Source: a virus. From it: 64,000 nt of DNA. This document shows, one piece after another, positions 1 to 64,000 of this stretch. A program made the position numbers and the translations under genes. The DNA lies in IMG/VR virus record IMGVR_UViG_3300046674_000395, positions 23,566 to 87,565 of that record; one strand, written 5' to 3'. Numbering within the stretch: position 1 is the stretch's first letter; the number at the start of each line of letters is the position of its first letter. The notes below the pieces were generated by a model. The model had not been told where the DNA came from, did no database searches, and worked only from the letters and a program-made list of their open reading frames with translations.

Positions 1-473
1 CCACGGAACCACAGATGCAGGCCGGTACCCGACCGGCCACGCTCCATGTACGTCGGCGGCAGCTGGTCCACGATCCCCTGCGCCCAGGGCAACACCTGGC
101 CGTCCTCGACCGCATGGTCCAGGTCGACAACGACGATGCCGTCGCCGGCCGTCAGCACGAAGCCGACACCATCACCGGTGCAGGAGGCCGCAGCCGTCGA
201 GTAGTCCGACCAGGACGAGGGATCCTTCACCGAGGCGAAGCGGCCGTCGATGCGCATCGGAACCTTGCCCTTGTGTCGCACCCAGCGGGGACGCGAGGTC
301 AACTCGGCCGGGATGCGGGCCTGCTGCTCGGCCATCAGCTCCGCGTCGCGCTGGCGCTTACGGGCCCGAGCTGCGAGGACGCGGTGCGAGTCCGAGCAGT
401 AGCGGCGGTCAGACCGGTGCACGACCGGCAGCTCTCCCCCGCAGTGCTCGCACTTCTGAAGCGTCCCTGGCAT
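1..473 (-). CDS. Prim-Pol (bifunctional DNA primase/polymerase-like) protein, N-terminal part; gene runs off the left edge
   Basis: Own translation from ATG at 471-473: MPGTLQKCEHCGGELPV (CxxC zinc ribbon) ... GFVLTAGDGIVVVDLDH ... TYMERGRSGTGLHLWF (DxD and SGxGxH Prim-Pol motifs). No stop in window, so absent from the track; + ORF 15-647 is its antisense shadow. Confidence 0.7.
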   Translation of the reverse strand, partial: MPGTLQKCEHCGGELPVVHRSDRRYCSDSHRVLAARARKRQRDAELMAEQQARIPAELTSRPRWVRHKGKVPMRIDGRFASVKDPSSWSDYSTAAASCTGDGVGFVLTAGDGIVVVDLDHAVEDGQVLPWAQGIVDQLPPTYMERGRSGTGLHLWFR

Positions 474-639
474 GAGTCCAGGATAGCGGGCCGAGTTAAC
501 GGCTATAGGCGATTGACCTGCACAGTTACTGATCCGAGACGAAGTCCGCCGGAGGGGGGCGCCGCGCCGGCTCGACGTCTCCGCAGGTCAGGGCCCTGGG
601 AACCCGTACACGGGGTCAGGTGCTATACGGGCCCGACCC

Positions 640-812
640 CAAAATAAAGTTGATCTTGGGATATCCCCCCAGGTGATCTTGGTCTGCATGATCTTGAAAA
701 GTTTGAATTGGATCAAGGAATTTCAATCCCAATGGATCTTGAGATGATCTCGAACACCTGAACCTTGATCACATCGAACAGTCAATCGACCTTCGCTGAC
801 TGATCACTCAGC
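640..812. repeat. AT-rich (~40% GC) non-coding island with 8 GATC-centred iterons, TGATC(T/A)(T/A)G
   Basis: tgatcttgg 651-659 and 674-682, tgatcttga 689-697, tggatcaagg 709-718, tggatcttga 733-742, tgatctcga 745-753, ccttgatca 763-771 (inverted), tgatcactc 801-809; flanking DNA is >70% GC. Confidence 0.8.
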
Positions 813-1040
813 TCGACGAGTCGACACTGACCATGACCACATCGCCTGCCTCACCCTCGCCTGCCCTCGGCCGGCACGCACCCTGGGTGGGTGGGGTGGG
901 GGCAGCGCCTGCCCTACCCCTACCGCTCCCGGCCGCCGAGGGAGGCGTGCACCAGCAGCCACCCCGTCGCCCGTCCTCCTGGGTGACGGGCCTGACCTCA
1001 GGCCGGCTGACACGGTCGGCTTCGGAGCGACTCGGTTGGC

Positions 1041-1298
1041 CTATCGCCCACGTCCCTTGATCCCTCGGTTGGCCTTCGACCCGGGCCAGATCCCGGTGGC
1101 CTCGTGGAAGCGAAGCGCGCAGTAGCCTTTCGCGCGCGGCCCCATGAAGCGCTGCACCCTGGACACACAGCGCGTGAACGATCCAGAGCGAGGCGCGAAG
1201 CCGATGCCAGCCGCCTTACCTCGACTGGTGGGGCGGTCGCTCCAGTAGCGGCGCCCTTCGCGGACGATGCGGCGGTTGGACTTGGCGCGGCTGGCCAC
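1041..1298 (-). CDS. hypothetical small basic protein (last gene of the leftward operon)
   Basis: 85-aa ORF with strong G/C bias at codon position 3; starts 7 nt after the upstream stop; no recognisable domain. Confidence 0.45.
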   Translation of the reverse strand: MASRAKSNRRIVREGRRYWSDRPTSRGKAAGIGFAPRSGSFTRCVSRVQRFMGPRAKGYCALRFHEATGIWPGSKANRGIKGRGR

Positions 1299-1304
1299 AG
1301 TCGG

Positions 1305-1727
1305 TCACTCCTTCTGCGGCGCGGACTCCTGGCTGACGGGCTCCTGGTCTTCGTCTACCCGTTGGATCTGGGCGCCTAGTCCTGCGGGAATGGCGAGGCA
1401 GATCCCGGCGGCGTCGGTGAAGACTGCCCATCCGTCGGTGACATTGAGGCCGAGGTGGGGGTCTTCGATGAGGACGTCGTCACGCTTCTGGTCGCGCGGG
1501 TGGACGATCAGGTAGGCGGTCACGTGGCGGCGTGCCGAGGGAGCGCCACACCAGGAGCAGCGCGGGTCGAGTCCACGTTGCGCGGCGTGCCGTCCGTGGC
1601 GGTGGAGGTATCGCATCCGAGCGGCATAGAAGCGCGAGTAGGTATCGGAGTACAAGCGGTACAGGCCGCCGTGTTCGCGCTTGAAGCTGGGGACGCGCTC
1701 GTAGCAGAACTGCTGGAGTGCGTTCAC
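1305..1727 (-). CDS. hypothetical protein
   Basis: Internal GTG start at 1727 (residue 62 of track ORF 1305-1910), just downstream of the HNH stop; the region upstream of it is R/P/T-rich and overlaps the HNH gene. Confidence 0.5.
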   Translation of the reverse strand: MNALQQFCYERVPSFKREHGGLYRLYSDTYSRFYAARMRYLHRHGRHAAQRGLDPRCSWCGAPSARRHVTAYLIVHPRDQKRDDVLIEDPHLGLNVTDGWAVFTDAAGICLAIPAGLGAQIQRVDEDQEPVSQESAPQKE

Positions 1728-1743
1728 AGTGCGGGCCTCTCGC

Positions 1744-2037
1744 TCACAGGAGTCCGGGGTGTTGCTCGGGCGGTCGCTTCCGTCCGGCTTGGGGGTTGGC
1801 GCGCTGTGCGTCGTTGCCCTCGGCCGAAGACTTCTGCAGGTGGCAGGGTTCGCAGACTCCTTGTAGGCGATCCTCTGCGTGGTCGTCCGTCTTGGCTTTG
1901 ACGTGGTCACAGTGGCTGGATGGCCGCACGCCGCAGATCTTGCACACCGGGTCGCGGGCGAGCACCTTGGCGCGGATGGTCCGCCAGTTCGACGGGAGCC
2001 GGCCCTTGCGGTCCGAACCCTGCCAGCTGCCGCTCAC
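1744..2037 (-). CDS. HNH endonuclease
   Basis: CKICGVRPSSHCDHVKAKTDDHAEDRLQGVCEPCHLQKS: CxxC...DH...CxxCH HNH zinc-finger nuclease signature. Confidence 0.85.
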   Translation of the reverse strand: MSGSWQGSDRKGRLPSNWRTIRAKVLARDPVCKICGVRPSSHCDHVKAKTDDHAEDRLQGVCEPCHLQKSSAEGNDAQRANPQAGRKRPPEQHPGLL

Positions 2038-2309
2038 GGCTGCGACTTGGCGTTGGGGTCATCCTTCTCGCCGGGTCGCCAGTCCGTGAGGAGTTCCAGG
2101 GTGAGCGTGTAGTCGTCGGGGTCGTAGCCGGTGATCCGGTAGACGACCTGGTCCGCGAGGACGATGTCGCCTGCTTCTACGCGGAGGTAGAGGCCGGGGT
2201 GGGTGAGGAGTCCGACGTCCATCTTGGCCCGCTGGGGAGCGGCGTCGACGGTGACGCCTTTGCCGAGGTGGCGAGTCACTTGCACGTGCCCGTACTCGGT
2301 GCCGCTCAT
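2034..2309 (-). CDS. hypothetical protein
   Basis: 91-aa ORF; ATGA-type overlap with the HNH start; no recognisable domain. Confidence 0.6.
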   Translation of the reverse strand: MSGTEYGHVQVTRHLGKGVTVDAAPQRAKMDVGLLTHPGLYLRVEAGDIVLADQVVYRITGYDPDDYTLTLELLTDWRPGEKDDPNAKSQP

Positions 2310-2311
2310 CG

Positions 2312-2539
2312 CTACTCCTCGGGGCTGCGTTCGGTGTCGCTGCCGAGCGCCCAGTTCGCGAAGCCGGTGCGTTGCCCGAACGGACTGCTGGCGACGACGA
2401 CGCCGTACAGCCGGATGGCGGCCGCTTCGGCCGCATCGAGGGCGCCGTCGCCTTGGGCTTCGATGGTGATCTCGCGGACGCCGTCGCTGAGCTTGACGGT
2501 GACGTCAGGCACGGGGCTGCCCTGCGTCGTCGTGCTCAC
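2312..2539 (-). CDS. hypothetical protein
   Basis: 75-aa ORF; start uncertain (alternative GTG at 2512 reduces the overlap with the upstream gene). Confidence 0.5.
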   Translation of the reverse strand: MSTTTQGSPVPDVTVKLSDGVREITIEAQGDGALDAAEAAAIRLYGVVVASSPFGQRTGFANWALGSDTERSPEE

Positions 2540-2822
2540 TCCGGTACTTGGCGAGGGCTTCGCGAACGCCGTCTTCGCTACTGTCGCTTGAGTCCCACCA
2601 TTCGACGGCTTGCCACAGGTCTGCGAGGCGCCGCATGCGAACTTCGGTGCGGATCGCCCACTGGTTGAGGAGGACCACCAGCTCTTCGGTCTCTTTGGCG
2701 GCGTCGTCTGCGTAGCCGAGTTCGGCGAGCCGGTCGGCCATGGCCTTCAGGGAGTTGCGCCGGGTGAGGAGGTCTTCGAGGTCCACGGCAGCGCACAGGT
2801 AGTTGTAGCTGCCGCCGCTCAT
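2505..2822 (-). CDS. hypothetical protein
   Basis: 105-aa ORF in the operon; overlaps the upstream stop (ATGA at 2819-2822). Confidence 0.6.
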   Translation of the reverse strand: MSGGSYNYLCAAVDLEDLLTRRNSLKAMADRLAELGYADDAAKETEELVVLLNQWAIRTEVRMRRLADLWQAVEWWDSSDSSEDGVREALAKYRSEHDDAGQPRA

Positions 2823-3178
2823 CGCTGGGTTTCCCTGTTCAGGGCGTCGGCAAGTTCTGCTTGCGCCTTGCGGATCTCGTCCTGAACTTGCTCGCGGAAC
2901 TGCTCGAAGTCGGGCTCGACTCGAATCTTCAGCGGATAGCCGTCAGGGTCGACCGGGACTTCATTGGCAGGGATCTCGATGGTCTCGTTGAAGACGAGGA
3001 CTTGTCGTGCGCCGATTTTCTCGGCTACGCCTTCCCATTCGGAGGCGGGGGCTTCCTGATCGGCGCCGAGGATGTAGCGCTGGTACTCGTGCTGGTCGAC
3101 GACGAGCACGAACGGAGTTTCCTCGGTGCCGTCGGGACGCTCGACGGTAGGGAGTTCGAGGATCTGCAGGCGGGCCAT
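2819..3178 (-). CDS. hypothetical acidic protein
   Basis: 119-aa ORF; start overlaps the stop of the upstream gene at 3178. Confidence 0.65.
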   Translation of the reverse strand: MARLQILELPTVERPDGTEETPFVLVVDQHEYQRYILGADQEAPASEWEGVAEKIGARQVLVFNETIEIPANEVPVDPDGYPLKIRVEPDFEQFREQVQDEIRKAQAELADALNRETQR

Positions 3179-3495
3179 CAGCCGACCGCCTTCCCAAGCG
3201 TCGGGAAAGGGCGCCGGGAGTAGTTGGCGCCCGCCCAGGAGATGACCTCTCCGTCGGCGGAGGCGAACACCTCGGGGCCGAGCACCGTGACGTCCCCGTC
3301 CTGGTACGGGTACGCGGCGGCTCCCTTGGTGTCGCCCTCGCGGTGGACGCTGCGCACGTTGGCGACAGGTGCGAGGGCTACGACCTTGCCGTCCTTCACG
3401 AACGTGTAGTCGCAGGCGCTGGAGTCGTATTCGACCCCTTCGGCGTCGACGGTCTCGGTGTTGCCGTCGAGGTAGTTGATCGTGTAGCGGGCCAT
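3178..3495 (-). CDS. hypothetical protein
   Basis: 105-aa ORF directly downstream of the epimerase gene. Confidence 0.65.
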   Translation of the reverse strand: MARYTINYLDGNTETVDAEGVEYDSSACDYTFVKDGKVVALAPVANVRSVHREGDTKGAAAYPYQDGDVTVLGPEVFASADGEVISWAGANYSRRPFPTLGKAVG

Positions 3496-3519
3496 GGCGC
3501 GGGCTCCTGCGGGGTGGGG

Positions 3520-4401
3520 TTAGGTGTTGAGTGCTCGCCTCACGCCTTCTTCCAGCGTGACGGTGGGCACGTAGTGGTCGAGCATCCGGGACGGGTCGCA
3601 GACTCGGTGGTGTACGCCGCGGGGTGCGTCGGCCCGGTGCTTGAGCTGTGGCCGGTAGCCGGCGGCTGTGGTGACGATGCGGGCCAGGTCGTCGAACGAG
3701 GTGGCGCGTCCCCAGCCGAGGTTGACGGGGCCGGTGACGTCCGCGTCGAGGAGGGCGAGGGTGGCGCCGACGAGGTCGTGGATGTGGATCCAGTCGCGTG
3801 TGCTGTCGCCGGATCCCCAGATCTCGAACGGGTCGTCGCGCCGCTTGGCCCGCTGGATGAACGCGGGGAACGGGTAGCAGGGCTCTTGGTCGTCGCCGTA
3901 GCCGCTGAACGGGCGGGGGATGAGGATCCGGCAGCCTTCGGCTTCGGCGTAGGAGGCGAGCTTCTCCCCCGTGAGCTTCGCCCAGCCGTAGCTAGCGTCG
4001 GGCTCTTCCATGTACGCGAGGCTGATGTCCTCTTCGTATAGGCGCCGCACGTCGCCGGGCTGCTGGAGTGCGACCGGGTAGGCCGCTGAGCTGCTGAAGT
4101 AGACGGCACGTGGGGTGCCAGTCCTGATCAACCACCGCATATACCAGGCGTCGAGGGCCAGGTTCGTGCCGACACCGAGGGGACTGCCGTCGATGCTGGC
4201 CCGGCCGCCGACGATGGCCGCGCAATGGATGGCGAGGTCGTACCGTTCCTCGTCGCGGCGGAAGAAGTCGAGGGCGTCACCTTCGAGGACCTGGGGGCCG
4301 GGCTTGAGGTCGATGCCGACCACGAAGTCACCGCGGTCGAGTAGCGCGCGGTGCAGGTGTCGACCGACGAACCCGGACGCGCCGGTGAGGAGGACGCGCA
4401 T
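3520..4401 (-). CDS. NAD-dependent sugar epimerase/dehydratase (extended SDR)
   Basis: Start MRVLLTGASGFVGRHL (GxxGxxG Rossmann motif) at 4401, overlapping the methyltransferase stop; catalytic YGWAK (YxxxK). Confidence 0.85.
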   Translation of the reverse strand: MRVLLTGASGFVGRHLHRALLDRGDFVVGIDLKPGPQVLEGDALDFFRRDEERYDLAIHCAAIVGGRASIDGSPLGVGTNLALDAWYMRWLIRTGTPRAVYFSSSAAYPVALQQPGDVRRLYEEDISLAYMEEPDASYGWAKLTGEKLASYAEAEGCRILIPRPFSGYGDDQEPCYPFPAFIQRAKRRDDPFEIWGSGDSTRDWIHIHDLVGATLALLDADVTGPVNLGWGRATSFDDLARIVTTAAGYRPQLKHRADAPRGVHHRVCDPSRMLDHYVPTVTLEEGVRRALNT

Positions 4402-5000
4402 CAACTGCTCGCCTTCACGGCGCGGTAGACGCCCCACGGGAGTCCGCTGTCGACGGGCTCCAGGCCGAGGGTGGCGCAGGCGTCGGCCTGCTGTTCCTTC
4501 GACCAGGTGGTGACGCCGATCCAGCTGTCGGCCTCGCTGGGCTGGTCGGAGACGGGCCAGTCGAGGACGAGGATCCCGCCGAGCTTGGTCGCGGCCCGCA
4601 GCTTGGCGATGATGTCGAGGCAGTCCGTGTAGCTGTGGTGGATCAGGACAGCAAGGCTGTAGACGGCGTCCATGCGGCGGCGCCCGAGGTGTCGGGCGAT
4701 GCCGTCGGCGTCGGCCAGCACGGTGTCGGCGTCAGGGAGTCGCTCGGCGAGCCGTTCGAGCATCCTCTGCGAGGAGTCGACAGCGGTGACCTCGTAGCCG
4801 TGGACAGCCATGGGGATGGCGACGCGGCCGTCACCGCAACCGAAGTCCATGACCTTCGTCCCGTCGGGGATGACGGTGGCAAGCATCTCCGCCTGAACCT
4901 GGCCAGACTCCCAGTAGGCGTCCTCGGAGACTCGTCGCAGCGGATGGATCGCAGCCGGGTCGGCCTGATCCCAGGCCTGAATGACAGCTTCGGCGGTCAT
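4401..5000 (-). CDS. class I SAM-dependent methyltransferase
   Basis: Motif I VMDFGCGDGRVAIPMA followed by EVTAVDSS; 199 aa. Confidence 0.85.
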   Translation of the reverse strand: MTAEAVIQAWDQADPAAIHPLRRVSEDAYWESGQVQAEMLATVIPDGTKVMDFGCGDGRVAIPMAVHGYEVTAVDSSQRMLERLAERLPDADTVLADADGIARHLGRRRMDAVYSLAVLIHHSYTDCLDIIAKLRAATKLGGILVLDWPVSDQPSEADSWIGVTTWSKEQQADACATLGLEPVDSGLPWGVYRAVKASS

Positions 5001-5707
5001 GCTGCCTCCTCGACGAGCTTCCGCAGCTTGACCAGGTCGGCTTCGAGGCCGCCGTTGTCGCGGTAGTCGTAGTAAGCCGCCGAGTCACTGCTCACCTGCT
5101 CGGGGCTGTTGCACTCCTCGTAGCCCGCATCGACGGCCGCCTTCTGCGCGGCCGGGTGCAGGTGTTCGATGACCATGTCGGGCAGGTACGTGATCCGGCC
5201 CATGCCGCGGCCCCAGTCCAGCCAGCAGAGATCCAGACAGAGGTGGACGAGCGCGGGTGGCGCCATGTAGCCGAGCGTCTCGACGATGTCCGCGGTCATC
5301 GCAACTGCGGTCGGCATCTGCTCGCCCATGAGCAGGTCGTTGCCGTAGACGATGCCGGGCCCGCCCGACAGGCACTCGCGGATGCGGGCGTCCCACGGCA
5401 TCGCCGCGGGACGCGGCCGGTGGTCGTCGCCGAGGAACGCGAGGTACCGGTATGTCTTGGCAGCCTTCACGGCCTGCTGGTTGAGGGTGCCGCACAGGCG
5501 GCGCCGCTTGCCGAACGTGAACCGGATCCGCCCGTCGCCCTTCAGCTCGGCGGCGTGCTTCTTGTACGCGGCGAGTTCCGGGTCGTCGGTGTCGACCGCG
5601 AACAGCAGGTCGGCGGTGGCCTCGGTGTCGTCCCACGCCTGCACGATCTCCGGCACGGCTTGGGGCCGGCCGCGGGTTGGGATGATGACGAGCAGGTCGT
5701 CGGCCAT
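4997..5707 (-). CDS. glycosyltransferase-like protein (GT-A fold)
   Basis: Start MADDLLVIIPTRGRP at 5707; FLGDDH (DxD-type motif). Confidence 0.62.
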   Translation of the reverse strand: MADDLLVIIPTRGRPQAVPEIVQAWDDTEATADLLFAVDTDDPELAAYKKHAAELKGDGRIRFTFGKRRRLCGTLNQQAVKAAKTYRYLAFLGDDHRPRPAAMPWDARIRECLSGGPGIVYGNDLLMGEQMPTAVAMTADIVETLGYMAPPALVHLCLDLCWLDWGRGMGRITYLPDMVIEHLHPAAQKAAVDAGYEECNSPEQVSSDSAAYYDYRDNGGLEADLVKLRKLVEEAA

Positions 5708-5720
5708 GGCGCGGGCCCTT

Positions 5721-7565
5721 CTAGGTGAGTGCAACCCAGCGCGAACCGGCGTTCGTGGACTGGGACGCGAGGGTGATCGACGAGGGCAGCGAGGTGTTGC
5801 CGGCCGCGGTGTTGATGAAGCGTGCAGTGCCGACGGTGAGACCCGCGTTCAGGGCTGAAGCGGAAGCTCCGTTGCCCTGGAGAAGCTGCGGCACTGTCCC
5901 CGTACTGACCATCAGGATTGCGACGTAGTACGAGCCCACTGCAAGCGTCTGCGGCGACGTCAGTGCCACCGTCTTCAGGCCCGCTGACGTCCAGTTCGCT
6001 GACTGATCAGCGGATACTGCGAGCCGGTTTCCCGAACTGTCGTACAGGCCTACGAAGTTCTGGCCGGAGGTCATCGAGGTGGGCGTGTTGAGGATCGACA
6101 GGAGGACGTTGGAGACGACGGTGGCCCGGTCCACGATCTTGACCTTGCAGAGGTAGATCGTGCCCGAGGTGATGTTGTCGCCTGTCGACCGGCAGGTGGC
6201 CGGGTCGTGCGTCCAGGTGATCAGGCCTTGGTCCGCGGGCATGGCGGTCGGGTTGTTCGCGGTGCTCAGCGGATATTGGAGCAGTCCCGCCGGCATGGCG
6301 TTGCCGGTGTTGAACGTCGTGATGTCGCGGAGGACGGTGCTGGTCTGCTTCGAGAACGTGACGGTGCCGGATGTGTTGTTCTCGATGCGGATGCGTTCGA
6401 AGATGTTCGGGGTGTTGCTGGTGGTGTTGTTGTCCTCGATGACCTTGCAGGAGCCGCTGGATTCGATGTTGATCCACTTGGCGCTGAAGGTGTTGTTGTA
6501 GCTGTTCGTACCGCAGACGAACATCTTGTTCCCGGACTGACCGGAGTCGCAGGTCACGTAGTTGCAGTAGAACTCGTTGCTCTCGCCGTTGGCGACCTCG
6601 ATGCCGGTCTTGAACTGCTCTAGGTTCAGGCCGTAGAACCGCTGACTGGCTGTACCGGCCGTGCCGCCGAGGTAGATGCCGGTGCAGGCGGCCCCGTTCG
6701 CTCCCGCCTCGAACATGATCCAGTCGTTCTGGTTCATGTTGCCGTCGATGGAGTCGACGTAGAGGCCGTACCCGTCGGTGCCGACAATCTCGACGAAGAT
6801 CCGGTTGAACGTGCAGTCGCCTGCGTTCTGGACGGCGGAGTTGTTGATGAGCTGGATGCCGTTGCGGGTGCCCTCGATCTCGATGTTCTCGAAGACCGAG
6901 CGCCACGGCATGTCCAGCCACATGCCGTAGGTGTTGCTGGTGCCGACGAACCCGCCGTTGATCCGCAGGTTCTTGAACGAGCTGTGCCAGAAAGACAGCG
7001 TGTCCCCGGAGGTGACACCCGCCGAGACGATGCCGCGGCCCGACCCGGAGATGAAAATGCACAGGTCGGAGATGTGTACCTGCGCCCAGTTCGAGATCGT
7101 GATCCCGTAGACGCCGGACGCTGCGGTGATCTCCGTGACCTGCTGACCGCACCCCCGCAGCGTGACCGTCTTCGGGTCGTTCTCGTCGACGGTGCCGTTG
7201 ATCGTGATCGTGGCAGAGATGTTGAAGGACCCCTGCGACAGCTGGACGATGCCGCCGCCCTCGGCCTGTGCGTCGTCGATGGCCTGCTGGATCTGCACCT
7301 GGTCGGCGACGCCGTCACACACGTAGTCGGCGGCGTCCCGGATCCTGCTGGGCGCGCCCGCCGCAGCGACGGTGCGATAGGTGAGCGCCCTGCCGCCCCC
7401 TCCGGCCGGTTCGGCCCCAACGTCCTCGTAGGTGATCTCGACGCTGCCGGTCTTGCCGTTGACGGAGAAGACGCTGCCGCCACCGACATCCAGAATGCGG
7501 GACGGCTGCCCGCCAGTGACGCTGATGCTGTTCGGCTGGGGTCCGCCGGTGACCTGGATTTTCAC
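5721..7565 (-). CDS. tailspike/depolymerase-like protein with right-handed parallel beta-helix (pectate-lyase-like) domain
   Basis: GTG start at 7565 (GTGA overlap with upstream stop), 614 aa. Periodic N/G/I/V-rich coils (ITISNWAQVHISDLCIFISGSG..., IEIEGTRNGIQLINNSAVQN...). The first ~137 aa of track ORF 5721-7976 are R/P-rich off-gene sequence. Confidence 0.72.
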   Translation of the reverse strand: MKIQVTGGPQPNSISVTGGQPSRILDVGGGSVFSVNGKTGSVEITYEDVGAEPAGGGGRALTYRTVAAAGAPSRIRDAADYVCDGVADQVQIQQAIDDAQAEGGGIVQLSQGSFNISATITINGTVDENDPKTVTLRGCGQQVTEITAASGVYGITISNWAQVHISDLCIFISGSGRGIVSAGVTSGDTLSFWHSSFKNLRINGGFVGTSNTYGMWLDMPWRSVFENIEIEGTRNGIQLINNSAVQNAGDCTFNRIFVEIVGTDGYGLYVDSIDGNMNQNDWIMFEAGANGAACTGIYLGGTAGTASQRFYGLNLEQFKTGIEVANGESNEFYCNYVTCDSGQSGNKMFVCGTNSYNNTFSAKWINIESSGSCKVIEDNNTTSNTPNIFERIRIENNTSGTVTFSKQTSTVLRDITTFNTGNAMPAGLLQYPLSTANNPTAMPADQGLITWTHDPATCRSTGDNITSGTIYLCKVKIVDRATVVSNVLLSILNTPTSMTSGQNFVGLYDSSGNRLAVSADQSANWTSAGLKTVALTSPQTLAVGSYYVAILMVSTGTVPQLLQGNGASASALNAGLTVGTARFINTAAGNTSLPSSITLASQSTNAGSRWVALT

Positions 7566-8677
7566 CGGGTCACCTCCCGGGAGAGGATCATCCGCCCGGC
7601 CAGGATGCGCACGACCGTGGAGCCGAGGACCATCTCGAGGTCCCACACACCGTTGCGAGTGAGGGCCTGCGTCTGCGTGGCGGGGATCGCGAGCCTGACC
7701 TCGGCCCCGGCCACCATTAGGTACGGGGTGAGGTCGAGAAGGAGGTCGCCGTGGTCGGCGGGCGCGGACCGAATCTGTGCTCTGGCCGCCCACCCGTCCC
7801 AGCTGAATCCGGCATCGGTGACGGTGTACGTCTGTAGGAACGTGGACCCTTGCTCGATCCGCAGGTCCCAGTCTCCGGCGGCCATGTCTGCCACCTCCGG
7901 GATGGATCCGCTGTCTGCGTCGGCGGTCAGATCGGTCTCGGCGCCGAGGGTGGCCGTCGCGTGCATGGACTGCCATGCGGTGGCGGTCAGGGTGCTGTCG
8001 GCGGTCAGGTCGGCGGTGACGCGAGCACCGAGGCGGGCTGCCGCAGTGAGGGTGCTGTCCGAGGTGAGGGTGGCGGAGGCCGTGAAAACGGCTCCGTCGG
8101 CGAGGGTATTGAACAGGTCGAAGGCGGCTTCGTCGCTGGTGCCGGCGTCACGGTGCGCGGACAGGTCGAGGGCGCAGGTGTCGACGGAGGCGGTCACCCA
8201 GGCGGGGGTGGCGAGGGTGCGCCGGTTCGTCCACGTCGACCCGTCCGACGACGTGTCCCAGTAGACGTTGGTGCCGTCCTCGCGCAGCCGCAGGAACTTG
8301 TGGGTTGTCGAGTTGTAGGTGACGGTGGTGGCGCCCGCGTCGAAGTAGGCGACTTCTGACGAGAACTTCAGGAGCCCGGTGACCTTGTTGATCACGAACC
8401 CGATGCGGGTGCCGCTGGTCGCGATGTCGGGTGCGTTGACGAACACGCTCGCGTAGGCCTCGGTCGCGGTCGACGCGGCAGGCGTGGTCGTGACGGCGAC
8501 GTAGAAGCTGGCGCCCGCGAGGGTCCAGCTGTAGGCGGTCTGATAGCCGGCGAACCCGGTGGTGCACGGGACATGGGCTTTGCCGCTCGACTCAGTGACG
8601 CTGCCGTAGCTGTTGCCCCAGTTCGCCCCGATGATCGAGTCGTTGAAGTTGTCGACGAGGGTCGAGAGGCTCGGCAC
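7562..8677 (-). CDS. minor tail/tail-fibre-like protein (lectin-like N-terminus, 3 x 20-aa fibre repeats)
   Basis: GTG start with GGGGAGG Shine-Dalgarno; N-terminus LVDNFNDSIIGANWGNSYG resembles concanavalin-like domains; repeats ASATLTSDSTLTAAARLGARVTADLTADSTLTA. Confidence 0.68.
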   Translation of the reverse strand: MPSLSTLVDNFNDSIIGANWGNSYGSVTESSGKAHVPCTTGFAGYQTAYSWTLAGASFYVAVTTTPAASTATEAYASVFVNAPDIATSGTRIGFVINKVTGLLKFSSEVAYFDAGATTVTYNSTTHKFLRLREDGTNVYWDTSSDGSTWTNRRTLATPAWVTASVDTCALDLSAHRDAGTSDEAAFDLFNTLADGAVFTASATLTSDSTLTAAARLGARVTADLTADSTLTATAWQSMHATATLGAETDLTADADSGSIPEVADMAAGDWDLRIEQGSTFLQTYTVTDAGFSWDGWAARAQIRSAPADHGDLLLDLTPYLMVAGAEVRLAIPATQTQALTRNGVWDLEMVLGSTVVRILAGRMILSREVTR

Positions 8678-8687
8678 GACGCCTCCC

Positions 8688-9074
8688 CTATGCGATCGAC
8701 AGAGCCAGGGATCCAGCCGTCAAGCGGAGCTCATCCCCCGCGGCGGTAGTGCGGGATGAGGTGAGCGCCCCGTACCAGAGCCGCACCGGGGTGCCTGCGT
8801 TGTCCCATACTTCGACGCCGACGACGGTCGCGGCGGGCATGCCGGTGAACACGACGTCCGCGCTGTTGCTGGTGGCTCCAGAGACCGACGCGGCGACGGT
8901 AAGACTCTGGCGGGCGTAGGAACCGCCCGTGACCTCGGTGCCTGCTGCGGAGTCGCTGCCGTTCGCAGTCACGAGCGCGACCTTGAGCGGGGTGGTCGGC
9001 CTGGTCGGCGACCCGACACCGTTGATCCAGTCGAGCGTGAGGTTCTCGGCTGTATTCGAAAGGTTGTCGGAGAT
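8688..9074 (-). CDS. small tail-fibre-associated protein (paralog of 10917-11315); start codon uncertain
   Basis: Strong SD GAAGGAGG at 9083-9090, but no ATG/GTG/TTG in frame after it; ATC at 9074 sits 8 nt downstream. Sequence LKVALVTANGSDSAAGTEVTGGSYARQ...VEVWDNAGTPVRLWYGAL. Confidence 0.5.
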   Translation of the reverse strand: MSDNLSNTAENLTLDWINGVGSPTRPTTPLKVALVTANGSDSAAGTEVTGGSYARQSLTVAASVSGATSNSADVVFTGMPAATVVGVEVWDNAGTPVRLWYGALTSSRTTAAGDELRLTAGSLALSIA

Positions 9075-9088
9075 CGGACTCGCCTCCT

Positions 9089-9376
9089 TCAGGTGACGGA
9101 GAGGACTCCGGCTTTGCGGACGATGGACTCGGCGCCGGACGGGTCGATGTTGATCCACACCCGGTAGTCGCCTGGCTCGAGGACGGTGTCGCTGCCGGGG
9201 CCGACGAGGAGCCGGGCCACTCCGGCCACCCAGGACGCGTCCTGCCACTCACTGTCGGCGGGGTCGGTGCGGTGGGAGACGATCGCGATCCTGACCGGCA
9301 TGCCAGTCAGGTCTGTCCCGGCTGGGGCGGTGACTGGGACGTGGAGGAATTCCGTACTGGCGGAGGGGATCACCAC
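9089..9376 (-). CDS. hypothetical protein in the fibre cluster
   Basis: 95-aa ORF; GTG start overlapping the stop of the upstream fibre gene. Confidence 0.6.
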   Translation of the reverse strand: MVIPSASTEFLHVPVTAPAGTDLTGMPVRIAIVSHRTDPADSEWQDASWVAGVARLLVGPGSDTVLEPGDYRVWINIDPSGAESIVRKAGVLSVT

Positions 9377-10872
9377 GGTTCGGCCACCCCCCAGTCAGCG
9401 GTCCGGGCTGCCTGCACGGTCCAGGCCGAGGTGTACGGCCGGCCGGTTGTCCACGGGTTGTAGGGGGTGCCGACGGTGAGGTCGACGTCGTCGCGGGTGG
9501 TGAGCGTTGTCCCGGCGGCGGCGAGTGTCGCTGTCGCGGTGAGCGTCGCTCCGCGAGCGGATGCTGTGGACCCTGCTGCTGTGAGCGCTGCTTCAGCGCC
9601 GAGGGCTACGCCTGCGGCCGTGGCGCGGTGGCCAGACGCCGTAAGGGTGCCTGTGGCTGCGAATGCGGCAGTTCCGACAACGGGCGGTGTGCCTGTCACG
9701 CCGTCAGCCGTCAGCGTCGCCAGTGCTGTCAGGGCAGCAGCGCCGCTTCGGAGGACCTGCCCCTGTGCGGTCAGGGCGACTTCGGCGGCGAGTTGAGTGT
9801 CGGCCTGCGCCGCTCGTGTTCCGCTGGCAGCGAGGGCGGCGGTTGCGTCGAGCGCGGCCTGCCCTGCGGTGTTCACCAGTCCGGTGGCGGCCAGGTCCGT
9901 GGTTGCGGCCAGGCTTGCGGCGGCGGCCGTGCTGCGTTGTCCTGCCGCTGACAGGGCCGCGGTGACCGCGGCGGCGGCAGTGGCGACGACCGTGGTCTGT
10001 CCGGACGTGTTCAGGGCCGCGATAGCGGTCAGCGCCGAGTCGCCGGATGTGCTCACCGTTCCGTTGGCGGCCAGCGTTGCAGAGGTGGCAACACCTGCAG
10101 TCCCTGCGGTACTCCGGACGCCGTCAGCTGCCAGGGTGGCCGTGGATGCCAGCCCTGAGTCTCCGGCTGTGGCTCGTACTCCGCCTGCGGTCAAGGTGGC
10201 CGTCGGCGAGAGTGCTGAACCGTCTGCGGTGGAGCGGAGTCCGGAAGTGGTCAGGGTGGCGGTGGTGGCGAGCGCGGCAGAGCCGGCGGTGGTCCGCAGC
10301 CCCGACGCGGACAAGGTGGCGCTACCCGAGAGGGCCGCGTCGCCCGTAACGCCGGAGGCGACATCCGCCGCGGTGAAGTCGTCGAACCTCAGCGAGTTGG
10401 TCGACTCGGCGCGGAGGCCGACGGACGTACCGGTGGTGACGGCAGTGTCGGTGACGCTGATGCGGAGTGTGCCGTTGACGTAGCCCTTGATCGTCGAGCC
10501 GACGACCTCGAGCTTCGCTACATCCCCCGCGACGGCCGCCGCGGCGTAGCTGCCGATCGAGGTGAACGAGCCGCCGACGACTGAGAAGACGTTCCAGGAC
10601 GACCCGTCGTTCCTGAACAAGTAGCCGGAGGTGATGTTCGAGTTGCCCCTGGCCCAGATGCCGTGGCTGACGGCTGCGGTGGCGGCGATCGTGACCTGGA
10701 CGCTGTGATCGCTCGACGCCATCGCGCCAGCGGCCCGGAGGATGATCGTGCCGCCCGCGTTGCCGGAGCTGAGACGGCTGGAGATGATCGACCAGTCGCC
10801 GGACACCTCGACCCATCCGGCGCCGAGACTCGTGCTGTCTGACCTGTTGAAGTCGTCGGTGAAGGTGGTCAT
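9370..10872 (-). CDS. tail-fibre-like protein: lectin/LamG-like N-terminal domain plus 14 tandem 20-aa repeats
   Basis: N-terminus FTDDFNRSDSTSLGAGWVEVSGDWSI...; then units such as GSAALATTATLTTSGLRSTA / DGSALSPTATLTAGGVRATA; 500 aa. Confidence 0.75.
   Translation of the reverse strand: MTTFTDDFNRSDSTSLGAGWVEVSGDWSIISSRLSSGNAGGTIILRAAGAMASSDHSVQVTIAATAAVSHGIWARGNSNITSGYLFRNDGSSWNVFSVVGGSFTSIGSYAAAAVAGDVAKLEVVGSTIKGYVNGTLRISVTDTAVTTGTSVGLRAESTNSLRFDDFTAADVASGVTGDAALSGSATLSASGLRTTAGSAALATTATLTTSGLRSTADGSALSPTATLTAGGVRATAGDSGLASTATLAADGVRSTAGTAGVATSATLAANGTVSTSGDSALTAIAALNTSGQTTVVATAAAAVTAALSAAGQRSTAAAASLAATTDLAATGLVNTAGQAALDATAALAASGTRAAQADTQLAAEVALTAQGQVLRSGAAALTALATLTADGVTGTPPVVGTAAFAATGTLTASGHRATAAGVALGAEAALTAAGSTASARGATLTATATLAAAGTTLTTRDDVDLTVGTPYNPWTTGRPYTSAWTVQAARTADWGVAEPW
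9490..10345 (-). repeat. about 14 degenerate tandem 60-bp (20-aa) coding repeats inside the fibre gene
   Basis: Periodicity read from the translation (residues ~177-460), consensus xxAALxATATLTAxGxRxTA. Confidence 0.8.
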
Positions 10873-10916
10873 GGGCCCTCCCCGTCAGGGCGTCACGCCG
10901 CCTGCGGGTTGGCGAG

Positions 10917-11315
10917 TCATGCGGATTGCGGAGACAGACTGGCTCCCAACGACGCCAAAGTGAACTGATCGCCCGACGCCCAGGCCTTGCTCGCCGTCAG
11001 CGCCACCGAGAACAAGAACGTGCCGCCGCTGGCCGCGGTCCAGACTGAGATGTGGGTCAGCGTCTCCGACGTGCCTAGGTTGGTATATGCAGACGGCGCG
11101 GAGCTCAACGCCAGCGACGATCCCGACGACGAAGCCGCGAACGTGAAGCTGTTGCGGGTCGTGGAGCCGACGGACACGTTGGAGGTGCCTGCTGCGCCGG
11201 GGTCGCCGGTGTGCAGCTGCACGTAGGTGGCGGCCACCGCGCTGTACGCGGAGCCGGCGCTGCGGAGCGTGTTGAGCCAGCCGGAGACGAGGCTAGGGGC
11301 GAGTCCTGCGGTCAC
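10917..11315 (-). CDS. small tail-fibre-associated protein (paralog of 8688-9074)
   Basis: GTG start; YVQLHTGDPGAAGTSNVSVGSTTRNSFTFAA...ISVWTAASGGTFLF shares its pattern with 8688-9074. Confidence 0.6.
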   Translation of the reverse strand: MTAGLAPSLVSGWLNTLRSAGSAYSAVAATYVQLHTGDPGAAGTSNVSVGSTTRNSFTFAASSSGSSLALSSAPSAYTNLGTSETLTHISVWTAASGGTFLFSVALTASKAWASGDQFTLASLGASLSPQSA

Positions 11316-11413
11316 TGCTCGACCTCCTCGGTCTCAGGCTCGGCGTCGGTGTCGGGTTGGGCGGGAGTGACCTCGCCGGAGGCCTCCAGCCGCAGCACGT
11401 ACTCGTCGGGCAT
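11312..11413 (-). CDS. possible 33-aa acidic leader peptide of the fibre operon
   Basis: ATG at 11413, MPDEYVLRLEASGEV...; stop overlaps the next GTG (GTGA). The longer track version (to 11611) is R/P-rich and rejected. Confidence 0.35.
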   Translation of the reverse strand: MPDEYVLRLEASGEVTPAQPDTDAEPETEEVEQ

Positions 11414-11438
11414 GGCAGCCTCCAGGGGTGATGTGGAT

Positions 11439-11550
11439 CCCGCCGCCCGAGGCATGGGGAAACGGGCGGCGGGACTTCGGGGCTTGGATGAGCGGCCAGC
11501 CCCGGACTTGGGGTTTGCGTCCGCCCGGTCCCCCTCAGGGCCGGGCGGAC
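11439..11550 (-). terminator. two GC-rich hairpins at the transfer-module/fibre-module junction
   Basis: cccgccgcccg 11439-11449 pairs with cgggcggcggg 11463-11473; gtccgcccgg 11519-11528 pairs with ccgggcggac 11541-11550. Confidence 0.6.
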
Positions 11551-11611
11551 GGTGGGGCCGAGCGCGGGGCGCTACGAGGCCCGGCCTGCGCGACCACCCG
11601 CGCAGGGGCAT

Positions 11612-11854
11612 TCAGGCGGCCAGTAGGGCCGTCTCGATGATGGGCGGGGTGGCGCCGGGCTCGATGAGCGCCAGCGTGTCCTTGTCCCGCTTCGCTTCGG
11701 GGATCTCGTCCATGTCGTAGAGGACGCCGTTCTTGCGCCGCCACCGGTCTTGATGCCGTGTGAGGCGTCCCTCGGCGGCCCAGCGGCGGATCGTTGCTTC
11801 GGGGCGTCCGGCAACGTGGGCGGCGAGGTCTACGGGAATGAGCGGTCCGGGCAT
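11612..11854 (-). CDS. excisionase-family (HTH_17-like) DNA-binding protein
   Basis: MPGPLIPVDLAAHVAGRPEATIRRWAAEGRLTRH; start taken at 11854, with an alternative ATG at 11971 abutting the upstream TAA. Confidence 0.55.
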   Translation of the reverse strand: MPGPLIPVDLAAHVAGRPEATIRRWAAEGRLTRHQDRWRRKNGVLYDMDEIPEAKRDKDTLALIEPGATPPIIETALLAA

Positions 11855-11971
11855 TCGTTCACCCCCGGACATGCGAATGGGGCCGCCTTGTCGGCAGCCC
11901 CTCAAGTCACAACGATCGCATCTTGAGACCAAGATATGCTCGCCCAGCTCAGAGGGCAAGTAGTTCTTCAT

Positions 11972-12298
11972 TTACCAACGTTCGTGCCGGTCTCGCCGCA
12001 GATCCTTGACGGCGTATAGGACGAGGTATGCGAGGAGAGCTGCGATGGCCAAGGGCCAGAGGGGCGCAAAGGCTGCCGTGAGCAGGGCGTGGGACAGCGC
12101 GTGTCCGCGGGGCGAGCGTCCGCCGGTGAGCGCCATGTTGGCACCCCAGAGGGCCACCCCGATGCCGAGGTAGATGGTGACTCCGAGGCCTGGCAGATCG
12201 GAGTTTTGAAGCGCGATCACGATAAAGACTACGGAGCCGATCAGCCACAGGGTGGCGTAGAGCCGGAACAGGGCCTGGTTCGGCACGGCTTCGCTCAT
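11972..12298 (-). CDS. integral membrane protein (3-4 TM segments)
   Basis: Hydrophobic stretches LYATLWLIGSVVFIVIAL, VTIYLGIGVALWGANMAL, LLTAAFAPLWPLAIAALLAYLVLY. Confidence 0.65.
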   Translation of the reverse strand: MSEAVPNQALFRLYATLWLIGSVVFIVIALQNSDLPGLGVTIYLGIGVALWGANMALTGGRSPRGHALSHALLTAAFAPLWPLAIAALLAYLVLYAVKDLRRDRHERW

Positions 12299-13014
12299 GC
12301 AGCCGCTCCTTCGGTTGCGCCCATCGTCTCAGCCATCAAGGCTTCCTGCGCGGACCGGAGTTCCCGCCACTCCCCCAGCGTCTCCCATCGGGCGCCGCAT
12401 GCCCCGCAGTTGACGCGGTGACTGTCGGCGCGGGCGGTGAGCGGAGTCCAGCAGAGCTGCTCGTCGACTTTGACGGGACAGTTGCCGATCTTCACCCGGC
12501 CGGGGCGCCGTTCATCGTTGACGATGGCCGTGCATTCGCCGTGCAGCCGCCACAGTTCGTCGATGTCCTGCCCAATTTCCTCGTAACTGGAGCACGCCCA
12601 CAGCAGGTTGTTGGCGAGGAACTGGGTGAGCTGCGGGACGGCCTGCGCCGGGCTGCCGCGCCACGGGGCAACGGTCCAGCCGAGCGCGGACCGCCACGAG
12701 TCTTCGATAGCCGACAACCGGGCTGCGACACCGCCCGGCCCGACGAGCGAGAGGACTTCCAGCCGGGGCGGGATCGGCGGGGTCCTGCTGCCGGACGAGC
12801 CGCCGCCCGTCCGTTGAGCGCCGCGCATCAGGGCTGCAGTCGTGTCCAGACGCCGGAACAGAGCGGGGAGCTCAGCGATCCGGGCGGCGGTGGCGTCCTC
12901 ACACGGGCGGCAGACCCAACGCCCGGCTTCGTTGGCCCAAAGCTGACGGTTGCAGCGGGGGGTCACGCAGACCGGCCAAGAGTATTCGTCGAGGGTGGCG
13001 GGGTGGTCGTGCAC
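12295..13014 (-). CDS. hypothetical Cys-rich protein
   Basis: GTG at 13014 preceded by GAGGAG; two zinc-ribbon-like pairs (CVTPRCN...CRPCED; CPVKV...CGACG). Confidence 0.62.
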   Translation of the reverse strand: MHDHPATLDEYSWPVCVTPRCNRQLWANEAGRWVCRPCEDATAARIAELPALFRRLDTTAALMRGAQRTGGGSSGSRTPPIPPRLEVLSLVGPGGVAARLSAIEDSWRSALGWTVAPWRGSPAQAVPQLTQFLANNLLWACSSYEEIGQDIDELWRLHGECTAIVNDERRPGRVKIGNCPVKVDEQLCWTPLTARADSHRVNCGACGARWETLGEWRELRSAQEALMAETMGATEGAAA

Positions 13015-13140
13015 GGCAGGCTCCTCGGGTGGTGCGGGGAAGCGGTGACGCAACAAGCCAATTGTGCACCCGAGGGCTTGACACGGCGGGCCAATGGCAT
13101 AGCAGAAGCCCACCCGGTGATATCGGGCGGGCTTCTACGG

Positions 13141-13383
13141 TCACGCTGCTTCTTGCCGCCCGTCGACTGCAACGGCCCGCACACATCGGGGGCATTCGCG
13201 GATGGCGCCGCCGGGGTAGCCGCGGGCGAGCCAGCCGGTTTTCCCGCAGGCGGCTTCGAGCGGGTCTTCGTACCAGCGGTTGTCGACGGGTCGGCGGGTG
13301 CGGTGGCTGGTGCGACCGTTGACGAATCGGATGTCGCGGACCGGGAACTGCTCGGCCATCGTCGGGGCGAGCGGGGCAGTCAT
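13141..13383 (-). CDS. hypothetical protein
   Basis: ATG at 13383 overlaps the upstream stop (ATGA); 80 aa. Confidence 0.5.
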   Translation of the reverse strand: MTAPLAPTMAEQFPVRDIRFVNGRTSHRTRRPVDNRWYEDPLEAACGKTGWLARGYPGGAIRECPRCVRAVAVDGRQEAA

Positions 13384-13748
13384 CAGCAGAACTCGTGGAG
13401 CGAGAACTCGTAGCCCTCGGCATCCACGAGGCAGCGGTTCGCCCACTCCGAATGCGCATCCAGCGCGCATCGGAAGCCGTAGCGCCGCAGCAAGGCTCCA
13501 TCAGCACCTCGGCGGGCCGCCATCGTCTCGACCATCTCTGCCAGCGGGACTTCACGCCCGTACTCGTTCCGGACCGCCACATCGGACTGCTCCAGGAAGG
13601 CCGCCCACGCCGAACGGCTCGTCAGTCCCAGGTCGCCGTGAGCGCGACCGAGGAAGACCCAGCCTGCTGCGGTCTTACCGATGTGCAGGCCTTCGCCGTC
13701 GCGCTCGCCGCCAGGGAATGGGCCGAACGCGTAGTAGTTGGTGGACAC
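13383..13748 (-). CDS. hypothetical protein
   Basis: 121-aa ORF, MSTNYYAFGPFPGGERDGEGLHIGKTAAGWVF... Confidence 0.62.
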   Translation of the reverse strand: MSTNYYAFGPFPGGERDGEGLHIGKTAAGWVFLGRAHGDLGLTSRSAWAAFLEQSDVAVRNEYGREVPLAEMVETMAARRGADGALLRRYGFRCALDAHSEWANRCLVDAEGYEFSLHEFC

Positions 13749-13757
13749 GAGGTTCTC

Positions 13758-14033
13758 CTATCGGCTGAGGCCGGGCAGGTCGCCCCATCCGGCGATCAGT
13801 CCTGGGTTGTGGGCGGCAAGCACCTTGTTGGCGGCGCAGAGCTGGGCTTGAAGCCGCAGCGTGGGTTCGGTGCGGACCTGGGCGGGGAGGGCGGCGAGCG
13901 TGCGCCCGGTCAGGAGTCGGCCGCACAGTCCGGCCTCGGCGACCGCCTCCCGGACGACGGCGGGGAGTTGGCGGCCGGCGAGGGCGGCGACCGCGTCCGG
14001 GACGGGGACCATGGACGCCGGGCGGACAATCAC
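13758..14033 (-). CDS. hypothetical protein
   Basis: 91-aa ORF; overlaps the upstream stop. Confidence 0.5.
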   Translation of the reverse strand: MIVRPASMVPVPDAVAALAGRQLPAVVREAVAEAGLCGRLLTGRTLAALPAQVRTEPTLRLQAQLCAANKVLAAHNPGLIAGWGDLPGLSR

Positions 14034-14248
14034 GGCTGTCCTGCCGGGTTGCGGGCGAGGAGCCAGTTCTCGTCGCCACGGCTGCGGTATCGCTCGGCCA
14101 GGTCGGAGCGTCCGGCACGGTCGGCTTTCTCGGCTTCGGCGTCCCAGTGCTTCACGGCGTCCAGGTGTGCGGTGGCGAGCAGTTGGGCGGTGGTGGCGGG
14201 CTCAGGCTTCAGCGACGTGGAGTTGCTGTTGCGGGTCGAGCTGGTCAA
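14030..14248 (-). CDS. hypothetical protein (first gene of a leftward operon)
   Basis: 72-aa ORF downstream of the divergent control region. Confidence 0.55.
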   Translation of the reverse strand: MTSSTRNSNSTSLKPEPATTAQLLATAHLDAVKHWDAEAEKADRAGRSDLAERYRSRGDENWLLARNPAGQP

Positions 14249-14289
14249 CGGGTCCCCCTTAGCGCAGTAATTCAGTCCGCCATAGCAAT

Positions 14290-14356
14290 CAACTAGCGAT
14301 CACTAGTTGCGGTTCCTATGCCTCAGACCGTACTCCTGAGGCATAGGCACCGCAAC
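14290..14356. promoter_or_regulatory. nested palindromes in a divergent promoter region
   Basis: caactag 14290-14296 / ctagttg 14303-14309. Then a 21-bp arm gttgcggttcctatgcctcag 14306-14326, a 9-nt loop, and ctgaggcataggcaccgcaac 14336-14356 (1 mismatch). Confidence 0.75.
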
Positions 14357-14378
14357 CCTGTTGCGATACATTGACTCC

Positions 14379-14669
14379 ATGAATCCGACCGCGCCCACAG
14401 GGCCGCCATCCCTGGAGGACATCGCCGCAGCTGGCACCCGCCGGCAGCGCGACGCCGACCGCCTCAAGAAGTCCGGCGACGAGCTGAAGGAACTCGTCCT
14501 CGCCGCGCTCCGCGAAGGGGTCCACCGCCCCACCGAAGTCGCCAAGGCCTCAGGCTGGACCGGCGCTCACGTGCGGAAGATGGCGCGGGATGCAGGCATC
14601 GAGCCTGACGAGCGCTACCGAGAGAGGGCCGAGCGACTCAAGAAAGCGCAGGCCGGGGAGTCCGAGTGA
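14379..14669 (+). CDS. hypothetical protein with possible HTH
   Basis: ATG 14379 (alternative TTG 14361); PTEVAKASGWTGAHVRKMARDAGI resembles an HTH. Confidence 0.58.
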   Translation: MNPTAPTGPPSLEDIAAAGTRRQRDADRLKKSGDELKELVLAALREGVHRPTEVAKASGWTGAHVRKMARDAGIEPDERYRERAERLKKAQAGESE

Positions 14670-14980
14670 CCCCGAACCAGGCCGCCATGGTCGACTTCCT
14701 GCGCGACCGATACGCCGAGAAGCTCGACCTCGCCCAGTCGATGGCCAGAGCCTTCGCTTTGGGCTTGGGCCAGGACCAGGGGCTAAAGCCGGCGGACGCC
14801 GCAGACCAGGCCCGCATCGGCATCCACGCCGCCGAGTCCCGCACCCGCTTCCTCGACGAGACGGTCATCCCCTACCTGGGTACGGCCGGCCCGACGGGCA
14901 GGATCGCCGACATGCAGCTGCGGCTCCTCGCCGACGAGCACCAGGGCGCGCGCGGGTACGACGAGGCGTGGCGCCCGTAG
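14666..14980 (+). CDS. DUF6221-like protein
   Basis: MVDFLRDRYAEKLDLA... and C-terminal LRLLADEH...YDEAWRP match my recollection of the actinobacterial DUF6221 pattern; ATGA overlap with the upstream gene. Confidence 0.55.
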   Translation: MTPNQAAMVDFLRDRYAEKLDLAQSMARAFALGLGQDQGLKPADAADQARIGIHAAESRTRFLDETVIPYLGTAGPTGRIADMQLRLLADEHQGARGYDEAWRP

Positions 14981-15033
14981 CCGCTTCCCGGATTCCGACC
15001 CGTCTCCCCCTCCGCCGCGGGCAGACTGCGGGT

Positions 15034-15228
15034 ATGGCGATCCGGGTGGGTGTGCAGGCGGACAGTCAGGACGAGTGCGCGGAAGGGTTGGCGCAGCTGG
15101 TGGACGCCGGGTATCTGCCGGTGATGCTGCCGACGCTCCTCACCGACAACCGGTGGCTGGCCCGCGCCGTCCCCGCACCAACGACGAAGGCCCCGTCCGA
15201 ACCCGGACGGGGCCTCGCTGCGCAGTGA
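15034..15228 (+). CDS. possible small protein
   Basis: 64-aa ORF with high GC3, but a strong hairpin lies inside its 3' end. Confidence 0.3.
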   Translation: MAIRVGVQADSQDECAEGLAQLVDAGYLPVMLPTLLTDNRWLARAVPAPTTKAPSEPGRGLAAQ

Positions 15229-15234
15229 ACCGTC

Positions 15235-15588
15235 TCAGTCGAGGCTGCCGTTGATCGACCCGTCGTCGTAGTAGTCGAGCGTGTCCTGGTCCGTCTTCGA
15301 CATCCCGTACTTCAGGACCGCGCCCACGACCAGCGCGTCGTAGTCGTCCTGCTTCACCTCGTCACAGGCATCCGGCCTACCGGACCCGCCAGCTTTCGTC
15401 TGCACGGCGAGCGCCTTCTCGCAGTCGGCGACGGTGTCGTCGTAGGACCGGCCGTTCGTCCACAGCACGGTGGTGATGATGGCGAGGGCGGCGACGAGGG
15501 CGCCGACGATGATCCAGGCGGTGCGTCTCTTCGCTGCGGGCTGTGGCGCGTAGCCGGGCATGGGCGGTGTGACGGGCTGGTGATCCAT
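15235..15588 (-). CDS. membrane-anchored protein (single N-terminal TM)
   Basis: Start MDHQPVTPPMPGY at 15588; TM segment AWIIVGALVAALAIITTVLW. Confidence 0.6.
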   Translation of the reverse strand: MDHQPVTPPMPGYAPQPAAKRRTAWIIVGALVAALAIITTVLWTNGRSYDDTVADCEKALAVQTKAGGSGRPDACDEVKQDDYDALVVGAVLKYGMSKTDQDTLDYYDDGSINGSLD

Positions 15589-15635
15589 GGTCCCCCCAAG
15601 GACGGTGCGGAGTCGGGATGCTCGTTTGGCACTGG

Positions 15636-16109
15636 TCAGCACTTCTCCATGAAGAAGTACTTCGCCATGGCTTTGGTATCGATCGACGGATCGTCCATCA
15701 TCGCGTCCAGCATGATGCCGATCGCCTCCGACCCTTCGTCTCTCAGCAGACCGCACGTGTCCGCCTGAGCGTCCGCGTCGAGGCCGTCCCACGCATCGTC
15801 ATAGATCGCCTCGTCGGCTGCGTCGGCGAGGATCTCGTCCTTGTGCTCGGCGAGGACTTCACCGACGAGTTGCACGTACTCGTCGTGGGTCAAGTCGACG
15901 CATCGCGGTTCGCCGGAGATGTCGCTGGCCGCGTCGGCTTCGAGGTTCAGCTCCAGCAGGTCCTTGCAGTCCTCGGCCGTGTAACCAGTGTCGGTCGGCG
16001 TTGGCGCTGTGCTGGCTTTCGCATCGGTCGTTCCGCCGGCCGAGCAGCCGACAGTGCCTCCTCCGGCAAGCAAGACAGCTGCGAGTAGGACGGTGACGGC
16101 GCGGTTCAT
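15636..16109 (-). CDS. lipoprotein
   Basis: Signal peptide with lipobox: MNRAVTVLLAAVLLAGGGTVGCSAGG. Confidence 0.72.
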   Translation of the reverse strand: MNRAVTVLLAAVLLAGGGTVGCSAGGTTDAKASTAPTPTDTGYTAEDCKDLLELNLEADAASDISGEPRCVDLTHDEYVQLVGEVLAEHKDEILADAADEAIYDDAWDGLDADAQADTCGLLRDEGSEAIGIMLDAMMDDPSIDTKAMAKYFFMEKC

Positions 16110-16213
16110 GATTCCCCCTGGTTGTGCAGTGTCGGGATGCTAGCGGCGGGCGGGCAGGTTACGGACGGGTCTGGGTGAGGTTCACCGGTTCGAGACCGGC
16201 GCTCCGCCTGGCC

Positions 16214-16729
16214 CTACAGGCCGCGGTTGTGGGCGAGTTCGGCGGCCCTGCCGAACTGGAGCAGGACGGGGGCAGCGCTGGTCTGGCCGGCGTTCCAGGA
16301 GGGGATCGTTCCTGCGGTCGGGAAGTCCTGCTGGATGGCTTCGAGCAGGAGGATGCACGCGTCATCGGCGAGGCGACGATCCCCGTGGGCTTCGAGGCGG
16401 ATCGCTCGGATCGGGCAGACCGCTCCGGCCTCGTCGAAGATGGCGTCGCGGCACCATCCGTCGACCGCGATCCGCTGCTGGGCCCGCCGGAGCAGGCCGG
16501 CGATCGGGCTGCTGTACGGGCTGGGCGCCAGGGTCGGGGTGAGCTGGAACGGCGCGGCGATCTCGGCCGGCGCGTCGACGGCGATGTGGGCGCTGTTGAT
16601 GTCGACGGCGAGTACGGCGGTTCGGCAACGCCCGTCCATCTCGGCGAGGCGGAGCGCCATGCGGGCGTCGAGGTCGAGCACGGGGGTCGCGGTGGGTGGA
16701 CTTGCCAGGGTGGGGGTGTGCGTGGTCAT
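16214..16729 (-). CDS. hypothetical protein
   Basis: Start MTTHTPTLAS at 16729 (residue 43 of the track ORF). Confidence 0.52.
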   Translation of the reverse strand: MTTHTPTLASPPTATPVLDLDARMALRLAEMDGRCRTAVLAVDINSAHIAVDAPAEIAAPFQLTPTLAPSPYSSPIAGLLRRAQQRIAVDGWCRDAIFDEAGAVCPIRAIRLEAHGDRRLADDACILLLEAIQQDFPTAGTIPSWNAGQTSAAPVLLQFGRAAELAHNRGL

Positions 16730-16818
16730 CTCCTGTTGCCTGTCTGCGCGTTCGCGCGTGGTGGGTGGATGGGGCGCCCCTGGTGGCTTCCAGGCGTTCG
16801 AGGGGCGCCCCGGCTGAG

Positions 16819-17013
16819 CTACTTGCCGCCGAGCGGCGTGGAGGCGTTGGCCCACGAAAGCTCGGACAGTTCGCCCTTGGGGCCGGTGCCGCGCTTGTTC
16901 CGCTCGCTGATCTCGTGAGCGATCCGTTCTGCCTCGGCAGCGTCGCCGCGCTGCATGGCGGCGACGAACTCGCGGACGGACTGGTGCTTGTACTCGACGC
17001 CCATGGCCGTCAC
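16819..17013 (-). CDS. small protein, tandem paralog A
   Basis: YKHQSVREFVAAMQRGDAAEAERIAHEI aligns with the neighbour's ITHQSVHDYIAAKKRGDRATTDRILREA. Confidence 0.6.
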   Translation of the reverse strand: MTAMGVEYKHQSVREFVAAMQRGDAAEAERIAHEISERNKRGTGPKGELSELSWANASTPLGGK

Positions 17014-17201
17014 GCTCCTTCGCCGAAGGTGACGTGCATCGATGCGTGGCCGAGCTGAGCCATCTCGCTGCCGTCGGTGGTGCGGGTGTTGAAGCGGGTG
17101 GTGGCCTCGCGGAGGATCCGGTCGGTGGTGGCGCGGTCGCCGCGCTTCTTCGCGGCGATGTAGTCGTGCACGGACTGGTGGGTGATCTTCAGGTCGGACA
17201 T
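17010..17201 (-). CDS. small protein, tandem paralog B
   Basis: See 16819-17013; ATGA overlap between the two genes. Confidence 0.6.
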   Translation of the reverse strand: MSDLKITHQSVHDYIAAKKRGDRATTDRILREATTRFNTRTTDGSEMAQLGHASMHVTFGEGA

Positions 17202-17243
17202 GCGATCTCCTGGTTCGAGGGGCTGCTGGTCGGTTGCGCTGAG

Positions 17244-17603
17244 CTATCGGCGACTGCCGGCCTTAGCGCGGTCGCCGCGGCGGAGCCGGTCGAGTGCCTG
17301 CTGCGAGGTGGGGGCGGCGTACTGGCGGCCGGGGGTGGCGATGTCGCGCATCCCGGCGGGCGGCTGCTCGTAGACGGTGCCGCTCTGGCCGAGGAGTCCG
17401 GAGGCGGACAGGTGGCCGGTCATCCACTCGCCGGTGAGCCGGGACTGCCGGTCGAAGGTGTGGGCGCTGTAGGTCTGGTCGTCTTCGTAGGGGGCGAGGT
17501 TGGTCGCCATGTTGTTGATCGTGTAGACGGTCTTGCCTTTGCTGAGCCAGCGGTTGAGGTCTTTGGCGCCCCTGCGGGTGGGCTGCCAGCTGCGTCCGGC
17601 CAT
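17244..17603 (-). CDS. hypothetical protein (Spd-like position downstream of traB)
   Basis: 119-aa ORF, first gene after the traB-proximal repeat region. Confidence 0.58.
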   Translation of the reverse strand: MAGRSWQPTRRGAKDLNRWLSKGKTVYTINNMATNLAPYEDDQTYSAHTFDRQSRLTGEWMTGHLSASGLLGQSGTVYEQPPAGMRDIATPGRQYAAPTSQQALDRLRRGDRAKAGSRR

Positions 17604-17668
17604 GAGTGATCTCCTGCTTCCGTCGTCTTGGGTTTGCCCTGGTTTGGGCGGTTGGATGGATGGTCGAC

Positions 17669-17817
17669 GCCCGGTCGGCGCCTAGTTTGCGGTGGTATGA
17701 GACCCGGTCGAGGATGCGGCACCCCGGTCGCCGGGCCGCCGCGATCCGTAGTGCGACCGGGTTACATACCGGCCCATAGCGGGCCGGTACCACCCTCCGA
17801 CCAGGCGGCGACCGGGT
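17669..17817. repeat. clt-like cluster of five 8-bp repeats (consensus ACCCGGTC / GACCGGGT) downstream of traB
   Basis: gcccggtc 17669-17676, acccggtc 17702-17709, ccccggtc 17722-17729 in one orientation; gaccgggt 17755-17762 and 17810-17817 inverted. Confidence 0.65.
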
Positions 17818-17825
17818 TGTCTGTC

Positions 17826-19889
17826 CTACTTGGCGGCAGCTTCGGCGAGCTGCTCGCGGGTGTAGCCGTTCGGGTTGGCCAGCCCGTCGAGCGGGCCGAG
17901 CTTGCGGGTGCCGCCGGCACCGGCGTCGCGAAGGCGGGCCTGCAACTCGGGCTCGGTCACGCCCTGGTAGCGGTCGGGCCGGTAGGCGATCAGCAGTTCC
18001 AGGAGCCGCTTGGTGCGGGCCCGGTCGACTCCGTTGGCGTCGAGAACCGTGAGGGCGTCGGCCAGCAGCTCCTTGTGCACCGACGCCGGTTCCGTCTTGC
18101 CGTACTCGGCGGCGAACCCCGTCAGAGTCCCGGCTTCGATGCGCAGTTGGCGGCCACGCAGGCAGATGTCTCGGAACTCGGGGATCGTCATGAAGTCGGT
18201 CTTCAGGGTGACGTGCCCCTCCTCGCCGCCCTGGTCGAGTACGACGACGCCCTTCTGCGAGTCGAGGAGCATGTGGGGTGCGGCTCCGGCGGCGACGGCG
18301 TCGTCGCCGAGGACCATCCGGGAGCTGGCTGCGCCCTTGACTCGGAAGCAGGCGGTCTTGCGGCACACGTTGCGCAGCATGGTCGGCACGCTGCTCGCGT
18401 CCGGGCGCTGGGTGATGAAGAGGCCCATGCCGCCTGCGTAACGGCTGACGCGGACGAACCGGGCCATGGTCTCGACGAGGACTTCCTTGCCGTTGCGGCC
18501 CTTGTCCCTGCTCTCGGAATCGTCATCCGTCTTGATCTTCATCATGGCGGCGGCGTCCAGGAGTTCCTGCAGCTCGTCGACGATCAGCAGGGTCAGGCCG
18601 CGCTTCCACAGCTTCGCCAGTTCGGGGGTGAGCTTGCCCTCCGGGCACTGCTCCGGGTGCTCCTCGGACAGCTGCTCCAGCTTCTCGCCGATCTCCTGCA
18701 TGTCGGCGATCAGCTCGTTCAGCAGGTCCAGGAAGGCGAGGATCTTCGCAGGAGTGTTGCCAGCCACGTAGGACTGGGCGAACTGCTTGGTCGCCGCCCA
18801 GTCCGGGCCGGCCTTCCCGGTGGCCACGTGGACGGTCATGTACGGGTCGAGGGCGGCGGTCGCGGCGACGAGGCGGGCCAGGAACGACTTGCCGTAGTCG
18901 GGCAGGCCGCCCAGCAGCAGGGAGCACCACACCAGTTCCAGGACGTGCCGGGTTCCACGGGGGTCAGTACCCAGAGGGACGCCGCCCTGCCAGAAGTCCC
19001 ACTGCTCCAGGGTGAGCAGCGGCGAGGGCACCTTCTTGGAGCCGTAGGGGTTGGCCTCGTTGGCCACCCACAGCACGAACCGTCCCTCGTGCCCTTCCTC
19101 GGAGGAGTCGGCGTGCATCTCGACCTGGGACTTCTTCACCTTCAGCGCCGAGGCCAGCTCTTCGGCCTTGGAGATGGCGGACGACGCCTTCATCCCACCG
19201 GGCAGTTCCGCGGTGGCGGTCCAGCCGGGGCCAGCGGGCCGGATGATGCCGACCAGGTGGGTCTCGTCGCGCTGTGCCTCGCTGATGATCCCAGCCTTGA
19301 CGAGCGCGGTGATCAGGTCGGCCTCGCCGCGGATCTGGGCTGCGTCCCGCGGGGCCGTGCCGAACAAGTCGCTGCCCCCGCCGGCTCCTGCGATACCGGC
19401 CCGGTGGCGGCCGTGGAAGGCGCCGAGACCCCAGGTGCCGAGAACGGCGAGAGCGTCCACCCACAGGCTGCCGGTAACGACTCCGAAGCCGACTCCCCCG
19501 GTGACCGCTCCAGCCACCCCGGCGGTCTTGCCCGTGTAGGCGAGGCGGTGCCGCTTGTACTCGTCGCGAAGGTCGGCGCGCCGCTTCTTGGCCGCGCCCT
19601 CCGCATGCATGTCGCCTGCCGCATCACGGACGGCCTCGCCCGCTGTTGCGATCAGCTGCGGGTAGTCGTCGCGGTAGCGGTCGACCCAGCGGCGGCCGAG
19701 CTGCCGGTAGCCGCGGGCGGTGTGCGGCAGCAGGGCGAGCTGGGCGATGCGGTTGGTGCGCTCAGCAATCGTCCGCACCGACGGGGCCGGCTTGCGGTCG
19801 GCCGCCTCGTCCTTGAAGACGGGCGCCTCGGGAACGTCTTGGACGAGGGTCAGCAGGACACGCTCGTCGGTCAGCGGGGTGGCCATCAT
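17826..19889 (-). CDS. traB: FtsK/SpoIIIE-family conjugative dsDNA translocase (TraB-like)
   Basis: ATG 19889 overlaps the DUF2637 stop; 687 aa. Walker A GGLPDYGKS, Walker B LLIVDELQ; N-terminal TM region GAVTGGVGFGVVTGSLWVDALAVLGTWGLGAF. The first ~295 aa of track ORF 17826-20774 are off-gene R-rich sequence. Confidence 0.9.
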   Translation of the reverse strand: MMATPLTDERVLLTLVQDVPEAPVFKDEAADRKPAPSVRTIAERTNRIAQLALLPHTARGYRQLGRRWVDRYRDDYPQLIATAGEAVRDAAGDMHAEGAAKKRRADLRDEYKRHRLAYTGKTAGVAGAVTGGVGFGVVTGSLWVDALAVLGTWGLGAFHGRHRAGIAGAGGGSDLFGTAPRDAAQIRGEADLITALVKAGIISEAQRDETHLVGIIRPAGPGWTATAELPGGMKASSAISKAEELASALKVKKSQVEMHADSSEEGHEGRFVLWVANEANPYGSKKVPSPLLTLEQWDFWQGGVPLGTDPRGTRHVLELVWCSLLLGGLPDYGKSFLARLVAATAALDPYMTVHVATGKAGPDWAATKQFAQSYVAGNTPAKILAFLDLLNELIADMQEIGEKLEQLSEEHPEQCPEGKLTPELAKLWKRGLTLLIVDELQELLDAAAMMKIKTDDDSESRDKGRNGKEVLVETMARFVRVSRYAGGMGLFITQRPDASSVPTMLRNVCRKTACFRVKGAASSRMVLGDDAVAAGAAPHMLLDSQKGVVVLDQGGEEGHVTLKTDFMTIPEFRDICLRGRQLRIEAGTLTGFAAEYGKTEPASVHKELLADALTVLDANGVDRARTKRLLELLIAYRPDRYQGVTEPELQARLRDAGAGGTRKLGPLDGLANPNGYTREQLAEAAAK

Positions 19890-21157
19890 CGGTCCTTCTT
19901 CTCGGCGGTCTGCTTGGCGGCGATGGACGCCTGGCGGCGCGCGGCCGACGTGTATTTGACGTCGCCCTTGCTGCGGATTCCGCGGCGTGCGGGCGGGCTG
20001 TAGACGCGCTGCTTCTTCGCGGAGGGCACTTGCGATGCACGCTGCGCGTTCGTGGTCTTGCTGAGGGTGTTGACGGGGGTGCCAGTGAGGGCGGATTCGA
20101 CGCGCTTTTCGGCGGTGCGGCGCGAGCTGATGGACTCGATGGAGTCCCCCGGGTCGCAGCCCTTGATGTTGCGGTAGGCACGGGGCCACACGGCCGGGTC
20201 GTCGGGCTCCTTGCCGAGCGCGGCACCGATCTGCACGGCCTCGTCCCACACGTCCTTGAACACGGTCTGCCGGATCTCCCGCAGCTCCTGCCGGGCCTTC
20301 TCGGCAGCCTCGTCGGCAGCCTTCTTCTCGGCCCGCTTCCTCTCCTCCTCGGCAGCCTTCCGCGCGGCCTCGGCGCGCTCGTTCTTCCGCTGCACCTTCC
20401 GCTCCCGGCGGGTGAGGACGCCGTCGCGCTTGCGGATGCGGCCGTGCTCGTGGAGGTCCCACACGCCAGGGCCGGCGATCGAGGCGAACGCGGTCGCGAT
20501 GGCGGTGGCAGGGTCGAACGCGTTGAGCCCGTGCCACAGGTTGATCGCAGCGGCGATGAAGGCGAGGAGCCAGGCGATCAGCCGGTAGTGCCATTGGGGT
20601 CGGTGCGCAGCGACGGCTGCGGCTGCTCCCTTGAGGACGACCCAGGCACCGCCTTCGAGCATGAGCGGCGCGGCCATCAGCCACAGCGCCTTCGGGTCGT
20701 AGAACGCGGCGACCTGGACGGGCAGGGCGACAATCGCGCAGACGATGTAGAAGCCGCGGGCGTAGCCGCGCCACCGGTCCTCCGCTTCGGCGACCTCGGC
20801 CTCTTGAGCCTGCGCGACAGCCTTCTGCTTCTCGGCCTCCCGGGCGCCCTCCTCGCGGGCACGGTCGGCTTCCTCGCGCTTGCGGTTCGACTCGGCGATG
20901 CGGGCATCGCGTGCGGCCTGCTCCTCGATGGCGCGGGCCTCGGCCTTGTCGTTGAGGAGCTTCTGCTTGCGGGCATCCTCGACGGCCTTGATCTTCTCGG
21001 CCTCAGCCTTGCCCTCGGCTTCGATCCGGGCGGCTTCGGCGTCAGCGGCGGCTCGGGTACGGATCGCCTCCGCCTCGGCCAGCGCGCGCGGGTCGAACCG
21101 CGGCTCGGGCGAGGTCTTCGGCGTGCCGTTGACCTTCTCGACGGACATGGCGGTCAC
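19886..21157 (-). CDS. DUF2637-like membrane protein with N-terminal E/A/K-rich coiled coil
   Basis: Four TM helices (FYIVCAIVALPVQVAAFY, LWLMAAPLMLEGGAWVVL, LIAWLLAFIAAAINLW, AIATAFASIAGPGVW), the usual partner of TraB in AICEs. Confidence 0.75.
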   Translation of the reverse strand: MTAMSVEKVNGTPKTSPEPRFDPRALAEAEAIRTRAAADAEAARIEAEGKAEAEKIKAVEDARKQKLLNDKAEARAIEEQAARDARIAESNRKREEADRAREEGAREAEKQKAVAQAQEAEVAEAEDRWRGYARGFYIVCAIVALPVQVAAFYDPKALWLMAAPLMLEGGAWVVLKGAAAAVAAHRPQWHYRLIAWLLAFIAAAINLWHGLNAFDPATAIATAFASIAGPGVWDLHEHGRIRKRDGVLTRRERKVQRKNERAEAARKAAEEERKRAEKKAADEAAEKARQELREIRQTVFKDVWDEAVQIGAALGKEPDDPAVWPRAYRNIKGCDPGDSIESISSRRTAEKRVESALTGTPVNTLSKTTNAQRASQVPSAKKQRVYSPPARRGIRSKGDVKYTSAARRQASIAAKQTAEKKDR

Positions 21158-21196
21158 GGTGATCGGTGTCCTTTCGGATCGTTGACGGCGGGACGA

Positions 21197-21379
21197 TCAG
21201 TGCTGGTGGCGCGAGAACGTGCTGTGCGGCGGGGTGTGCCGGATCGCGTCGCCTTCAGCGGCGTTCCGGTCGACGGACGGGCGGGACGCCCGCTTCCCGC
21301 AGGAGCAGGACCAGTCGAAGTGGGCGGCCAGAGCCGGGCGGTTGGACTTCCACGGGGCGATGTGAATGACGTGATCCAT
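21197..21379 (-). CDS. hypothetical small protein
   Basis: 60-aa ORF in the operon. Confidence 0.45.
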   Translation of the reverse strand: MDHVIHIAPWKSNRPALAAHFDWSCSCGKRASRPSVDRNAAEGDAIRHTPPHSTFSRHQH

Positions 21380-21392
21380 TGGGTCCTCGCAG

Positions 21393-21605
21393 TCAGGCGT
21401 CGACAGGGGTGGCGGCCGGGACGGGGGCGGGCCGGTTCCTGGCCCAGGCGATACCGGCGGTCAGCAACCAGACCGGCGTAGGGATCAGACCGAAGACCAC
21501 GACCAGTCCCGCGACCAGCAGGGACACCGGCGCAGCCGCTGCCGGCCACAGGCCCACGACGATCAGATACAGACCCAACAGGACGATCAAGATGATGCGG
21601 AGCAT
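21393..21605 (-). CDS. small membrane protein (2 TM)
   Basis: MLRIILIVLLGLYLIVVGLW...LVAGLVVVFGLIPTPVWLLTAGIAW. Confidence 0.62.
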   Translation of the reverse strand: MLRIILIVLLGLYLIVVGLWPAAAAPVSLLVAGLVVVFGLIPTPVWLLTAGIAWARNRPAPVPAATPVDA

Positions 21606-21696
21606 GACGACCTCACAGGTCAGATGGGGTATCGACGGGTGGTGCTGCGCTGGTTCTCCTCACCGCCCGTGCGAGACGGGCGGATCGGGCAGCCGG

Positions 21697-21894
21697 TCAG
21701 CGCTTGGTGCCGCCGTGCCAGCGGGACACCTTGGCGGCGGCCTCGTTCGCGGCGGCGTTCAGCCGCACGTACTCGGGCGTCTCGTCGCGGATGCCAGCCT
21801 TCTTCTCCTTGCGCTGGTTCTCGTGCAGCGCGGCGTCGACCTTGCGCAGTTCCGCGATCGCGGCCTTCTCTTCGGCGGTCTTCTTCCAGCCCAT
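21697..21894 (-). CDS. hypothetical small protein
   Basis: 65-aa ORF; hairpin ccgcccg/cgggcgg downstream. Confidence 0.52.
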   Translation of the reverse strand: MGWKKTAEEKAAIAELRKVDAALHENQRKEKKAGIRDETPEYVRLNAAANEAAAKVSRWHGGTKR

Positions 21895-21949
21895 GGCGGG
21901 CTCCTCTTCTGTGGTGGCGGATGGTGGGGAGTGGAGGGGTGGCGCCCGG

Positions 21950-22132
21950 TCAGCGGCGGAATGCGGCGCTGATCAGGGCGCTCATGTCGTCGGTGCGGTC
22001 GGCGACCTTGCCGGACTCCAGCTGGGCGGCACGGCTGTCGTAGCGGTCGGCGGCGGCGTCCTTGCCACGGCCGCGGGCCGTCTGGGCGGCGGCACGGTTG
22101 GCGGCGGCAGCCTTCTTGATGCGGTCGGTCAT
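21950..22132 (-). CDS. hypothetical small protein
   Basis: ATG at 22132 (MTDRIKKAAAANRAAAQ...), 60 aa. Confidence 0.48.
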   Translation of the reverse strand: MTDRIKKAAAANRAAAQTARGRGKDAAADRYDSRAAQLESGKVADRTDDMSALISAAFRR

Positions 22133-22223
22133 GTGGTGCCTCTCGGGTCGGGATCGGGTGTGGTGCGCGCCCCGGGCCGGATTCGCTCCGGCGCCCTCAC
22201 GGCTGGATGCCGGGGCTGTGGGG

Positions 22224-22517
22224 TCAGGCGGCTTCGGTCCAGGCGATGAGCGCGTGCAGCTGGTCGACGATCCGCGCCCCGAACGGCTGCGCGGCGTCGA
22301 TCTCTTCGGCCCGGTCGAAGATCGCGACCAGGGCTGCGGTGTCGCCGGCCTTGTCGGCGGCGATCGCACGGATCAGCAACTCGGCGCCCTCATCACCGCG
22401 GACCGCCTCGTAGGAGTCGTCCACCTGGGCTGCGCGGATACCGGCAGAGATCTCGCGGACAGTCGCGGAGACGGTGCGGAGGTCAGCATCGAAAACGAAC
22501 ATGGAGGTGCCCTTCAC
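22224..22517 (-). CDS. hypothetical protein
   Basis: 97-aa ORF (GTG 22517, alternative ATG 22502). Confidence 0.52.
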   Translation of the reverse strand: MKGTSMFVFDADLRTVSATVREISAGIRAAQVDDSYEAVRGDEGAELLIRAIAADKAGDTAALVAIFDRAEEIDAAQPFGARIVDQLHALIAWTEAA

Positions 22518-22676
22518 ATGGGTCAGCGGGAATGGGGTGAGGTGGAAGACCGCGGCGCGGGACGGGGGGAATGTCGGACCGCGCCGCGGCCGAACAGGGG
22601 GCCTACTTCGGCCGGGACTCGCTTGCCTTGTTCTTCTCGCGCAGCTTGCGCAGCATCTCCGCGTACTCGGCGTCGG

Positions 22677-22847
22677 TCATGACCGCTCGTCGACGATCGC
22701 CAGAAGCGACCGCAGTGAGGCCCGGAGGCGACCGACCATCATCTCGGCGCCACCCACCGTGCCGAGGTCGTCGACATCAGATTCGGCGAGAGCCTCCCGG
22801 GCCACGGCGACCCAGGCCTGCTCGCGCGGCGTCAGCTTGCCGGCCAT
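22677..22847 (-). CDS. possible 56-aa protein
   Basis: Own translation MAGKLTPREQAWVAVAREALAESDVDDLG...; ATG 22847 overlaps the upstream stop; below the track length cut-off. Confidence 0.4.
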   Translation of the reverse strand: MAGKLTPREQAWVAVAREALAESDVDDLGTVGGAEMMVGRLRASLRSLLAIVDERS

Positions 22848-23086
22848 CACGCGGCCTCGATCAGGTGCAGCAGACCGGCGGCAGCCAGGGTGGCGCGGGA
22901 GCCGGCGATCAGCTCCTCGGCGACGACGAAGCCCTCCGCGTCCAGATCCGACAGCTGACCGGCTTCGGCGAGCTCGGCCAGGTTGGATCGGTGCAGGGCA
23001 GCCGTCTCGTACACGGTCACGGCACGGACGATGGCCGGGGCGAGCAGGACGGCCGGGTGGGTCGGGGTTGCGGTGCTCATGGTCAC
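22847..23086 (-). CDS. hypothetical protein
   Basis: 79-aa ORF; overlaps the stop of the HTH gene. Confidence 0.52.
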   Translation of the reverse strand: MTMSTATPTHPAVLLAPAIVRAVTVYETAALHRSNLAELAEAGQLSDLDAEGFVVAEELIAGSRATLAAAGLLHLIEAA

Positions 23087-23337
23087 GCCACCTCCGAGGT
23101 GGGCTGAGAGTCGGTGCGGGAGTTGCGCAGGTACTCGACGACGGCCGACTGCGGGACCTTCAGACCGGTGCGACGCTTCTGGCCACTACCGAGCTGAATG
23201 GAGGGCAGGTCACCGCTGGCGATCAAGCGGTAGACGGTCGCGGGGTGGACATCCAGGTACTCGGCGACCTCTGCCGGCTTGAGCGCCCCCTGCAACAGGG
23301 CGAGCTCTCTTGCGAGTTCGTCGTTGGGCGTGGGCAC
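23083..23337 (-). CDS. excisionase-family HTH DNA-binding protein (first gene of the transfer operon)
   Basis: LKPAEVAEYLDVHPATVYRLIASGDLPSIQLG: HTH_17/excisionase-type motif. Confidence 0.78.
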   Translation of the reverse strand: MPTPNDELARELALLQGALKPAEVAEYLDVHPATVYRLIASGDLPSIQLGSGQKRRTGLKVPQSAVVEYLRNSRTDSQPTSEVA

Positions 23338-23382
23338 AGAGGCCTCCGGTCATTGGGGCAGGTCAGGGCTAGGTTGCCGCCA

Positions 23383-23396
23383 CTTGGATATCCATG
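23383..23396. promoter_or_regulatory. GntR-type operator upstream of the transfer operon
   Basis: cttggatatccatg, near-palindrome of the CTTGGATAYCCAAG family repeated 6 times between 23.38 and 24.88 kb. Confidence 0.6.
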
Positions 23397-23468
23397 TTGC
23401 GACTAGAGAAACCGTAGCCGCTACAGCATGGGTATGCAAGTAGCGCGACAAGTCCGAGCGCAGCAAAA

Positions 23469-23497
23469 AGCCCCCAACCGCAGAGCAGTTGGGGGCT
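23469..23497 (-). terminator. rho-independent terminator of the GntR gene
   Basis: agcccccaac 23469-23478 / gttgggggct 23488-23497, followed on the minus strand by a U-run (aaaaa 23465-23469). Confidence 0.8.
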
Positions 23498-23515
23498 CAC
23501 CTGGAGGGACGCCTC

Positions 23516-24307
23516 CTACACGTCAATCACGTACCGGAAGGCGTGCCGGTCACACGGGACGATCGAGTCTTGAACCTCCAGCACGTCACCGGCCGAGTCG
23601 TAGGCGGTGCGGATCACGCGCGCCACCGGAACGCCTTCCGGGATGTCGAGTTGCTCGACCTCATGGGGATACGGCATCCGGACATCGAGGTCTTCGATGA
23701 ACTGGGTGATGCGCCGGCCAATGGGTCCGTCGGGGTCTTCAATGATGGCGTTGGCCCCACCCTTGATCAGGCGAGGTTCGGCAAGACGGGTTCCTGCCGC
23801 GATACTGGCGTCGTAGTAGGCGTCGCACAGCAGCATCGGCGTGTCCGCCTCCCCGTCGGCACTCTTCATGACGAACCGAAGGCGTCGGACGATCATCGGC
23901 GCTCCAGGCGCGACGCGGAATCGCTCGGCGATCGCCTCCGGAGCCGGGGTCTCGACGACCTCGCGGATCTCTTGCTGCGCCTTCTGCCCCTGTGCGCGAG
24001 CTTCTGCGTTGTAGTTCGACTCCCCGGTCGCCCGGCGGGCGCGGTAGATGCTGCCCGTCTGGCGCAGGCTGACGTTGGGGCGCTCGCGAACGGTGGAGTG
24101 CTTGCCCTGACTGCTGGTGATCAACCCCTCCGCCCGCAGCACGGCAACACCCTTGCGCACGGTGGCCCGGCTGGCGCCGAAGCGCTGTTCGAGCTGCTCC
24201 TGCGAAGGGATCTTGTCTCCGGGGGCCAGATCGCCCCGGATGATCTCGGCGCGGAGCTCGTCGGCGATCTGCTTGAAGGGCGGCACCTTGGATGGGTTGG
24301 TTGACAT
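23516..24307 (-). CDS. GntR/HutC-family transcriptional regulator (wHTH plus UTRA-like domain), Kor-like
   Basis: Start MSTNPSKVPPFKQIADELRAEIIRGDLAPGDKIPSQEQLEQRFGASRATVRKGVAVLRAEGLI at 24307; ~170-aa C-terminal effector domain. Confidence 0.9.
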   Translation of the reverse strand: MSTNPSKVPPFKQIADELRAEIIRGDLAPGDKIPSQEQLEQRFGASRATVRKGVAVLRAEGLITSSQGKHSTVRERPNVSLRQTGSIYRARRATGESNYNAEARAQGQKAQQEIREVVETPAPEAIAERFRVAPGAPMIVRRLRFVMKSADGEADTPMLLCDAYYDASIAAGTRLAEPRLIKGGANAIIEDPDGPIGRRITQFIEDLDVRMPYPHEVEQLDIPEGVPVARVIRTAYDSAGDVLEVQDSIVPCDRHAFRYVIDV

Positions 24308-24321
24308 CGCACTCCTGACTA

Positions 24322-24358
24322 CTTGGATACCCATTGGAAGCGTAGCGGGATATCCAAG
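24322..24358. promoter_or_regulatory. two operator half-palindromes directly upstream of the GntR gene
   Basis: cttggatacccattgg 24322-24337 and ggatatccaag 24348-24358. Further copies at 24405-24418 and 24457-24470 lie inside the PPOX 3' end. Confidence 0.6.
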
Positions 24359-24366
24359 TTGTGCGT

Positions 24367-24786
24367 CTAGCTTGTGCGCGCCACCCACCCTGACCAGCGA
24401 GTTACTTGGATCTCGATGACCGGCCCGGCCGGTCGCCGGTCGCGATATTGGGCGTACTTGGATAGGAGAGCCTCTACAAGTTCGCCGGCATCCTCGTTCT
24501 CCAGCACGCGCGCCCGCCCGTCAGCACGCACCCACCAAAGCTGCTCCCAGTCCTCGTCGAAATGATCGACAAGGAGCGTGACAGCTGGGTTCTCTCGAAT
24601 GTTCCGAAGCCGCTTCAGGTTGCTGTGCCGCTTCGGCTTGTGATCCACCGCGATCGCAACGCGCTCCCCCACAACCGCGAACGTGGCGGGGACCAAGTGC
24701 GGGTGACCTGCGGCATCGGCAGTCGAGAGGCGCAGAACTCTAGCTCCCTCGAAGCGTTGACGCTGCTCGCCTGCCGACATCTCCAT
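24367..24786 (-). CDS. PPOX-class (pyridoxamine 5'-phosphate oxidase-like) probable F420-dependent enzyme
   Basis: HLVPATFAVVGERVAIAVDHKPKRHSNLKRLRNIRENPAVTLLVDHFDEDWEQLWWVRADGRARVL. Confidence 0.78.
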   Translation of the reverse strand: MEMSAGEQRQRFEGARVLRLSTADAAGHPHLVPATFAVVGERVAIAVDHKPKRHSNLKRLRNIRENPAVTLLVDHFDEDWEQLWWVRADGRARVLENEDAGELVEALLSKYAQYRDRRPAGPVIEIQVTRWSGWVARTS

Positions 24787-24864
24787 GGTCCGACGCTACC
24801 CACACCCGGATTCGTCGCACCACTTGCACGCTCCGCGCCATTGGCGCTACTTTCAGTGGGCCAT

Positions 24865-24878
24865 CTTGGATACCCAAG
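24865..24878. promoter_or_regulatory. best-conserved palindromic GntR-type operator in a divergent intergenic region
   Basis: cttggatacccaag (one central mismatch from a perfect palindrome). Confidence 0.62.
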
Positions 24879-24996
24879 TCAACCTGACTCCGGGAACGGC
24901 AACGGCCGAGGTGCGTCAACACCCCGGCCGTCGAAGCAACCAGCGGTTCCCGCCGCTGATCAGCAACTCAATCCTTGCGAGATTGGAGCTCTGTCC

Positions 24997-25272
24997 ATGA
25001 GCGTAGCGCTTTCCCTCTCCCCCGCGCACCTGCTCGACACGCCGCTGCCCGACCTTCTCGCCGAGACGGGCGTGCAGCTCTTCGAAAGCTCCATCCCCGA
25101 CGCCAAGTTCTTCGGTGCTGTCGTCCAACGCAAGAGCGGAGAGGTCATCCTCTCCATGCCCACCGGGCGCAGTGAACTGGAGCACGACACCGTCGCCCGC
25201 TATCTGATCGCCCAGGCCTTCGACGTCGACCTCCCGCAGCTGCCGGAGCCGTTCGAGACGACCGAGCTCTGA
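24997..25272 (+). CDS. hypothetical protein
   Basis: ATG 24997 (MSVALSLSPAHLL...), 91 aa; the upstream part of track ORF 24562-25272 is antisense to PPOX. Confidence 0.5.
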   Translation: MSVALSLSPAHLLDTPLPDLLAETGVQLFESSIPDAKFFGAVVQRKSGEVILSMPTGRSELEHDTVARYLIAQAFDVDLPQLPEPFETTEL

Positions 25273-25300
25273 AAGACTGACTCGGCCCGCTACGAGAGGA

Positions 25301-25705
25301 ATGGTCATGCGTCCAGAGCGTTTCCAGGACTTCGCTATCGACGTGCTCAAGAACACCGCAGGGGCCGTCCAGGTACGGAGCCTCAAGGACGCCGGAGACG
25401 GCAAGTACCCATTCGGTGTCGCGGTCAGCACCGGCGATGGCGAGGCACGCTGGCAGATCATGGGCCAGCTCGCTGACGGGGAGCGCCACGACCACCAGGA
25501 GCGGCCCGTCGAGGGTGCGCCGGCGGCCTGGGTGGACGCGGAGCCGGCTGGCAATCCGGAGGGCTGGCTTGCCGCAGCAATCGGTAAGGCCGAGTCTCCA
25601 GAGATTGCACGCATCGACCGCTGGTCGGTCCGTAACGGCGATGATCGACAGGGAATGACTGTCTTCTTCCATAACGGCGCTCGGGCGTTCGTGCGGAAGA
25701 TCTGA
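25301..25705 (+). CDS. hypothetical protein
   Basis: 134-aa ORF; no recognisable domain. Confidence 0.55.
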   Translation: MVMRPERFQDFAIDVLKNTAGAVQVRSLKDAGDGKYPFGVAVSTGDGEARWQIMGQLADGERHDHQERPVEGAPAAWVDAEPAGNPEGWLAAAIGKAESPEIARIDRWSVRNGDDRQGMTVFFHNGARAFVRKI

Positions 25706-25763
25706 CTTCCCTGCGCTAGGACGCCGCTAAGTAGCGCCGTCAGTCCCTGCCCGTATCGTCCAC

Positions 25764-27302
25764 GGCACCCCCTGACGCAGCGCCAGGGGGTGCCGAATGA
25801 GGAGATTTAAGGTGAAGAGGTTCCAGCCGCAGCCCGGTTTCGTGGTGCAGGCGTACCGCTTCGCCATGGACCCCAACGCCACCCAAGAGCAGGCACTGCG
25901 CTCGCACTGTGGTGCGGCCCGCGCTGCCTACAACTGGGCTGTCGGCTGGGTGACCGCCTCCTGGTGGCAGCGGAAGGCCGAGGAGTCTTACGGCATCCCC
26001 GAGGCTGAACTGACGCCTTGGCGGCCGTGGTCGCTGCCGTCTCTAAGAAAGGCGTTCAACGAGGCCAAGCACGCCGACCCGCGATTCGCAGACTGGTGGG
26101 CGGAAAACTCCAAGGAGGCGTACAGCACCGGTCTTACAAACGCTGCCGCCGCCTTCGACAACTACAGCAAGTCGAAGCGTGGAAAGCGGCAGGGCCGAAA
26201 GGTAGGTTCGCCGCGTTTCAAGTCGAAGCGGAAAGCACGCCTGTCCTGCCGGTTCACCACCGGCACCATCCGCGTCGATGTGGATGGCCGCCACGTCACG
26301 CTTCCCCGGCTTGGCACGGTCCGTGTGCACGAGCGCGCGGACAACCTCCGTGACCGGCTGGCGGCCGGTACTGCGCGGATCCTGTCCGCGACCGTGCGGC
26401 ACGAGCGCGGACGCTGGTTCGTCTCGTTCCAGGCCGAGGTCAAGCGGGACCTCGAACGCGTGGCGCGGCCGGACGTGGCGGTCGGTATCGACCTGGGGGT
26501 GAAGACCCTCGCGGTCATGGCCGACAGCACCGGCGAGATCCGCACCATCGCGAATCCCGGGCACTACGACCGCGCACGCAAGCAGCTGCGCCGCGCCTCC
26601 CGCGTCGTCTCCCGCCGCCAGGGCCCCGACCGCAGGACCGGGCAGAAGCCGTCGAAACGGTGGGAGAAGGCCAACGCCGCCCGCAACAAGGTGCATCACC
26701 GGGTGGCGAACCTCCGCGGGGACGCCCTGCACAAGCTCACCACAAGCGTGGCAGCCGAGTACGGCACAGTCGTGGTCGAAGACCTCAACGTCGCCGGGAT
26801 GCTCCGCAACCGGCGTCTCGCGCGCAGGATCGCCGACGCCGGGTTCGGGGAGATCCGCCGCCAGCTCGACTACAAGATGCGCCAGCGCCACGCCACCCGC
26901 ACCGTCGCGGCGGACCGCTGGTACCCCTCCTCGAAAACCTGTTCCGGGTGCGGCGCAGTGAAAGCCAAGCTGCTGCTGCACATCCGGACCTACCAATGCG
27001 ACGCCTGCAACCTGGTCATCGACCGGGACGACAACGCCGCACTCAACCTCGCCGCACTCGCGGCAGTCGCAGTAACTGGTACCGGAGTGGCCGGAGACCA
27101 GGACACCGCCCCGGCGGTGTCGAAGCCTCGTGGAGCCGACCAGAAGTCCCGCACCACCCGCCCCCGCCGCAAGGCTGGGACGGGGCGGGCAGGTGGCGCA
27201 ACCCTGCCGCACCAGCGGCAGGCGGAAACGAGAGACCGCACTCAAGCCGAAGCACTCACGCTTTGGTGATGTGACGGACCTTCCGGGCCGAAATGCCCGG
27301 AA
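25764..27302 (+). mobile_element. IS200/IS605-family tnpB-only element (no tnpA); bounds approximate
   Basis: Perfect 11-bp-stem hairpin ggcaccccctg/cagggggtgcc at 25764-25794 just before tnpB; 8-bp-stem hairpin ttccgggc/gcccggaa at 27281-27302 just after its stop. Confidence 0.7.
25797..27269 (+). CDS. tnpB: TnpB (IS605 OrfB-family RNA-guided RuvC nuclease)
   Basis: RuvC-I VGIDLGVKTLAV, RuvC-II VVVEDLNVAGM, zinc finger CSGCG...CDACN, RuvC-III DRDDNAALNL. Likely true start is GTG 25812 behind AGGAG. Confidence 0.9.
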   Translation: MRRFKVKRFQPQPGFVVQAYRFAMDPNATQEQALRSHCGAARAAYNWAVGWVTASWWQRKAEESYGIPEAELTPWRPWSLPSLRKAFNEAKHADPRFADWWAENSKEAYSTGLTNAAAAFDNYSKSKRGKRQGRKVGSPRFKSKRKARLSCRFTTGTIRVDVDGRHVTLPRLGTVRVHERADNLRDRLAAGTARILSATVRHERGRWFVSFQAEVKRDLERVARPDVAVGIDLGVKTLAVMADSTGEIRTIANPGHYDRARKQLRRASRVVSRRQGPDRRTGQKPSKRWEKANAARNKVHHRVANLRGDALHKLTTSVAAEYGTVVVEDLNVAGMLRNRRLARRIADAGFGEIRRQLDYKMRQRHATRTVAADRWYPSSKTCSGCGAVKAKLLLHIRTYQCDACNLVIDRDDNAALNLAALAAVAVTGTGVAGDQDTAPAVSKPRGADQKSRTTRPRRKAGTGRAGGATLPHQRQAETRDRTQAEALTLW

Positions 27303-27330
27303 ACTGGGGCCCGAGGCCCTTAGTAACGGA
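27100..27330 (+). ncRNA. putative omega-RNA (reRNA) scaffold of TnpB; limits not determined
   Basis: By analogy only: omega-RNAs overlap the tnpB 3' end and the right end. Local hairpins at 27281-27302 and gggcc/ggccc at ~27306-27318. Confidence 0.3.
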
Positions 27331-27604
27331 GCTGCTCATGCGTGATCACGTCGATCCTGCCGAATGCTCGGCTTCATGCCCGGTGTGCGGGGCTTACGGC
27401 AGTGCCGAGCCTGGCCAGCCGACCGCGCCGCATCAGCCGCAGGGCAGTCGGGAGATGTGCCCTGGTAGTGGCCAGCCTGCCCAGTAGGCGGGCGGTGCTC
27501 GGCCGGCTGCCGGGGATGTACGAGCTGACCGAGGCCTGAGCGCAAGGCGACGCCCCCGTCGGAGTGATCTGGCGGGGGCGTTGTCGTGTCCGATCGCCAA
27601 CCTG

Positions 27605-27886
27605 TCAGGTCGGCTCTTCTGTCTTCTTGGCGCGTCGTCCGGTGACGGTGCCGTTGACGAGGTGGCTGACGCGGCCGATGGAGAGTTCGACGAGTTCGGC
27701 TACTTCTTGGCCGGTGCGGGTTTTGCGTAGTTCGATGACGTCTGCTTCTCGGGCTTCTTTGAGGCGTGGCTGGTTCTCGATTGCTTTGATGATGCGGGTG
27801 ATGGTGCGGCCTCGGAGTGCGGGGTCTTTGATGGCGAGTGCTTGTTCGATGGCTTGCTCGACGAGGGTCTCTGGGTTGATGGTCAC
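27605..27886 (-). CDS. HTH DNA-binding regulator
   Basis: GTG 27886, 93 aa; TGQEVAELVELSIGRVSHLVNG is a helix-turn-helix. The rest of track ORF 27605-28552 is antisense to the + gene. Confidence 0.65.
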   Translation of the reverse strand: MTINPETLVEQAIEQALAIKDPALRGRTITRIIKAIENQPRLKEAREADVIELRKTRTGQEVAELVELSIGRVSHLVNGTVTGRRAKKTEEPT

Positions 27887-27896
27887 TGGTGAATCG

Positions 27897-27951
27897 TAGA
27901 CCTCTAAAAGAAATCCCGATAGACCTCTAGACGTGGAGCTATAGACCTCTA
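27897..27951. promoter_or_regulatory. three exact TAGACCTCTA operator-like repeats in a divergent promoter region
   Basis: tagacctcta at 27897-27906, 27920-27929 and 27942-27951 (spacing 23 and 22 bp) in an AT-richer stretch. Confidence 0.78.
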
Positions 27952-28036
27952 TACAGTGGTGGACATGGAGGAGGCGCCCAGCCACCTCGGAGCAGCGGAA
28001 ACCCGCTACACCCACCCACTCCAACAGGAGGACCCC

Positions 28037-28501
28037 ATGGCCACCACCCGCCGCTCCGCCACCCGCACCCTCACCACCAACGGCGAGCAGGTAACCGCCA
28101 TCGCCATGACCTCCGCAGAGCTGACCGAGCTCGCAGAGGACATCGACAGCCTCGGCCTTCCCGCCGACCGCACCGGCCTGATGCCGCTCGCCGGCTGGAA
28201 CCTGTACGCCGATGGCGAGCACTTCGGTCGCGTCTTCTACCGGGCCGGCGTGATGACCGCCGAGTGGTACGACGACGTCGAGCAGCAGGACTGGATCCTC
28301 GCGAAGTGGGGATGCCGCCGCCTCGAGCGGGCCGCCGTCGAGATCGTGCGGCTCCGCGACGAGGTGCTGCTGCCCTACCAGGCCGCCGTCGCTGCCAGCC
28401 GGACCGCGCATCTTGCCGCGGAGAAGGCGCGGCGCGTGCAGGAGGACGCCGAGTTCGAGCGGCAGCTCGCGGCTGGCTGGCCGGGCTCTCTGGCCGCCTG
28501 A
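28037..28501 (+). CDS. hypothetical protein
   Basis: ATG 28037 behind AGGAGG; 154 aa. Confidence 0.6.
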   Translation: MATTRRSATRTLTTNGEQVTAIAMTSAELTELAEDIDSLGLPADRTGLMPLAGWNLYADGEHFGRVFYRAGVMTAEWYDDVEQQDWILAKWGCRRLERAAVEIVRLRDEVLLPYQAAVAASRTAHLAAEKARRVQEDAEFERQLAAGWPGSLAA

Positions 28502-28508
28502 CCCTGCC

Positions 28509-28542
28509 GAGGCCCCGCCCGGATGATCCGGTGCGGGGCCTC
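28509..28542. terminator. bidirectional hairpin terminator ending the long early operon
   Basis: gaggccccgc 28509-28518 / gcggggcctc 28533-28542 between convergent genes. Confidence 0.75.
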
Positions 28543-28575
28543 TGTTCGGCAATCACGGGGCGGGGTCCCGGGCTG

Positions 28576-28989
28576 TCAGAACAGGACGGCGTCGGTCTTC
28601 CGCCAGCCCATGAGGGTCCAGCGCAGGCCGCGGTCAGCGGCTCGGTGGCAGGCGGGGTGGAGGCACTGGTCGTCGATCAGTGGGCCTCGGCAGCCGTGCA
28701 GGTGCCTGCGCGCAGCAGCGTCGGCTGCCTTCTCTTCGGGGTTGAGCTGGGTGTCGCGTTCGATGGCGGCGGCCAGGGTGATCGCTAGGTGTGACCCCTT
28801 GCAGAGGGGGCCCTTCTCTGGGTGGTGAAGGCCCAGGCGTCCGGCGCCGAAGGGGTGGTCGTGTGCCCAGACGATGGTCCAGCGCTGGCAGTGGGGGCAC
28901 ATGCCTTGCGGGCCGAGGCCGGGGACGCGGGATTCGCGAACCGGGATGAGGTATGGCTGGCTCGTCTGTGCGCCATCGGCCGGCCTCAT
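28576..28989 (-). CDS. hypothetical Cys/His-rich protein
   Basis: ATG 28989 overlaps the upstream stop; 137 aa (…CPHCQRW…CKGSH…). Confidence 0.52.
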   Translation of the reverse strand: MRPADGAQTSQPYLIPVRESRVPGLGPQGMCPHCQRWTIVWAHDHPFGAGRLGLHHPEKGPLCKGSHLAITLAAAIERDTQLNPEEKAADAAARRHLHGCRGPLIDDQCLHPACHRAADRGLRWTLMGWRKTDAVLF

Positions 28990-29744
28990 CACTCGCTGGC
29001 CGCTTCGGCGACGGTCGGGTCGGCGTCGTGGGCGGGCAGGGTGGCGTGGTCTTCGGCGAGGTGCCGGTCGCGGGCCCGTTCGGCGGATTGCTGGCTGTGG
29101 TGGTCGAGGGACAGGTAGCCGTCGCAGGTGTCGGTGCCCCAGCAGCGGAACACCCAGGCGGGCCGGCCTTGGTCGTTGCGGTAGGGCTGGACGACGAGCC
29201 CGGTGTGCGGGGCGTTGAGCGCGGCGAGTTGCTCCGACGCGCGCCGAGCTTCGTCGGCCACTCGGCGGGCTCGCTCGGTGGCAGCACGTTCCACCTCGGG
29301 GTCGACAGGCCGGACGGTGAGCCGGTGCTGCTCCGGGATGGCGAGGTCGCGGGTTCCGGCGGTGAGCCACGCCCCAGGCTGGGTCGCGTCGGTTGCTGCA
29401 GGGGTCAGCGGATTGAGGGCGGCCTGCCACCGCTCGTAGGTGGCTGGCCGGATGAGGTTGACGGTCTGGTAGCCGATGACGCTGCCGTCGACCCGGGTGA
29501 GTGGGTACAGGCTCGCGAGGACCTCAGCCAGGGCGGCGGCGATCTGGTCACGGAGCGGGGATCGAGTGGGTTCGCCCGCCTCCTCCCCGCCGTCGAGCAG
29601 CCGGAGCAGGTGTCGTCCCACCCCGGGGTCGAGTCCGGGTCCGGTGTCGCCGGCGGCGAGCGCTGCCTCGATGTAGGCGCGGGTTTGGGCGACGGCGGCC
29701 TCGGCGTCAGTCCGGGGTCGTGCGGCGGTGGATTGGTCGGTCAT
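28989..29744 (-). CDS. hypothetical protein
   Basis: 251-aa ORF. Confidence 0.6.
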   Translation of the reverse strand: MTDQSTAARPRTDAEAAVAQTRAYIEAALAAGDTGPGLDPGVGRHLLRLLDGGEEAGEPTRSPLRDQIAAALAEVLASLYPLTRVDGSVIGYQTVNLIRPATYERWQAALNPLTPAATDATQPGAWLTAGTRDLAIPEQHRLTVRPVDPEVERAATERARRVADEARRASEQLAALNAPHTGLVVQPYRNDQGRPAWVFRCWGTDTCDGYLSLDHHSQQSAERARDRHLAEDHATLPAHDADPTVAEAASE

Positions 29745-29989
29745 GCGGCGTGCTCCTGCTGCTGGTCGGGGATGTGGATCTGGTGGACGCCGAGCTCGCC
29801 GACCGCGAGGGCGATGGCGACGGCCTGCGCCCGGTCCGTGGCGCCGAGACGGCGGTAGGCGGCGGTGAGGATCTCGGCGACGGAGTGCGGGGTGACGCCA
29901 CGCCAGGCGGCGATGGTGGCGTTGCTGTTGCCGTTGGCGGCGAGGAGCAGCACTTCCCGCTGCCGGACCGTCAGGGATTTCACAGCCAC
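29741..29989 (-). CDS. LuxR/GerE-type HTH regulator
   Basis: LTVRQREVLLLAANGNSNATIAAWRGVTPHSVAEILTAAYRRLGATDRAQAV. Confidence 0.8.
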   Translation of the reverse strand: MAVKSLTVRQREVLLLAANGNSNATIAAWRGVTPHSVAEILTAAYRRLGATDRAQAVAIALAVGELGVHQIHIPDQQQEHAA

Positions 29990-30138
29990 TCCCCCGTCGT
30001 GTCGACGTCCTGGATCGTGTGCAGTTGGACGGCGGTGAGCCCCTGCCCGCGGAGGTCGAGGTCCCGCGGCTCCAGGGCGGCGGCGGCCAGGTGTTCGACG
30101 CCGAGGTGGCAGAGGTCGGTCCAGTCGATGTCGTTCAC
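29980..30138 (-). CDS. possible 52-aa protein
   Basis: Own translation VNDIDWTDLCHLGVEHLAAAALEPRDLDLRG...; GTGA overlap upstream. Confidence 0.38.
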   Translation of the reverse strand: MNDIDWTDLCHLGVEHLAAAALEPRDLDLRGQGLTAVQLHTIQDVDTTGEWL

Positions 30139-30323
30139 GTCCGCCTCCCCGCTGGCCGACCCGGGAGCTTGGGTTTCCCGTCGGGCCGGAGGTGTCCGTC
30201 GGCTGCGGCGAGCAGCCGTACCGCCCGTGCGATGACGGCTCGTTTGCGTTCGCCGGGGTAGCAGCGGGCGAGGATCTGGGCGATGTCCGGGTCCAGGTAG
30301 ACCGGGGTCTGCGGGGCGGTCAC
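30135..30323 (-). CDS. hypothetical small protein
   Basis: GTG 30323 with GTGA overlap; 62 aa. Confidence 0.42.
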   Translation of the reverse strand: MTAPQTPVYLDPDIAQILARCYPGERKRAVIARAVRLLAAADGHLRPDGKPKLPGRPAGRRT

Positions 30324-30613
30324 GACTGCTCGCTTTCGTGCTGGTCGGGGTCGGTGACGCCGGGGATCGCGCGGTAGCTCTCCTCGCGGATCGCGTTGAT
30401 CTCGGTTTCGTACTGGCGGATCGCGGCGTCGACCTGCGTCCACAGGGCGTGCAGCGGAGTCCCGGGCGAGGGCGCCCATTGGGCCAGTACGTCGCGGACG
30501 TTCTGGACTCGGGAGCCCTGGTAGTCGCCGATGCGGGCGGCGAGGTGGTGCTGTTTGAGCTCGGCGTTCTTGCCTTCGAGGAGCGACAGCAGGGCGGGCG
30601 GGAGGCTGGTCAT
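30320..30613 (-). CDS. hypothetical protein
   Basis: ATG 30613 (MTSLPPALLSLLEGKNAELKQ...), 97 aa. Confidence 0.52.
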   Translation of the reverse strand: MTSLPPALLSLLEGKNAELKQHHLAARIGDYQGSRVQNVRDVLAQWAPSPGTPLHALWTQVDAAIRQYETEINAIREESYRAIPGVTDPDQHESEQS

Positions 30614-30738
30614 CGGGTCCTCCGGTTGCGGCGCGCGAGTGCGTGCCAGGTGTGTCGGATGGTGGTGAGGGCGCAGTAGGCGAACGGGGCGACGATGAGC
30701 GCGACGGCGGCGACCCAGCCCCAGTCGACGCGGGTCAC
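30610..30738 (-). CDS. possible 42-aa membrane peptide
   Basis: Own translation VTRVDWGWVAAVALIVAPFAYCALTTIRHTW...; overlaps both neighbours by 4 nt. Confidence 0.38.
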   Translation of the reverse strand: MTRVDWGWVAAVALIVAPFAYCALTTIRHTWHALARRNRRTR

Positions 30739-31217
30739 GCGGTGAACCTGCGGGTCTCGATCCCGGCCTGCTCGGCGATGCGGAGGCAGTTGCGGGTGCC
30801 GTAGTTGGGCTGGCCCGGCTCGGGGAAAGCCACCATCCAGGCGGGGCGCGGGAGCTTGCGGACCATCGCGGCATTGCGGCGGGGGCCCGCTCCCGGGCAG
30901 TAGTTGTCGAGGAGGCCGGGGTGTGCGGTGTCGCCGGGCTTCTTCCGTCGCCGGTGGCCTGGTGTGGTCGGGCAGTTGGGGGCGCAGTTGTCCCAGTCGG
31001 CGGGCATGGGGTCTTCGAGGAGGCCGTACCGGTGGCCGATGCTGTTGATCCAGTCGGAGGCGGCTTGGTCTGCGGAGTTGGTGCCGGGGCAGGCGCCGTG
31101 GCGGACGATGATCGGTCCGTCGATCATGTTGACGGCGATGTCGAAGAGGGCGCCGGGGACGATGCCGGGTTCGGTGAGGTGGCGCGCTCCGGCGAGCAGG
31201 ATGACGGTGGTCTTCAT
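30735..31217 (-). CDS. DUF2493/SLOG-like protein
   Basis: IIVRHGACPGTNSADQAASDWI...PADWD...AGPRRNAAMV...VAF...GTRNCLRIAEQAGIETRRF matches my recollection of the DUF2493 pattern, with a Cys-rich insertion. Confidence 0.65.
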   Translation of the reverse strand: MKTTVILLAGARHLTEPGIVPGALFDIAVNMIDGPIIVRHGACPGTNSADQAASDWINSIGHRYGLLEDPMPADWDNCAPNCPTTPGHRRRKKPGDTAHPGLLDNYCPGAGPRRNAAMVRKLPRPAWMVAFPEPGQPNYGTRNCLRIAEQAGIETRRFTA

Positions 31218-31498
31218 GCGGCTTCCTTGTCTGCGCGGGCCCATGCGGGCGCGGGGCGGGGTTGAGGCTCTGAGCGCCGTTCTGCCGGTCCGGGCGGGAA
31301 CGGTGCCTCCGAGGGCTGCTGGGCCGTCAGGCGCCCGCTCAGGCCCCGCCACGCCCGTCGTATCGCCCACGCCGCGCCCGCCACCCCGACGACGCACACC
31401 ACTGTCACAGCGGCCGCGAGGCCGGCGATCCAGTAGGCGAGGGCGCGGCAGGTGACGAACAGGACGGTGAGCGCCTCACCGAACAGGGGGCCGGTCAC
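31214..31498 (-). CDS. membrane protein (2 TM)
   Basis: GTG 31498; LTVLFVTCRALAYWIAGLAAAVTVVCVVGVAGAAWAI. Confidence 0.5.
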   Translation of the reverse strand: MTGPLFGEALTVLFVTCRALAYWIAGLAAAVTVVCVVGVAGAAWAIRRAWRGLSGRLTAQQPSEAPFPPGPAERRSEPQPRPAPAWARADKEAA

Positions 31499-31809
31499 AG
31501 CCGGTACCTCGCGTAGTCCCACGGCGGCGCCTGCCCCATCGAGGCCCGGCTCGACGCCTGCTCGTGCAGCGGGTACTGGAACCACCAGCCGCAGCCTTCC
31601 TCCAGCAGATCGCCGTCCTGGTCCGGCGCCTGGCAGTCGAAGCGGACGGCGTTCCCGCAACCCATGCAGGCCATGAGCCGTCCGCCTTGCATGAAGCGCG
31701 GGCAGTCGGTGTCGATGGAGATGCGCCGGTTGCCCTGGCTGCCGCATCCGGGGCAGGTCTCGTCGGGCTGGGTCATCCAGTTGTCGGCGTTCGCGACGGG
31801 CTCGGCCAT
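31495..31809 (-). CDS. zinc-ribbon protein
   Basis: CPGCG...CPRF...CMGCG...C; 104 aa. Confidence 0.58.
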   Translation of the reverse strand: MAEPVANADNWMTQPDETCPGCGSQGNRRISIDTDCPRFMQGGRLMACMGCGNAVRFDCQAPDQDGDLLEEGCGWWFQYPLHEQASSRASMGQAPPWDYARYRL

Positions 31810-31812
31810 GGG

Positions 31813-32658
31813 TCAGGCCTCCGTGCCGGTCGCTGCCGTGCACCAGGGGCATCCGGTGACGGGCGTGTGGTGGTGGGTGTCGTGGATGGCTTTGACGTGG
31901 ATGCAGTGCTCGACCGGCGGGGCGGGCTGGGGCTCGGCGGCGGGCTGCTCGGCGTCACAGCCGGGGTCGCAGAACGCGTGCTCGCCCAGCGCGTGATACC
32001 GGATCTGGGCGTGCGCGTCGCAGAGTTCGTCCGCGGCCTCGTTGCAGGGGCGGGCGCTGCACGACGTCGACTGCTGCACCTCGTCGGCCATGCGACGCAG
32101 TCCGATCGCCACATCCCGGACGGCCTCGTGTTGGATGCGGGCCGCCTCGTCGAGATCCCCGCGCTCGCGGTCGTAAGCCTCGTTCTGGTCGGCGAGCGTG
32201 GCGTACCGGTCGGCGGCTTTGCGGAGGGCGGCGGCTTCGATCGCAGCCGGGTCGACGGCGACGGCCTGTGTCTCGTCGGCTGCACCACCCGGGCCGGACA
32301 CGGCGTCGGCCGCGGGTCGCCCGTCGAGCAGGTCGAGGATGTCGCGCAGTGCCTCGCGGTAGCCGCTGCCGAACTCGTTGCGGGCCGTGACGACGTCGCT
32401 CGTCACCCACTCGCGGATACGGCCGAGACGCTCCACGGCGGCACGGTCGGTGGGTGCGGACGCCGGGACCGGGACGGCGGCGGGCGCAGCCTGCGCGCGG
32501 CGCAGTCCCGCGTCCCACCGCTCACGGAGCGCGTCGATCGCCCTGTGCACGGCGGGCGTCAGCGTCCCGCCCGCGTCGGTGATGGCGTGCTGGACGGCGT
32601 ACAGCTCCCGCATGTCGTCGACGGGGCGGTTGGCCTGTGGGTTGGTGGTGTCGGGCAT
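31813..32658 (-). CDS. hypothetical protein with C-terminal Cys/His motif GCPWCTAA
   Basis: ATG 32658; 281 aa; the C-terminus CIHVKAIHDTHHHTPVTGCPWCTAATG is shared with 55268-55648. Confidence 0.58.
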   Translation of the reverse strand: MPDTTNPQANRPVDDMRELYAVQHAITDAGGTLTPAVHRAIDALRERWDAGLRRAQAAPAAVPVPASAPTDRAAVERLGRIREWVTSDVVTARNEFGSGYREALRDILDLLDGRPAADAVSGPGGAADETQAVAVDPAAIEAAALRKAADRYATLADQNEAYDRERGDLDEAARIQHEAVRDVAIGLRRMADEVQQSTSCSARPCNEAADELCDAHAQIRYHALGEHAFCDPGCDAEQPAAEPQPAPPVEHCIHVKAIHDTHHHTPVTGCPWCTAATGTEA

Positions 32659-32737
32659 GCGGACTCCAAGTCGTGGTGGCGGATGATGGGCGGGCCGGCC
32701 GCCGCCTGCTACCGACAGGCGGCGGCCGTGCACGGGT

Positions 32738-33250
32738 TCACCGGGACACGGGCGGGCAGTCGGCCTCCCAGTGCCAGCCCATGACCGGCGACCGGCGTAC
32801 CCCGTGCTCCCCGCACTCGGCGTCCGGGACGATGCCCCCGCACGGGTAGACGACCGGGCACACGCACGACCGGGACACAGCCGTGTAGGGCAGCGCATGC
32901 CGCACGTCCCGCGGGGCCGGCCGGCCTGTCGTCAGCACGCGGTGCGCCCGGTCGGCGACCTCGCCCGGCGTGGCCCCGCCCAGCAGGTGAAGGTCGGGCA
33001 CGGTGACGCCGTCGACGGACAGCCCCCACTGGACGGCGCCCTCGTCCTCGCCGTCGCCGGTCCAGCCGATGACGAGGAACGGCTGGTCGTCGGCGTTGAG
33101 GATTTGGTGCGCGGTGTGGTTGAGGTTGATGACGATGGCGGATTCGTGGGCGTCGCGGATGGTCCAGCCGTGCGCTTCGATGGCGTCGGCGACGGATCGC
33201 ACCCAGGTGTCGGGCATTTCGTCGGTGATGGTGGTGGGCTGGTCGGTCAT
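32738..33250 (-). CDS. hypothetical protein
   Basis: ATG 33250 (MTDQPTTITDEMPDTW...), 170 aa. Confidence 0.52.
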   Translation of the reverse strand: MTDQPTTITDEMPDTWVRSVADAIEAHGWTIRDAHESAIVINLNHTAHQILNADDQPFLVIGWTGDGEDEGAVQWGLSVDGVTVPDLHLLGGATPGEVADRAHRVLTTGRPAPRDVRHALPYTAVSRSCVCPVVYPCGGIVPDAECGEHGVRRSPVMGWHWEADCPPVSR

Positions 33251-33332
33251 GGTCGTCTCCGTGTTGGTCAGCGGGTCTGGGTGTGGGCGGGGTCTGTCGG
33301 GTGTCCCGTGTCCGGGTAGCCGCGGCAGACGG

Positions 33333-33665
33333 TCAGACAGCGGGCTGCGAGTCGTCGGCCGGGTCCCAGGTGGCGAGCGGGTCGCGTTCGGTGCTGGCCC
33401 ACACGCGGGTCGGGCACGGGTCCCGCTCCCCGCACTCGACGCAGAGACCGTCGGTGAGGCCGCCCTCCCCGGAGTGCTTGCTGTGGGCTTCGGCGATGCG
33501 GGCCAGCCGGGCGGCGGCCTTGCCTGCGGCCCAGCCGTCGTAACGGTCGAGCGCGGCGAGGACGAGATCGGCTCCCTGCTCGCTGATCTCGGACGGCATC
33601 CCGGCGAGGGCGCCTTGGTTGAGTTCACGGAGGACGATCTCGCGGCGCATGTCGTGGTCGGTCAT
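33333..33665 (-). CDS. hypothetical protein
   Basis: 110-aa ORF; ATGA overlap upstream. Confidence 0.52.
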   Translation of the reverse strand: MTDHDMRREIVLRELNQGALAGMPSEISEQGADLVLAALDRYDGWAAGKAAARLARIAEAHSKHSGEGGLTDGLCVECGERDPCPTRVWASTERDPLATWDPADDSQPAV

Positions 33666-34102
33666 CGGTGGTTCCCTCCAGCGGCGAGCAGGGCGGGCTC
33701 GCCGTCGCGGACGCGCTGCCGGTCGACGCGGGCCAGGACCCGGTCAATCCACGCGGCCAGCTCTTCGGCGGGAAGGTTGGCGCGGTCGAGGAGGTAGTCG
33801 GCGTGGCAGGTCTTGTCGGGCGGGCAGGTGCAGGCGAGGTCCTTGCCGCGGAGGTCGGGCAGCCCGGCGAGGATCACCGCGCGTCGGCGGTCGGCGTCGT
33901 CGGTGGGGGCGCCGAAGCGGTCACCGTCGAGCCAGGTACGGAAGTTCGCAGCGGCTGCGGCGTGCGGGTCGGCGTAGCCCATCTCCTGCATCAGGGCGAC
34001 CTTGCAGTGGTTGCCGTATCGGGAGGGGCGGCTGACGATCACGGCGTTGTCGGGAAGTCGCCAGCCTTTGGTGCGGCGGCGTTGGATGCGGCGTTCAGTC
34101 AT
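33662..34102 (-). CDS. DUF4326-like protein
   Basis: RRRTKGWRLPDNAVIVSRPSRYGNH...GKDLACTCPPDKTCHADYLL matches my recollection of the DUF4326 pattern. Confidence 0.7.
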   Translation of the reverse strand: MTERRIQRRRTKGWRLPDNAVIVSRPSRYGNHCKVALMQEMGYADPHAAAAANFRTWLDGDRFGAPTDDADRRRAVILAGLPDLRGKDLACTCPPDKTCHADYLLDRANLPAEELAAWIDRVLARVDRQRVRDGEPALLAAGGNHR

Positions 34103-34205
34103 GGTCTGACCTGCGTCTTTCGGTGTGTCGGGGTGGGTGGGTGGCGGGGGGGGTGGCGGGACGGGGGTCAGGCAGCGGTTCCTGAGCGGGGGTCAACGGG
34201 CGAGG

Positions 34206-34499
34206 TCAAGCGGCGTTCGCGTCGCGCCGGTCCGCGGGTGCGGGCAGTGCGACGACGGCGGCCTTCTCGCACTGCGGGCAGGTGCAGCGGCCGTGGGTGG
34301 GGGTCGGGCCGCTGGCCGCGGTGCCGATGGGCCAGGCGCCCTTGTGGGCGATCTCGTAGGCGGGCGGGGTGACCGCGGCCAGTGCCGGCTTCGGCGCGGG
34401 GAGGGGCTTGGGGGCCTGGCTGGTGAGGTACTGGAAGTACTCGCGGAGGCTTCCGTCGGCCCGCATGGCGGCGAAGTCTTCGACGCTGGGTTCGGTCAC
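34206..34499 (-). CDS. hypothetical protein
   Basis: 97-aa ORF directly downstream of dnaB. Confidence 0.52.
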   Translation of the reverse strand: MTEPSVEDFAAMRADGSLREYFQYLTSQAPKPLPAPKPALAAVTPPAYEIAHKGAWPIGTAASGPTPTHGRCTCPQCEKAAVVALPAPADRRDANAA

Positions 34500-34500
34500 G

Positions 34501-35883
34501 TCAGCTCACCGCCATGTCGCAGAAGCGGCTGTAGTGCCCTTGGAATGCGGCGGTGATTGTGGCCGTGGGGCCGCCGCGATGCTTGCCGACGATGAGGTCG
34601 GCTTCGCCGGCCCGAGGGGATTCCTTGTCGTAGGCGTCCTCGCGGTGCAGGAGGACCACGATGTCGGCGTCCTGCTCGATGGCTCCGGACTCGCGGAGGT
34701 CGGACACCTGGGGCTTCTTCTCGGTGCGCTGCTCGGGCCCGCGGTTGAGCTGGCACAGGACGATGACGGTGACGCCGAAGTCCTTGGCGATCAGCTTCAG
34801 GTTGCGGGAGATCTCGGCGACGGCTTGCTGGCGGTTCTCCGCTCGGGGGGCCTGCATGAGTTGCAGGTAGTCGACGATGACGAGCCGCAGGCCTTTGGTG
34901 CGGACGAGGTTGCGGACTCGGCCGCGGAGGATCGGCAGTGACAGCAGGGCTGCGTCGTTGATCCACAGGGGGGCGGCGGCGATGTCGGGGGCGCGGCGGG
35001 CGGCGCGCTTCATGTCGTCGTCGGTGGCGATGCCCTGCTTGAGGTGGTGGTGGGCGATGCGGGCTTCGGCGGAGAGGACTCGGTCGGAGAGTTCGTCTTT
35101 GCTCATCTCCAGGGACTCGAACAGGGTGGGGATCTTGTTGCGGATGGCGGCGCCGCGGGCGAAGTCTGCGGCGAGGGTGGACTTGCCCATGGCGGGGCGG
35201 GCGCCGATGACGACGAGTTGGCCGGGGGCCCAGCCGCCGGAGAGCAGGCTGTCGAGGTCGATGAATCCGGTGGGGACGCGGTCGTTGTTGGTGGGTGGGG
35301 TGGTGGCGCGTTCGATGCTGTCGAGTAGGAGGTCGCCGATGGGGGCGAGGCTGTCGTCGTCGGTGGGGCGGACGGCGCCGTCGAGGTCGGTCTGGAGGGA
35401 GGCGACGTCGGTGTCTTCGTCGAAGGCCGGCGAGCTGCCTTTGAGGATGGCGTCGTAGCCGAGAGCGACGACGCGGGCGGCGACGGCTTTCTTGGCGACG
35501 CGGGTGGCGTACCAGTTGGCGTTGCCGTAGTGGGCTTGGTTGCACAGCTCCATGAGCTGGTCGGCGTCGGGGACGCGGGTGGGCATGCGGCCGTCGGCGT
35601 GCCAGGTCTCTAGCTGGCGGTGGACGGCGAGGTGCTTGAGTTCGCCGTCGCGGAAGTGGGTGCGGAGTTCTTCGACAGCCCACCAGGTCCAGCGGAGCCA
35701 GTCGGTGGTGATGTCGGCGGGGTCGAAGCCTTCGGCGCCGAGTTCGTCGATCGCGGCGGGCTGCATGATCGCGGTGGCGACGAGGACGCGTTCGGCTTCG
35801 ACGTCGCGGGGCCGCTCGGGCGGGCGCGGGCCGGCGTCGACGACTGCATCGTCGGGGGCCCACAGCTCGGCTTCGGTGGTCAC
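34501..35883 (-). CDS. dnaB: replicative DNA helicase DnaB
   Basis: Walker A GARPAMGKSTLA, ESLEMS, Walker B LVIVDYLQLM, CQLNRGPEQR; 460 aa. Track ORF 34496-35893 is an off-frame artefact. Confidence 0.92.
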   Translation of the reverse strand: MTTEAELWAPDDAVVDAGPRPPERPRDVEAERVLVATAIMQPAAIDELGAEGFDPADITTDWLRWTWWAVEELRTHFRDGELKHLAVHRQLETWHADGRMPTRVPDADQLMELCNQAHYGNANWYATRVAKKAVAARVVALGYDAILKGSSPAFDEDTDVASLQTDLDGAVRPTDDDSLAPIGDLLLDSIERATTPPTNNDRVPTGFIDLDSLLSGGWAPGQLVVIGARPAMGKSTLAADFARGAAIRNKIPTLFESLEMSKDELSDRVLSAEARIAHHHLKQGIATDDDMKRAARRAPDIAAAPLWINDAALLSLPILRGRVRNLVRTKGLRLVIVDYLQLMQAPRAENRQQAVAEISRNLKLIAKDFGVTVIVLCQLNRGPEQRTEKKPQVSDLRESGAIEQDADIVVLLHREDAYDKESPRAGEADLIVGKHRGGPTATITAAFQGHYSRFCDMAVS

Positions 35884-36602
35884 GCGGCTTCACCTCGGCG
35901 GCGGTCCGGGCCCTTGAACACGACGCGCTGGCACATCTCGATGAGCCGGCTGGTGACGCGGTCGCCGAGGCGGTCGCTGATCTCCTTCGGTACCAGGTTG
36001 GAGGTGATCAGCGTCGGCAGGTGGTTCTCGTAGCGCCAGTTGATGAGCCGGAAGTTGATCTCTTCGGTGAACTCAGTGGGCTTGCGTTCGGCGCCGAGGT
36101 CGTCGAGGAGAAGGACGGAGGCGTTGCGGTAGCGGCGGAACTCGGCTTCGGAGTCGATGCCGTGGCGGGGGCGGAGCGCGGCGTACATGTCGGCCGCGGT
36201 GGTGACGACCCAGGTGGCGGCGACGCCGGTAATGGCGAGTTCACGGATGGCACCGTAGGCCTGGTGGGTCTTGCCGGTGCCGGTCGGACCGAGGAGCAGC
36301 AGGGAGCGTCCGCGGGTGACGGAGGCGACGGGGGCGCCGCGCTCGGCCTGGGTTTCGCGGCCTTCGGCAGTGAGCTCCTGGAGCCAGGTCTGGATCTCGG
36401 GGCTGTCGGTAATGGCGCTGCGGTAGTGGAACGGGATGATCTTGTCGGCGGCGACGATGGAGTAGCGGGCGACGTTGGCGACGCTGTACGGGTCGGCGTC
36501 ACCGGAGTTCAGCCAGTCGAGGCTGATGCCGCGGACGGCAAGCAGCTGCTCGAGGTGGAAGCGCTTCGGGTTGATGGGCGGGATCCACTGCATGGTGATC
36601 AC
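35880..36602 (-). CDS. DnaC/IstB-like AAA+ helicase loader
   Basis: Walker A GPTGTGKTH, Walker B LLLDDLGAE, TLITSN. Confidence 0.87.
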   Translation of the reverse strand: MITMQWIPPINPKRFHLEQLLAVRGISLDWLNSGDADPYSVANVARYSIVAADKIIPFHYRSAITDSPEIQTWLQELTAEGRETQAERGAPVASVTRGRSLLLLGPTGTGKTHQAYGAIRELAITGVAATWVVTTAADMYAALRPRHGIDSEAEFRRYRNASVLLLDDLGAERKPTEFTEEINFRLINWRYENHLPTLITSNLVPKEISDRLGDRVTSRLIEMCQRVVFKGPDRRRGEAA

Positions 36603-37501
36603 CAGTCCTGGTGGTAGTCGGAATCGTCTTCGGGATTGCGGTGCGGGCCGTCGGAGCCGGCCGTCGGCGCGGAGTCGAGCGGGTCGTCATAGCTGCCGTT
36701 GTTCAGCCAGGTCGCGGAGTACGGCGTGTAGCGGTCGGCCTTGCCGCCGAGGTGCTGGGCGTAGGCCTTGGCCGCTTTGACGATCAGGTCCGGGTCGGCG
36801 CCTCGACCGAGAGCAGCCCGCCAAGCGGTCTTGGTCTTCTCCGGCTGCATGGGCCGCGGGTAGAGGAGCCAGAAGTCGCCGAACGCTTTCCAGGCGTAGT
36901 CGCGCTCTTCGTCTCCGGCCGCTGCTCGAGCCGAGTCGCGGGCGCCATAAGAGTCTTTTGGTTCAGCTCTTGGTTCAGTCTTTTGGTTTGGGTGACGTGG
37001 GCGTCGCCCCTCCTGCGACGTGGGCGTCACCCCATCAGCGACGTCGGCGTCACCGGTGACGTCCACGTCACCCCTGACGTCCACGTCACCCGTCAAATCG
37101 GACGGTGCATCTTCTGAGCTGGGCTTCTTCTTGCCACCGCGCCGACGGGATGACGCCAGCGCCACCCGTGACGTCCGCGTCACCTCATCCGAGCCGGCGC
37201 GCCCGCCCGGAACGACCCTCTCGAAGGCCAGGTCGTAGACCTCCGGGCGCTTCCCCTCGGGGAGGTGGGCGGCCTTGGACTGGTCGCCGAGGCGGATGAA
37301 GCCGAGCTCGCGGAGCTGCTTGAGGTCACGCTGGACGGAGCGCTCGGCCTTGCAGGCGTAGGCGGCCAGCCGGGCGACCGACGGGTACGCCCCGCGGCCC
37401 TTCTTGTCGGCGTGACGGGCCAGCCCGCTGAGGGTGGCGACGAGCTGCGCGGGCATCGGCGGAGCCTTTTCGAGTGCCCAGTCCATGGCCTCAGTGCTCA
37501 C
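36599..37501 (-). CDS. phage-type replication initiator/replisome organiser (N-terminal wHTH)
   Basis: PSVARLAAYACKAERSVQRDLKQLRELGFI; C-terminal FWLLYPRP...TWLNNGSYDD; iteron array inside the gene. Confidence 0.78.
   Translation of the reverse strand: MSTEAMDWALEKAPPMPAQLVATLSGLARHADKKGRGAYPSVARLAAYACKAERSVQRDLKQLRELGFIRLGDQSKAAHLPEGKRPEVYDLAFERVVPGGRAGSDEVTRTSRVALASSRRRGGKKKPSSEDAPSDLTGDVDVRGDVDVTGDADVADGVTPTSQEGRRPRHPNQKTEPRAEPKDSYGARDSARAAAGDEERDYAWKAFGDFWLLYPRPMQPEKTKTAWRAALGRGADPDLIVKAAKAYAQHLGGKADRYTPYSATWLNNGSYDDPLDSAPTAGSDGPHRNPEDDSDYHQDW
36953..37184. repeat. candidate origin of replication: six 16-bp iterons plus an adjacent T-rich triple repeat, inside the initiator gene
   Basis: YGACGTSSRCGTCRCC at 36993, 37016, 37039, 37057, 37075 and 37169 (two identical copies, tgacgtccacgtcacc); tcttttggtt-type repeats at 36953-36991. 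Confidence 0.75.
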
Positions 37502-37610
37502 TCTGGATCTCTTCTCAAGGAGGGTTGTCTCTTGGGGTGTTCAGCTGTTTTGGACAGCCCTCATGGGGGCGACGTGGCTCGTGGGCCAATCACGCAAGTA
37601 CGAGAATACC

Positions 37611-37667
37611 GTTCGCATGCAGTGTTCGCGAGTACTCTTCGCGCACGCGTAGCGGAACGCTGTTCGC
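37611..37667. promoter_or_regulatory. four (G/C)TTCGC repeats in the divergent promoter region upstream of the replication genes
   Basis: gttcgc 37611, 37624 and 37662; cttcgc 37637; inverted ggaacgc 37654-37660. Confidence 0.5.
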
Positions 37668-37677
37668 GCATGGCAAC

Positions 37678-37887
37678 ATGTGTTGCGTGACCACTGCCGA
37701 GGAGGAAATCCGAGCCGCCGCCCGCAAGCGCGAGCGGTCCAAAGCCGCGTTCGAGCGGGACGACACAGCCCTGCGCGAGCTCTTCGTGAAGTGGCGCGCC
37801 GACGGCGAAGGCCCCTCCGACATGGCCCGCTGGTCCGGCATGACGCGCGAGTGGGTCGCGAAGATCGCACCGGCGCCGAAGTCCTAG
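37678..37887 (+). CDS. hypothetical small protein (only + strand gene inside the early region)
   Basis: ATG 37678, 69 aa, MCCVTTAEEEIRAAARKRERSKAAFERDDTALRELFVKWR... Confidence 0.5.
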   Translation: MCCVTTAEEEIRAAARKRERSKAAFERDDTALRELFVKWRADGEGPSDMARWSGMTREWVAKIAPAPKS

Positions 37888-37911
37888 CTGAGTCACGTCC
37901 CCTCCTCCTCC

Positions 37912-37931
37912 GGCCCCGCCTCAGCGGGGCC
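37912..37931. terminator. bidirectional hairpin
   Basis: ggccccgc 37912-37919 / gcggggcc 37924-37931 between convergent genes. Confidence 0.7.
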
Positions 37932-37946
37932 TTGGTCATGTCCGGG

Positions 37947-38129
37947 CTAGCGGCCCTTGGCTTCGAGCGCGTGGACGATGGCGGCGATCTGCCGCTCGAA
38001 CTCGGCGCGTTCTTCGGCGTCGTTCGGGAAGAGGCGTTCGGCCATCTCCCAGTCGATGACGGCGGACAGTTCGCGGGCGGCGCGGTCGTGGGCCACGCGC
38101 CTGATCTCTGCTTTTCGCTGCGGGTTCAC
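37947..38129 (-). CDS. hypothetical small protein
   Basis: GTG 38129 with GTGA overlap on the methyltransferase stop; 60 aa. Confidence 0.45.
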   Translation of the reverse strand: MNPQRKAEIRRVAHDRAARELSAVIDWEMAERLFPNDAEERAEFERQIAAIVHALEAKGR

Positions 38130-39073
38130 GTGATCGCCGCCTTGATCAGCGCGACTCCGAGCGGCACCGGGCAGGCGTTTCCAACCTGCTGCGCCACGTC
38201 CCCGCCGCTCCACGGCCAGTCCGCGGGGAACCCCTGCAGTCGGCCGGCTTCGGCGGCGGTGAGCCGCGGGAGCTCGTTGCCCGCTCCGTCGATGATCCGA
38301 TTGCGGTTGATCTTCCCGGTGACGGTGAACGCCGGCTCCGAACTCGTCCTGCGCCCGCGGTTCTTCGGATCCCCGCCGGTCCCGTAGTTGGAGACGACGG
38401 TGAACGGTTGCGGCCGGTCGAGGGCCTCCCCCATCGACACCCACGGCAGCAGGGCCGGGTCCCCCTCGGACTGCGAGACGCCCTTCTTGTACGGGCGGTG
38501 CGTGGGCGCCGGGAGCTTGGCCTCGCCGACGAGCCGGGCGATCAGCACGGCCCGCTTCCGGGTCTGCGGCAGCCCGTACTGCTCGGCGGCCAGCACCCCC
38601 GTCGCGACGGAGTAGCCCTCCTCGCGGAGCACGTCGGCGTAGGCCTCCCACACGGGCAGTACCTGCTGGACCTGCTCCAGGACGATCGCGTTGTAGCTGG
38701 TCTCGTAGTCGGCGAGCGCCCACCGCAGCGGTTCGAGGACCAGTGCGGTGCGCGGGTCGGCGAACTCTCGCGGGTCGACGTGCTGTCGGCCGCCCATCCG
38801 CTTGACCGCGTCGATGATCCGCTCCAGTTCGGCGCGGCCTTCGCCGTTGCCGGCGACCGTGAACGTCTGGCAGGGCGGCCCGCCGGTGAGGATCAGGCTG
38901 GGGATGTCGGCGGGCCCGTACTTGGTGACGTCGCCGTGGATGGTGGCGAGTCCGGCGGCGACCCGGGTGGCGACGGCGTTGGCGTCCCACTCGATGCCGA
39001 CCGTGCGGACGCCTGCCCGCTCGGCTGCGAGGCCGAGACCGCCGGGGCCGGCGAAGAGTTCGGTGCCGATCAT
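38126..39073 (-). CDS. DNA (cytosine-5)-methyltransferase
   Basis: Motif I ELFAGPGGLG, motif IV GGPPCQTFT, IVLEQV (ENV-like), C-terminal QGFP...GNACPVPL; ATG 39073. Confidence 0.92.
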   Translation of the reverse strand: MIGTELFAGPGGLGLAAERAGVRTVGIEWDANAVATRVAAGLATIHGDVTKYGPADIPSLILTGGPPCQTFTVAGNGEGRAELERIIDAVKRMGGRQHVDPREFADPRTALVLEPLRWALADYETSYNAIVLEQVQQVLPVWEAYADVLREEGYSVATGVLAAEQYGLPQTRKRAVLIARLVGEAKLPAPTHRPYKKGVSQSEGDPALLPWVSMGEALDRPQPFTVVSNYGTGGDPKNRGRRTSSEPAFTVTGKINRNRIIDGAGNELPRLTAAEAGRLQGFPADWPWSGGDVAQQVGNACPVPLGVALIKAAIT

Positions 39074-39486
39074 GCGGCCCTCCCGAAGATCGCTGTGTAC
39101 TCGTCGCGCATCGGCTGGTCCTCGACGTGCTGCGGGTGTACGCACCGGGCGACGCCGCAGCCGGGCAGGACGAATCCGGCGGGCTCACGCTGATAGCGGA
39201 TGCGGAACGCGATCCGGTAGGCGGACTGCCGGGGTCCTTCGCTGCCGACGCGGACGAAGATGGTGCTGGACGGCCAGATCAGGTGGCCGGCGGCGGTGGG
39301 GACGGCTCGCCGCCAGAACAGGTCTTCGTGCGAGCTGGAGCGGGTCGGTCCGGGCTTGTGTACGGGGAGTTCGAGTCGGGCTCGGATTCCAGCGATGCTG
39401 TCGGTGCGAACGTGGACCTGGCGGGCGATCGCCCGGTCGCTGTAGCCAGCGCGGAGGAGCTCGACGATCTGGGCGCGGGTGCTCAT
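39070..39486 (-). CDS. HTH plus HNH_3-like (probably catalytically degenerate) DNA-binding protein
   Basis: N-terminal HTH LLRAGYSDRAIARQVHV; C-terminal AYRIAFRIRYQREPAGFVLPGCGVARCVHPQHV follows the HNH_3 layout, but Pro replaces the usual His before the first Cys. Confidence 0.6.
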   Translation of the reverse strand: MSTRAQIVELLRAGYSDRAIARQVHVRTDSIAGIRARLELPVHKPGPTRSSSHEDLFWRRAVPTAAGHLIWPSSTIFVRVGSEGPRQSAYRIAFRIRYQREPAGFVLPGCGVARCVHPQHVEDQPMRDEYTAIFGRAA

Positions 39487-39875
39487 GCCGCCTCCCGGTA
39501 GGAGTCGGGGTTGCGGTTCTTCTTGAGGACCCGGTAGACGGTGCGTTCGTCGCAGCCCGCCTGTTCGGCGATCTGCTTGGCGTTCATGCCGCCGCGGTCG
39601 TGGAGCCGCAGGATCGACTCGTGGATGACCTTGCGGTCGATGTGGTTGGATGCGGCTTTGCGTTGGCGCGGGACTTGGCCGGCCCACAGGCCGTGGCGGT
39701 TTCGCGTGCTGGTGGCGCCTTCGACGGCCTGCGCGAAGGCGGCGCACTTCCGCTGGACCGGGCAACGTCGGCAGACGGGGAGCGCCTTGTTGTAGCTGCC
39801 CTGGCCTTCGACGTGGAAGAGGTCGGGGTCGACCGTGGCGCAGGCGGCGTTCTCCATCCAGTCGTAGCGGCTCAT
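39483..39875 (-). CDS. WhiB-like Fe-S transcription factor fused to a C-terminal HTH
   Basis: WMENAACATVDPDLFH...LPVCRRCPVQRKCAAFA (C-x-C-x2-C-x5-C); C-terminus GGMNAKQIAEQAGCDERTVYRVL. Confidence 0.85.
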   Translation of the reverse strand: MSRYDWMENAACATVDPDLFHVEGQGSYNKALPVCRRCPVQRKCAAFAQAVEGATSTRNRHGLWAGQVPRQRKAASNHIDRKVIHESILRLHDRGGMNAKQIAEQAGCDERTVYRVLKKNRNPDSYREAA

Positions 39876-40126
39876 CGCGTGCTCTCCTCTCGGGTCTGGT
39901 CGCTGCCGTAGGTCTGGGCCCACTCGGCGATTTCGATGGCGTTGTTCCAGTGGTCAGCGGCGGCGTTCCAGATGCGCCGGGCCAGGTGGAGGACGGCGTA
40001 GGCGGCGAGGAGAAGGAGCCCGATGACGCTGGCGAACAGCAGCCAGAAGGCGACGTCGAGGGTCCAGTCGTGGATGAGGAGCCAGCCGCCGATCGGGGCG
40101 AGGACGGCTTCGGCGATGGGGCTCAC
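39872..40126 (-). CDS. membrane protein
   Basis: GTG 40126; LAPIGGWLLIHDWTLDVAFWLLFASVIGLLLLAAYAVL. Confidence 0.5.
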   Translation of the reverse strand: MSPIAEAVLAPIGGWLLIHDWTLDVAFWLLFASVIGLLLLAAYAVLHLARRIWNAAADHWNNAIEIAEWAQTYGSDQTREESTR

Positions 40127-40242
40127 GTCCGCCTCCCGGTCAGCTGCTCGACGACGACGGTCACGGCCGCGCACAGGCCGCCGACGACGGCACCCGCGGC
40201 GATCAGGGCCAGGTACGCCTGGGTGAAGGTGAGGCGGCGCAT
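40123..40242 (-). CDS. possible 39-aa membrane peptide
   Basis: Own translation MRRLTFTQAYLALIAAGAVVGGLCAAVTVVVEQL...; 4-nt overlaps on both sides. Confidence 0.38.
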   Translation of the reverse strand: MRRLTFTQAYLALIAAGAVVGGLCAAVTVVVEQLTGRRT

Positions 40243-40580
40243 CAGGCGGCCTCCGCCCGGTCTGCGGCGGTGCGGCGCCGGTAGACGGCGATCGGGTGGC
40301 CCTTGGTGGCGGGTGCCGTGGACGGCACGTAGGTGCGGGTGTGGATCAGGTAGTTGTGGCTCATCCCGCGGAGCACGCCGGGCAGGACACCGCCAGCGAC
40401 GTCGGGCAACTGGGCGCGCAGGTCGTTCGCCGAGACGGTCTCGTGGTCGCGCATCCAGATGAGGACGGCCTGCGCGACAACCTGGCGATCCCAGTCGGAG
40501 GCCTGTCGGACGAGTTGGGTGAGCGTCTTGTCACGGACGTCGCCGGCGACCTGCTCGGCGAGGGTGAGACGGGGGCTCAT
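40242..40580 (-). CDS. hypothetical protein
   Basis: ATG 40580 (MSPRLTLAEQVAGDV...), 112 aa. Confidence 0.52.
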   Translation of the reverse strand: MSPRLTLAEQVAGDVRDKTLTQLVRQASDWDRQVVAQAVLIWMRDHETVSANDLRAQLPDVAGGVLPGVLRGMSHNYLIHTRTYVPSTAPATKGHPIAVYRRRTAADRAEAA

Positions 40581-41335
40581 GAGGCGTTCTCCTCGTCGGT
40601 GAAGAGGTCGGGCTGCGGGGTGTTGTTGCCGCGGGCTTCCCACTGGCGCCGGTAGCGGTCGACTTCGCCGGAGCACTCCTGCCGGGCGTGGAAGGCGGCG
40701 GAGTTTTCGGGGAGGTCGGGGCGCCACAGGTTCGGGCCAGGGAAGCGGGCTGCCTGCTGGCGGCTGGTGATGAACTCGCCGCAGCCGAGGCAGTGGCCGG
40801 GCGGGATATCCATGAGGACGTCGGCGCGAGCGGCCTGCCGGTCGGCCTCGCGTTCGGCGAGTTCGTGGCGGCAGGGCGGGAGTTCACCGCATGCGGAACA
40901 GATCGCGTAGTGCTCGGGCAGGACGTCCCAGGAGTGGCTGACCGGGCCGATCAGGTGGATCGGCTTCTCTTGCGGCTCGCCGTCCGGGACGAGTACGAGC
41001 GCGATGGGGCGGCCGCGCCAGGTGGTCTTCTCCGGCCGGTCGCCGCGGCCCCAGCGCTCCCAGGCGTCGACTGCCGCGGTGAACCGCTCCTCGTACTCCT
41101 CGCCCCACAGGTCGGTGGCCCGTTCGGCGACCTCAACGACACGCCAGGGCTGCCGGTCCCAGACGACGAGGACGCCCGGGGCGAGCTGGACGTAGTCGGC
41201 GAGGATCTGCTTGTGGTGGATGCGCTCTTCCTGCCGTCGCATCGCGGACGACGGCTCACCGATCCGATTGATTGACGTGCGCGGCGGGTGGAAGCCGCCA
41301 CGCTTCGTGGGCTGACTGACGTACCAGCGGGTCAT
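40577..41335 (-). CDS. hypothetical protein with two CxxC pairs
   Basis: 252-aa ORF; CSACG...C and CLGCG. Confidence 0.6.
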   Translation of the reverse strand: MTRWYVSQPTKRGGFHPPRTSINRIGEPSSAMRRQEERIHHKQILADYVQLAPGVLVVWDRQPWRVVEVAERATDLWGEEYEERFTAAVDAWERWGRGDRPEKTTWRGRPIALVLVPDGEPQEKPIHLIGPVSHSWDVLPEHYAICSACGELPPCRHELAEREADRQAARADVLMDIPPGHCLGCGEFITSRQQAARFPGPNLWRPDLPENSAAFHARQECSGEVDRYRRQWEARGNNTPQPDLFTDEENAS

Positions 41336-41404
41336 GGTTCGTGGTCTCCTGGTTCCGGGAGCCGCCGCAGGTTCGGGCCGCGGCGGCTCCCGATCGGGGT
41401 TGGG

Positions 41405-42049
41405 CTAGAACGGCGGGTCGGAGGGGTCGGCGCCGAGGGTGAGTTCGCGGATCCGCTTCTCGATGTCGCCGGTGAGGTCGGCGCCCTCGGCCTTCAGGGC
41501 GAAGGCGAAGCGGCGTGCCTGCTCGGCGTGCCAGCCGTCGTCCTCGCGGCTGAGGAGCATGTCGGCGAGACGGTCCGCGATGACGCGGCGGACGGGCTCG
41601 GGCACGTCGCCGGTGATGTTCGGCTTCGCAGCCCACGGGTCGTCGTGCGGGACGAGGGACGCCGGGGTCTTGTACGCGGACCGCGGGTCCCACCCGTCTT
41701 CGGTGAGCCGATCGTCGACGAGGTCGTCGAGGCCGAGGCCGGCGTCGTCGAGGGTCTTGTTGAGCTCGATAGCCGCGCTCCATCGGGCGGGCTCCCGGCT
41801 GGCAAGTCCCTTGGCGATGTGCGTGGCGACCGCTTCGCGGGTGGCGCACTCGCGGCGACGGAGCAGGGTGTTCGCGTCCCGAAGGTCCGCGGTCCTGGCC
41901 GCCTGTTCCTCGTCGCGGGCAAGGGTGGCGTACCCCTGTCCGATCCAGGCAGCGACCTCGGCGATCCGCATGTCGCCCGGTTCCTCGGTGAGGTGACGGG
42001 CAGCGTTCGCGAGGTGACGCTCGGCCTCGGTGCGGTGGGCGGGGCTCAT
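41405..42049 (-). CDS. hypothetical protein ending in an SSB-like acidic tail (…ADPSDPPF)
   Basis: 214-aa ORF immediately downstream of recT; C-terminal DPPF resembles the SSB C-terminal tip; the N-terminal part does not look like an OB fold. Confidence 0.58.
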   Translation of the reverse strand: MSPAHRTEAERHLANAARHLTEEPGDMRIAEVAAWIGQGYATLARDEEQAARTADLRDANTLLRRRECATREAVATHIAKGLASREPARWSAAIELNKTLDDAGLGLDDLVDDRLTEDGWDPRSAYKTPASLVPHDDPWAAKPNITGDVPEPVRRVIADRLADMLLSREDDGWHAEQARRFAFALKAEGADLTGDIEKRIRELTLGADPSDPPF

Positions 42050-42912
42050 GCGGCACCCGCCTTCTGGGCCGCGGCGGCGCGGAGCTTGGCGGTCAGGTCG
42101 CGGATGGCCTGCGCGGAGACGTGCTCTAGCGGGGCGCCGAGTGCCTCGTAGGCGAGGGCCTCGATGTCGTCGGTGATGCCCTGACCGTCGCCGAAGTCGC
42201 GCAGCTCCCGGACTGCAGAGGTGTGCTCGTCATCGGTGTCGACGTCCACCACGTCTGCGGTGGCGGCCGGCTCCGGGGTGCCGGTGAGAGTGGCGATGGA
42301 CAGCGGCGCCCGCTTCTGCTGGACGGCCTCGCCGTGGGTGTAGCCGTCGAGCTCCTCGGCCGCGTAGGGCATGCCATGCAGCGCGTCGGAGGCGACCAGC
42401 CGGCAGATCTCACCGGTGGCCCGGTTGATCAGCATCGTCTTCGGCTGCTTCTTCCACTGGTCCTTGCCGAGGAGGCCGAGCTGGCGGGCGCGGTCGAGAT
42501 CCCACTCGACTTCCTGCCACTGGTCGGCGCCCTTCCGCCGGCCGCGCATCTTGCAGTAGCTGGCCGTGGATTCGAGGAGTTCGATCTCGTGGCCCTTCGA
42601 CTGGAGCAGGCCGCGCATGGCGTGCGCCCGGAGGGCGGGCTGTCCCTGGATGACGTCAATGGACTTGAGGGAGGTCATCGGCTGGATGCCCAGCTCGTGG
42701 CCGGCGAGGATCACCGCGGTGACTTCGTCCGGCTTGCCGCGGTAGGCGCCGGCCAGGCTGGTGGTGGCGATGTTCGCGGAGATCTGGGAGATGGCGATGG
42801 CATCGCGGGCCCACGCCTCCAGCTCCGACTCGGTCGGCTGGGGGCTGGCGTTGAAGGCGGCGATGACGGCTGCGGTCTCTTCGTCGCGGGTGGCGATTTC
42901 GTTGCTGGTCAC
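42046..42912 (-). CDS. recT: RecT-family single-strand annealing recombinase
   Basis: GTG 42912; IDVIQGQPALRAHAMRGLLQSKGH...WKKQPKTMLINRATGEICRLVASDALHGMPYAAEEL. Confidence 0.82.
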   Translation of the reverse strand: MTSNEIATRDEETAAVIAAFNASPQPTESELEAWARDAIAISQISANIATTSLAGAYRGKPDEVTAVILAGHELGIQPMTSLKSIDVIQGQPALRAHAMRGLLQSKGHEIELLESTASYCKMRGRRKGADQWQEVEWDLDRARQLGLLGKDQWKKQPKTMLINRATGEICRLVASDALHGMPYAAEELDGYTHGEAVQQKRAPLSIATLTGTPEPAATADVVDVDTDDEHTSAVRELRDFGDGQGITDDIEALAYEALGAPLEHVSAQAIRDLTAKLRAAAAQKAGAA

Positions 42913-43766
42913 AGGTATTCCTCGGCTTGTCGGAGGGTGTCCCAGCTCGGCATTCCGATCTGGGGGATTTCGGTGACGGGTCCGGTCCAGTCGGGCCAGA
43001 TGCCGGTGGACTCGCACTCGGCGTAGATGCGCAGGGCGCGCTGGTTGCGGGCGCGGCCGATGTCGCGGTCTTGGTCGGTGAGTTCGCGGACCGTGATCAG
43101 GTAGGGCGCGATCTTCGACTGGAAGACGAAGACGAACCGGGCGCCGTCCGGGGCGAGGCCGGCGGCCTCAACGCCGTCGATGTAGAAGGCGTCTTGCTGG
43201 TGGTAGCTGCGGTCTTTGATGGCACGGGAGACGGTGTCCGGAGCCGCGTCCTTGATCGTCTTGTAGTCGACGACGATCGACCCGCGAAGCCAGTCCGGAC
43301 GGACCCGGCAGCGGACGCCGGTCGCCGGATCGGTCCAGTAGATCGACTGCTCGGCGAGGCCCTGGCCCGGCGTGAACAGCGGGCCAGCGATGGAGTGCTG
43401 GCGGATCGCCTCGGCCATCGCCTGGACCATGTCGTGGTCCTTCGTGAGGAGCGGGATCTTGTCGGCGAGGTAGGCCTCGTCGCGCTGGATCTGAGCGTCC
43501 TTCTTGCGCCAGTCCGGGAAGTCGATGACCTTCAGCTCTGGGCCCTCCCCCAGCACGAGCAGATGGGCGGCGTGCCCGAGGTCGAACTCCTTCTTGTGTG
43601 CCTGCGGGTGGTCGCGGTCGTACTTGAACTGGGCGGGGCAGCCCGGGTTGAGGAGGGCGCGCAGGCCGGACGAGGAGATCGACGTGCGGTCCGCGTGGTA
43701 GTCCTCGGCGGACAGGCCGTCGATGATCTGCGGGGCTTCGACCTCGGCCTCGATGGCGGCGGTCAT
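42909..43766 (-). CDS. PD-(D/E)XK exonuclease (RecE/exonuclease VIII-like, DUF3799-type)
   Basis: ATG 43766; YHADRTSISSSGLRAL, VRPDWL...IVVDYKT, YHQQDAFY. Confidence 0.78.
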   Translation of the reverse strand: MTAAIEAEVEAPQIIDGLSAEDYHADRTSISSSGLRALLNPGCPAQFKYDRDHPQAHKKEFDLGHAAHLLVLGEGPELKVIDFPDWRKKDAQIQRDEAYLADKIPLLTKDHDMVQAMAEAIRQHSIAGPLFTPGQGLAEQSIYWTDPATGVRCRVRPDWLRGSIVVDYKTIKDAAPDTVSRAIKDRSYHQQDAFYIDGVEAAGLAPDGARFVFVFQSKIAPYLITVRELTDQDRDIGRARNQRALRIYAECESTGIWPDWTGPVTEIPQIGMPSWDTLRQAEEYL

Positions 43767-43897
43767 CAGTCGTTCTCCGCGGGGACGAGGCGCTCGCAGT
43801 CCTCGCACAGGCCGTCGAGAACGAACGGGCCGATCTCGTCTTCGCAGCGGGTGCAACGCAGGGGCCCCGTCTGCCTCGTGGTGCTGTCGGTGCTCAT
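43766..43897 (-). CDS. possible 43-aa zinc-ribbon peptide
   Basis: Own translation MSTDSTTRQTGPLRCTRCEDEIGPFVLDGLCEDCERLVPAEND; stop overlaps the exonuclease ATG. Confidence 0.42.
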   Translation of the reverse strand: MSTDSTTRQTGPLRCTRCEDEIGPFVLDGLCEDCERLVPAEND

Positions 43898-44057
43898 GGT
43901 TCTCCGTTTCTGGGTGCACTGATGGCGGGCCGCCGCCCGCGGACGGGGGGTGTGCCGCGAGCGGCGGCCCTGGGTGGCCGCGGAGTTGGGGGGACTCGAC
44001 GCGACCGGTCTGTGCGGTGGTGAGTAGTGCGGTGTTGAGGAGTTGATCGATCGGCAG

Positions 44058-44591
44058 TCAGTCGGCGTCGGCGAGGGCGGCGACGCGGTTGTGGGCGTCG
44101 TTGAACTCCTCGGTGTCGAGGCCCATCCACGGCACGCGGTGCGACATTGCGATGAGGACGTCCAGGGCGTTGAAGCCGTCGGCCTTGAACTCGGCTGCCG
44201 CGGCCTCGATGTCCGCGTCGGTGTACGTGCCGTTGTGGGAGACGTCGCCGCGCAGGTAGTCGTGGCTGTGGACCGGACCGCAGTGCGCGTTGCCGAGGGC
44301 CGACAGCACCCGGCTGTGGTCGATCTCCCCGTTGAGGTCGTCGACGTCGCGGGTCCAGTCGTAGAGCGGGGCGATCGCCGCGGCTCCGGTCATCGCGAAC
44401 TCGCGGGTCATGGCTTCGGCGACGACGAGGCCGGAGTGGTGGCCGATGTCCCAGCGGGCCGGATTGTTCAGGTCGAGGTCGCCAGGGACGCGGAACACGA
44501 CCAGGCCGGGCGCTACCTGTACAGCGCCGGTGACCTCGTAGGACTGGCCCTTTCGGCCGCGCATCGTGTAGGCGACGGTGTCGACAGACAT
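44058..44591 (-). CDS. hypothetical protein
   Basis: 177-aa ORF. Confidence 0.6.
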   Translation of the reverse strand: MSVDTVAYTMRGRKGQSYEVTGAVQVAPGLVVFRVPGDLDLNNPARWDIGHHSGLVVAEAMTREFAMTGAAAIAPLYDWTRDVDDLNGEIDHSRVLSALGNAHCGPVHSHDYLRGDVSHNGTYTDADIEAAAAEFKADGFNALDVLIAMSHRVPWMGLDTEEFNDAHNRVAALADAD

Positions 44592-44701
44592 GGGGTTTCC
44601 CTTCCGTGGGATGCTGATCTCGGATCCCCGCCGACTTCACTTCGGCGGGGGTTCTGCTTTTCACCTGCCGCCCGACCTCCTCGGCCGGGCGGCAGGGAGC
44701 T

Positions 44702-45217
44702 TCAGGTGGTGACGTGGGCGCCGATGATGGGGATCTGCTGGGTGTCGGCGTTCGAGCCGTCCGGGACGCGGCCGGGGTCGGTGACGGCCAGCGGTGAGGC
44801 GCCGAGACGGACCGGACTGCCCGCCTCGAACCGGTCGGCCGGCGGCGTGACGGGTCCCTGATGGGCCAGCGGGATGACGGAGTTGACGTTGTCCCTGAAG
44901 GAGCGCAGCGCCACCAGCTCGGCCGTCTGCACGGCGAGCAGTTGCTCAGCTGCCGCGGCCCGCGCTTCGGCCTCGTCGTACCGTCCAGCCTTGGCGTTCA
45001 CCTCGGCGCGGATCTGCTTCGCCTCGGCCAGCTGCTCGCGGAGGCTGCGGATCGTGCGAGCCTGCCCATCGAAGCGGGACTCCAGCGCCGCGGCCTGCTC
45101 GGCGCGGGGCGTCAGCTCCCGCACCTGGCGCTCCGCCTCACCGAGGAGATGGTGCAGTTCGCGGCAGGACAGGCCGCGGTGGGAGATGACGCTGCGGACG
45201 GTGTCGACAGTGCTCAC
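44702..45217 (-). CDS. hypothetical coiled-coil protein
   Basis: 171-aa ORF, heptad-like E/A/R/L-rich centre. Confidence 0.6.
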   Translation of the reverse strand: MSTVDTVRSVISHRGLSCRELHHLLGEAERQVRELTPRAEQAAALESRFDGQARTIRSLREQLAEAKQIRAEVNAKAGRYDEAEARAAAAEQLLAVQTAELVALRSFRDNVNSVIPLAHQGPVTPPADRFEAGSPVRLGASPLAVTDPGRVPDGSNADTQQIPIIGAHVTT

Positions 45218-45399
45218 GACCGGCTCTCCCCGATCACGTCGAGGGCGAGGCGCACCGTGTGCCGGGCGTCGGGGCCGGCCGGGCGTCGGGCTCCGGACAG
45301 GTCGGCGGCCGTGTCGATGTCGACGGTGGTCGCCGCGTCGGAGTCCAGGCCGTGGCCGGCGAGGGTCCGGGCCGTCAGGTAGGCGTCGAAGGCGGTCAC
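45214..45399 (-). CDS. hypothetical small protein
   Basis: 61 aa; GTG start. Confidence 0.48.
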   Translation of the reverse strand: MTAFDAYLTARTLAGHGLDSDAATTVDIDTAADLSGARRPAGPDARHTVRLALDVIGESRS

Positions 45400-45557
45400 G
45401 GCCGGTCTCCTTTCAGATGCTGCTGCTGATCGATGAGGGCGGCGAGCTCCCGCTGCAAGTCCGTGATGGCGGCTGATGCGAGGCGGATGTAGTGGAGGCG
45501 GAGGGCATTGGCGAAACCCGCGATCGGCGACAGGCGCGTCGGAAGCGGGGTGCTCAC
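45396..45557 (-). CDS. possible 53-aa protein
   Basis: Own translation VSTPLPTRLSPIAGFANALRLHYIRLASAAITDLQRELAALIDQQQHL...; 4-nt overlaps on both sides. Confidence 0.4.
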   Translation of the reverse strand: MSTPLPTRLSPIAGFANALRLHYIRLASAAITDLQRELAALIDQQQHLKGDRP

Positions 45558-45709
45558 GGGGCCGGCTCCCGGCTAAGTCGGGCGCACAGTGCCTCGTAGC
45601 TCTCCTCCGGCTCGTCGTCCTCGTCGGGCGGGTAGCCGAGCCAGGCCGCGATCCCGGGGACGACGAGGCCCTTGTCGGGGAGGGCGCGGAGGTCGATGAC
45701 GGCGGCCAT
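45554..45709 (-). CDS. possible 51-aa protein
   Basis: ATG 45709 (MAAVIDLRALPDKG...). Confidence 0.4.
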   Translation of the reverse strand: MAAVIDLRALPDKGLVVPGIAAWLGYPPDEDDEPEESYEALCARLSREPAP

Positions 45710-45900
45710 CAGGCGGCCCACCTTTCCTGCCAGCGGCGGAAGTTGCGGTAGCGGGCGTGGACGGCGTCGATACGGTCGAGGTACTCGGTCGTCGTCCACG
45801 GCTTGGCGCCCTTCGCGCGCCGAGCCCACTCCAGCTCGACGGCGGCCAGCGACTCCTCCTCCAAGTCCTCCAGCCGGCGAGGCTCGATCGCGGTGTTCAT
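45709..45900 (-). CDS. hypothetical small protein
   Basis: 63-aa ORF. Confidence 0.5.
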   Translation of the reverse strand: MNTAIEPRRLEDLEEESLAAVELEWARRAKGAKPWTTTEYLDRIDAVHARYRNFRRWQERWAA

Positions 45901-46274
45901 GCGGCCACCTCGCGGGCGGTGCGCTCGAAGACCGCGATGACGTCGGCCGGGGTGCGGTCATCGGCGTCGTTCCATCCCGCCAGTCGCATTACGGCCGGCT
46001 CCCCCTGGAAGCCGTACAGGTGGAGGTTGTCGATGCGGGCGTTCACGCGGGAGACAGCCACATCGAACTCGGCTCGGCCGTCCGATCCCTCGCGAGGCGG
46101 GACCGGGTCGCCGAACATGACGACCGACAAGGCGCCCCCCGCGCACACCGGGAACTCGGCGCGCGTCCGCTCGATACCGACGCCTGTCTCGGGGGTGCGG
46201 TAGAAGTCGCCCTTGGCGTGTCCGTTCAACACGATGACCTCGGCGGCCTTCAGGTAGATCTCGGAGAGAGTCAC
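45897..46274 (-). CDS. hypothetical protein
   Basis: GTG 46274; 125 aa. Confidence 0.52.
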   Translation of the reverse strand: MTLSEIYLKAAEVIVLNGHAKGDFYRTPETGVGIERTRAEFPVCAGGALSVVMFGDPVPPREGSDGRAEFDVAVSRVNARIDNLHLYGFQGEPAVMRLAGWNDADDRTPADVIAVFERTAREVAA

Positions 46275-46534
46275 GAGGCGCCTCCAGGCGTCCAGTTCGG
46301 GTAGTCCGCTTCCGTGGAGACCGGGGCCTCCGGGTGGGTGATCAGCCAGGCGTCGAGGGCGTAGGCGATGCGGTCCGACGGGGAGTTGCTGTGGTCGGCC
46401 GCCTCGGCGAGAAGCCGGCAGGCCCGCTGCCGGGCGACCAGCTGCTTCATGTCGGCGGCCAGCGTCGACAGCGGCACGTCGGCCCGCTCGATACGCGGCG
46501 GCGGGGACTGGAAGCGCTTCGGGGTGAAGGTCAT
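46271..46534 (-). CDS. hypothetical protein
   Basis: ATG 46534 (MTFTPKRFQSPPP...), 87 aa. Confidence 0.5.
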   Translation of the reverse strand: MTFTPKRFQSPPPRIERADVPLSTLAADMKQLVARQRACRLLAEAADHSNSPSDRIAYALDAWLITHPEAPVSTEADYPNWTPGGAS

Positions 46535-46737
46535 CGGGGTGTCCCCCAGTTCGCGTTCGGGTGGCTGCACGGGTTGTCGTCGTGGCCGCCGAAACAGCCG
46601 GCCTCACACGCCGCGCAGTCCGGGCACCAGCGGGCCGGGAGGTCACCGCACGCCTTGCACGCGCCCACCAGGTCGGCGGTCAGCGGGATGCCCTGCTCGG
46701 CAATCGCGGCAGCGAGGCGGGGGTTGACTGCGGTCAT
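46531..46737 (-). CDS. small Cys-rich protein
   Basis: ATG 46737; CKACGDLPARWCPDCAACEAGC. Confidence 0.5.
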   Translation of the reverse strand: MTAVNPRLAAAIAEQGIPLTADLVGACKACGDLPARWCPDCAACEAGCFGGHDDNPCSHPNANWGTPR

Positions 46738-47216
46738 GCCGTCACCGCCGCGTGCTTGCAGGGCCAACGGTTGCCGCACGCGCACCAGTGGCATCCGTCC
46801 GCCGGGTCCGGCACCTTGTCGTAGTGCTGTGACTCGGGGGCCTGCCCGGCTTCGGCATCCTCGGTCCAGCCGCCGTGAGTCCAGTCATCCGGGTCGAGGG
46901 CGGTCGGATACCAGCCGTGGATGTCGTGGGCGGGCCCGTACATCCAGCCGAGCGCGCGACGTTCACCGGTGCCAGGGCTGGGGCTGATGGCCTCGCAGCG
47001 GAACTCCCGCGTGCCGCTGGTGTAGTTGCGGTCGACCTCGAAGAAGCCGGGGTCGGGCAGCATCCGCAGGTTGTTGGGGCGGACAGCACCACGGCTGATC
47101 TTGGATGCAATCACCGCCACCGTGTCGGCCTGCGCTCGGCCCTCGCGGGTACCCTCGGCGCGAAACTCGCGGGCCTTCTTCACCAGCCACGCAGTGACCT
47201 CGGGGTAGTTGCTCAT
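46734..47216 (-). CDS. hypothetical protein
   Basis: ATG 47216 (MSNYPEVTAWLVKK...); C-terminal CHWCACGNRWPCKH. Confidence 0.55.
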   Translation of the reverse strand: MSNYPEVTAWLVKKAREFRAEGTREGRAQADTVAVIASKISRGAVRPNNLRMLPDPGFFEVDRNYTSGTREFRCEAISPSPGTGERRALGWMYGPAHDIHGWYPTALDPDDWTHGGWTEDAEAGQAPESQHYDKVPDPADGCHWCACGNRWPCKHAAVTA

Positions 47217-48013
47217 GCCACACCGCCGTTCCTGCGCTGCTGCGGGAGGCGGACGACCTGTGCACCCGGCAGTGCCGGCCGGTTCCTCGACGGCAGGCCA
47301 TCGCGCTCCAGCGCGTCGTGGATCTCCTGACGCAACTTGTCGCGGCCTGTGGTCAAGCACTCGCGGAGCCGCTCGGCCGCCTTCGCGTGAAGGTCTTCGA
47401 GGACGAGGGAGTCCTGCTGCAGGTTCACAAACTCGACTACGTGCGCCTTGATCTGCTCATGGACAGCAGGTGAGAGCTGGCGCACCTCGTTCTCACTCAG
47501 TCCGAAGTAGTCGCCGAGCAGGGCTCGCTCGCGAGCGGTGCCCTCAGGAGCGGGGAGAGACACCCGCTCTGGCAGCAAGATCGATCGGCCATCGAGCAGT
47601 GCCATCAGGCTGCGGCGCTGCGCTGCCGTTGCCCGCTGCGTGCGCTCGTGCTCTTCGCGGTCGCCGCGCAGAAACTCCAGCGAGGACGCGTAGTCGCGGA
47701 CCGTCTCGAAGGGGATTCCCGTGAAGTACTCGCGTCCGCCGGAGTTCCTCGCACGCTTGGCGCAGAAGCCGATCAGAGCTGTTTCGTTCTTGATCGCCCC
47801 CGCATGAGGTCCTGAAAGCCAGGTGTGTACTAGCGGGTTGCCATAGGCCTCGCCGTGGTGCTTGTGCAGCCCGATGCGCCGGTCTGGCGCGGCGGTGCGA
47901 CCGACTTTCACAATGCCGGACTCGAACCCGAGCACGTAGATGTGGGCTTCAACGCCTTTGATCAGGGGGGCGTCGAACGGACTTGATCCGTCCGATGGGA
48001 TGATGGAGGACAA
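47213..48013 (-). CDS. T5orf172 (GIY-YIG-like, MUG113-type) domain protein
   Basis: HIYVLGFESGIVKVGRTAAPDRRI...NETALIGFCAKRARNSGGREYFTGIPFETV; paralogous to the N-terminal half of 53437-54069. Confidence 0.72.
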   Translation of the reverse strand: MSSIIPSDGSSPFDAPLIKGVEAHIYVLGFESGIVKVGRTAAPDRRIGLHKHHGEAYGNPLVHTWLSGPHAGAIKNETALIGFCAKRARNSGGREYFTGIPFETVRDYASSLEFLRGDREEHERTQRATAAQRRSLMALLDGRSILLPERVSLPAPEGTARERALLGDYFGLSENEVRQLSPAVHEQIKAHVVEFVNLQQDSLVLEDLHAKAAERLRECLTTGRDKLRQEIHDALERDGLPSRNRPALPGAQVVRLPQQRRNGGVA

Positions 48014-48101
48014 CGGGGTCCCCTTTCTTCTCAGTGGTGAAGGTGGATCTCGATCGAGGTCGTCCCGGACTGGCGAGTTACGGGGCGGCCTCTTTGCCGC
48101 T

Positions 48102-48386
48102 CTAAGCGGCGACGCGGGCCGGCTGCCGACGCGGTTCGGCGGGGCGGGACTCCCGGAGTCGCGTGGGGTCCGGCGCCATGGCGGCCTGGTACTGGCCTTC
48201 GAGGTAGGCGTCGAGGTCCGCGATGCGGTAGGCGATGAAGCGCCCGATGGGGAAGCCCTTGGGTCCCTTGCCCTTGACGCGCCACTTGCGGAGCGTTGCG
48301 AGGGTGACGCCGATTCGGATGGCGGCGTCTTCGATCCAGAGGCACCCTTCGGGCGCCCGCTGCTTCGGTCCCTTCCTGTTGTGCAT
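48102..48386 (-). CDS. xis: excisionase/AlpA-type HTH protein
   Basis: ATG 48386; CLWIEDAAIRIGVTLATLRKWRVKGKGPKGFPIGRFIAYRIADLDAYL. Confidence 0.75.
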   Translation of the reverse strand: MHNRKGPKQRAPEGCLWIEDAAIRIGVTLATLRKWRVKGKGPKGFPIGRFIAYRIADLDAYLEGQYQAAMAPDPTRLRESRPAEPRRQPARVAA

Positions 48387-48390
48387 TGGT

Positions 48391-48675
48391 CTACTCCTTA
48401 GAGGCGGGGGGAGTGCGAGGAGACGGATCGTCCAGTTCTGGAGACGCTGGAGGCGCGAAGAGGACCAGGAGGGCGACACCGAGGGACTCCACGAGGGAGT
48501 GGGCGTCTTCCATATCTGCGGTCCTCTGTCGACCCGTGGCGAGCTTTTCGATGAGGCCGGATCCGCAGCCACTGGCTTCGGCCAGGCTGTCGTATCCGTA
48601 GGGGGCGCCCCGACCAGGGTTTTTCATGACCCACTTGAAGATGTGGGCGCTCTTCAGCGTGTATCTGCGGCTCAA
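48391..48675 (-). CDS. Cro-like XRE-type HTH regulator (first gene of the early operon)
   Basis: YDSLAEASGCGSGLIEKLATGRQ is an HTH; divergent from the repressor-like gene. Confidence 0.68.
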   Translation of the reverse strand: MSRRYTLKSAHIFKWVMKNPGRGAPYGYDSLAEASGCGSGLIEKLATGRQRTADMEDAHSLVESLGVALLVLFAPPASPELDDPSPRTPPASKE

Positions 48676-48727
48676 TGGTTCCCCCGAGGTGCGGAGCTGC
48701 CTTGATGAGACGAGTTAAGCATGGCGG

Positions 48728-48816
48728 AGACGAATCGTCTACCAATCTGGACGACGTACCGCGCGGTATCGGCAAACTTTCTGGCTGGTTACCATGCTTC
48801 TGTAGACGATCCGTCT
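48728..48816. promoter_or_regulatory. two operator-like palindromes in the divergent immunity region
   Basis: agacgaatcgtct 48728-48740 and agacgatccgtct 48804-48816 (AGACG-N3-CGTCT). Confidence 0.65.
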
Positions 48817-48916
48817 CCAGAAGGAGATGGTTGTACGGCGTGACCTGCTATTTTCCCGGCGCCAATCACTACACATAGAGACAGTCGGTGCGAACGTGAC
48901 GCGAGAGGACGACGAC

Positions 48917-49354
48917 ATGACAGTCCCGGCCAAAGCTCCGGAGTCCGGCGCGGCGGAACAGGCGTCAGACGTCGGGGCGCTCTCCCAGCTCATCCAGGAA
49001 GCGCTCGACAAGGGCGACTCCTACCAGCGCCTCGCCGACCGGGCCATCGACCCCGAAACCGGCGAGACCGTCTCCAAGCCCTACCTCCAGCGCATCGTGA
49101 AGACTCCGCCCGTGAACCCGCCGACGCCGCCCATGATGGGCGCGATCGCGGCGGCCCTCGGCAAGCCCCTGTGGCGCATCAAGGAAGCCGTCGCCAAACA
49201 GTGGCTGCTGTACGAGGCGACAGAACTCGCCGGCTACGACGCCGAGGTGCGCATCATCGTCGGACACCTCGCCGGCAAGTCGAAGGCGGAGCTGATGAAG
49301 TGGCGCTACATGATCGAGGCGGACGAGCGGGCGCGGCGCGAGGCCGGCGAGTAG
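48917..49354 (+). CDS. immunity repressor-like HTH protein
   Basis: ATG 48917 behind GAGAGGA; SYQRLADRAIDPETGETVSKPYLQRIV is an HTH; position next to int, divergent from the early operon. Confidence 0.68.
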   Translation: MTVPAKAPESGAAEQASDVGALSQLIQEALDKGDSYQRLADRAIDPETGETVSKPYLQRIVKTPPVNPPTPPMMGAIAAALGKPLWRIKEAVAKQWLLYEATELAGYDAEVRIIVGHLAGKSKAELMKWRYMIEADERARREAGE

Positions 49355-49509
49355 CGCATCGCCCGCCGGACTTCGTCCCGTGATCACGAATGTCCGTAAG
49401 TAGACTTTGCTTCAACTGATTGTCGAACACTCCCTGTAGACGTACCCTTCACCAACCGTGCACTTCTGGCCGTTCTGGCGCGTTGTGCATCGTGCGCTAG
49501 GAGGGCCGG

Positions 49510-49953
49510 ATGCTGGACGTCACCTATGAGGCCGTCGAAGACCTCCCGCCAGGCAGACTGGCGACGATCGAGGAAGACCGCGGGAAGATCCGCGTCAAGG
49601 TCGATGCGACGGAGCCGCTCGCGTCCGTCGTCCGCCAACTCAACGTCGAGATCGACCGGTTGCTGACCAGCTCGGATTGGTTCCAACTGTGGGGCGACGA
49701 GATCGTCAGCCGCAGTACACCCGCCTCTCCCCTGCGGATCGAATACGTACTTCACCGACTGGTGCCCGACACGGCCATCCTCACCGAGAGCAAGGGCTGC
49801 GTTCGCGTCCACATCGACCCCGCCCTCAGCACCGAAGAGTTCGCCGCGGTGATGAATCCGGCCACGAAGGACATCCTCGCCGGGGGACAGTGGTTCCAGC
49901 TGTACGGCGGCGAGATCATCGACAACTCGCCGGAGCCCATCACTCGGGTCTGA
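49510..49953 (+). CDS. hypothetical protein made of two ~70-aa internal repeats
   Basis: The halves align: ...IRVKVDATEPLASVV...DWFQLWGDEIVSRS versus ...VRVHIDPALSTEEFA...QWFQLYGGEIIDNS. Confidence 0.6.
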   Translation: MLDVTYEAVEDLPPGRLATIEEDRGKIRVKVDATEPLASVVRQLNVEIDRLLTSSDWFQLWGDEIVSRSTPASPLRIEYVLHRLVPDTAILTESKGCVRVHIDPALSTEEFAAVMNPATKDILAGGQWFQLYGGEIIDNSPEPITRV

Positions 49954-49968
49954 CGAACGGGGGCGGCG

Positions 49969-51357
49969 GTGGCGGGGTACATCGAAGACCGCTGGATGAC
50001 GAGGAAAGCGGATCCAGCGACCGGCAAGAAGCGTCGGACCGCACGCTGGGGGCAGGGGAAGCGTTGGCGGGTCGCCGGCGTCCCTGGCGTGCGGGACCGG
50101 TCCTTCACCAACCTCAAGGGCCCTGACGGGGCTGAGAAGTGGCTAGCCGACTCGCAGACGGATACGAGCCGCGGCCACTTCTACGATCCACGCGACGGCA
50201 ACATCACGCTGCGGGAGTACGTCGAGCAGACGTGGTGGCCGACGCTGCGGAAGGCGCCCGGCACCAAGCAGTCGATGAAGCCTCGGGTCTTCAATCACAT
50301 CCTTCCCCACGTGGGGCATCTGTCGCTGAACCGGATCGGGCACGACGAGATCCGGGTCTGGCTCACCCGGGTCGAGCAGGACATCGACGTGAACACGGTG
50401 CGCACGACGTGGCGCCATTTCTCGACGATCATGCAGGCGGCGCACAAGGCCAAGAGGATTGCCGAGAACCCGTTCAGGGATGAGGACTTGTCGGCGCCGG
50501 CGGCGCCTCCGTCCAAGGCGAAGGCGTGGCCCAGGGAGACAGCTGCTGCGGTGCGGGCCGAGTTGGGTCCCCGGTACGGGATCCTTGTGGACCTCGCTAC
50601 CGGGGCCGGGCTGCGGCAGGGGGAGTGCTTCGGCTTCTCGCCGGACGACATCGACGGCGACGAGATCCATGTGACCCGTCAGATCGTGCGGATCAATAGC
50701 CGTCTGGCGTTCGCGCCTCCGAAGCGCGGCAAGCTCCGCGACGCACCCTGCCCTCCGGAACTGGCCCGCGCCGTCAAGGAGTACGCGAATGTCTTCCCGA
50801 CGGTCGAGGTGACGCTGCCCTGGGTGGACCCGGACCGGCCGAACCTGGAGTGGGACAAGCGTCCCCTGCGGACTGTACGTCTCCTTGTGACCACACCCAG
50901 GACCGGCGGAGTCAGCGGCGGCGCACTGAACCGGGCGACGTGGGACGACAAGGCGTGGAAGCCGGCGCTCGCCCGTGCGGGCGTCATCCCGGAGCCCGAG
51001 GTCGAGTACGTGCAGGCGAACGGGAAGAAGCCGTGGCGCCGGGTGGCGTGGCGGATGCCGCGGGAGGACGGCTTCCACGTCACGCGGCATACGTTCGCTA
51101 GCATCGTGCTGTCGGAGGGTGAGACAATCACTCAGCTGGCTGCGTGGCTCGGTCACTCGGATCCGGCGTTCACGCTGAGGACTTACGTGCACTTCATGCC
51201 GAAGTCCGGGAAGCGGGCGCTGGCTGCGCTCGGCTCGTGGATGTCCCCAGGTGGGGGCGGGACCCGAGCCGCTGAGGCCGATCAGGCTGTTGAGATCTCT
51301 CCCGGTTCTGATTCTCCCCAGATTCTCCCCAGCGAAGATCTGGATCAAGGAATCTAG
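49969..51357 (+). CDS. int: tyrosine integrase (phage/AICE type)
   Basis: GTG start; N-terminal YIEDRW...DPATGKKR arm-binding type; catalytic GLRQGE (R), HVTRHTFAS (HxxR), LGHSDPAFTLRTYVH (H...Y). Track ORF 50143-52107 is an antisense artefact. Confidence 0.93.
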   Translation: MAGYIEDRWMTRKADPATGKKRRTARWGQGKRWRVAGVPGVRDRSFTNLKGPDGAEKWLADSQTDTSRGHFYDPRDGNITLREYVEQTWWPTLRKAPGTKQSMKPRVFNHILPHVGHLSLNRIGHDEIRVWLTRVEQDIDVNTVRTTWRHFSTIMQAAHKAKRIAENPFRDEDLSAPAAPPSKAKAWPRETAAAVRAELGPRYGILVDLATGAGLRQGECFGFSPDDIDGDEIHVTRQIVRINSRLAFAPPKRGKLRDAPCPPELARAVKEYANVFPTVEVTLPWVDPDRPNLEWDKRPLRTVRLLVTTPRTGGVSGGALNRATWDDKAWKPALARAGVIPEPEVEYVQANGKKPWRRVAWRMPREDGFHVTRHTFASIVLSEGETITQLAAWLGHSDPAFTLRTYVHFMPKSGKRALAALGSWMSPGGGGTRAAEADQAVEISPGSDSPQILPSEDLDQGI

Positions 51358-51582
51358 CCTTACCTCCCAGGTCAGGGAGGTAAGTGGCAGACGAGTCGGG
51401 CTGTACGCCGGGTTCTGTCGCCCGGTCGCCTTCCACCTGCGGTGCTTCAGCGGGATCTTCGGTGCACTGCCCTGACCTGTGGAGACGGGTGGTGACGAGT
51501 TGAGACGGGTGGTGACGGAGTCGGTTCGACCAGGTCTCCCCGGCCGCTCCCCACGGCATGTCCTCCCCAGATTCTCCCCGCG
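51309..51582. repeat. integrase-proximal repeats: candidate att/arm sites
   Basis: gattctcccca x2 at 51310-51331. 17-mer ctccccagattctcccc at 51314-51330 and 51563-51579. 13-mer tggatcaaggaat at 51341-51353 (also at 709-721). gagacgggtggtgacg x2 at 51482-51497 and 51502-51517. Confidence 0.7.
51359..51384 (+). terminator. hairpin immediately after the int stop
   Basis: cttacctccc 51359-51368 / gggaggtaag 51375-51384, perfect 10-bp stem. Confidence 0.7.
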
Positions 51583-51620
51583 CGTCCGCCTTGCCGAGGA
51601 CGTGCGACCTGCGAGAAGGC

Positions 51621-51860
51621 CTAGTGGTGCGTCTCGCAGGCGCCTCCCGGTACGTACTCGCTCCCCGAGCGGGCCGCGGACTCCCGCCGCGTGTCTTCGA
51701 TAGCGATCACGCAGTCCTCGCAGCCGCGGACTTCCTTCTCGCCGTCCGCTCGGGGGTGCACGATGCCGACCACGGCCGTGGGGACTTCGCCTCGCTCGGG
51801 ATGTCGGAAGCAGCTCCCGGAGGCCCATTCGTAGAGGTCGAGGATCTGCTGTCGTTCCAT
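51621..51860 (-). CDS. hypothetical protein
   Basis: ATG 51860 (MERQQILDLYEWASGSCF...), 79 aa. Confidence 0.5.
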   Translation of the reverse strand: MERQQILDLYEWASGSCFRHPERGEVPTAVVGIVHPRADGEKEVRGCEDCVIAIEDTRRESAARSGSEYVPGGACETHH

Positions 51861-52085
51861 GCCGGCTCCCGTTGGCGGTGCGGATGTTGAGGTGGGGGGT
51901 GGTGCGCTGCTGCCCGACCTGTTCAACCGAATGCAGGTGGGAGGGGTTGTTCACTCGATCGAGCGAACATATATTCGATTTCAGGACACTACCTGGAGCC
52001 CTGCGCCATCTGCCATAGCGCAGGGCTGGGCGATCAAGATCACAGAAAGCCTGGTACCACCAGGCTGACTCATGATCGTCTTGGG

Positions 52086-52337
52086 TTGAGCGTTTGTCGA
52101 GTGACATCCGACCCGCCAGACGACGACCTCCGCGAGGAGCGGCAGCGCATCGGCAGGTCCATCCGCAACGCCCGCATGGACGCCAACCTCACCCAGGAGA
52201 AGGTGTTCCTGGCGATCCCGCTCAACCGGGCCTACTACCAGCAGATCGAGAGCGGCGTCGCTAACCCGTCACTGAACACGCTGCTGCGGATTGCCCGCGT
52301 CTTAGGCGTGCGCATCGCCGACCTCCTCCACGGCTGA
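52086..52337 (+). CDS. XRE-family HTH regulator
   Basis: IGRSIRNARMDANLTQEKVFLAIPLNRAYYQQIESGVANPSLNTLLRIARVLGV; start uncertain (TTG 52086 or GTG 52101). Confidence 0.75.
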   Translation: MSVCRVTSDPPDDDLREERQRIGRSIRNARMDANLTQEKVFLAIPLNRAYYQQIESGVANPSLNTLLRIARVLGVRIADLLHG

Positions 52338-52559
52338 CCTGCCGCAACGGCTGCTTCCAGTCGCGTGACTGACCAAGATTCAAGCGCACCGTAATCGGTT
52401 ACGGAAGAGCATGCGCCGTACATATCTTCACGCCGCCCACACATCGGTAACCCTGCATTCACCTTCGGTCGAAGCCGTGGCCTGCACATACCCGGGCAGA
52501 CCATGACACCGGTATCCATAGGCGGCACACAGAACCTCCACAGCAACCTGACCCGTGAG

Positions 52560-52892
52560 TCAGGAAGCCTCGGCCGCCAGCGTCTGGCACTGCTCGGCGA
52601 GCCGGCCGACCTGTATCGCCGCGGACAGCAGGCCGTGGCCGAGACCGGCGTCCAGGGTCTCCCGCGCCTCGCCGACGATGGCCCGCAGCCGGTACCACTC
52701 CCGGGTCCGCTCCACGGCCGCATCGGCCCGCGCCTCGACCGGCGGCAGCAGCTGGGCGACACGGTCCCGTAAGGCCCGGTCGAGTTCCTCGCAGCGCTCC
52801 CGGCGCGGCAGCATCTGCCGGGCGCCGATCGCCTCGTCGATGAGGCTGGCGAGGGTCTGGTCTGTGGCTGGCTGGTCCGTAGGGTGGGGCAT
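52560..52892 (-). CDS. hypothetical helical protein
   Basis: ATG 52892 (MPHPTDQPATDQTLASLIDEAIG...), 110 aa. Confidence 0.52.
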   Translation of the reverse strand: MPHPTDQPATDQTLASLIDEAIGARQMLPRRERCEELDRALRDRVAQLLPPVEARADAAVERTREWYRLRAIVGEARETLDAGLGHGLLSAAIQVGRLAEQCQTLAAEAS

Positions 52893-53054
52893 GTCGACGC
52901 TCCGTTCGTCGGCTGCCTCCGGGACTGCTGGGCCGCGGTCTCGGAGGCGCGTGCAATTGCAGGCTACCGCTACACACTGCCTCATACCGCTACATGGCGC
53001 ACCATGCCGCCTCCTGCGGACGCGCACAGATGCAGGTCGCCATACGTTGCTGGC

Positions 53055-53315
53055 ATGGATGATCAAGCGTCGGTGGTGGATCCGAAGTCGCCCGTGTACG
53101 TCTACGTGCAGGTCGCCGACGACATCCAGGCCCGCATCAAGCGTGGCGAGCTACAGGCCGGCGCGCGGCTTCCCGGAGAGCGGGAGCTCGCCGACCAGTA
53201 CCGGATCGCCTACGGCACAGCCCGCCGCGTCATCCAGGAGCTTCGGGATCGCGGCCTCGCGCAGACCGTGCCGAGCAAGGGGACGTTCATCGTCGGGCCG
53301 GCCCCCGAGGGCTGA
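53055..53315 (+). CDS. stand-alone GntR-type wHTH protein (no effector domain)
   Basis: ATG 53055; YVQVADDIQARIKRGELQAGARLPGERELADQYRIAYGTARRVIQELRDRGL. Confidence 0.75.
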   Translation: MDDQASVVDPKSPVYVYVQVADDIQARIKRGELQAGARLPGERELADQYRIAYGTARRVIQELRDRGLAQTVPSKGTFIVGPAPEG

Positions 53316-53436
53316 TCGGATCTCGCGAAGCCCCATGGGGGCGCCGTCTCCGCAGGTAGAATCGGGGAAAATAGGACGGCCCCCGCTGGTGCTACGAACA
53401 CCGAACGAGGGCCTCACCAGAGGAGTGTTGGTCCTC

Positions 53437-54069
53437 ATGGCTACACGTCAGGCTACCCCGGCCAAGTTGCCGCGCACGTCGCCCCTCGGCTCTTACATCT
53501 ACGTGGTGCACTTCAACGTAGGCGTTGTAAAGGCTGGCTTCACTCGAAGGCCAAGCGAGCGCATCAGCAGGTACCGATGGGACCTTTCCCCGTTTGGGAT
53601 CACGATCGACGATCTCTGGATCTCGGAACCGCATGGCCAGGCGAAGGACAACGAGAAACTGCTTCTCGACTTCTGCCGTGCGCGAGCTGACCAGGTGCGC
53701 AAGGTCGAGTACTTCACCGGGATCGACTTCCAGGAAGTAGTGGCTTTCGCCGGCACGCTGCCCTACGTGCCCCTCCAGCCGCCGCACGTCGCTCCCGTGC
53801 CGCCTCGTCCAGCCAGACAGGGGTCCGAGCCGATCGAGGAAGGGTCTGTGACTCCATATCGGCAACTCGCCGAAATCCTGAAGGCCCGCATACAGCGCGG
53901 AGACTGGCAGCCGGGGCAGGCCGTCACCTCCGAGACCCGGCTGGTCCAGGAGTACGGGCTGGCCCGGTCCACAGTGCGGCGGGCGATCGCCGTGCTGGCC
54001 GAGGAGCAGACCGTGTGGACTGTGCAGGGGCGCGGCACCTATGTGGGGCAGCCTCCCGTCGAGGGCTGA
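53437..54069 (+). CDS. T5orf172 (GIY-YIG-like) domain fused to a C-terminal GntR-type wHTH
   Basis: YIYVVHFNVGVVKAGFTRRPSERI...EKLLLDFCRARADQVRKVEYFTGIDFQEVV, then YRQLAEILKARIQRGDWQPGQAVTSETRLVQEYGLARSTVRRAIAVLAEE; ATG 53437. Confidence 0.72.
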   Translation: MATRQATPAKLPRTSPLGSYIYVVHFNVGVVKAGFTRRPSERISRYRWDLSPFGITIDDLWISEPHGQAKDNEKLLLDFCRARADQVRKVEYFTGIDFQEVVAFAGTLPYVPLQPPHVAPVPPRPARQGSEPIEEGSVTPYRQLAEILKARIQRGDWQPGQAVTSETRLVQEYGLARSTVRRAIAVLAEEQTVWTVQGRGTYVGQPPVEG

Positions 54070-54114
54070 CATGCCGAAGCCCCGCACGGTGGCGGGGCTG
54101 GCGGACGACGCGGC

Positions 54115-54360
54115 TCAGGCGAGGCGCTTCGGCTCTTCGGGTCCATTCGGACCACCGTTCTCGAACTGCGAGTGCTGCCAGACCTCGCCATTCGGTTCGA
54201 CTCGGATGTATGCGCGGCAGCGGGGCGCGGACGGCTCGAAGTCGAGCCCGTAGTAGCGGGGGGTCAGGAACTGGGTGGCGCCTTCCGCGCTGGCCACGGC
54301 CGTCGCCATGCGGATCATCCCGGCCCTGTCGGCGCACTTCGCTCGAACCCTGCTCGCCAT
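54115..54360 (-). CDS. hypothetical protein
   Basis: ATG 54360 behind GGAGAAGGA; 81 aa. Confidence 0.5.
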   Translation of the reverse strand: MASRVRAKCADRAGMIRMATAVASAEGATQFLTPRYYGLDFEPSAPRCRAYIRVEPNGEVWQHSQFENGGPNGPEEPKRLA

Positions 54361-54481
54361 TTCCTTCTCCCCTGCTCGCCGTTCGTTTCTGTTTAACAAG
54401 AATGACGCACACGCCACCTCTTGTCAACGCATCACGCCAGATGGATGCTAGATTCTGTTAAACACTTACTGAGGGGGAGAG

Positions 54482-54670
54482 ATGGGACGACCCGCCACAG
54501 GGCAGACCAAGGTCATGGGCTTCCGACCGCCCAAGCCGCTGCGTGACGAGTTCGAGGCGCTCGCCGAGATCGAGGAACGCACGCCCTCCGACGCGCTCAT
54601 CGAAGCCATGCACGACTGGATCAAAAAGAAGCAGCGAGATCGCGGGGTGCAGCCTCCCATCGAGGGCTGA
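54482..54670 (+). CDS. possible ribbon-helix-helix (CopG-like) protein
   Basis: KVMGFRPPKPLRDEFEALAEIEERTPSDALIEAMHDWI has a beta-strand/helix/helix layout. Confidence 0.52.
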   Translation: MGRPATGQTKVMGFRPPKPLRDEFEALAEIEERTPSDALIEAMHDWIKKKQRDRGVQPPIEG

Positions 54671-54813
54671 CCGATGCTGGCGCGGTGCCGGAATTGAACC
54701 GGCATTTCCCGAGCTCACCTTGGGAGCGGGTCTCAGGCGTTCTGACGTTGAACTAGCCGCAGGCTCAAGGCTCCCACATTCCACCTGTCCGACCCGCGTC
54801 CTAGACTGGCCGC

Positions 54814-55008
54814 ATGATCCCCACTCCCCCACCTCCGGGCCCTGTGCGGCCTGCTGCTGTGGTGAATGAGGAGATCCGCGAGTTGCTCACCGAGGCTGGC
54901 GGCTGGCTGTACGGGCCGTCGCGACAGCGGTACGAGGTGCTCGTCGCCGAGTGGACGGTGGCAGTCGCGGCGGAACGGCTACGCGAGGACATCGTGAAAG
55001 CGGCGTGA
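54814..55008 (+). CDS. hypothetical small protein
   Basis: 64-aa ORF. Confidence 0.42.
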   Translation: MIPTPPPPGPVRPAAVVNEEIRELLTEAGGWLYGPSRQRYEVLVAEWTVAVAAERLREDIVKAA

Positions 55009-55070
55009 CGCTACGCTGCCACGGCGATGCCCCGCCTGCCTTCTACAGGCGGGGCATCAGGGTCGGCGGG

Positions 55071-55271
55071 CTACCAGCCTTCGTGGAAGTGCGGTGCGTT
55101 GACGCTGAGGTACTGGTTGTCGTGGAGTGGCCGGGAGCGAACCCAGCCCCGGCGGGGGTGCAGGGTTCGCGGGGCGTAGCAGTGGCGGCAGAGCCAGCGG
55201 CGCCAGCCCTTAGGAGTCCAGGGGTGTGGCCCAGCGGAGTTGGTCACCTCGTCCTCACACTCGTTCGTCAT
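55071..55271 (-). CDS. hypothetical small Cys/His protein
   Basis: ATG 55271 with ATGA overlap; 66 aa. Confidence 0.48.
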   Translation of the reverse strand: MTNECEDEVTNSAGPHPWTPKGWRRWLCRHCYAPRTLHPRRGWVRSRPLHDNQYLSVNAPHFHEGW

Positions 55272-55648
55272 GGCGCGCCCCTCTCCGTGCGGCAGGGGCA
55301 GTGCGGCGGCCACGCTTCCTCGGTGCAGATACACGGTGCCACGGCGGCGGCGGTGCACCAGGGGCAGCCGGGGACCGGCAGCGGTTTATGGCTGGCGAGG
55401 TGGACGGATTTGCGGCAGGTGCAGCGGTCGACTGACGACGCAGACCCGACGGTGACAGTGACGGTGTGACCGGACAGGGCGGCGATGCGCTGGGCCCAGT
55501 TGAGGCTGAGGTCGACTCGGCCGGTGAGCATCTGACTGAGGTGCTTCTGGCTGATCCCGAGTTGCTGGGCGATCCAGATTTGCTTGAGGCCGTTGTTTTT
55601 GATCAGAGTGCGGATCTGGTTGCGGAGGTTCGTGGAGGGTTCGGTCAC
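55268..55648 (-). CDS. XRE-type HTH fused to a Cys-rich C-terminal region containing GCPWCTAA
   Basis: GLKQIWIAQQLGISQKHLSQMLTGR is an HTH; C-terminus CTCRKSVHLASHKPLPVPGCPWCTAAAVAPCIC. Confidence 0.7.
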   Translation of the reverse strand: MTEPSTNLRNQIRTLIKNNGLKQIWIAQQLGISQKHLSQMLTGRVDLSLNWAQRIAALSGHTVTVTVGSASSVDRCTCRKSVHLASHKPLPVPGCPWCTAAAVAPCICTEEAWPPHCPCRTERGAP

Positions 55649-55651
55649 GGG

Positions 55652-55876
55652 TCAGTCCTCCCTGTCGGGGCGAGGCACGGCGTCGGGGTCGTCGGCCCGG
55701 ATCAGCCGATGCGCCATGCCTCGGGCTGCGGCGAACGCGAACTCGTCGGGGGTCAGGCCAGCGTCCCCTTCGGGGATGTAGAGGTCGCCGTTCTCAGCGA
55801 CGTAGGCGATGCTCGTGGTGGCGTTCCTCGGGTTGATGACCTCATACCAGCCGACGCCCGAATTGACGTCAGTCAC
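55652..55876 (-). CDS. hypothetical protein
   Basis: GTG 55876, 74 aa. Confidence 0.48.
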   Translation of the reverse strand: MTDVNSGVGWYEVINPRNATTSIAYVAENGDLYIPEGDAGLTPDEFAFAAARGMAHRLIRADDPDAVPRPDRED

Positions 55877-56166
55877 GGTTGGCCTCCTCTGCGCGAGTCC
55901 GTTGGGATCTGGTAGCCGATGGCGAAGGCGACCTTCTGCGCCGCCTGGATGTCGAGGCACGGCCACTGGTCCTGGTCGCGGAAGCAGTGACCTTCCCCGT
56001 CCGGGCCGTGGATGGCGGCGACGTCGACGAGCAGCGTGAACAGTTCGCCCGCGAACCAGCCGTCACGCCTCTGCAAGACCCGGGCAGCAGCCAGCAGTTC
56101 GTCACGCGGGCTGGTCGGCCCGATGTCGGCGGGCGGCGCGGCATACAGGGCTTCGAGGTCGGTCAC
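55873..56166 (-). CDS. hypothetical protein
   Basis: GTG 56166, 97 aa. Confidence 0.48.
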   Translation of the reverse strand: MTDLEALYAAPPADIGPTSPRDELLAAARVLQRRDGWFAGELFTLLVDVAAIHGPDGEGHCFRDQDQWPCLDIQAAQKVAFAIGYQIPTDSRRGGQP

Positions 56167-56528
56167 TGCTGCTTCCCCGCCTCGTCGGCCCTGCGGCGCA
56201 ACTCGTCGGATACGACACACAAAGCCGTGCTCACGCTCGCCTTGTCGAACCGGCGGTCGGCCGAGACTCCACGGACATAGTTGGCGGCCTCGCGCAGGGT
56301 CGCGGGCCGGTCGGCGGGCGCAGACGGGGCGTCGACAGGCGCGGCGGGCTCGGCCTCGACGACCGTCACGTCACGGATGTCGTCGTGGCCCTCCAGTGTG
56401 CCCTCGATCCGAGATGCGACGCTACTTACGAAGCCGTCGCGGTCGAAGTAGAAGGCGCCCTTGCGGGTCTCAACCGTCACGGTGAAAACGGCGCTCAGGC
56501 TGCGCTCGGGCCCAGCTTCAGTGCTCAT
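56163..56528 (-). CDS. hypothetical protein
   Basis: 121-aa ORF. Confidence 0.52.
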   Translation of the reverse strand: MSTEAGPERSLSAVFTVTVETRKGAFYFDRDGFVSSVASRIEGTLEGHDDIRDVTVVEAEPAAPVDAPSAPADRPATLREAANYVRGVSADRRFDKASVSTALCVVSDELRRRADEAGKQQ

Positions 56529-56757
56529 TAGACTTCGTCCTCACGTAGGTGTCGTCTGGCCCCCGCCCCGCCCGCAGATGCTCCTTGCAGTTGGAGCAGC
56601 GCTGGACGGGCAGTCGTGGGTGCGGCTCTGGAAGCGTCGGCCCGCAGTTGGGGCACGCTTCCGTAGGCGCTCTGTCTTCGATGCGCTCGTGTTCGCCGGA
56701 CAAGCACAGGACGCAAAATTTGGTGTCCGGGCCGGAGTGCTTTACGCGTTCCGTCAT
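56518..56757 (-). CDS. zinc-ribbon protein
   Basis: CVLCLSG...CPNCG...CSNC. Confidence 0.55.
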   Translation of the reverse strand: MTERVKHSGPDTKFCVLCLSGEHERIEDRAPTEACPNCGPTLPEPHPRLPVQRCSNCKEHLRAGRGPDDTYVRTKSNEH

Positions 56758-56759
56758 GC

Positions 56760-56960
56760 TTACGCCTCCCTCTGGATGTCCCGCTCGCGCTCCTCGGCCT
56801 CAGGGTCGTAGGTGTCCCATACCGGGCTGGTGAACAAGTCGGGCCTCAGTCCGTGATGGTTCTCGGGGATGTCGGCCTGCCCCATGTTGTGACCTCGCGG
56901 GAGAGGGCAGCCGCCCCACTCTCCGCAGCGGTCGGTGTTGGGGGTTGGGCGTTCGGTCAT
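56760..56960 (-). CDS. hypothetical small protein
   Basis: 66-aa ORF. Confidence 0.48.
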   Translation of the reverse strand: MTERPTPNTDRCGEWGGCPLPRGHNMGQADIPENHHGLRPDLFTSPVWDTYDPEAEERERDIQREA

Positions 56961-57349
56961 GATGTCCTTCCGTCTCGGCGGGCGAGCATTCGCTCTTTGG
57001 CCTGCTGTTCGGTGGGCGCTGTCCGTGCAAGCCAGGACCAGCCGTGCCGTGTCCGGTGCTTTCCGTCATGCCCTGGGGTGAGGTTGCATTTGCGAGGCTT
57101 GTAGCGCGAGGGCACCAGGTGGGCAGGGCCGCCTATGTCGTTACATTCGCGCTCGCCTGGATCGGCGAAGTCCTTGAAGTGATCAAGGTGGAGGAGCGTG
57201 GACGCGTCGTCTCGGTAGCACATGTGAGTGACGCAGCTCCCGCAGAACTCACACTCGATGCACTCGGCGAGCAGCCGGGGGTCGACGAGGGCCCCGAAGC
57301 GTGCCGTGTACCGGTGGTTGGCGCACGGCGACTTCCAAACCAGGGCCAT
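56957..57349 (-). CDS. hypothetical Cys-rich protein
   Basis: 130-aa ORF with 8 Cys. Confidence 0.52.
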   Translation of the reverse strand: MALVWKSPCANHRYTARFGALVDPRLLAECIECEFCGSCVTHMCYRDDASTLLHLDHFKDFADPGERECNDIGGPAHLVPSRYKPRKCNLTPGHDGKHRTRHGWSWLARTAPTEQQAKERMLARRDGRTS

Positions 57350-57351
57350 AG

Positions 57352-57867
57352 TCAGCCCTCTCCGCCAGGCCTGTATGCGGGACTTCCGAGGAGCCGGTCG
57401 ATGGGGGCGGTGTACCCGCGCATGCTGCCGAGGTTCTCGTCGATGATCGCGGTGATGGCGTCGTTGGCTTCGCCCTCCCAGTGGTCGAGGACTTCCGCGC
57501 GGCGGATGACCTCACCGAGTTCCTTGAGGCGTTCGGTGTCCTCACAGATGCCCTCTACGAGATCCCGGATCATCTGCACGGCGATCTCCCGGGCGGCCTG
57601 CGCGGCCGGGCTCAGCGCCTCCACCACGTCGGGGAGTACGACGCCCTGCTCGTCGACGAGGACGAGCCCGTGGAAGCCGAAGCGGCCGAGGAGGTAGCGG
57701 CCGGGCTTGCGGCCTTCGACGAGGCCAGCCATGTCGTACTCGCCCATGCGGTGGGTGCGGCGGGCGATGTCGCAGCGCTCGCCGTCAGGGCAGTCGGTCG
57801 GATGGGTCCAGTCGATGCTGCGCTCGCCGTCGATGTCGGTGACGGTCAGGTGGTGCGGGTGGCCCAT
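57352..57867 (-). CDS. hypothetical protein (first gene of a ~2.8 kb leftward operon)
   Basis: ATG 57867 (MGHPHHLTVTDIDGERS...), 171 aa. Confidence 0.55.
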   Translation of the reverse strand: MGHPHHLTVTDIDGERSIDWTHPTDCPDGERCDIARRTHRMGEYDMAGLVEGRKPGRYLLGRFGFHGLVLVDEQGVVLPDVVEALSPAAQAAREIAVQMIRDLVEGICEDTERLKELGEVIRRAEVLDHWEGEANDAITAIIDENLGSMRGYTAPIDRLLGSPAYRPGGEG

Positions 57868-57878
57868 GCCTTCTCCCT

Positions 57879-57931
57879 CTTGGTGGCTTGCCACCAAGCT
57901 TGCCGCACCCTTTGACCGGTGGCAAGCCACC
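57879..57931. promoter_or_regulatory. two GGTGGC-NN-GCCACC palindromes in a divergent promoter region
   Basis: cttggtggc tt gccaccaag 57879-57898; ggtggc aa gccacc 57918-57931. Confidence 0.72.
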
Positions 57932-57946
57932 TGCCATGATTCGCCC

Positions 57947-58174
57947 ATGACCAGCGAAGAAGAACGCCGCAAGCAGCACAGGCACCGCCACAAGCAGCGG
58001 GTACTGCGCGGCATCGACGACGACCTGGTCAACGACTTCGACGCAGCCACCCGCAGCATGGGCAGCGACCGCAGCCACATCACGCGGCAACTTTGGGAGT
58101 GGTACCTACGGCGCCCCGGCGCCGAACTGCCCGAACGGCCAGCCGCCGCAGAGAACGACGACACCACCGCTTAG
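57947..58174 (+). CDS. ribbon-helix-helix-like regulator
   Basis: ATG 57947; KQRVLRGIDDDLVNDFDAATRSMGSDRSHITRQLWEWYL. Confidence 0.55.
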   Translation: MTSEEERRKQHRHRHKQRVLRGIDDDLVNDFDAATRSMGSDRSHITRQLWEWYLRRPGAELPERPAAAENDDTTA

Positions 58175-58183
58175 GATCCTGCG

Positions 58184-58390
58184 GTGGCTGACATCGACTT
58201 CCCCCCGGATCTGCTCGCGCTGGAACGTTCCGCCTGGGAGGCGATCCAGGCCGGCACGCTGACCGTGGACACGGCGCGGGCCGTTCAGGAGGCGGTCGCC
58301 GCCTTCGCCGAGCAGGCCGGGATCCCGCGGTACGACGTCGAGATGGGGCTCAAGCGGACCGTCCGGCACCCGGCGGCCGCGGCCGCCTGA
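58184..58390 (+). CDS. hypothetical small protein
   Basis: 68-aa ORF. Confidence 0.48.
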   Translation: MADIDFPPDLLALERSAWEAIQAGTLTVDTARAVQEAVAAFAEQAGIPRYDVEMGLKRTVRHPAAAAA

Positions 58391-58537
58391 CAGTCGAGTG
58401 CCCCGCTCGGGCATCACTCCGGCGGGGCCCCTCAGCAGCAACAACCCGACTAGATCGCTGGGATGTTCACACCAGCTTACGAGCCGCCACTGACAACGGG
58501 TGCCCCTCGCCGACGGGGATGAAAGCGAGGGGCGGCC

Positions 58538-58744
58538 TCAGTCTCGCAGCTGGGGCGGACCGTCGGGCCAGGACGCGAGCTCCCGCTGCACCAGCTCGTC
58601 GACGAGAGTGATGCGCACCCCGGGCCTGCCGCGCTCACCGATCCACGACGTGAACCGCTTGCGCGCGGTCTCCTCCTCGGCCCACCAGCCCTGCATCGCG
58701 GGCCGGCCGTCGAGGGTCAGGCAGAGGTGATAGCGGTCGTCCAC
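58538..58744 (-). CDS. hypothetical small protein
   Basis: 68-aa ORF. Confidence 0.48.
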   Translation of the reverse strand: MDDRYHLCLTLDGRPAMQGWWAEEETARKRFTSWIGERGRPGVRITLVDELVQRELASWPDGPPQLRD

Positions 58745-58807
58745 ACGGTCAGCCTGCCACGCCGCCCGACCCGGGCCACTGTCAGACCCACCAGCGATGA
58801 TGACCGC

Positions 58808-58981
58808 ATGAAGAACTACGGCCTCACCTGGACCGACCCCGACGGCGTCCCCCGCGCGGCAGCCGTCAGCTACGACAAGGGCAGCGCCGACAGCCGGAAG
58901 GCGCGGCTTGAAGCCGAGGGGTGCACCGCAGTGGAGGTCGTCGAGACGAAGCCGGGTGAGCGGCTCCAGCCAGCGAGCTAA
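58808..58981 (+). CDS. hypothetical small protein
   Basis: ATG 58808 (MKNYGLTWTDPDGVPRAA...), 57 aa. Confidence 0.42.
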   Translation: MKNYGLTWTDPDGVPRAAAVSYDKGSADSRKARLEAEGCTAVEVVETKPGERLQPAS

Positions 58982-58992
58982 AGTGCGGCCCC

Positions 58993-59310
58993 ATGACCGC
59001 AGCCTCGTTCCCTTTTGCCGCAGCCCCGGATGGATGGCGAGTGGCCATCAAGTGCCCAGGCGACAAGACCATCATGGTGATGCCGATCGTCGGGTGGGCC
59101 AGCCCGGTTCACGGCATGCGACGGACCGACGAGGCGCTGGCGATAGAACCCGTGATCCTCTTCGACAACGTCGACGACCCGCTGATCACGACCCTTGCCG
59201 ACACGCTCCACGACTGGACGGACGGCGAAACCCTGCACCAGATCATGGCGCCAGGCTTCTCGGTCCGCGAAGTACCCGCTGGCTGGTCAGTGCGGGAGTA
59301 TGGCGACTAA
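58993..59310 (+). CDS. hypothetical protein
   Basis: 105-aa ORF. Confidence 0.52.
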   Translation: MTAASFPFAAAPDGWRVAIKCPGDKTIMVMPIVGWASPVHGMRRTDEALAIEPVILFDNVDDPLITTLADTLHDWTDGETLHQIMAPGFSVREVPAGWSVREYGD

Positions 59311-59318
59311 CGCACGAG

Positions 59319-59342
59319 CGCCCCGCCCGCAAGGGCGGGGCG
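59319..59342. terminator. bidirectional hairpin between convergent genes
   Basis: cgccccgccc 59319-59328 / gggcggggcg 59333-59342. Confidence 0.75.
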
Positions 59343-59359
59343 CAAGGCTGGACACGATC

Positions 59360-60472
59360 TCAGTCGTGGGTGGGTTCAGCCGCGGAGTCTGCCTGGGATG
59401 CCTCCACGCGCAGCATGCTCAGCGCGCGGGCGCGTGTCCCGTCGCTGGTCCTCTTGCCCGCTCTCCTGAGGCCGACCTTGCGATACTTCTCCACCATCTC
59501 GGTGCTGGACCAGTCTCCAGTGATCTCCTTAATCTCTCCGGCCGTGTAGCCGTTAGCGCCAAGATCGGTCGGCACGCCAGCCCGCAGACCGTGGGCGGTG
59601 ACATCGGAGGCGACGTCCAGCTCGGCCTTCGCGGCGATCTGCTTGACGAGTACGTTCACGGCCTGCCTCGTCAGCCCCCACCCCTTCGGGCTGATCGGCC
59701 CCAGATTCCCCCACTGATCGACAGTTCGAAGCAAGGGCAGGTGGCGTCCGCCCTGGCCGGCCTGTGCGAGTTCGGAGATCCATTCACGAACGGCCGTGAG
59801 GCAGGCAGGGTCATCGATTTCGTACTCGCGCCCGTCGTCGGACTTGTCGTTCTTGCTCACCCGCTTCACCGCCACGAGGAGCTCCGCGCTGACGAACTCC
59901 AGATCACCTATGCGTAGTTGCGAGAGTTCGGACGCGCGAGCGCGCATGTAGTAGCCGAGGAGCAGGAGGGCCTGGTCACGCTTCCCTGCGGCGGTCTCTG
60001 TGTCGCACGTCTTGAGCATCAGGCGCAGGCGTTCCAAGTCCAGAGGGGCGGAGGACTTCTGACCGCGACCTGCCTTCTGCCAGACATACCTGTGATCCTG
60101 GTAGATCTTCAGGGCGGCTGCCTGGTCGGGGTGCTGCTCATATCCGGCTCGCGCGTTCATGTGCCTGACGGCGGCAATGCTCAACCGCAGAACCCCGGGT
60201 TGCGTGTCCCGCCTGCGCAGGTAGGAGATGTACGAGGTGAGGTTCTGTTCACTGGTAGGCGGCCCTGGAGTACGCCCGCTACTGACGCACCAGCGAGCGA
60301 ACGCCTTCCAACGATCCTGGTAGGTGAGGCGCGTGTTCTCACGCCCGCTGTTCGCGAGATCTTCGGAGGCTTCCGCGGTGAGGGTGGCGTTGATGTCGAC
60401 GGCAACCGGCAGGCTCTCCACGGCAGGGTCGACGAGTTCGGCTTCGTGGACGATCTCGACTTCGGTGTTCAT
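59360..60472 (-). CDS. tyrosine recombinase (XerC/D- or integrase-like)
   Basis: SAM-like N-domain (TYQDRWKAFARWC); catalytic YYMRARASEL (R), HGLRAG (HxxR), STEMVEKYRK (Y). Confidence 0.87.
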   Translation of the reverse strand: MNTEVEIVHEAELVDPAVESLPVAVDINATLTAEASEDLANSGRENTRLTYQDRWKAFARWCVSSGRTPGPPTSEQNLTSYISYLRRRDTQPGVLRLSIAAVRHMNARAGYEQHPDQAAALKIYQDHRYVWQKAGRGQKSSAPLDLERLRLMLKTCDTETAAGKRDQALLLLGYYMRARASELSQLRIGDLEFVSAELLVAVKRVSKNDKSDDGREYEIDDPACLTAVREWISELAQAGQGGRHLPLLRTVDQWGNLGPISPKGWGLTRQAVNVLVKQIAAKAELDVASDVTAHGLRAGVPTDLGANGYTAGEIKEITGDWSSTEMVEKYRKVGLRRAGKRTSDGTRARALSMLRVEASQADSAAEPTHD

Positions 60473-61158
60473 ACGGTGAGCCGTTCAACTGCGGACTGGA
60501 TGACGCCTCCCGGGTCGGCCATCGCGATGCGGTCCTCCATGGACTCGTAGAAGAGCAGCCAGATGTCACTCGATCCATAGGGCCAACGGGCGACGATCCC
60601 ACCCTCGGCGAGGTGCAGGAAGGTTCGCGAGGCGTCGGTGTGACCAATCTCCAGGGGCGCGCAGTTCGTCCAGGAGCACAGAGGGTGTTCGGACTCGTTT
60701 CCGTCTCCGTCGATCCACGGCATCACGCTGTCGCCGTCCCAGGAGAGGAGCGCGTCACCGTCGTGGCTGTTTCCTTCGTAGACCTCGGCGGCGAACTCGG
60801 CCGGCAATCCTTCGGTGAGGCGCCTTTGGTTGCCGTCCCGGTCGGCATCCCTGCCGGGTGCGGCGTCCACCGGGATGGTCAGCTTGGTGACCTTGCCTGT
60901 GGCCACCAGGTAATGGACGCGTGAGTAGGCAGCGACCTGCCCGTCGGTCCAGCCGCCGTAGGGCTGTCCGATCGCGTTGGTGTACTCGATGCCTGCGCGG
61001 TCCTCGATCATGTTGCGGTAGCTGGCTATGAGCGAGCGTCCTTCACCGGTCTCGCGGAGCTTCCTGGCGTAGTTCTCTGAGATCTGCGCGTGCATCGCTC
61101 GCCCCATGCGGGCCTCCGGGATGTTGGCGGATTGGTGCTGACAGCCTATCAATCTCAC
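60469..61158 (-). CDS. hypothetical protein co-transcribed with the recombinase
   Basis: 229-aa ORF; stop overlaps the recombinase ATG; true start may be ATG 61107. Confidence 0.58.
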   Translation of the reverse strand: MRLIGCQHQSANIPEARMGRAMHAQISENYARKLRETGEGRSLIASYRNMIEDRAGIEYTNAIGQPYGGWTDGQVAAYSRVHYLVATGKVTKLTIPVDAAPGRDADRDGNQRRLTEGLPAEFAAEVYEGNSHDGDALLSWDGDSVMPWIDGDGNESEHPLCSWTNCAPLEIGHTDASRTFLHLAEGGIVARWPYGSSDIWLLFYESMEDRIAMADPGGVIQSAVERLTV

Positions 61159-61187
61159 CTTCCATAAGTGGAGTTATGGAAGGTGAG
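61154..61187. repeat. perfect 14-bp inverted repeat upstream of the recombinase operon
   Basis: ctcaccttccataa 61154-61167 / ttatggaaggtgag 61174-61187, 6-nt spacer. Confidence 0.8.
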
Positions 61188-61253
61188 TCAGTTGTTCGAT
61201 TCCGCGAGGGGCGTTTCTCCCCTCCAACTTGACGCCGTCGCTAGCCTCCGAGC

Positions 61254-61529
61254 ATGAGCACTTACCGAGGGACCGTCATCCTTCAACTCGCGGACTCAAA
61301 GCCCGCGGCGGCAGCCGACCTGACGAAGGATGAGGCCGGCTCCTGGGCCGGAACTCTGATCTTCCCGTCCGAGACCCGGACCCCGGAGCTCCTCAATCTG
61401 ACCGAGTGTCAGCTGTGGGTCCACGGTCGCGAGGGTTCCTTCGTCCGCCCGGACACCTCGGACTGGGTCAACTCCCCCACCGGCCAGTTCCGCATCCGGA
61501 TCCTGGGAAGCGGCGACGCACCGTTCTAG
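61254..61529 (+). CDS. hypothetical protein
   Basis: 91-aa ORF. Confidence 0.5.
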   Translation: MSTYRGTVILQLADSKPAAAADLTKDEAGSWAGTLIFPSETRTPELLNLTECQLWVHGREGSFVRPDTSDWVNSPTGQFRIRILGSGDAPF

Positions 61530-61547
61530 CCTCGCTACTCTCCCGGC

Positions 61548-61889
61548 ATGACTGAACGAGCGCGTTTCCATTCCGGCGACGGCCGGCACCGCTACGTCGG
61601 GCCCGCGACGGTCACGCTTCCCGACGGACGGGAAGTCTCTGTCACCGCATCCCTGGTGCTGCGCTACGACCCCAGTCGCACCGACAACCGAGAGTCCGAC
61701 AGAGACAGCACCTGGGCTGGCAGCGTCACGCTGGCCGACTCGTCCAGCGATGTCGACTTGTTCGATGCGGCGCCCGGGGTGTTGCGGATGCCAGACGGCC
61801 GCGAGAGCGAGTTCATGGCGACAAGCGGTGTAGGCGAAGTTGGCCTTGCGGGACTCGGCCCGGCGCCCTTCGTGAAGCCTCAGTCGTGA
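61548..61889 (+). CDS. hypothetical protein
   Basis: 113-aa ORF. Confidence 0.5.
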   Translation: MTERARFHSGDGRHRYVGPATVTLPDGREVSVTASLVLRYDPSRTDNRESDRDSTWAGSVTLADSSSDVDLFDAAPGVLRMPDGRESEFMATSGVGEVGLAGLGPAPFVKPQS

Positions 61890-61954
61890 GACCGGAGAGC
61901 CGACGCCTGTCGCCTCCGGCCCTCCGCTCCGCTAGCTGAGCGGGCCTCCCACCG

Positions 61955-62320
61955 TCAGGCCGTCCACTTGCCCAGGGCGCGAAGCAGGACGATGACCGCT
62001 TCCTGGGCGAGGACGTCGTCGCCGACAAGGCCAACGAGGTGCTCTCGCGGAGTGAGGGGCCGCGGATCCAGGTCGCCTTCGTCGGGGATGAGTCCGGCGG
62101 CGATGAGAACTTCAGTGGTCTTGCAGCCGAGCACCCGGGCGATGGCGGTGCAGGTCTTGATGTCGGGTACCGCATTGTCACGCAGCACGCGCGAAACGAT
62201 GCTCTCGCCAAGGCCGGCGTCGCGGGCGAACCGCGACTGGGTGCCGTACTTGCCGAAGTCGTACCCGCGAAGGGTTAGTTCCCTGGTCAGCCAGGAACTG
62301 AAGGGATGTTGCTGCGTCAT
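61955..62320 (-). CDS. XRE-family HTH regulator
   Basis: ATG 62320; QSRFARDAGLGESIVSRVLRDNAVPDIKTCTAIARVLGC. Confidence 0.75.
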   Translation of the reverse strand: MTQQHPFSSWLTRELTLRGYDFGKYGTQSRFARDAGLGESIVSRVLRDNAVPDIKTCTAIARVLGCKTTEVLIAAGLIPDEGDLDPRPLTPREHLVGLVGDDVLAQEAVIVLLRALGKWTA

Positions 62321-62570
62321 AGCGGGACCGTACAGGCTCCCTGCTCCCGACGCCCACGACGAGACGCCCCCGCTCCCCCGCCGGTTGGCAACGAAGCGGG
62401 TCCGATAACGCACAACCCCAAAGCGCCCCGCCCCCCGTTCTGGGAGCGGGGCTTGTTCGTTGAAGGTTCACATTTCGTTACGGTTTCATCACCGTAGATC
62501 CACAGCTCTTACAAAATTCTCACCTGCACCGTTACGTTCATCCCTCCACGCACCACCCCTGGGGGAACGC

Positions 62571-63188
62571 ATGTCGCACAACCAGCCGCCGCCGTCGGGA
62601 CCCACCTGGGGCCAGGTGCCGCCGCCTCCGATGCCGCCGCAGCCCGCTGGCCTCCCGAAGTGGGCGCGTAAGCGCATCGCCATCCCCGCCGCTGCTCTCA
62701 TCTTCTTCGTCGGAGTCGGCATCGGCTCTTCTGGTAGCGACCAGAAGACGGCCGCCGACGCGAAGCCCGCGCCGCGCGTGACCGTCACTCAGACCGCTGC
62801 GGGCAAGGGGAAGCCGGCGCCGGCCCCGACGGTGACCGTGACGAAGACCGCCAAGGCGGCAACCACGAAGGCCAAGCCGAAGAAGACGGAAGCAGCCGCA
62901 CCCAAGGACAAGGTCGTGTTCAAGGTGTGGGGTTCCGCCCCGGCTGGCGTAGACATCACCTACGGCAGCGACTCCGACAACATTCAAGGCCGCGGTCTGC
63001 CGATGACGAAGACGCTCCCGCTGAAGGACGACGCCATGTACTACAGCGTCACCGCGCAGCTCCAGGGCGGCGGCGACATCCACTGCTCGGTGACCGTGGA
63101 CGGCAAGACCAAGACGGGCCACGCCGTCGGCAGCTACAACATCTGCTCCGCGCAGCTCAGCGGCGGCCTGTTCGGCGACTGGAGCTAG
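62571..63188 (+). CDS. membrane-anchored MmpS-like protein
   Basis: ATG 62571; Pro-rich N-terminus, TM IAIPAAALIFFVGVGIG; C-terminal VVFKVWGSAPAGVDITYGSD...IHCSVTVDGKTKTGHAVGSYNICSAQL. Confidence 0.6.
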   Translation: MSHNQPPPSGPTWGQVPPPPMPPQPAGLPKWARKRIAIPAAALIFFVGVGIGSSGSDQKTAADAKPAPRVTVTQTAAGKGKPAPAPTVTVTKTAKAATTKAKPKKTEAAAPKDKVVFKVWGSAPAGVDITYGSDSDNIQGRGLPMTKTLPLKDDAMYYSVTAQLQGGGDIHCSVTVDGKTKTGHAVGSYNICSAQLSGGLFGDWS

Positions 63189-63301
63189 ACCCCCTGCACG
63201 ACGAAGCGCCCCGCTCCCCCGCCATTGAGGCGAGAGGAGCGGGGCGCTGGCTTGTTCGCACAGCAGGTGAGCGGGACCAACTCCCTGTACGCTCGCGCGC
63301 C

Positions 63302-63925
63302 ATGAACATCCCCTGGCTGGAGATTGCTGGCCTGTCCGCTGCCGCCCTCAGCGCGGTCGCTGCTGTCGGATCGTGGAAGTCAGCCCGTACCTCAAACGAC
63401 ACCGCCGTCATCGTTGCTCGGATCGAGGAGGACCGGTGGCATGCGGATTTGCTCCCACAGTTTCAGCTTGCGATCGAGCGCACGGAAGGCGATCGGGCCA
63501 CGCTCAGCGTGCGCTTGATCGGGCCGCTTCCGCTCTGCAGCCTGGACGAGATCCGTATCAAGATCATGCCCAGCGACGATATGGCACGGCTTGAGCGACC
63601 CCCTGGCCCACCGTCCCAAGCGGAGCTCGACGCCCAGGTATGGGGGCCTCTCCGGTTCACGTATGGCGCCGACGGCGCGGACGTTGACGGCCAGACCGTT
63701 AGCCCGATCGCTCTGCAGGTCGGTGCGGGGCGTCCGTTCAGTCTTGAGCTCACGCGGCCTCCGCACTGGCAGCAAGGCGATGACAGAGCCAGCCGCTGGC
63801 GGGACCAGTGGTTGAACAAACCGATGCGGCTCGTCCTGACCTGTCGGCGTGAGGGCTTCAAGGAGTGGACGGTCCCTGTCGAGGTCGAGGTCCCAGGGAC
63901 GCCGCGTATGCGCTGGGTTGGCTGA
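63302..63925 (+). CDS. hypothetical membrane-anchored protein
   Basis: ATG 63302; N-terminal TM WLEIAGLSAAALSAVAAVGSW; 207 aa. Confidence 0.55.
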   Translation: MNIPWLEIAGLSAAALSAVAAVGSWKSARTSNDTAVIVARIEEDRWHADLLPQFQLAIERTEGDRATLSVRLIGPLPLCSLDEIRIKIMPSDDMARLERPPGPPSQAELDAQVWGPLRFTYGADGADVDGQTVSPIALQVGAGRPFSLELTRPPHWQQGDDRASRWRDQWLNKPMRLVLTCRREGFKEWTVPVEVEVPGTPRMRWVG

Positions 63926-64000
63926 CAGCCAGCGGTCCGCGTAACAGCCCTGCAACCGCCCATCCCCGTCCGTCCCGTCTGTCCTACGGTGTCCCGACTA

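Follow-up and report, generated by a model that had tools for sequence, protein, structure and literature searches.

Evidence for a plasmid/AICE-type DNA-transfer module in a temperate phage genome of the Streptomyces type

The closest known element to the one described here is the Streptomyces plasmid-phage pZL12/phiZL12, for which both virion formation and conjugal transfer have been reported. pZL12 has been described as a well characterised plasmid carrying phage-particle genes (PMC4487206), and its conjugal transfer is reported to depend on a major tra gene and on two genes next to it (PMC3583192). In pZL12/phiZL12, a divergent GntR gene and genes for a membrane protein and an FtsK-like Tra protein lie directly upstream of the packaging/structural operon. 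This layout is shared by an element that we analyzed in a 64-kb stretch of DNA (the whole stretch is referred to as the window) from a soil metagenome contig; however, the element is integrative, and its TraB-like protein has no BLAST-level similarity to the Tra protein of pZL12. A preliminary description had regarded the architecture as undescribed, but as pZL12/phiZL12 shares the layout, the element is an integrative variant of an already known kind. Our results support the view that it is a phage genome with an actinomycete plasmid/AICE-type transfer module, whose parts are a GntR regulator, a membrane protein, a TraB-like FtsK motor, clt-like repeats and small Spd-like/lipoprotein genes. 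Because the DNA comes from a soil metagenome, the Streptomyces host is a prediction from homologues.

To assign genes, all ORFs of the window with GC3 support were scanned with Pfam and PHROGs. Read along the minus strand, the order runs from the integrase through early recombination/replication genes, cargo with tnpB and the GntR-controlled TraB transfer module to conserved small genes, accessory fibres with a glycosylation cassette, an HNH gene and an AT-rich site; beyond the left edge it continues with prim-pol, terS, terL, portal, protease and scaffold (the last five on contig L001, see below). Positions 1 to about 51,400 probably cover two thirds, on the integrase side, of a temperate tailed phage of the Streptomyces type that is integrated as a prophage; judged by its relatives, the complete element would measure about 70-75 kb. 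Its right end as a prophage is formed by a tyrosine integrase gene (49969-51357, plus strand; PHROG 1 E=4e-37, Pfam Phage_integrase) followed immediately by a terminator hairpin (51359-51386); no attR was identified. The early operon for recombination, replication and regulation (28576-48386, minus strand throughout) encodes an excisionase-like Xis/HTH_17 protein (48102-48386), exonuclease VIII/DUF3799 (42909-43766), a RecT-like protein (42046-42912), WhiB (39483-39875), Dcm (38126-39073), an initiator (36599-37501) with tandem repeats (iterons) inside its gene at 36952-37091, DnaC-like (35880-36602) and DnaB (34501-35883) proteins, DUF4326 (33662-34042) and LuxR (29741-29989). A strong bidirectional hairpin (28509-28542; -37.6 kcal/mol, z = -5.2) separates convergent genes ending at 28501 and 28576. 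Next to it, Pfam and PHROGs delineate a cargo and insertion zone (24367-28501), which holds an ORF (27956-28501), a solo tnpB (25797-27269) and two further ORFs (24997-25705) on the plus strand, and a PNPOx-like gene (24367-24696) on the minus strand. The int, xis, RecE-like/RecT, WhiB and Dcm genes, the initiator with iterons inside its gene and its DnaC-like and DnaB companions, the solo tnpB, the GntR gene, the minor tail fibres, the glycosylation cassette, the HNH gene and the hairpin had all been named in the preliminary description and were borne out, whereas its divergent repressor/Cro pair returned weak matches only.

At the left edge, a phage-type prim-pol gene (3-473, minus strand; PHROG 8643 E=8e-42, Pfam Prim-Pol) runs out of the window, which contains the N-terminal 157 codons of a 208-residue protein. 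A public contig (L001) contains window 1-3506 with 100% identity and then continues for another 5,253 bp leftwards, and 5.25 kb of the exact element beyond the window could thereby be recovered on this side. The extension encodes prim-pol, a Terminase_7 terS, TerL (PHROG 9, E=2e-67), portal (PHROG 104, E=5e-139), head maturation protease and scaffold, such that the packaging and head genes start about 0.75 kb left of the window; a left boundary at 709, as originally drawn, was not confirmed. The earlier observation that no ORF inside the 64-kb window matches terminase, portal, major capsid, tape measure, lysin or holin was reproduced with Pfam and PHROGs. The window cuts the element, and head and tail genes are outside it, not missing. 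We consider it likely that the packaging, head, tail and lysis genes all lie beyond the left edge. Since the capsid, tail, tape-measure and lysis genes and attL of this exact element are predicted from relatives only, the copy in the window could be defective. Close to the edge, an AT-rich intergenic stretch (640-830, minus strand) contains four CAAGATC repeats at 652-741. It may serve packaging (as a cos site) or late regulation, and it is where two independent metagenome contigs stop.

The HNH endonuclease (1744-2037, minus strand; PHROG 333 E=2e-26) is of the kind that accompanies terminase in related prophages, and 50 related loci retain it immediately ahead of terS/terL. Upstream of it is a glycosylation cassette (3520-5707, minus strand) composed of an NAD-dependent epimerase (3520-4404), a SAM methyltransferase (4401-5000) and a glycosyltransferase (4997-5707), an arrangement likewise found in 14-17 related loci. 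The fibre/minor-tail block (5721-11315), also on the minus strand, encodes a fibre or spike protein of 614 residues (5721-7565), a minor tail protein (7562-8677), a Gp80-domain protein (8688-9092), a small ORF (9089-9376), a repeat-rich minor tail protein of 500 residues (9370-10872) and a second Gp80-domain protein (10917-11315). The two Gp80 domains match Pfam with E=5e-22 and 8e-20, and the block matches minor tail and tail fibre families (PHROGs 11699, 14726, 14065, 240 and 2804); it shares 74% nucleotide identity with a minor tail gene of phage Frankenweenie, and its homologues are located upstream of HNH/terminase in relatives. The order fibres, glycosylation cassette, HNH, terS, terL, portal is repeated in dozens of 132 terL- or portal-anchored loci, and it represents the normal right arm of the phage family. 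Conserved small phage genes, recognized through PHROGs and relatives, occupy 11612-15228 and include genes for an excisionase-like DNA-binding protein (11612-11854) and a zinc-ribbon protein (12295-13056; PHROG 1467/908), both of which are shared with a pZL12-like plasmid (NZ_CP108705.1), where they sit beside HNH/terS.

The central gene of the transfer module encodes a 687-residue TraB-like DNA translocase of the FtsK family (17826-19889, minus strand; PHROG 1358 E=9e-20). The protein contains a Walker A motif at G327-S335 (GGLPDYGKS), a Walker B motif (LLIVDE, 434-439) and a QRP motif (494-496), and these motif columns are invariant in the alignment. FtsK/SpoIIIE proteins from 55 actinomycete plasmids share 26-34% identity with it; 50,697 phage records gave no match. 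An AF2 model (pLDDT 78.5), whose top Foldseek matches are FtsK motor domains (E=4e-14) and the TcpA coupling protein, shows a predicted FtsK motor fold with the ATPase motifs intact. Neither Pfam FtsK_SpoIIIE (PF01580) nor a PDB profile search yielded a match; the previously proposed identity as an FtsK-like TraB is thus upheld by PHROGs, plasmid homologues and the structure model, on which the label is built, but not by Pfam. Immediately upstream, as in relatives, is a gene for a 423-residue coiled-coil and multi-pass membrane protein (19886-21157, minus strand), a putative partner of TraB; its stop codon overlaps the traB start, so the two genes are probably translationally coupled. This protein had been labelled DUF2637, an assignment we rejected, as the Pfam match (E=0.02, 15 bits) falls below the 22.8-bit cut-off and none of nine homologues match. 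Further upstream on the minus strand, a run of small ORFs (21197-23337) includes a 2-TM protein (21393-21605) and, at the operon head, an HTH_17 DNA-binding protein (23083-23337). Downstream of traB on the same strand are genes for a membrane protein (15235-15588), a lipoprotein with a lipobox (15636-16109), a DUF6197 protein (16214-16681; Pfam E=5e-15), two paralogous 63-residue proteins (16819-17201) and a 119-residue protein (17244-17603). They are syntenic with traB in prophage and AICE-like relatives and are candidates for Spd-like spreading functions.

The clt-like repeats noted previously are real: a 222-bp spacer straight after the traB stop codon contains five copies of CGACCGGG at 17670-17816, three in one orientation and two in the other. 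GACCGGG thus occurs five times in 147 bp versus 36 times in 64 kb (Poisson P about 3e-8, corrected 1e-5). Most of the 13 prophage-context loci scanned have 4-8 copies at this position (two have 2 copies), and eight of nine AICE-like loci have 2-6 copies. The module also contains a GntR/HutC-type regulator with wHTH and UTRA domains (23516-24307, minus strand; Pfam GntR E=3e-15, UTRA E=7e-16), which corresponds to the Kor/TraR repressors that Streptomyces plasmids and AICEs carry; GntR genes adjoin the module in AICE-like relatives, and one is likewise present in pZL12. Between gntR and the first tra-operon gene lies the palindrome ACTTGGATATCCATGT (23378-23401), a candidate GntR operator. Sites related to it are present at 24318-24362, and the stretch 24320-24464 contains three copies of TACTTGGATA. 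Palindromes are placed both at the gntR gene and at the head of the tra operon.

TraB homologues with 54-84% identity and matching neighbours were found on nine IMG/VR viral contigs and in six Streptomyces genomes, with terL and portal no more than 10 kb downstream of the module in five of the contigs and one genome locus. At least ten related Streptomyces prophages carry the set of membrane protein, TraB-like motor, small proteins and DUF6197 at the corresponding position, upstream of their packaging genes. Relative to the element, one such contig (L004/L060) is 77% identical in TraB, 77-78% in TerL and 80% in terS, and another (L010/L083/L151) is 77%, 79% and 77% identical, respectively, indicating that TraB and the packaging genes diverged to a similar degree. 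In L060, a relative that carries TraB, the head and tail genes are complete, comprising portal, protease, scaffold, MCP, head closure, tail terminator, major tail protein, chaperones and TMP. AICE-like elements that share the module, including the membrane protein, ORF o035, clt-like repeats and GntR, encode TraB proteins with 58-63% identity across residues 181-687 and have no phage genes nearby.

These comparisons bear on how the module came to lie in a phage genome. We think it quite likely that it belongs integrally to the phage lineage and has been inherited vertically, rather than having replaced virion genes or arrived as a recent nested island. It had been suggested that an AICE replaced the morphogenesis genes, or that the element is a helper-dependent satellite, as would fit a 64-kb window free of structural genes; both ideas are scarcely credible and are refuted by the terS, terL, portal, protease and scaffold genes on the identical contig directly left of the window and by the full head and tail operons of module-bearing relatives. 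In substance, morphogenesis genes were found, along with relatives having a normal structural module, and the GntR-gated conjugation module, though present, does not stand where those genes should be. That an AICE recently inserted into a resident prophage as an independent passenger is very unlikely, even though the closest non-phage relatives of the module are AICE-like, a strong hairpin and the solo tnpB bound it on one side, and three metagenome assemblies break at window 21838. The 11.4-28.5 kb segment, which had been proposed as a possible indel, contains no second integrase, no replication gene and no att-type direct repeats (none of at least 20 bp flank it), and the module recurs in its slot in relatives with TraB and TerL divergence alike. 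Moreover, the relatives' early genes o054, o055 and o022 share the module's strand and lead up to it without interruption; 5-7 kb of unassigned sequence separates them from its first gene.

An integral module could nevertheless serve the phage itself instead of cell-to-cell conjugation, with possible roles in genome movement across hyphal cross-walls during infection, prophage segregation into spores or exclusion of superinfecting DNA. We regard this as a tentative, rather unlikely alternative. Virulent Streptomyces phages, which cannot be conjugative elements, are reported to carry FtsK/SpoIIIE-like genes, phage FtsK-like proteins are a recognized family (PHROG 1358), and the module is co-oriented and co-inherited with phage operons; yet the TraB-like protein resembles plasmid TraB-type proteins and none from deposited phage genomes, the whole module is common to AICE-like elements lacking phage neighbours, and intramycelial spread is already part of known plasmid TraB/Spd function. 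It is also improbable that the copy is a decaying, non-inducible prophage in which the TraB module and clt repeats are conserved because decay is recent. The tnpB insertion and opposite-strand cargo interrupt a long minus-strand operon, and the left third of the element is beyond the sequence seen, but all large ORFs examined are full length against homologues, the identical sequence is present in several metagenome samples, and, as a weak point, contigs terminate at the candidate packaging site, as would fit free linear genomes.

The preliminary idea of a hybrid that spreads by TraB conjugation survives in modified form: the full virion module is kept, so the fibres need no other role. In a lysogen, the GntR protein would repress the tra operon. 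Once the operon is derepressed and Int/Xis have excised the prophage, the phage genome, now a double-stranded circle, would replicate via its own initiator/DnaC/DnaB module, and a TraB hexamer bound to the CGACCGGG repeats would pump it into neighbouring hyphae, the small membrane proteins aiding TraB in passage across septa, similar to TraB-repeat pumping in Streptomyces plasmids, AICEs and the plasmid-phage pZL12. With full lytic induction instead, the genome would be packaged through HNH/terminase into virions. A phage with a plasmid-type TraB DNA-transfer module may spread by mating besides infection, and if this mechanism is true, the element would have two routes of horizontal spread.

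Genes within the window were called by third-position GC, and all products of positions 1-53 kb were scanned against Pfam and PHROGs. Raw ORF lists are useless here because the window is ~68% GC, and a scan for sigma-70 promoters and T-tail terminators was uninformative at this composition. Nearly all of the genes named in a preliminary description of the sequence were recovered. Reading leftwards from a tyrosine integrase at one end of the element (49969-51357), the Pfam and PHROGs matches include an HTH_17 Xis-like protein (48102-48386), exonuclease VIII/DUF3799 and RecT-like proteins (42046-43766), WhiB and Dcm in the early module, and a replication module that contains an HTH_36 initiator, with tandem repeats inside its gene at 36952-37091, as well as DnaC-like and DnaB proteins. 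Also present are a solo TnpB (IS605-family OrfB without tnpA; 25797-27269), a GntR+UTRA regulator identified by Pfam (23516-24307), a 687-aa ATPase, here called TraB (17826-19889), whose only match in the scan is the PHROG 'FtsK/SpoIIIE-like' family, five fibre/minor-tail genes (two with a Gp80 fibre domain), an epimerase/methyltransferase/glycosyltransferase cassette and an HNH endonuclease. The hairpin at 28509-28542 is as strong as originally stated, and a structured region (27270-27340; z = -2.6) lies immediately 3' of the solo tnpB. One assignment was not sustained: DUF2637, proposed for the 423-aa membrane protein at 19886-21157, scores 15.2 bits against a Pfam cut-off of 22.8 (E=0.02), and none of nine homologues matches it. 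When the window was compared with deposited phages at the nucleotide level, nothing matched beyond 1.4 kb of minor-tail sequence and a chance stretch of 58 bp; by this comparison, the element has no close isolated phage relative.

The scan also bore out the absence of terminase, portal, capsid, tape-measure, lysin and holin families from the window, which the preliminary description had explained by a conjugation module (11.4-28.5 kb) standing in place of the virion genes. This absence is an artefact of the window's edge. The leftmost ORF (3-473, minus strand) encodes the start of a phage-type prim-pol, cut off after 157 codons by the window's edge. An exact-protein look-up of the HNH gene retrieved the public contig L001, a 100% match to window positions 1-3506 that extends 5,253 bp further left. 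This extension encodes the remainder of the prim-pol, a Terminase_7 small subunit (terS), a 584-aa large terminase (TerL; PHROG 9, E=2e-67), an SPP1-type portal (PHROG 104, E=5e-139) and a head maturation protease, followed by the start of a scaffold gene. The morphogenesis genes are therefore not missing, and start ~0.75 kb past the edge. The element as seen is >56 kb in length, and we put it at about 70 kb overall. For the exact element further to the left, a metagenome scan with the portal returned only relatives at 91% or less, and a search for protease homologues returned a single 93% cluster representative. In a TraB-bearing relative (contig L060), as distinct from the exact element, the major capsid, tail terminator, major tail, chaperone and tape measure genes are all present, and another relative, NZ_CP108705.1, carries the same head and tail set plus an amidase; the unseen left third of the element is presumably intact.

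An element boundary had been placed at position 709, which instead lies in an AT-rich intergenic stretch (600-830) within 68% GC DNA, is no element end, and has no direct repeat pairing with the integrase side. Four copies of CAAGATC occur at 652-741, as compared to 15 in the whole window, where 4.9 are expected. Two independent metagenome contigs stop at this stretch (L002 at 601 and JGI Ga0495594_0000427 at 636), L001 spans it, and a low-GC dip is seen upstream of terS in many relatives. The stretch may serve in packaging (as a cos site) or as a late promoter, or else be a junction that varies in having or lacking the prim-pol. At the opposite end, no tRNA gene was found in the window as an integration target, and a direct-repeat search comparing the integrase side with the left end of the window gave short imperfect matches only and did not find the att sites of the element. 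The sequence CAGATTCTCCCC lies at 51318 and 51329, both within the integrase gene near its 3' end, and again at 51567, and four copies of GTGGAGACGG form an array at 51479-51518. Both motifs are candidate arm-type sites for the integrase or candidate att-related sites, for which no partner was found because the other end of the element is off-window. The region to the right of the integrase (51600-64000) carries mobile-element-like genes, including GntR-domain proteins (53073-53315 and 53425-54069), DUF6415 and HTH_3 regulators, as well as a second tyrosine recombinase (59360-60472, minus strand), and probably belongs to another, adjacent integrated element or to the remains of one.

To place the right arm among relatives, searches were anchored on TerL (IMG/VR) and on the portal (metagenomes), and the window proteins were mapped onto 132 loci. 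The same order recurs in dozens of these: a Gp80 fibre gene and the adjoining minor tail protein o014, the glycosylation cassette, small genes, HNH, the prim-pol where present, terS, terL, portal and protease (prim-pol in 51 and HNH in 50 of the 132 loci). The placement of accessory fibres and a glycosylation cassette before the packaging genes is therefore a family trait. The original expectation that head and tail genes should lie between the early operon and the fibres arose because the fibres were assumed to end the structural operon. In addition to the fibre-side cassette, a family-4 glycosyltransferase gene lies directly 3' of the major capsid gene in two relatives (L060, 15541-16578; NZ_CP108705.1, 77325-78314), which hints that virion proteins of this phage family may be glycosylated.

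The TraB module recurs within the same lineage. TraB homologues are 76-84% identical in nine IMG/VR viral contigs, and further homologues at 54-84% occur in chromosomal contigs (up to 10 Mb) of six Streptomyces genomes. Shared neighbours in these relatives are a 2-TM protein, the membrane protein, TraB itself, the window protein o035, 63-aa proteins and DUF6197. On the same strand, <10 kb downstream of TraB, one genome locus and five of the IMG/VR contigs carry terL and portal, with HNH and terS detected in only some of these loci; one contig bearing both TraB and TerL has a complete head and tail set as far as the tape measure. The early genes o054, o055 and o022 run towards the module in the relatives, with 5-7 kb of unassigned sequence between. 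In the two contigs showing both proteins, TraB is 77% and TerL 77-79% identical to the element's, and they have therefore diverged equally. In another six members of the family, this region is taken up by FtsK-like genes of greater divergence (24-32% identity).

These comparisons bear on how the module came to lie in the element. Replacement of the virion genes is unlikely: the lack of structural families in the window had suggested it, but L001 carries the packaging and first head genes, and in relatives a module with the same neighbours stands upstream of terL and portal. A recent nested insertion is also unlikely, since the Pfam/PHROGs scan found no integrase or replication gene belonging to the 11.4-28.5 kb segment and a search for att-type direct repeats around it gave short imperfect matches only. 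Recurrence with the same neighbours, equal divergence and the lack of such an integrase and repeats show instead that the TraB module, a transfer module of AICE/plasmid type, is a stable, recurrent component of an integrated Streptomyces prophage family. Finally, a helper-dependent phage satellite without its own terminase, portal and tail was considered and rejected on account of the element's own terS, terL, portal, protease and scaffold, and satellite status is thus unlikely.

DUF6197 occurs as a pair of paralogues, in the TraB module (16214-16681) and in the early operon (45897-46274), and is also found 3' of TraB in relatives. Three JGI metagenome contigs from different samples (L094, L095 and L097), each 100% identical to the window, begin exactly at position 21838, which falls inside a small ORF (21697-21894) whose homologue is placed elsewhere in relatives. 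The shared start and the displaced homologue suggest that the junction at 21838 is strain-variable.

TraB has no tblastn match among 50,697 deposited phage records, and matches FtsK/SpoIIIE proteins from 55 actinomycete plasmids at 26-34% identity. Its original FtsK label stands with respect to the PHROG match and the structure model, whereas Pfam alone is insufficient for it, as the PF01580 model does not match TraB; searches of PDB sequences with the single sequence and with a profile also yielded nothing significant. An AlphaFold (AF2) model built from 26 homologues has a pLDDT of 78.5, and Foldseek searches with it return FtsK motor domains first (E=4e-14; 6t8o, 2iut and 2ius at E about 1e-13), followed by the conjugative coupling protein TcpA. 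Walker A residues G333/K334, Walker B residue E439 and the QRP motif Q494-R495-P496 are invariant in the 26 homologues; by its fold and these motifs, TraB has a motor domain of the FtsK type. Streptomyces TraB proteins are characterised by an N-terminal membrane anchor and by a winged helix at the C-terminus that binds 8-bp repeats; in the element's TraB, a hydrophobic stretch is located at about residues 120-160, and residues 600-686 are helical in the model.

Directly 3' of the traB stop codon, CGACCGGG occurs in five copies within 147 bp (17670-17816), a clustering expected by chance in about one of 1e5 windows. Of 13 loci in prophage context that were scanned, most carry an array of the heptamer at the equivalent position, with 4-8 copies; two loci have 2. 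The array resembles the cis-acting transfer loci of Streptomyces plasmids, for which PMC3583192 gives background, and is by analogy a candidate clt. Palindromes of the ACTTGGATATCC type lie ahead of gntR and also at the tra operon's head; as putative operator sites they fit Kor-type control by the GntR protein.

AICEs, whose core consists of Int, Rep and Tra, are about 9-24 kb in size, lack virion genes and replicate by RepSA, RepAM or prim-pol. The element resembles them in its tyrosine integrase and Xis-like protein, its GntR-type Kor regulator located beside the tra operon, its single FtsK-like Tra protein predicted to act on double-stranded DNA, its clt-like repeats and its small membrane proteins (PMC2440964, 2008; Ghinet et al. 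2011, PMC3218068). However, it does not have the small size and virion-free content of an AICE, as it is about 70 kb and codes for terminase and portal (relatives have the complete head and tail complement), and its recombination and initiator/DnaC/DnaB replication genes are of phage type. Chromosomal elements that look like AICEs from their gene content encode TraB homologues 58-63% identical over residues 181-687, along with divergent GntR genes, membrane-protein and o035 homologues, a helicase and a recombinase; no terminase was found within 10 kb of the TraB homologue in these elements. The module is therefore common to AICE-like elements and the phage lineage, and eight of nine AICE-like loci have the heptamer array (2-6 copies). 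In the AICE-like relative L157 (1-1645 and 9269-11536), a 548-aa ORF a few kb from the TraB module has a putative relaxase-like HxHxH motif, identified by eye; a relaxase beside a double-strand translocase would be unusual.

The module can also be compared with the TraB/clt system reported for the Streptomyces plasmids pSVH1 and pIJ101 (Reuther 2006; Vogelmann 2011; Thoma & Muth 2012), with which it would share a membrane-associated FtsK-like hexameric motor and short repeats, 8 bp in the plasmids, clustered beside the gene. The plasmid proteins nevertheless have only 26-34% identity to the element's TraB, and the pSVH1 recognition sequence, GACCCGGA, can be set against CGACCGGG in the element. 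Previously reported prophage-conjugation combinations likewise join prophage genes and conjugative transfer in one element or in tandem, but these are known to use relaxase/T4SS-type single-strand transfer or to arise by accretion of two separate elements, whereas here a single-protein double-strand translocase lies inside one phage genome.

pZL12/phiZL12 is a Streptomyces plasmid-phage that reportedly packages by headful. Its content was taken second-hand from PMC3583192, PMC4487206 and the GenBank annotation (GQ919031), and the pZL12-like plasmids pSLE1, NZ_CP108705.1 and NZ_CP109578.1 were included in the comparison. [quoted passage not shown] Its gene order (GQ919031) is a divergent GntR gene (pZL12.80), a membrane protein (73c), a 766-aa protein (72c) and an FtsK/SpoIIIE-like protein (71c), followed by the packaging/structural operon. 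Like the element, it is a tailed-phage genome with a Streptomyces FtsK-type tra locus, in which GntR, a multi-pass membrane protein and a large FtsK-like ATPase lie directly upstream of an HNH/packaging/structural operon. This match between the tra slots is analogous, with no BLAST-level homology: the element's TraB belongs to another FtsK lineage without BLAST similarity to pZL12.71c, and BLASTP found no similarity of TraB or the membrane protein to the pZL12-type tra proteins of NZ_CP108705.1. The terminase and portal of pZL12 itself also do not match the element's. Furthermore, pZL12 is an extrachromosomal circular plasmid with ParAB, whereas the element is integrated by a tyrosine integrase, has a replication module of the initiator/DnaC/DnaB type and shows no Pfam/PHROGs match to ParA or ParB anywhere in 1-53 kb. 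Given the dissimilar TraB, the lack of ParAB, the integrase and the chromosomal relatives, we regard the element as an integrative variant outside the strict pZL12 family.

The circular Streptomyces plasmids NZ_CP108705.1 and NZ_CP109578.1 encode a TerL 85% identical to the element's, and NZ_CP108705.1 shares terS, TerL, portal (82%), HNH, o022 and o020 with it at 41-85%. Within this phage group, two unrelated FtsK-type tra loci have therefore been joined to the same structural module, once in a plasmid-prophage and once in an integrated prophage. The 88-kb circular NZ_CP108705.1 (loci L092/L093) is itself a mosaic when compared with pZL12 (loci L165/L166, GQ919031); its tra locus is pZL12-type (71c 88%, 72c 67% and 73c 59% identity) and it also has ParAB and a type III PKS, while its terminase and portal belong to the element's family (85% and 82%) and not to that of pZL12.

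Our preferred explanation is that the element is a temperate phage able to spread in two ways. In the lysogen, the GntR protein may hold off the tra operon. Once Int/Xis had excised the prophage and its initiator/DnaC/DnaB module had replicated it, TraB could bind the CGACCGGG array and pump the double-stranded genome into adjacent hyphae, aided by the membrane protein and the small lipoprotein/membrane proteins; upon full induction, the genome would instead be packaged via HNH/terminase. The analysis establishes the order of the genes, their continuation into the packaging genes, the recurrence of the arrangement, the motor fold and the conservation of the repeat array, from which regulation, DNA binding, transfer and an intact left third are inferred. 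The main rival, which we consider somewhat unlikely, is that the TraB translocase serves the phage inside the mycelium and not in mating. FtsK-family ATPases are likewise encoded by the virulent Streptomyces phages Jaresh, AndoPrime, Mandalore and Naboo, which speaks for this rival; the element's TraB has no sequence match to their FtsK-like genes at E<=1e-5, and two papers on those genes mention neither a Kor-type regulator nor a clt for them.

We further suggest, tentatively and at less than even confidence, that the element represents a widespread, truly bimodal lineage of integrated Streptomyces phages, which would spread both as virions and, after excision, as double-stranded DNA pumped into neighbouring hyphae by their own TraB/clt, with an AICE-type module that would have co-evolved with the phage and not be hitch-hiking. 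If this bimodal reading is true, the lineage would constitute a 'conjugative prophage' that exploits the single-protein transfer mechanism of actinomycetes; for the combination of an AICE/plasmid-type TraB-clt system with a phage, the plasmid-phage pZL12 has until now been essentially the only example studied. Such prophages offer a tractable test system. If the module works, these phages would have a second transmission route, free of lysis and suited to a mycelial host; prophages and AICEs would then be less sharply distinct, with consequences for the way in which software that detects prophages and ICEs assigns regions of this kind.

Follow-up and report, generated by a model that had tools for sequence, protein, structure and literature searches.

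The repeats that fill the non-coding gap directly behind a traB-like gene are probably the cis-acting, clt-type recognition site of the TraB-like DNA pump which that gene encodes. This assignment was deduced from sequence comparison and structure prediction, chiefly from the position of the array, from its conservation and layout in related loci, and from the joint variation of its repeat word and the predicted DNA-reading tail of the pump. The window referred to throughout is the whole 64,000-nt stretch of DNA that was analysed; its G+C content was measured at 68.4%, not the 72% assumed in the preliminary description. The gene is called traB below for convenience.

The array and the gene it follows

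The gap measures 222 bp instead of the 220 bp first given. It had rightly been placed downstream of traB, as it begins right after the stop codon, and since the genes lie on the minus strand, downstream here means lower coordinates. The features of the locus, in window coordinates, are as follows.

17244..17603, minus strand: next gene, 119 aa, with an AGGAG ribosome-binding site
17604..17825: non-coding gap with the repeat array, 222 bp, 67.6% G+C, without a coding-type ORF
17646..17666, plus strand: arm 2, two degenerate slots with a GGTCG core, reading CGACCATCC and CAACCGCCC on the traB strand
17670..17677, plus strand: arm 2, exact CCCGGTCG
17703..17710, plus strand: arm 2, exact CCCGGTCG
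17723..17730, plus strand: arm 2 (inverted relative to traB), exact CCCGGTCG
17754..17761, minus strand: arm 1, exact CCCGGTCG, the best-conserved slot
17765..17773, minus strand: arm 1, variant slot GCCGGTATG, overlapping the hairpin at 17767-17789
17767-17789: hairpin TACCGGCCC-GCTAT-GGGCCGGTA, 9-bp stem, window-specific
17798..17805, minus strand: arm 1, degenerate CCTGGTCG, 11 bp from the first copy, matrix score 10.8
17809..17816, minus strand: arm 1 (traB sense), exact CCCGGTCG, 9 nt past the traB stop
17826..19889, minus strand: gene of the TraB-like FtsK-family dsDNA translocase, 687 aa
17829..18086, minus strand: part coding for the winged helix, residues 602-687 (AlphaFold2)
17859-17954, minus strand: predicted recognition helix a3 and wing, residues 646-677, a 32-residue segment
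19886..21157, minus strand: gene of a coiled-coil and membrane protein, 423 aa, overlapping the traB start

Five exact copies of CCCGGTCG and about five degenerate ones span 170 bp of the gap. Read on the traB strand, the exact copies lie at +9 and +64 past the stop codon and then, inverted, at +95, +115 and +148, while the degenerate slots lie at +20 (CCTGGTCG), +52 (GCCGGTATG), +159 (CGACCATCC) and +171 (CAACCGCCC). The preliminary description had listed five octamers, GCCCGGTC at 17669, ACCCGGTC at 17702, CCCCGGTC at 17722 and GACCGGGT at 17755 and 17810, and had given three of them one orientation and two the other. All five were found at these positions, and the coordinates bear out the orientations; positions 17701-17708 likewise read GACCCGGT, as reported. 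The repeats are therefore real, but their unit had to be redefined, as only three copies are exact ACCCGGTC and the invariant 8-mer is CCCGGTCG, which is shifted by one base.

A count of the octamer had been suggested as a check on enrichment, and the outcome depended on the unit. The originally proposed ACCCGGTC is close to expectation window-wide (6 found, 4.98 expected), whereas CCCGGTCG is locally clustered: a 148-bp stretch holds five of its occurrences, of which the window has 19 and the 87.4-kb element 25. The array is the top 8-mer cluster of the window, and of 40 third-order Markov simulations only one produced five clustered copies of any 8-mer. With a weight matrix built from other loci only, the gap was also the densest 200-bp stretch of the whole element, with 7 matrix hits against a mean of 0.57.

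Elsewhere in the window, three more copies of CCCGGTCG (two on the minus strand, one on the plus strand) lie within 104 bp at 32851-32954. They are located at the 5' end of and just upstream of a minus-strand ORF without a Pfam hit (31816-32898), and the chance of such a triple was roughly estimated at ~1% for the element.

The translation of traB contains a Walker A motif (GLPDYGKS) and a Walker B motif (LLIVDE), and two N-terminal membrane helices are predicted at residues ~94-159. The AlphaFold2 model of the protein (mean pLDDT 82.8) begins with hydrophobic helices, continues with a motor domain and ends in an H-E-H-H-wing-H domain, which showed the same order of elements when modelled alone (pLDDT 86.9). 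The best Foldseek matches were the FtsK motor domains 6t8o, 2iut and 2ius (E ~1e-13), and the conjugative coupling protein TcpA was matched as well. In PHROGs the protein was assigned to phrog_1358 (FtsK/SpoIIIE-like, E 9e-20), and tblastn found FtsK/SpoIIIE-domain proteins on Streptomyces plasmids that are 25-34% identical to it. The architecture of a Tra protein, namely N-terminal membrane helices, an FtsK-type motor with Walker A and B motifs and a C-terminal winged helix, was thus found in these predictions, with the winged-helix topology of the tail being weakly supported by fold search.

Family profiles gave a weaker signal. The score against NCBIfam NF041214 (plasmid_TraB) was 31.9 bits with a cut-off of 800, the Pfam search returned no family at E <= 0.01, FtsK_SpoIIIE included, and the phage collection searched contained no match; among solved structures, sequence search gave at best TcpA at E ~0.9. 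A more distant relative (L038) just reaches the FtsK_SpoIIIE and DUF3631 cut-offs, and the tail of the window protein matches the C-terminal part of Pfam DUF3631 at E 0.0012, below the cut-off. Given the fold and the sub-cut-off scores, the protein is therefore TraB-like in architecture but cannot be shown to belong to the curated TraB family. The original designation as traB holds to this extent. In most records the family is annotated as "hypothetical protein".

The 423-aa gene that overlaps the start of traB travels with it and lies where an SpdB2-like partner would be expected. Because the 423-aa protein had no Pfam, NCBIfam or PHROG match, an SpdB2-like role may be proposed for it from position only. 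On the other side of the array, the 119-aa gene has homologues in most relatives, and in some the gene directly behind the array is a different one.

Conservation, layout and motif classes

Relatives' loci were collected from species genomes (15), from IMG/VR (9) and from 401 Streptomyces genomes (23). The gap aligned position by position in 21 distinct loci with TraB proteins 54-100% identical, and it is the positional homologue of the gaps in these loci. The motif columns of the 21 loci were 90-100% conserved while the spacers diverged, and motif slots at equal offsets with drifting spacers were observed in 23 distinct relatives having the CCCGGTC-type motif. Judged from these alignments, the repeats, rather than the spacers, are under constraint.

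In the relatives the forward slots are found at +9, +20, +31, +53, +64 and +85 and the inverted slots at +96, +116, +149, ~+160 and ~+172. The slot at 17809..17816 is kept in most relatives, and that at 17798..17805, which is degenerate in the window, is CCCGGTC in most of them. A (C)CCGGTATG column is conserved at the variant slot 17765..17773, as are CGACCACCC and ACC(G/A)CCC columns at the degenerate arm-2 slots 17646..17666. The window array is partly decayed, with 5 exact copies compared to 7-8 in some relatives.

The start of the array is fixed at 3-16 nt past the traB stop in all four motif classes described below, even where the next gene is different. The copies nearest the traB stop have the orientation of traB and those beyond them are inverted, which gives two convergent arms; this too holds in all four classes, and 201 pairs were concordant with the forward-before-inverted order while 4 were discordant. 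The centre-to-centre distances were 10, 11, 20, 21, 31, 33, 44 or 55 bp. These values are multiples of ~10.7 bp (10.5-11), with a Rayleigh R of ~0.9.

Four motif classes were found across the family, each accompanied by a different version of a3 and wing in the predicted winged helix.

Class A, word CCCGGTC: segment LQARLR..AGAGxTRKLG..NPNGY; the window and most relatives
Class B, word CTGCTCG: segment LKAMLRKAGAGSPVPLG..NPRGF and a related form; L013/L026 and L032
Class C, word CCCGGAC(A): segment ..ALRAAGVVRPDKV.. or ..LRAAGVVRPDKV..; L034-L036
Class D, word TCTACC/GGTAGA(G): segment ..ELEAAGVKRTSKQV.. or ..LEAAGVKRTSKQV..; L038-L047, at 32-38% identity

The comparison of individual loci with the window protein at equal divergence proved most informative. 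L013, whose word is CTGCTCG, is 66% identical in the motor and 50% identical in a3 and wing, whereas L008-L015, with the word CCCGGTC kept, are 61-64% identical in the motor and 75-81% identical in a3 and wing. In these comparisons the identity of the a3 and wing segment follows the repeat motif and not the divergence of the motor, a co-variation drawn from three independent motif switches. Since the motif changes together with the DNA-reading tail of the pump, the array is probably the pump's docking site. Linked genes, for example that of the upstream membrane protein, were swapped with the same cassette, and another linked DNA-binding protein may be the reader of the array.

A second conserved element was observed within the inverted arm, at window positions 17691-17699. 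Its class A sequence is CA(T/A)ACC(A/G)CCGCAAA; in L026, L032 and L038-L047 (classes B and D) the slot holds CTGACCTGC(G/A)A despite the other repeat words of these loci. The element may act as a promoter element or be bound by another protein.

Known clt loci and the phage context

Experimentally defined clt loci are available for few plasmids, and clt together with the specificity of the cognate TraB is known for pSVH1, pJV1, pIJ101 and pWTY27; for pSAM2, the model integrated element, no clt has been described (PMC9513070). The clt-like form ascribed to the array in the preliminary description was upheld, as position after the translocase stop, unit length and copy number match those of experimentally defined clt (PMC3583192, PMC4447253). 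Known clt loci are needed in cis for TraB-dependent transfer, are bound specifically by the cognate Tra protein, and hold several copies of a 7-9 bp word, often along with inverted repeats, in ~50-200 bp; those of pSVH1 and pWTY27, unlike that of pIJ101, are located at or just past the 3' end of the tra gene. In copy number, word length, extent and location the array agrees with this description.

The clt of pWTY27 resembles the array in that 7-8 bp repeats start at or just past the stop of the gene for a membrane-anchored FtsK-like Tra protein of ~690 aa and, with direct and inverted copies, extend over ~160-175 bp (PMC3583192). It differs in its word, TGACACC, in its Tra family, which is remotely related to the protein described here (the 31.9 bits to NF041214), and in its setting, a theta-type plasmid rather than a phage. 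As a positive control, the same k-mer procedure was applied to 12 bona fide NCBIfam plasmid_TraB loci from Streptomyces genomes (L051-L062), and 6-9 TGACACC copies starting at the traB stop codon were obtained. These are the DC1 repeats, which are footprint-protected by pWTY27 TraA and needed for transfer (PMC3583192), and the procedure therefore finds a proven clt. As L054 and L056 carry GTCACAC instead of TGACACC, specificity variants also exist in the classical TraB family. By eye, the copies in the 12 pWTY27-type loci are mostly direct, with 1-2 inverted copies mid-array, and display neither two convergent arms nor an obvious 10.5-bp phasing.

The hexameric FtsK-like TraB of pSVH1 (Streptomyces venezuelae) is described as reading 8-bp words through a3 of its C-terminal winged helix (PMC3583192, citing Vogelmann 2011; PMC5133688). 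Its recognition sequence was given in the preliminary description as GACCCGGA, which agrees with a review (PMC5133688). The word of the array shares a CCCGG core with GACCCGGA, and CCCGGAC(A) of L034-L036 overlaps it in six bases. The comparison covered word and reader domain. The protein here is not a recognisable orthologue of pSVH1 TraB, and the likeness of the words does not imply shared specificity because the relatives use quite different words. For S. coelicolor, 25 chromosomal clt-like clusters have been reported (PMC5133688), while no comparable clusters of the CCCGGTC motif were found in three host genomes. Triple CCCGGTC clusters in these three genomes were considered and rejected, being nearly all tandem repeats of longer units and mostly coding-like.

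The clt of pJV1 comprises nine 9-bp direct repeats and two inverted pairs, and that of pIJ101 three 5-bp repeats and an essential inverted repeat (PMC3583192). Both are needed in cis and share with the array short repeats and imperfect inverted repeats near transfer genes, but their words differ and both belong to rolling-circle plasmids. The pIJ101 clt lies near korB and not directly behind a tra gene, as the array does. KOPS and SRS are 8-bp polar words as well, read by the gamma domain of FtsK and SpoIIIE, which is likewise a winged helix at the C-terminus of such a motor. In KOPS and SRS, as in the array, polarity changes sign at one point. They are scattered chromosome-wide and converge at dif, whereas the words here are packed into 170 bp. 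An assignment of the tail to the FtsK gamma domain, the KOPS reader, was also rejected, as a fold search with the isolated tail gave no specific match but weak, generic winged-helix matches (E 0.08-1). What is new in the present array is the unannotated protein family, the convergent phased architecture, the four natural specificity classes and the residence in temperate phages.

The source IMG/VR record is 87,565 bp long and has an exact 127-bp terminal overlap (1-127 = 87439-87565). The overlap points to a circular assembly, typical of k = 127, and the record's "direct terminal repeat" label may stem from assembly and not from the virion DNA. Genes were recognised for tape measure protein, HK97-type major head protein, head protease and endolysin, and further for tyrosine integrase, DnaB, DnaC-like loader, Dcm and RecE-like nuclease. 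By this gene content, the element is a temperate siphovirus and not a plasmid or an AICE. L004 is a complete Streptomyces chromosome in which a traB of 80% identity and its array reside in a prophage with conserved gene order; the terminase and portal of this prophage are only 27-40% identical to those of the element. Two further genomes have capsid homologues at 12-21 kb from traB, and in three more none was detected.

The transfer module has the order regulator, membrane protein, traB, repeats and small genes, as in conjugative plasmids. Two further genes of the element are needed below.

23516-24388, minus strand: GntR/UTRA regulator gene
36602-37501, minus strand: HTH_36 initiator-like gene, beside the DnaC-like and DnaB genes (34.5-37.5 kb)

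Around the start of the GntR gene, at 24321-24463, lie four copies of ACTTGGAT/ATCCAAGT, which are distinct from CCCGGTCG and are probably the operators of the GntR/UTRA regulator. The HTH_36 gene contains 4-6 copies of CGTCACC(C) at 36990-37091, which probably mark a replication origin within the gene. The transfer module and the early genes are separated by a 490-aa ORF (25797-27269) with a C-terminal CxxC...CxxC zinc-ribbon, which looks like a TnpB of the IS605/IS200 family.

Plasmid-phages of Streptomyces with a tra gene are represented by pZL12 and its relative pSLE1 (PMC4487206, PMC3583192). Like the element, they are circular, ~86-90 kb in size, and combine phage particle genes with a conjugation tra gene, and two circular Streptomyces plasmids of 88-92 kb have a major capsid protein 84% identical to the one of the element. 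Of these two, the 88-kb plasmid NZ_CP108705.1 (L050) was examined; it is pZL12/pSLE1-like and carries ParA/ParB and PhlD, as is described for that group. Its Tra protein is FtsK-like, with 718 aa and the Walker A motif GAQGSGKT, and has no BLAST similarity to the TraB-like protein here. While NZ_CP108705.1 is a plasmid with ParA/ParB, the element encodes a tyrosine integrase, and the related elements lie in chromosomes as prophages.

Alternative functions and the proposed mechanism

It is conceivable, though unlikely, that TraB binds the array for segregation within the mycelium and not for intercellular transfer, the pump carrying the phage genome, excised or in replication, through the cross-walls of vegetative hyphae or into spore compartments. 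A temperate phage, the host of the array, can already pass between cells by itself. Short phased repeats in two arms are also seen in plasmid centromeres such as parC of R1, and the array may be compared to these as well as to SpoIIIE/FtsK with their polar chromosome words. Furthermore, pSVH1 TraB also acts in spreading inside the recipient mycelium (PMC4447253). However, no ParA or ParM-type partner adjoins the array, and the layout of the module equals that of conjugative plasmids. Since plasmids use the same TraB for mycelial spreading and for intercellular transfer, segregation would be a shift of emphasis more than a different mechanism.

The repeats could instead be operators for another DNA-binding protein of the module, for instance a small-gene regulator, with the link to traB being positional; this was judged quite improbable. 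The array does fill the intergenic region up to ~45 nt before the next start codon, the second conserved element lies in its inverted arm, and Streptomyces plasmid regulators bind repeated boxes. Among loci that share a motif, however, the next gene varies and the spacing from the traB stop does not, the motif class tracks the TraB reader domain, and at least 10 sites over 170 bp would be unusual. As the GntR gene of the module is flanked by different palindromes of its own (the four ACTTGGAT/ATCCAAGT copies), the GntR regulator was rejected as the protein acting on the array.

A structure at the transcript level, i.e., a traB terminator, a processing hairpin or a cruciform in which the inverted arms matter and the words do not, is very unlikely. 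The RNA of the gap on the traB strand folds at -124.5 kcal/mol (z = -5.4 relative to shuffles), and this strong fold arises because forward and inverted motif copies pair; the 9-bp-stem hairpin at 17767-17789 is part of the same case. In the alignment this hairpin was not conserved among the relatives. RNAalifold on 11 relatives gave an unfavourable covariation term of +1.42, and changes on both sides were found in only 3 of 35 pairs, so that the paired columns are invariant and not compensating. There is no T-rich tail on the traB strand, and two terminator-like matches are on the plus strand, inside the next gene.

Finally, attP arm sites, replication iterons and cos/pac, each of which also has short repeats in both orientations, can be set aside as highly improbable, since the array adjoins no rep, int or terminase gene: the integrase gene is 32 kb off (49969-51354) and the array is intact in integrated chromosomal copies (complete chromosome L004), where attP would be split; iterons are represented by the separate CGTCACC cluster inside the initiator gene; and the packaging genes (terminase) are ~17 kb away, while the array stays with traB in prophages with structural genes only 27-50% identical.

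For the preferred reading, a recognition site of the TraB-like pump, the following mechanism is proposed. Excision of the prophage by the tyrosine integrase would yield a circle. Membrane-anchored TraB hexamers would read the (C)CCGGTCG words by means of a3 and wing of the winged helix and assemble on the dsDNA at the array, and the FtsK-type motor would then pump the element as dsDNA into a neighbouring hyphal compartment or a recipient. With ~10.5-11 bp phasing, the sites would face the same side of the helix, the polarity of one arm being opposite to that of the other. This phased two-arm layout may let several reader domains, or two opposed hexamers, dock next to each other, a speculation suggested by the loop-extrusion scheme of transfer by TraB (PMC11571958).

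A more far-reaching scenario, which we put forward only tentatively and consider doubtful as a whole, is that a temperate Streptomyces siphovirus lineage carries a working TraB-clt pair and spreads virion-free, as naked dsDNA, via hyphal contacts. The convergent phased arms would load two opposed TraB hexamers, and the uncut circle would be threaded as a loop with both arms being pumped simultaneously. If this is true, the motif switches and the matching changes in helix and wing would constitute the first recognition code for such DNA pumps.

For the unannotated family of TraB-like pumps, a candidate site is thereby available whose position is fixed and whose phased two-arm layout is conserved, and the four natural specificity classes, each paired with a version of the 32-residue reader segment, offer material for swap experiments. 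As the module lies inside complete temperate phage genomes, a working site would mean that these phages have a second, capsid-free route of spread. Such a route would bear on the movement of prophage and chromosomal DNA in Streptomyces populations.

Follow-up and report, generated by a model that had tools for sequence, protein, structure and literature searches.

Gene B, at positions 53437–54069 on the plus strand of the window (the whole stretch of 64,000 nucleotides analysed), encodes a protein of 210 residues that joins a T5orf172/GIY-YIG-like domain to a GntR-type winged helix, and it lies in a cassette inserted directly behind gene A (53055–53315, plus strand), which encodes a stand-alone winged helix of 86 residues. 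The preferred reading, to which a probability of roughly 0.5 is assigned, is that B acts as a free-standing homing-type site-specific or rival-excluding nuclease, which is aimed by a copied regulator and spares its own genome because another regulator type is resident there. The initial annotation had suggested exclusion or homing, and a targeted nuclease in such a role is the best-supported function.

The window is the final 64 kb of a viral record of 87,565 bp, a single genome that has a direct terminal repeat of 127 bp and is rated 100% complete, and the phage is a temperate one of the Streptomyces type. A, B and a paralogue of the B domain had at first been assigned to elements on either side of an integrase, but all three genes lie in this one phage genome; the idea of a second island is rejected because the record, complete and bearing terminal repeats, is a single viral genome, and because the stretch from int to A is collinear in a relative. 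The A–B pair adjoins a putative attP, at one end of the integrated prophage. ARAGORN detects no tRNA in the window, and the sole find of a search for exact repeats is a 17-mer near the end of int.

The nuclease-like domain of gene B

The T5orf172/GIY-YIG-like domain of B occupies residues from about 19 to 110 (nucleotides 53491–53766) and is followed by a disordered linker of about 25 residues (about 112–137) and by the winged helix at residues 140–203 (nucleotides 53854–54045), which matches GntR of Pfam with an E-value of 4e-14 and belongs to the type called I below. The codon-position GC of the gene is coding-like (GC3 0.79 and GC2 0.49 over 53437–54069). The joining of a nuclease-like domain to a GntR winged helix, as originally described, is confirmed by Pfam for the GntR part and by homologues, fold and profile placement for the other.

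The N-terminal domain has no direct assignment in Pfam or NCBIfam. T5orf172 (PF10544) gives no match in B even at E ≤ 10 in Pfam, the paralogue matches it at E 0.11 with 13.5 bits, under the cut-off of 20, and B is not a member of the canonical GIY-YIG family of Pfam. When B and its 149 best profile hits are scanned, however, PF10544 is matched by 48 of the 150 sequences at E ≤ 1e-3 (best E 7e-7), and GIY-YIG and MUG113 are matched by 2 sequences each; one fusion protein, 47% identical, has a precomputed PF10544 match. The T5orf172 assignment of the initial annotation is thus not reproduced in Pfam for B itself but is borne out by its homologues.

An AlphaFold2 model of the domain (pLDDT 88) has a β-β-α-β-α topology, with strands at residues 19–26, 30–36 and 57–62 and helices at residues 39–53 and 69–83. 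Foldseek with this model retrieves 23 matches in BFVD at E ≤ 1e-3, down to 4e-5, and those that are named are predicted viral proteins of the T5orf172, Bro, CapR-homology, GIY-YIG and MUG113 kinds. Nothing significant is retrieved with the domain from the PDB, where UvrC, UPF0213, Hpy188I and EndoII appear solely at E > 1, and Foldseek with the full-length model of B detects the GntR part alone. The top three PDB matches of the family profile, 1zg2, 2wsh (T4 EndoII) and 1ywl, are all GIY-YIG proteins, and HMMER alignments to them place Y22, K32–G34, R42 and position 46 (Y/H) at the GIY, YIG, Arg and His positions. Y22, K32, G34, R42, W61, E73 and E91 are invariant among the 150 homologues, and K32, G34, R42, E73 and E91 are invariant also in an alignment of 24 sequences containing fusion proteins, in which Y22 is nearly invariant, the exception being one sequence truncated there. 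From its place in helix 2, E73 would be the counterpart of E75 of I-TevI. The second Tyr of the motif is replaced by Lys in B, as generally in T5orf172, and so the chemistry of B could differ. The placement of B in the T5orf172/GIY-YIG group therefore holds indirectly, through close homologues, the fold comparison and the PDB profile matches.

The paralogue (47213–48013, minus strand) comes second in the leftward early operon and encodes a protein of 266 residues, in which a helical C-terminal half, unlike that of B, follows the nuclease-like domain. Over 104 residues, it is 36% identical to the N-terminal domain of B (BLASTP E 2e-20), which supports the homology noticed at the outset. The first 12 or so residues and the last 32 residues of the paralogue, at 88% identity, match otherwise unrelated proteins of 300 residues from other phages, suggesting that the interior of the gene was replaced within a fixed slot.

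Insertion behind a resident regulator gene

Gene A matches GntR (PF00392, E 6e-16) and no other family in Pfam, terminates 7 residues past its winged helix, and has coding-like codon-position GC (GC3 0.86 and GC2 0.46 over 53055–53315). Its winged helix, which is of type II, is 37% identical to that of B (E 2e-12), in agreement with the first description of the upstream gene as a related winged helix without an effector domain. In Foldseek with the full-length model of B, the fold of the winged helix matches the DNA-binding domains of YvoA, AraR and DasR (E about 1e-5), and C-terminal effector-binding or oligomerisation domains of the FadR, HutC/UTRA, MocR and YtrA types are absent from A and B. 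The winged helices of A and B are GntR-type DNA-binding modules and not full GntR regulators. A is found without B in most related phages, and it is probably a resident small phage regulator that controls its own gene.

Comparison by blastn with the collinear relative L070 delimits an insertion cassette of 1,469 bp at 53316–54784 of the plus strand, which contains B. Positions 50500–53315 of the window correspond to positions 169–2967 of L070 with 81.7% identity, and positions 54785–55058 to positions 2971–3245 with 84.7% identity. The edges of the indel are exact, at the stop codon of A and the promoter of the next gene, and the cassette is absent from this otherwise collinear close relative. 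The next gene (54814–55008, plus strand), a conserved gene for 64 residues with no match in Pfam, marks the right edge of the slot and stands directly 3′ of the resident winged-helix gene in phages lacking B. Among 25 related viral loci anchored on this gene, a lone winged-helix gene abuts it in at least 11 and the nuclease-like domain is present in 2. The domain is found in just one of 401 Streptomyces genomes searched, and a viral scan with the domain profile yielded one additional locus and a metagenome scan none. Such presence in some genomes and absence from others, at one position and with the surroundings collinear, is a pattern by which a free-standing homing endonuclease gene is recognised.

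The spacer between A and B carries a hairpin and a −10-like element (53330–53362, plus strand). The hairpin, GCCCCATGGGGC at 53330–53341, is kept 3′ of A with differing sequences across the loci, and TAGAAT at 53357–53362 is conserved in the A–B spacer of all loci and would be the promoter of a transcript of B's own. A conserved leader of three helices, identified by alignments and a covariance model, extends from 53375 to 53436 of the plus strand directly 5′ of B, and its third helix pairs the Shine-Dalgarno sequence GAGGA and the AUG of B. In phages T4 and Aeh1, the expression of homing endonucleases is known to be limited by hairpins in which the ribosome-binding site is hidden.

The covariance model of the leader, R1, scores 86.9 bits at the copy in the window. 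Among 29 leader sequences, 6 pairs have compensatory changes and the covariation score is 0.137 compared with 0.053 in shuffles, none of 500 of which reaches it; the folding-energy test of the leader alone is unremarkable (z −0.9). The leader is related to the 3′ part, a third, of Rfam RF02673 (scr4677), which the copy in the window matches at model positions 171–217 of 246 with 16.1 bits (E 0.1; gathering threshold 41), and chromosomal copies found with the leader model score 69–121 bits against RF02673. The model matches 133 of 151 Streptomyces genomes and its best matches are scr4677 of Rfam, so that the leader is rejected in part as a new RNA family. On chromosomes, members of RF02673 run precisely up to the start codon of HTH genes resembling SCO4676, whereas the phage copy is truncated and below threshold; the published scr4677 sRNA is antisense to the start of SCO4676 (PMC3896431), whereas the phage leader is modelled on the sense strand, as an mRNA leader. 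A G+C-rich hairpin just 3′ of the stop codon of B (54079–54098, plus strand) is found also in L001 and is probably a terminator; positions 54050–54098 of the window are 92% identical to positions 6581–6629 of L001 despite the differing winged-helix types.

Winged-helix types and candidate operators

The winged helices of these proteins fall into three types, with at most 45% identity between types and at least 60% within them, and each type serves as the resident A of certain phages and as a module within the B of other phages. All three are resident genes at the same locus in full-size related phages. The shuffling of the modules is seen at the DNA level: A of the window is 87–89% identical to the 3′ end of B in L001 and L035, and the winged-helix part of B of the window is 79–84% identical to A of L001, L009 and L012. 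One protein carries the domain together with types I and II in tandem and so resembles the "beads on a string" pattern known for T5orf172 homing nucleases (PMC10448857). The types of A and B differ from each other in 14 of 14 loci (permutation test, P 0.023 over 13 loci, which are related, so that independence is overstated). Since the types always differ, it is unlikely that A and B share sites.

The regulatory region 5′ of A (52952–52994, plus strand) begins with the conserved palindrome TGCAATTGCA at 52952–52961, which is followed by two direct copies of TACCGCTACA at 52965–52974 and 52985–52994, and on reading the sequence these repeats are candidate operators for winged helices of type II. 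The layout of the region is common to all loci and the repeats vary with the type of A: paired TACCGC repeats are exclusive to type II and II′ genes, namely those of the window, L024, L038, L067 and L070 and gene 11 of the satellite MulchRoom. The type-specific repeats 5′ of A track the type of A and not that of B in B-carrying and B-less phages alike, and the operator assignments are based on the repeats and on this co-variation with type. In the B-less phages L061, L063, L066 and L081, type I operator repeats precede the resident gene, itself of type I, and these repeats would be the target of B of the window. No type I repeat is present in the complete genome of this phage, whose own B is of type I, and no type I operator-like site lies outside A promoters in this genome and two other complete phage records; a pair of CGATAC that lies within coding sequence in G404 is probably due to chance.

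The intergenic region between repressor and cro contains a perfect palindrome, TACCGCGCGGTA, at 48757–48768, which is made up of the type II half-site twice in inverted orientation and is possibly a second site for A. By an estimate from base composition, a genome of this kind should contain about 0.01 copies of the 12-mer. One GTATCGG overlaps the palindrome in this immunity region.

Proposed function and alternative readings

In the proposed mechanism, the N-terminal T5orf172 domain of B would be catalytic and the C-terminal winged helix, carried on a flexible linker, would supply target recognition. The winged helix would be copied from the small regulator resident in other, related Streptomyces phages, their A, and in rival genomes B would bind the operator repeats 5′ of the A gene, at a distance of a few hundred bases from the position of the B cassette. 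B would then cut nearby, and through repair of the break from the genome that carries B the cassette would spread and markers of the rival would be excluded; B may also double as a weapon against rival phages. The carrier would be spared by having its own resident A and A operators of a different type, and because the carrier's own regulator and operators must differ from the type of B, A would never be of the same type as B. A itself would be an ordinary small autoregulator that binds the tandem TACCGC repeats at its own promoter, and not a purpose-made antidote to B. The putative promoter of B and the leader, which would bury the ribosome-binding site, may together keep a dangerous enzyme tightly controlled.

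If B cuts where its winged helix binds, it would be an actinobacterial counterpart of ICP1 Odn and CapR, a nuclease re-aimed by a captured repressor module. It would follow a simple testable rule, that the resident type never equals the nuclease type, and its specificities are three and interchangeable, with candidate operators that are apparent in the DNA. The gain of new targets by homing nucleases and the shaping of mosaic boundaries by them would thereby become testable, and Streptomyces genetics would also be provided with small modular DNA-reading domains together with candidate sites. A more tentative extension is that related temperate Streptomyces phages, and perhaps satellites, play an allelic "rock-paper-scissors" at this one locus, in which every phage has one of at least three regulator types with operators to match, some phages have in addition a nuclease aimed by a copied module of another type, the nucleases cut the operators of rivals and convert the locus, and a carrier must never have the type that it attacks. 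If true, this would be a natural multi-allele, sequence-specific phage–phage warfare built from repressor modules.

A less probable reading, held at about a one-in-four level of belief, is that B is a domesticated regulator that does not cut, in which the T5orf172 domain binds DNA or protein and acts with A on composite sites, for example at a lysis–lysogeny switch, so that prophage expression is tuned. T5orf172 was first predicted to be DNA-binding and is common in regulators of the Bro/KilA type, and relatives of homing endonucleases have been domesticated as repressors, as in CapR, I-TevI being an autorepressor as well (PMC8096241). The fusion of types I and II in one chain could mean that the two act side by side on one composite site, and the overlap of TACCGCGCGGTA by GTATCGG places a type II site against a type I-like half-site in a phage that has a type II A and a type I B. 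B may read, through its winged helix, a short half-site that is also present in the phage's own genome, which would suit a regulatory role, and the end of a prophage beside attP is a frequent place for lysogen-expressed genes. However, the catalytic-type residues are invariant as a complete set in the 150 homologues and all fusions, and most relatives retain A but lack the domain, which is an insertion. Beyond the one half-site, the genome of the phage is without a type I operator-like repeat, and domestication of the CapR type loses the nuclease domain, which B keeps. If B is only a regulator, the finding is an ordinary one.

It is unlikely that B is an Odn-like anti-satellite nuclease, the winged helix of which mimics the regulator of a satellite or integrative element that is destroyed during infection. 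ICP1 Odn is exactly such a chimera (PMC8263062), and the lysogeny module of the MulchRoom satellite (PMC10690885) encodes a GntR-HTH protein with 62% identity to A, a stand-alone winged helix of about 89 residues whose gene has paired TACCGC repeats 5′ of it and, unlike A, adjoins a tyrosine integrase in a satellite of 14.8 kb. This resemblance is to type II, however, and B of the phage is of type I, for which a satellite was not found; targeting of phage by phage suffices, given that all three types reside in full-size related phages. The GIY-YIG gene of MulchRoom was also considered as a relative of B and was rejected, the two being unrelated on comparison.

The least likely reading is that A and B form a targeting/anti-targeting pair, a toxin with its antidote or a defence system, in which A competes for the sites of B and so protects the carrier: a small GntR-only gene does stand directly 5′ of every B-type GntR fusion (14 of 14 loci) and the same kind of winged helix is present in both proteins, but the two are never of one type, A is an ancestral resident gene, present by itself in a satellite and in the majority of related phages, the two genes are separate transcription units with the hairpin and putative promoter between them, L016, a relative with the same leader and domain and a non-GntR tail, has no A, and the defence models of PADLOC-DB give no match for A, B or the paralogue at E ≤ 0.01. 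The description of A as a competing stand-alone binder is not supported, since the types differ, A occurs alone and the repeats follow the type of A.

Relation to known nucleases and repressors

I-TevI and the Seg proteins of T4 have an N-terminal GIY-YIG-type domain, a flexible linker and a C-terminal binder containing a helix-turn-helix, and they are known for "intronless homing" that excludes nearby markers and for tight expression control. B has the same order of nuclease, linker and binder and differs from them in the T5orf172 variant of the motif, with Lys for the second Tyr, and in its GntR winged helix.

B was not recognised as a named system in the initial annotation, but it fits the pattern of T5orf172 homing endonucleases and of Odn and CapR (PMC10448857, PMC8263062, PMC8096241), and it is a variant of the known mix-and-match homing nucleases of phages and not a new kind of system. 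The T5orf172 homing genes of ICP1, T5-like and other phages (Barth, Dunham & Seed 2023, PMC10448857) likewise have T5orf172 at one end and separable DNA-binding modules at the other, the modules are likewise repeated and shuffled between genes, and the genes are likewise present or absent among related phages and located at boundaries of genetic exchange. The readers in those proteins are CapR/DUF723/DUF4397 zinc fingers or RepA_N, whereas that of B is a GntR winged helix, and those genes lie near essential genes of lytic phages, whereas B lies in an accessory region by the putative attP of temperate actinophages. The rule that the neighbouring resident gene never shares the type of the nuclease is not known to have been described.

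For Odn (Gp88) of the Vibrio phage ICP1, the nuclease activity of T5orf172 and the need for the conserved Glu have been demonstrated (PMC8263062). Like B in the proposed mechanism, Odn combines T5orf172 with a binder copied from a competitor and aimed at the cognate site, and the catalytic Arg and Glu are conserved in both. The reader of Odn is N-terminal and derives from the replication initiator of the satellite, whereas that of B is a C-terminal GntR module, and cutting by Odn is an experimental result (PMC8263062), whereas B is known here from its sequence. CapR of the PLE satellite is a stand-alone repressor homologous to the DNA-binding modules of T5orf172 nucleases (PMC8096241), which is the relation of A to B, although CapR is a zinc-finger protein and A a winged helix. 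CapR is thought to be derived from a nuclease (PMC8096241); because the resident A is widespread without any nuclease, the direction between A and B is probably the reverse, from regulator to nuclease module.

Domain architecture of the two genes

The DNA of the window is high in GC, and its codon-position GC marks both gene A (53055-53315, + strand) and gene B (53437-54069, + strand) as coding. The 86-residue product of A contains a GntR winged helix as its sole Pfam domain (PF00392, E = 6e-16). The 210-residue product of B has a GntR winged helix at residues 140-203 (Pfam, E = 4e-14), 37% identical to that of A, preceded by an N-terminal domain of about 100 residues without a Pfam name. In the AlphaFold2 model of B, a domain of beta-beta-alpha-beta-alpha topology, predicted with confidence, is joined to the winged helix by a disordered linker (residues 112-137). 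The product of 47213-48013 (- strand) carries a paralogue of the N-terminal domain of B in its own N-terminal half (E = 2e-20). Coding GC, the Pfam GntR matches and this paralogy bear out the initial annotation, which had described these genes and their domains from the sequence alone. At its two ends, the first 12 or so residues and the last 32 (88% identical), the 47213-48013 product matches 300-residue proteins of other phages, named DnaD by one source, and its interior is unrelated to them. It looks as if the interior of a resident early gene has been replaced in frame by the nuclease-like domain.

The label T5orf172, also given to B at the outset, has no direct HMM match in the N-terminal domain but is upheld, as a divergent subfamily, by homologues, fold and PDB profile matches. 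A profile built from five copies of the B-type domain retrieved 1,600 representative proteins. When B and its 149 best profile matches (150 sequences) were scanned for domains, 48 matched PF10544, two GIY-YIG and two MUG113, and the partner domains included HTH_3/17/31, RHH, Bro-N and P22_AR_N. Tyr-22, Lys-32, Gly-34, Arg-42, Trp-61, Glu-73 and Glu-91 are invariant in all 150. The domain model gives 23 matches at E <= 1e-3 among predicted viral structures, including T5orf172, Bro, CapR-homology, GIY-YIG and MUG113 proteins, and no significant match among solved structures. The top three hits of a PDB sequence-profile search are all GIY-YIG proteins, aligned on the Tyr/(K)xG/Arg/His motif, and homologues in Gordonia phages have been called GIY-YIG endonucleases by SEA-PHAGES annotators. 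This indirect evidence is consistent, and we accept the domain as a divergent T5orf172 subfamily.

Insertion of B beside a resident gene

The closest relative is 82% identical to the window through the last base of the stop codon of A (53315), and the alignment restarts at 54785, so B lies within a 1,469-bp insertion, which contains B, its predicted promoter, a leader and about 700 bp of further DNA. Two small ORFs with coding-like GC in the right half of the insertion (54070-54784), namely 54115-54417 (- strand) and 54482-54670 (+ strand), have no family match. A search anchored on the conserved downstream 64-residue gene (54814-55008) yielded 25 related viral loci. In at least 11 of them a single winged-helix gene, of type I, II, III or another, ends about 40 nt before the 64-residue gene, and only two of the 25 have a B-type domain. 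From these comparisons A is judged to be resident and B to have been inserted.

The domain subfamily is rare, being found in 1 of 401 Streptomyces genomes searched, and the roughly 20 close B clusters all come from Streptomyces or soil metagenomes. A GntR-only gene of 81-103 residues lies directly upstream on the same strand in 14 of the 14 distinct GntR-fusion loci recovered. A more distant relative, L016, shares the leader and the domain, has a non-GntR tail and lacks a GntR-only neighbour. At two loci the stretch separating the A-B pair from the integrase or the host flank encodes a third GntR-like protein, of 209 residues and with a C-terminal domain (L001:3792-4421 and L008:6548-7177).

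The viral record, rated complete, is 87,565 bp long with a 127-bp direct terminal repeat, and the window is its part from 23566 to 87565. The other 23 kb carry large minus-strand genes, including a 1,546-residue ORF, whose order and sizes suggest tail and head genes. A "second island" around A and B was rejected, since the record is a single complete virus and collinearity between the window and a relative phage extends from within the integrase gene through A; the supposed island is thus phage DNA on the right-hand side of attP. In integrated relatives the XRE gene two genes left of A borders on host genes, placing the pair at one prophage end. In the same genome, the region 59360-61158 (- strand) encodes a second tyrosine recombinase (Pfam Phage_integrase, E = 4e-16), which may serve in dimer resolution, inversion or a second integration system; the 229-residue gene upstream of it has no family match.

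Winged-helix types, candidate operators and the proposed action of B

The winged helices fall into three main types, members of one type sharing at least 60% identity and those of different types at most 45%, and each type occurs in both positions. A is type II and B type I in the window, and the reverse holds in L001. The types of A and B, in that order, are I and III in L009 and L011, II and III in L024, III and I in L008, L034 and L037, and III and II in L035 and L036; in L004 a type III A is followed by a B with types I plus II in one 320-residue chain. The exchange also shows in the DNA: A of the window shares 87-89% identity with the 3' end of the B genes of L001 and L035, and the winged-helix part of its B shares 79-84% with the A genes of L001, L009 and L012. 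A and B of one locus are never of the same type (permutation test on 13 loci, P = 0.023, the loci not being independent).

Upstream of A, all loci have the palindrome TGCAATTGCA followed by short repeats that track the type of A and not that of B. The candidate type I operator is TGTATCGGCCTGTCT plus CGATAC, and that of type III is three GTATAGG-like repeats. That of type II, tandem or paired (A)TACCGC, occurs in the window, in L024, L038, L067 and L070, and ahead of gene 11 of the Streptomyces satellite phage MulchRoom (L039). This gene, a stand-alone GntR HTH gene (region 8100-8427) assigned by its authors to the lysogeny module (PMC10690885), is 62% identical to A and has the same paired TACCGC repeats upstream; this regulator type is thus shared by full-size temperate phages and satellites. 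In the repressor/cro intergenic region, between the two AGACG-N3-CGTCT sites, there is a perfect 12-bp palindrome, TACCGCGCGGTA (48757-48768). It is made up of the type II half-site repeated ahead of A and a second, inverted copy of that half-site, overlaps GTATCGG, and may connect A, and possibly B, with the lysis-lysogeny switch.

T5orf172 genes behave as homing endonuclease genes whose DNA-binding modules are shuffled and repeated (PMC10448857). The product of one such gene, Odn, is a proven nuclease that finds its target through a copy of a competitor's DNA-binding domain (PMC8263062), and CapR, a stand-alone homologue of such DNA-binding modules, acts as a repressor (PMC8096241). The data on A and B fit this behaviour, and B is of a known kind, the T5orf172 nucleases for homing or competition in which DNA readers have been swapped; what is modestly new is the use of GntR modules, the three-type exchange with a resident regulator and the rule that A and B differ in type. 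We propose that B would cut rival phages at or near the operators of a resident regulator whose type matches its winged helix. The phage that carries B would be spared, having a regulator and operators that differ in type from the winged helix of B. No type I repeats were found in the complete genome of this phage, whose B is type I. This one proposal would account alike for the insertion, the borrowed modules and the type rule. The main rival reading is that B is a non-cutting regulator acting together with A. The proposal of the initial annotation that the two genes form a targeting and anti-targeting pair is partly supported: a T5orf172-type homing or competition nuclease is the favoured reading of B, while A as an antidote to B in cis agrees badly with the evidence.

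The leader in front of B

The A-B spacer is better conserved than the surrounding genes and contains a -10-like TAGAAT box followed by a leader of about 70 nt (53375-53445) with three helices, the third of which pairs the GAGGA Shine-Dalgarno sequence and the AUG. Compensatory changes occur at six base pairs among 29 sequences, with a covariation score above all shuffles and all slid controls; because the alignment had been fitted to the model, this test is biased towards the structure. The covariance model finds matches in 133 of 151 Streptomyces genomes, the best of them immediately ahead of HTH_36-like genes of about 300 residues and belonging to Rfam RF02673 (scr4677), of which the leader of B is a truncated relative. 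In the Streptomyces loci (L050-L060) the end of the element coincides with the start codon of an SCO4676-like HTH gene (about 300 residues), whose first residues (MA.x.P) resemble those of B. As published, scr4677 is an sRNA that runs antisense to the start of SCO4676 (PMC3896431); these observations suggest that the locus is, or is also, a conserved mRNA leader captured by mobile genes. Three Solirubrobacterales metagenome contigs (L017:1558-1628, L018:2015-2085 and L021:2507-2577) share the core of the leader, and helices 2 and 3 show compensatory changes there. In these contigs the core precedes, by about 150 nt, an excisionase-like gene and a 432-residue recombinase-like gene, so the element is confined neither to Streptomyces nor to nuclease genes.
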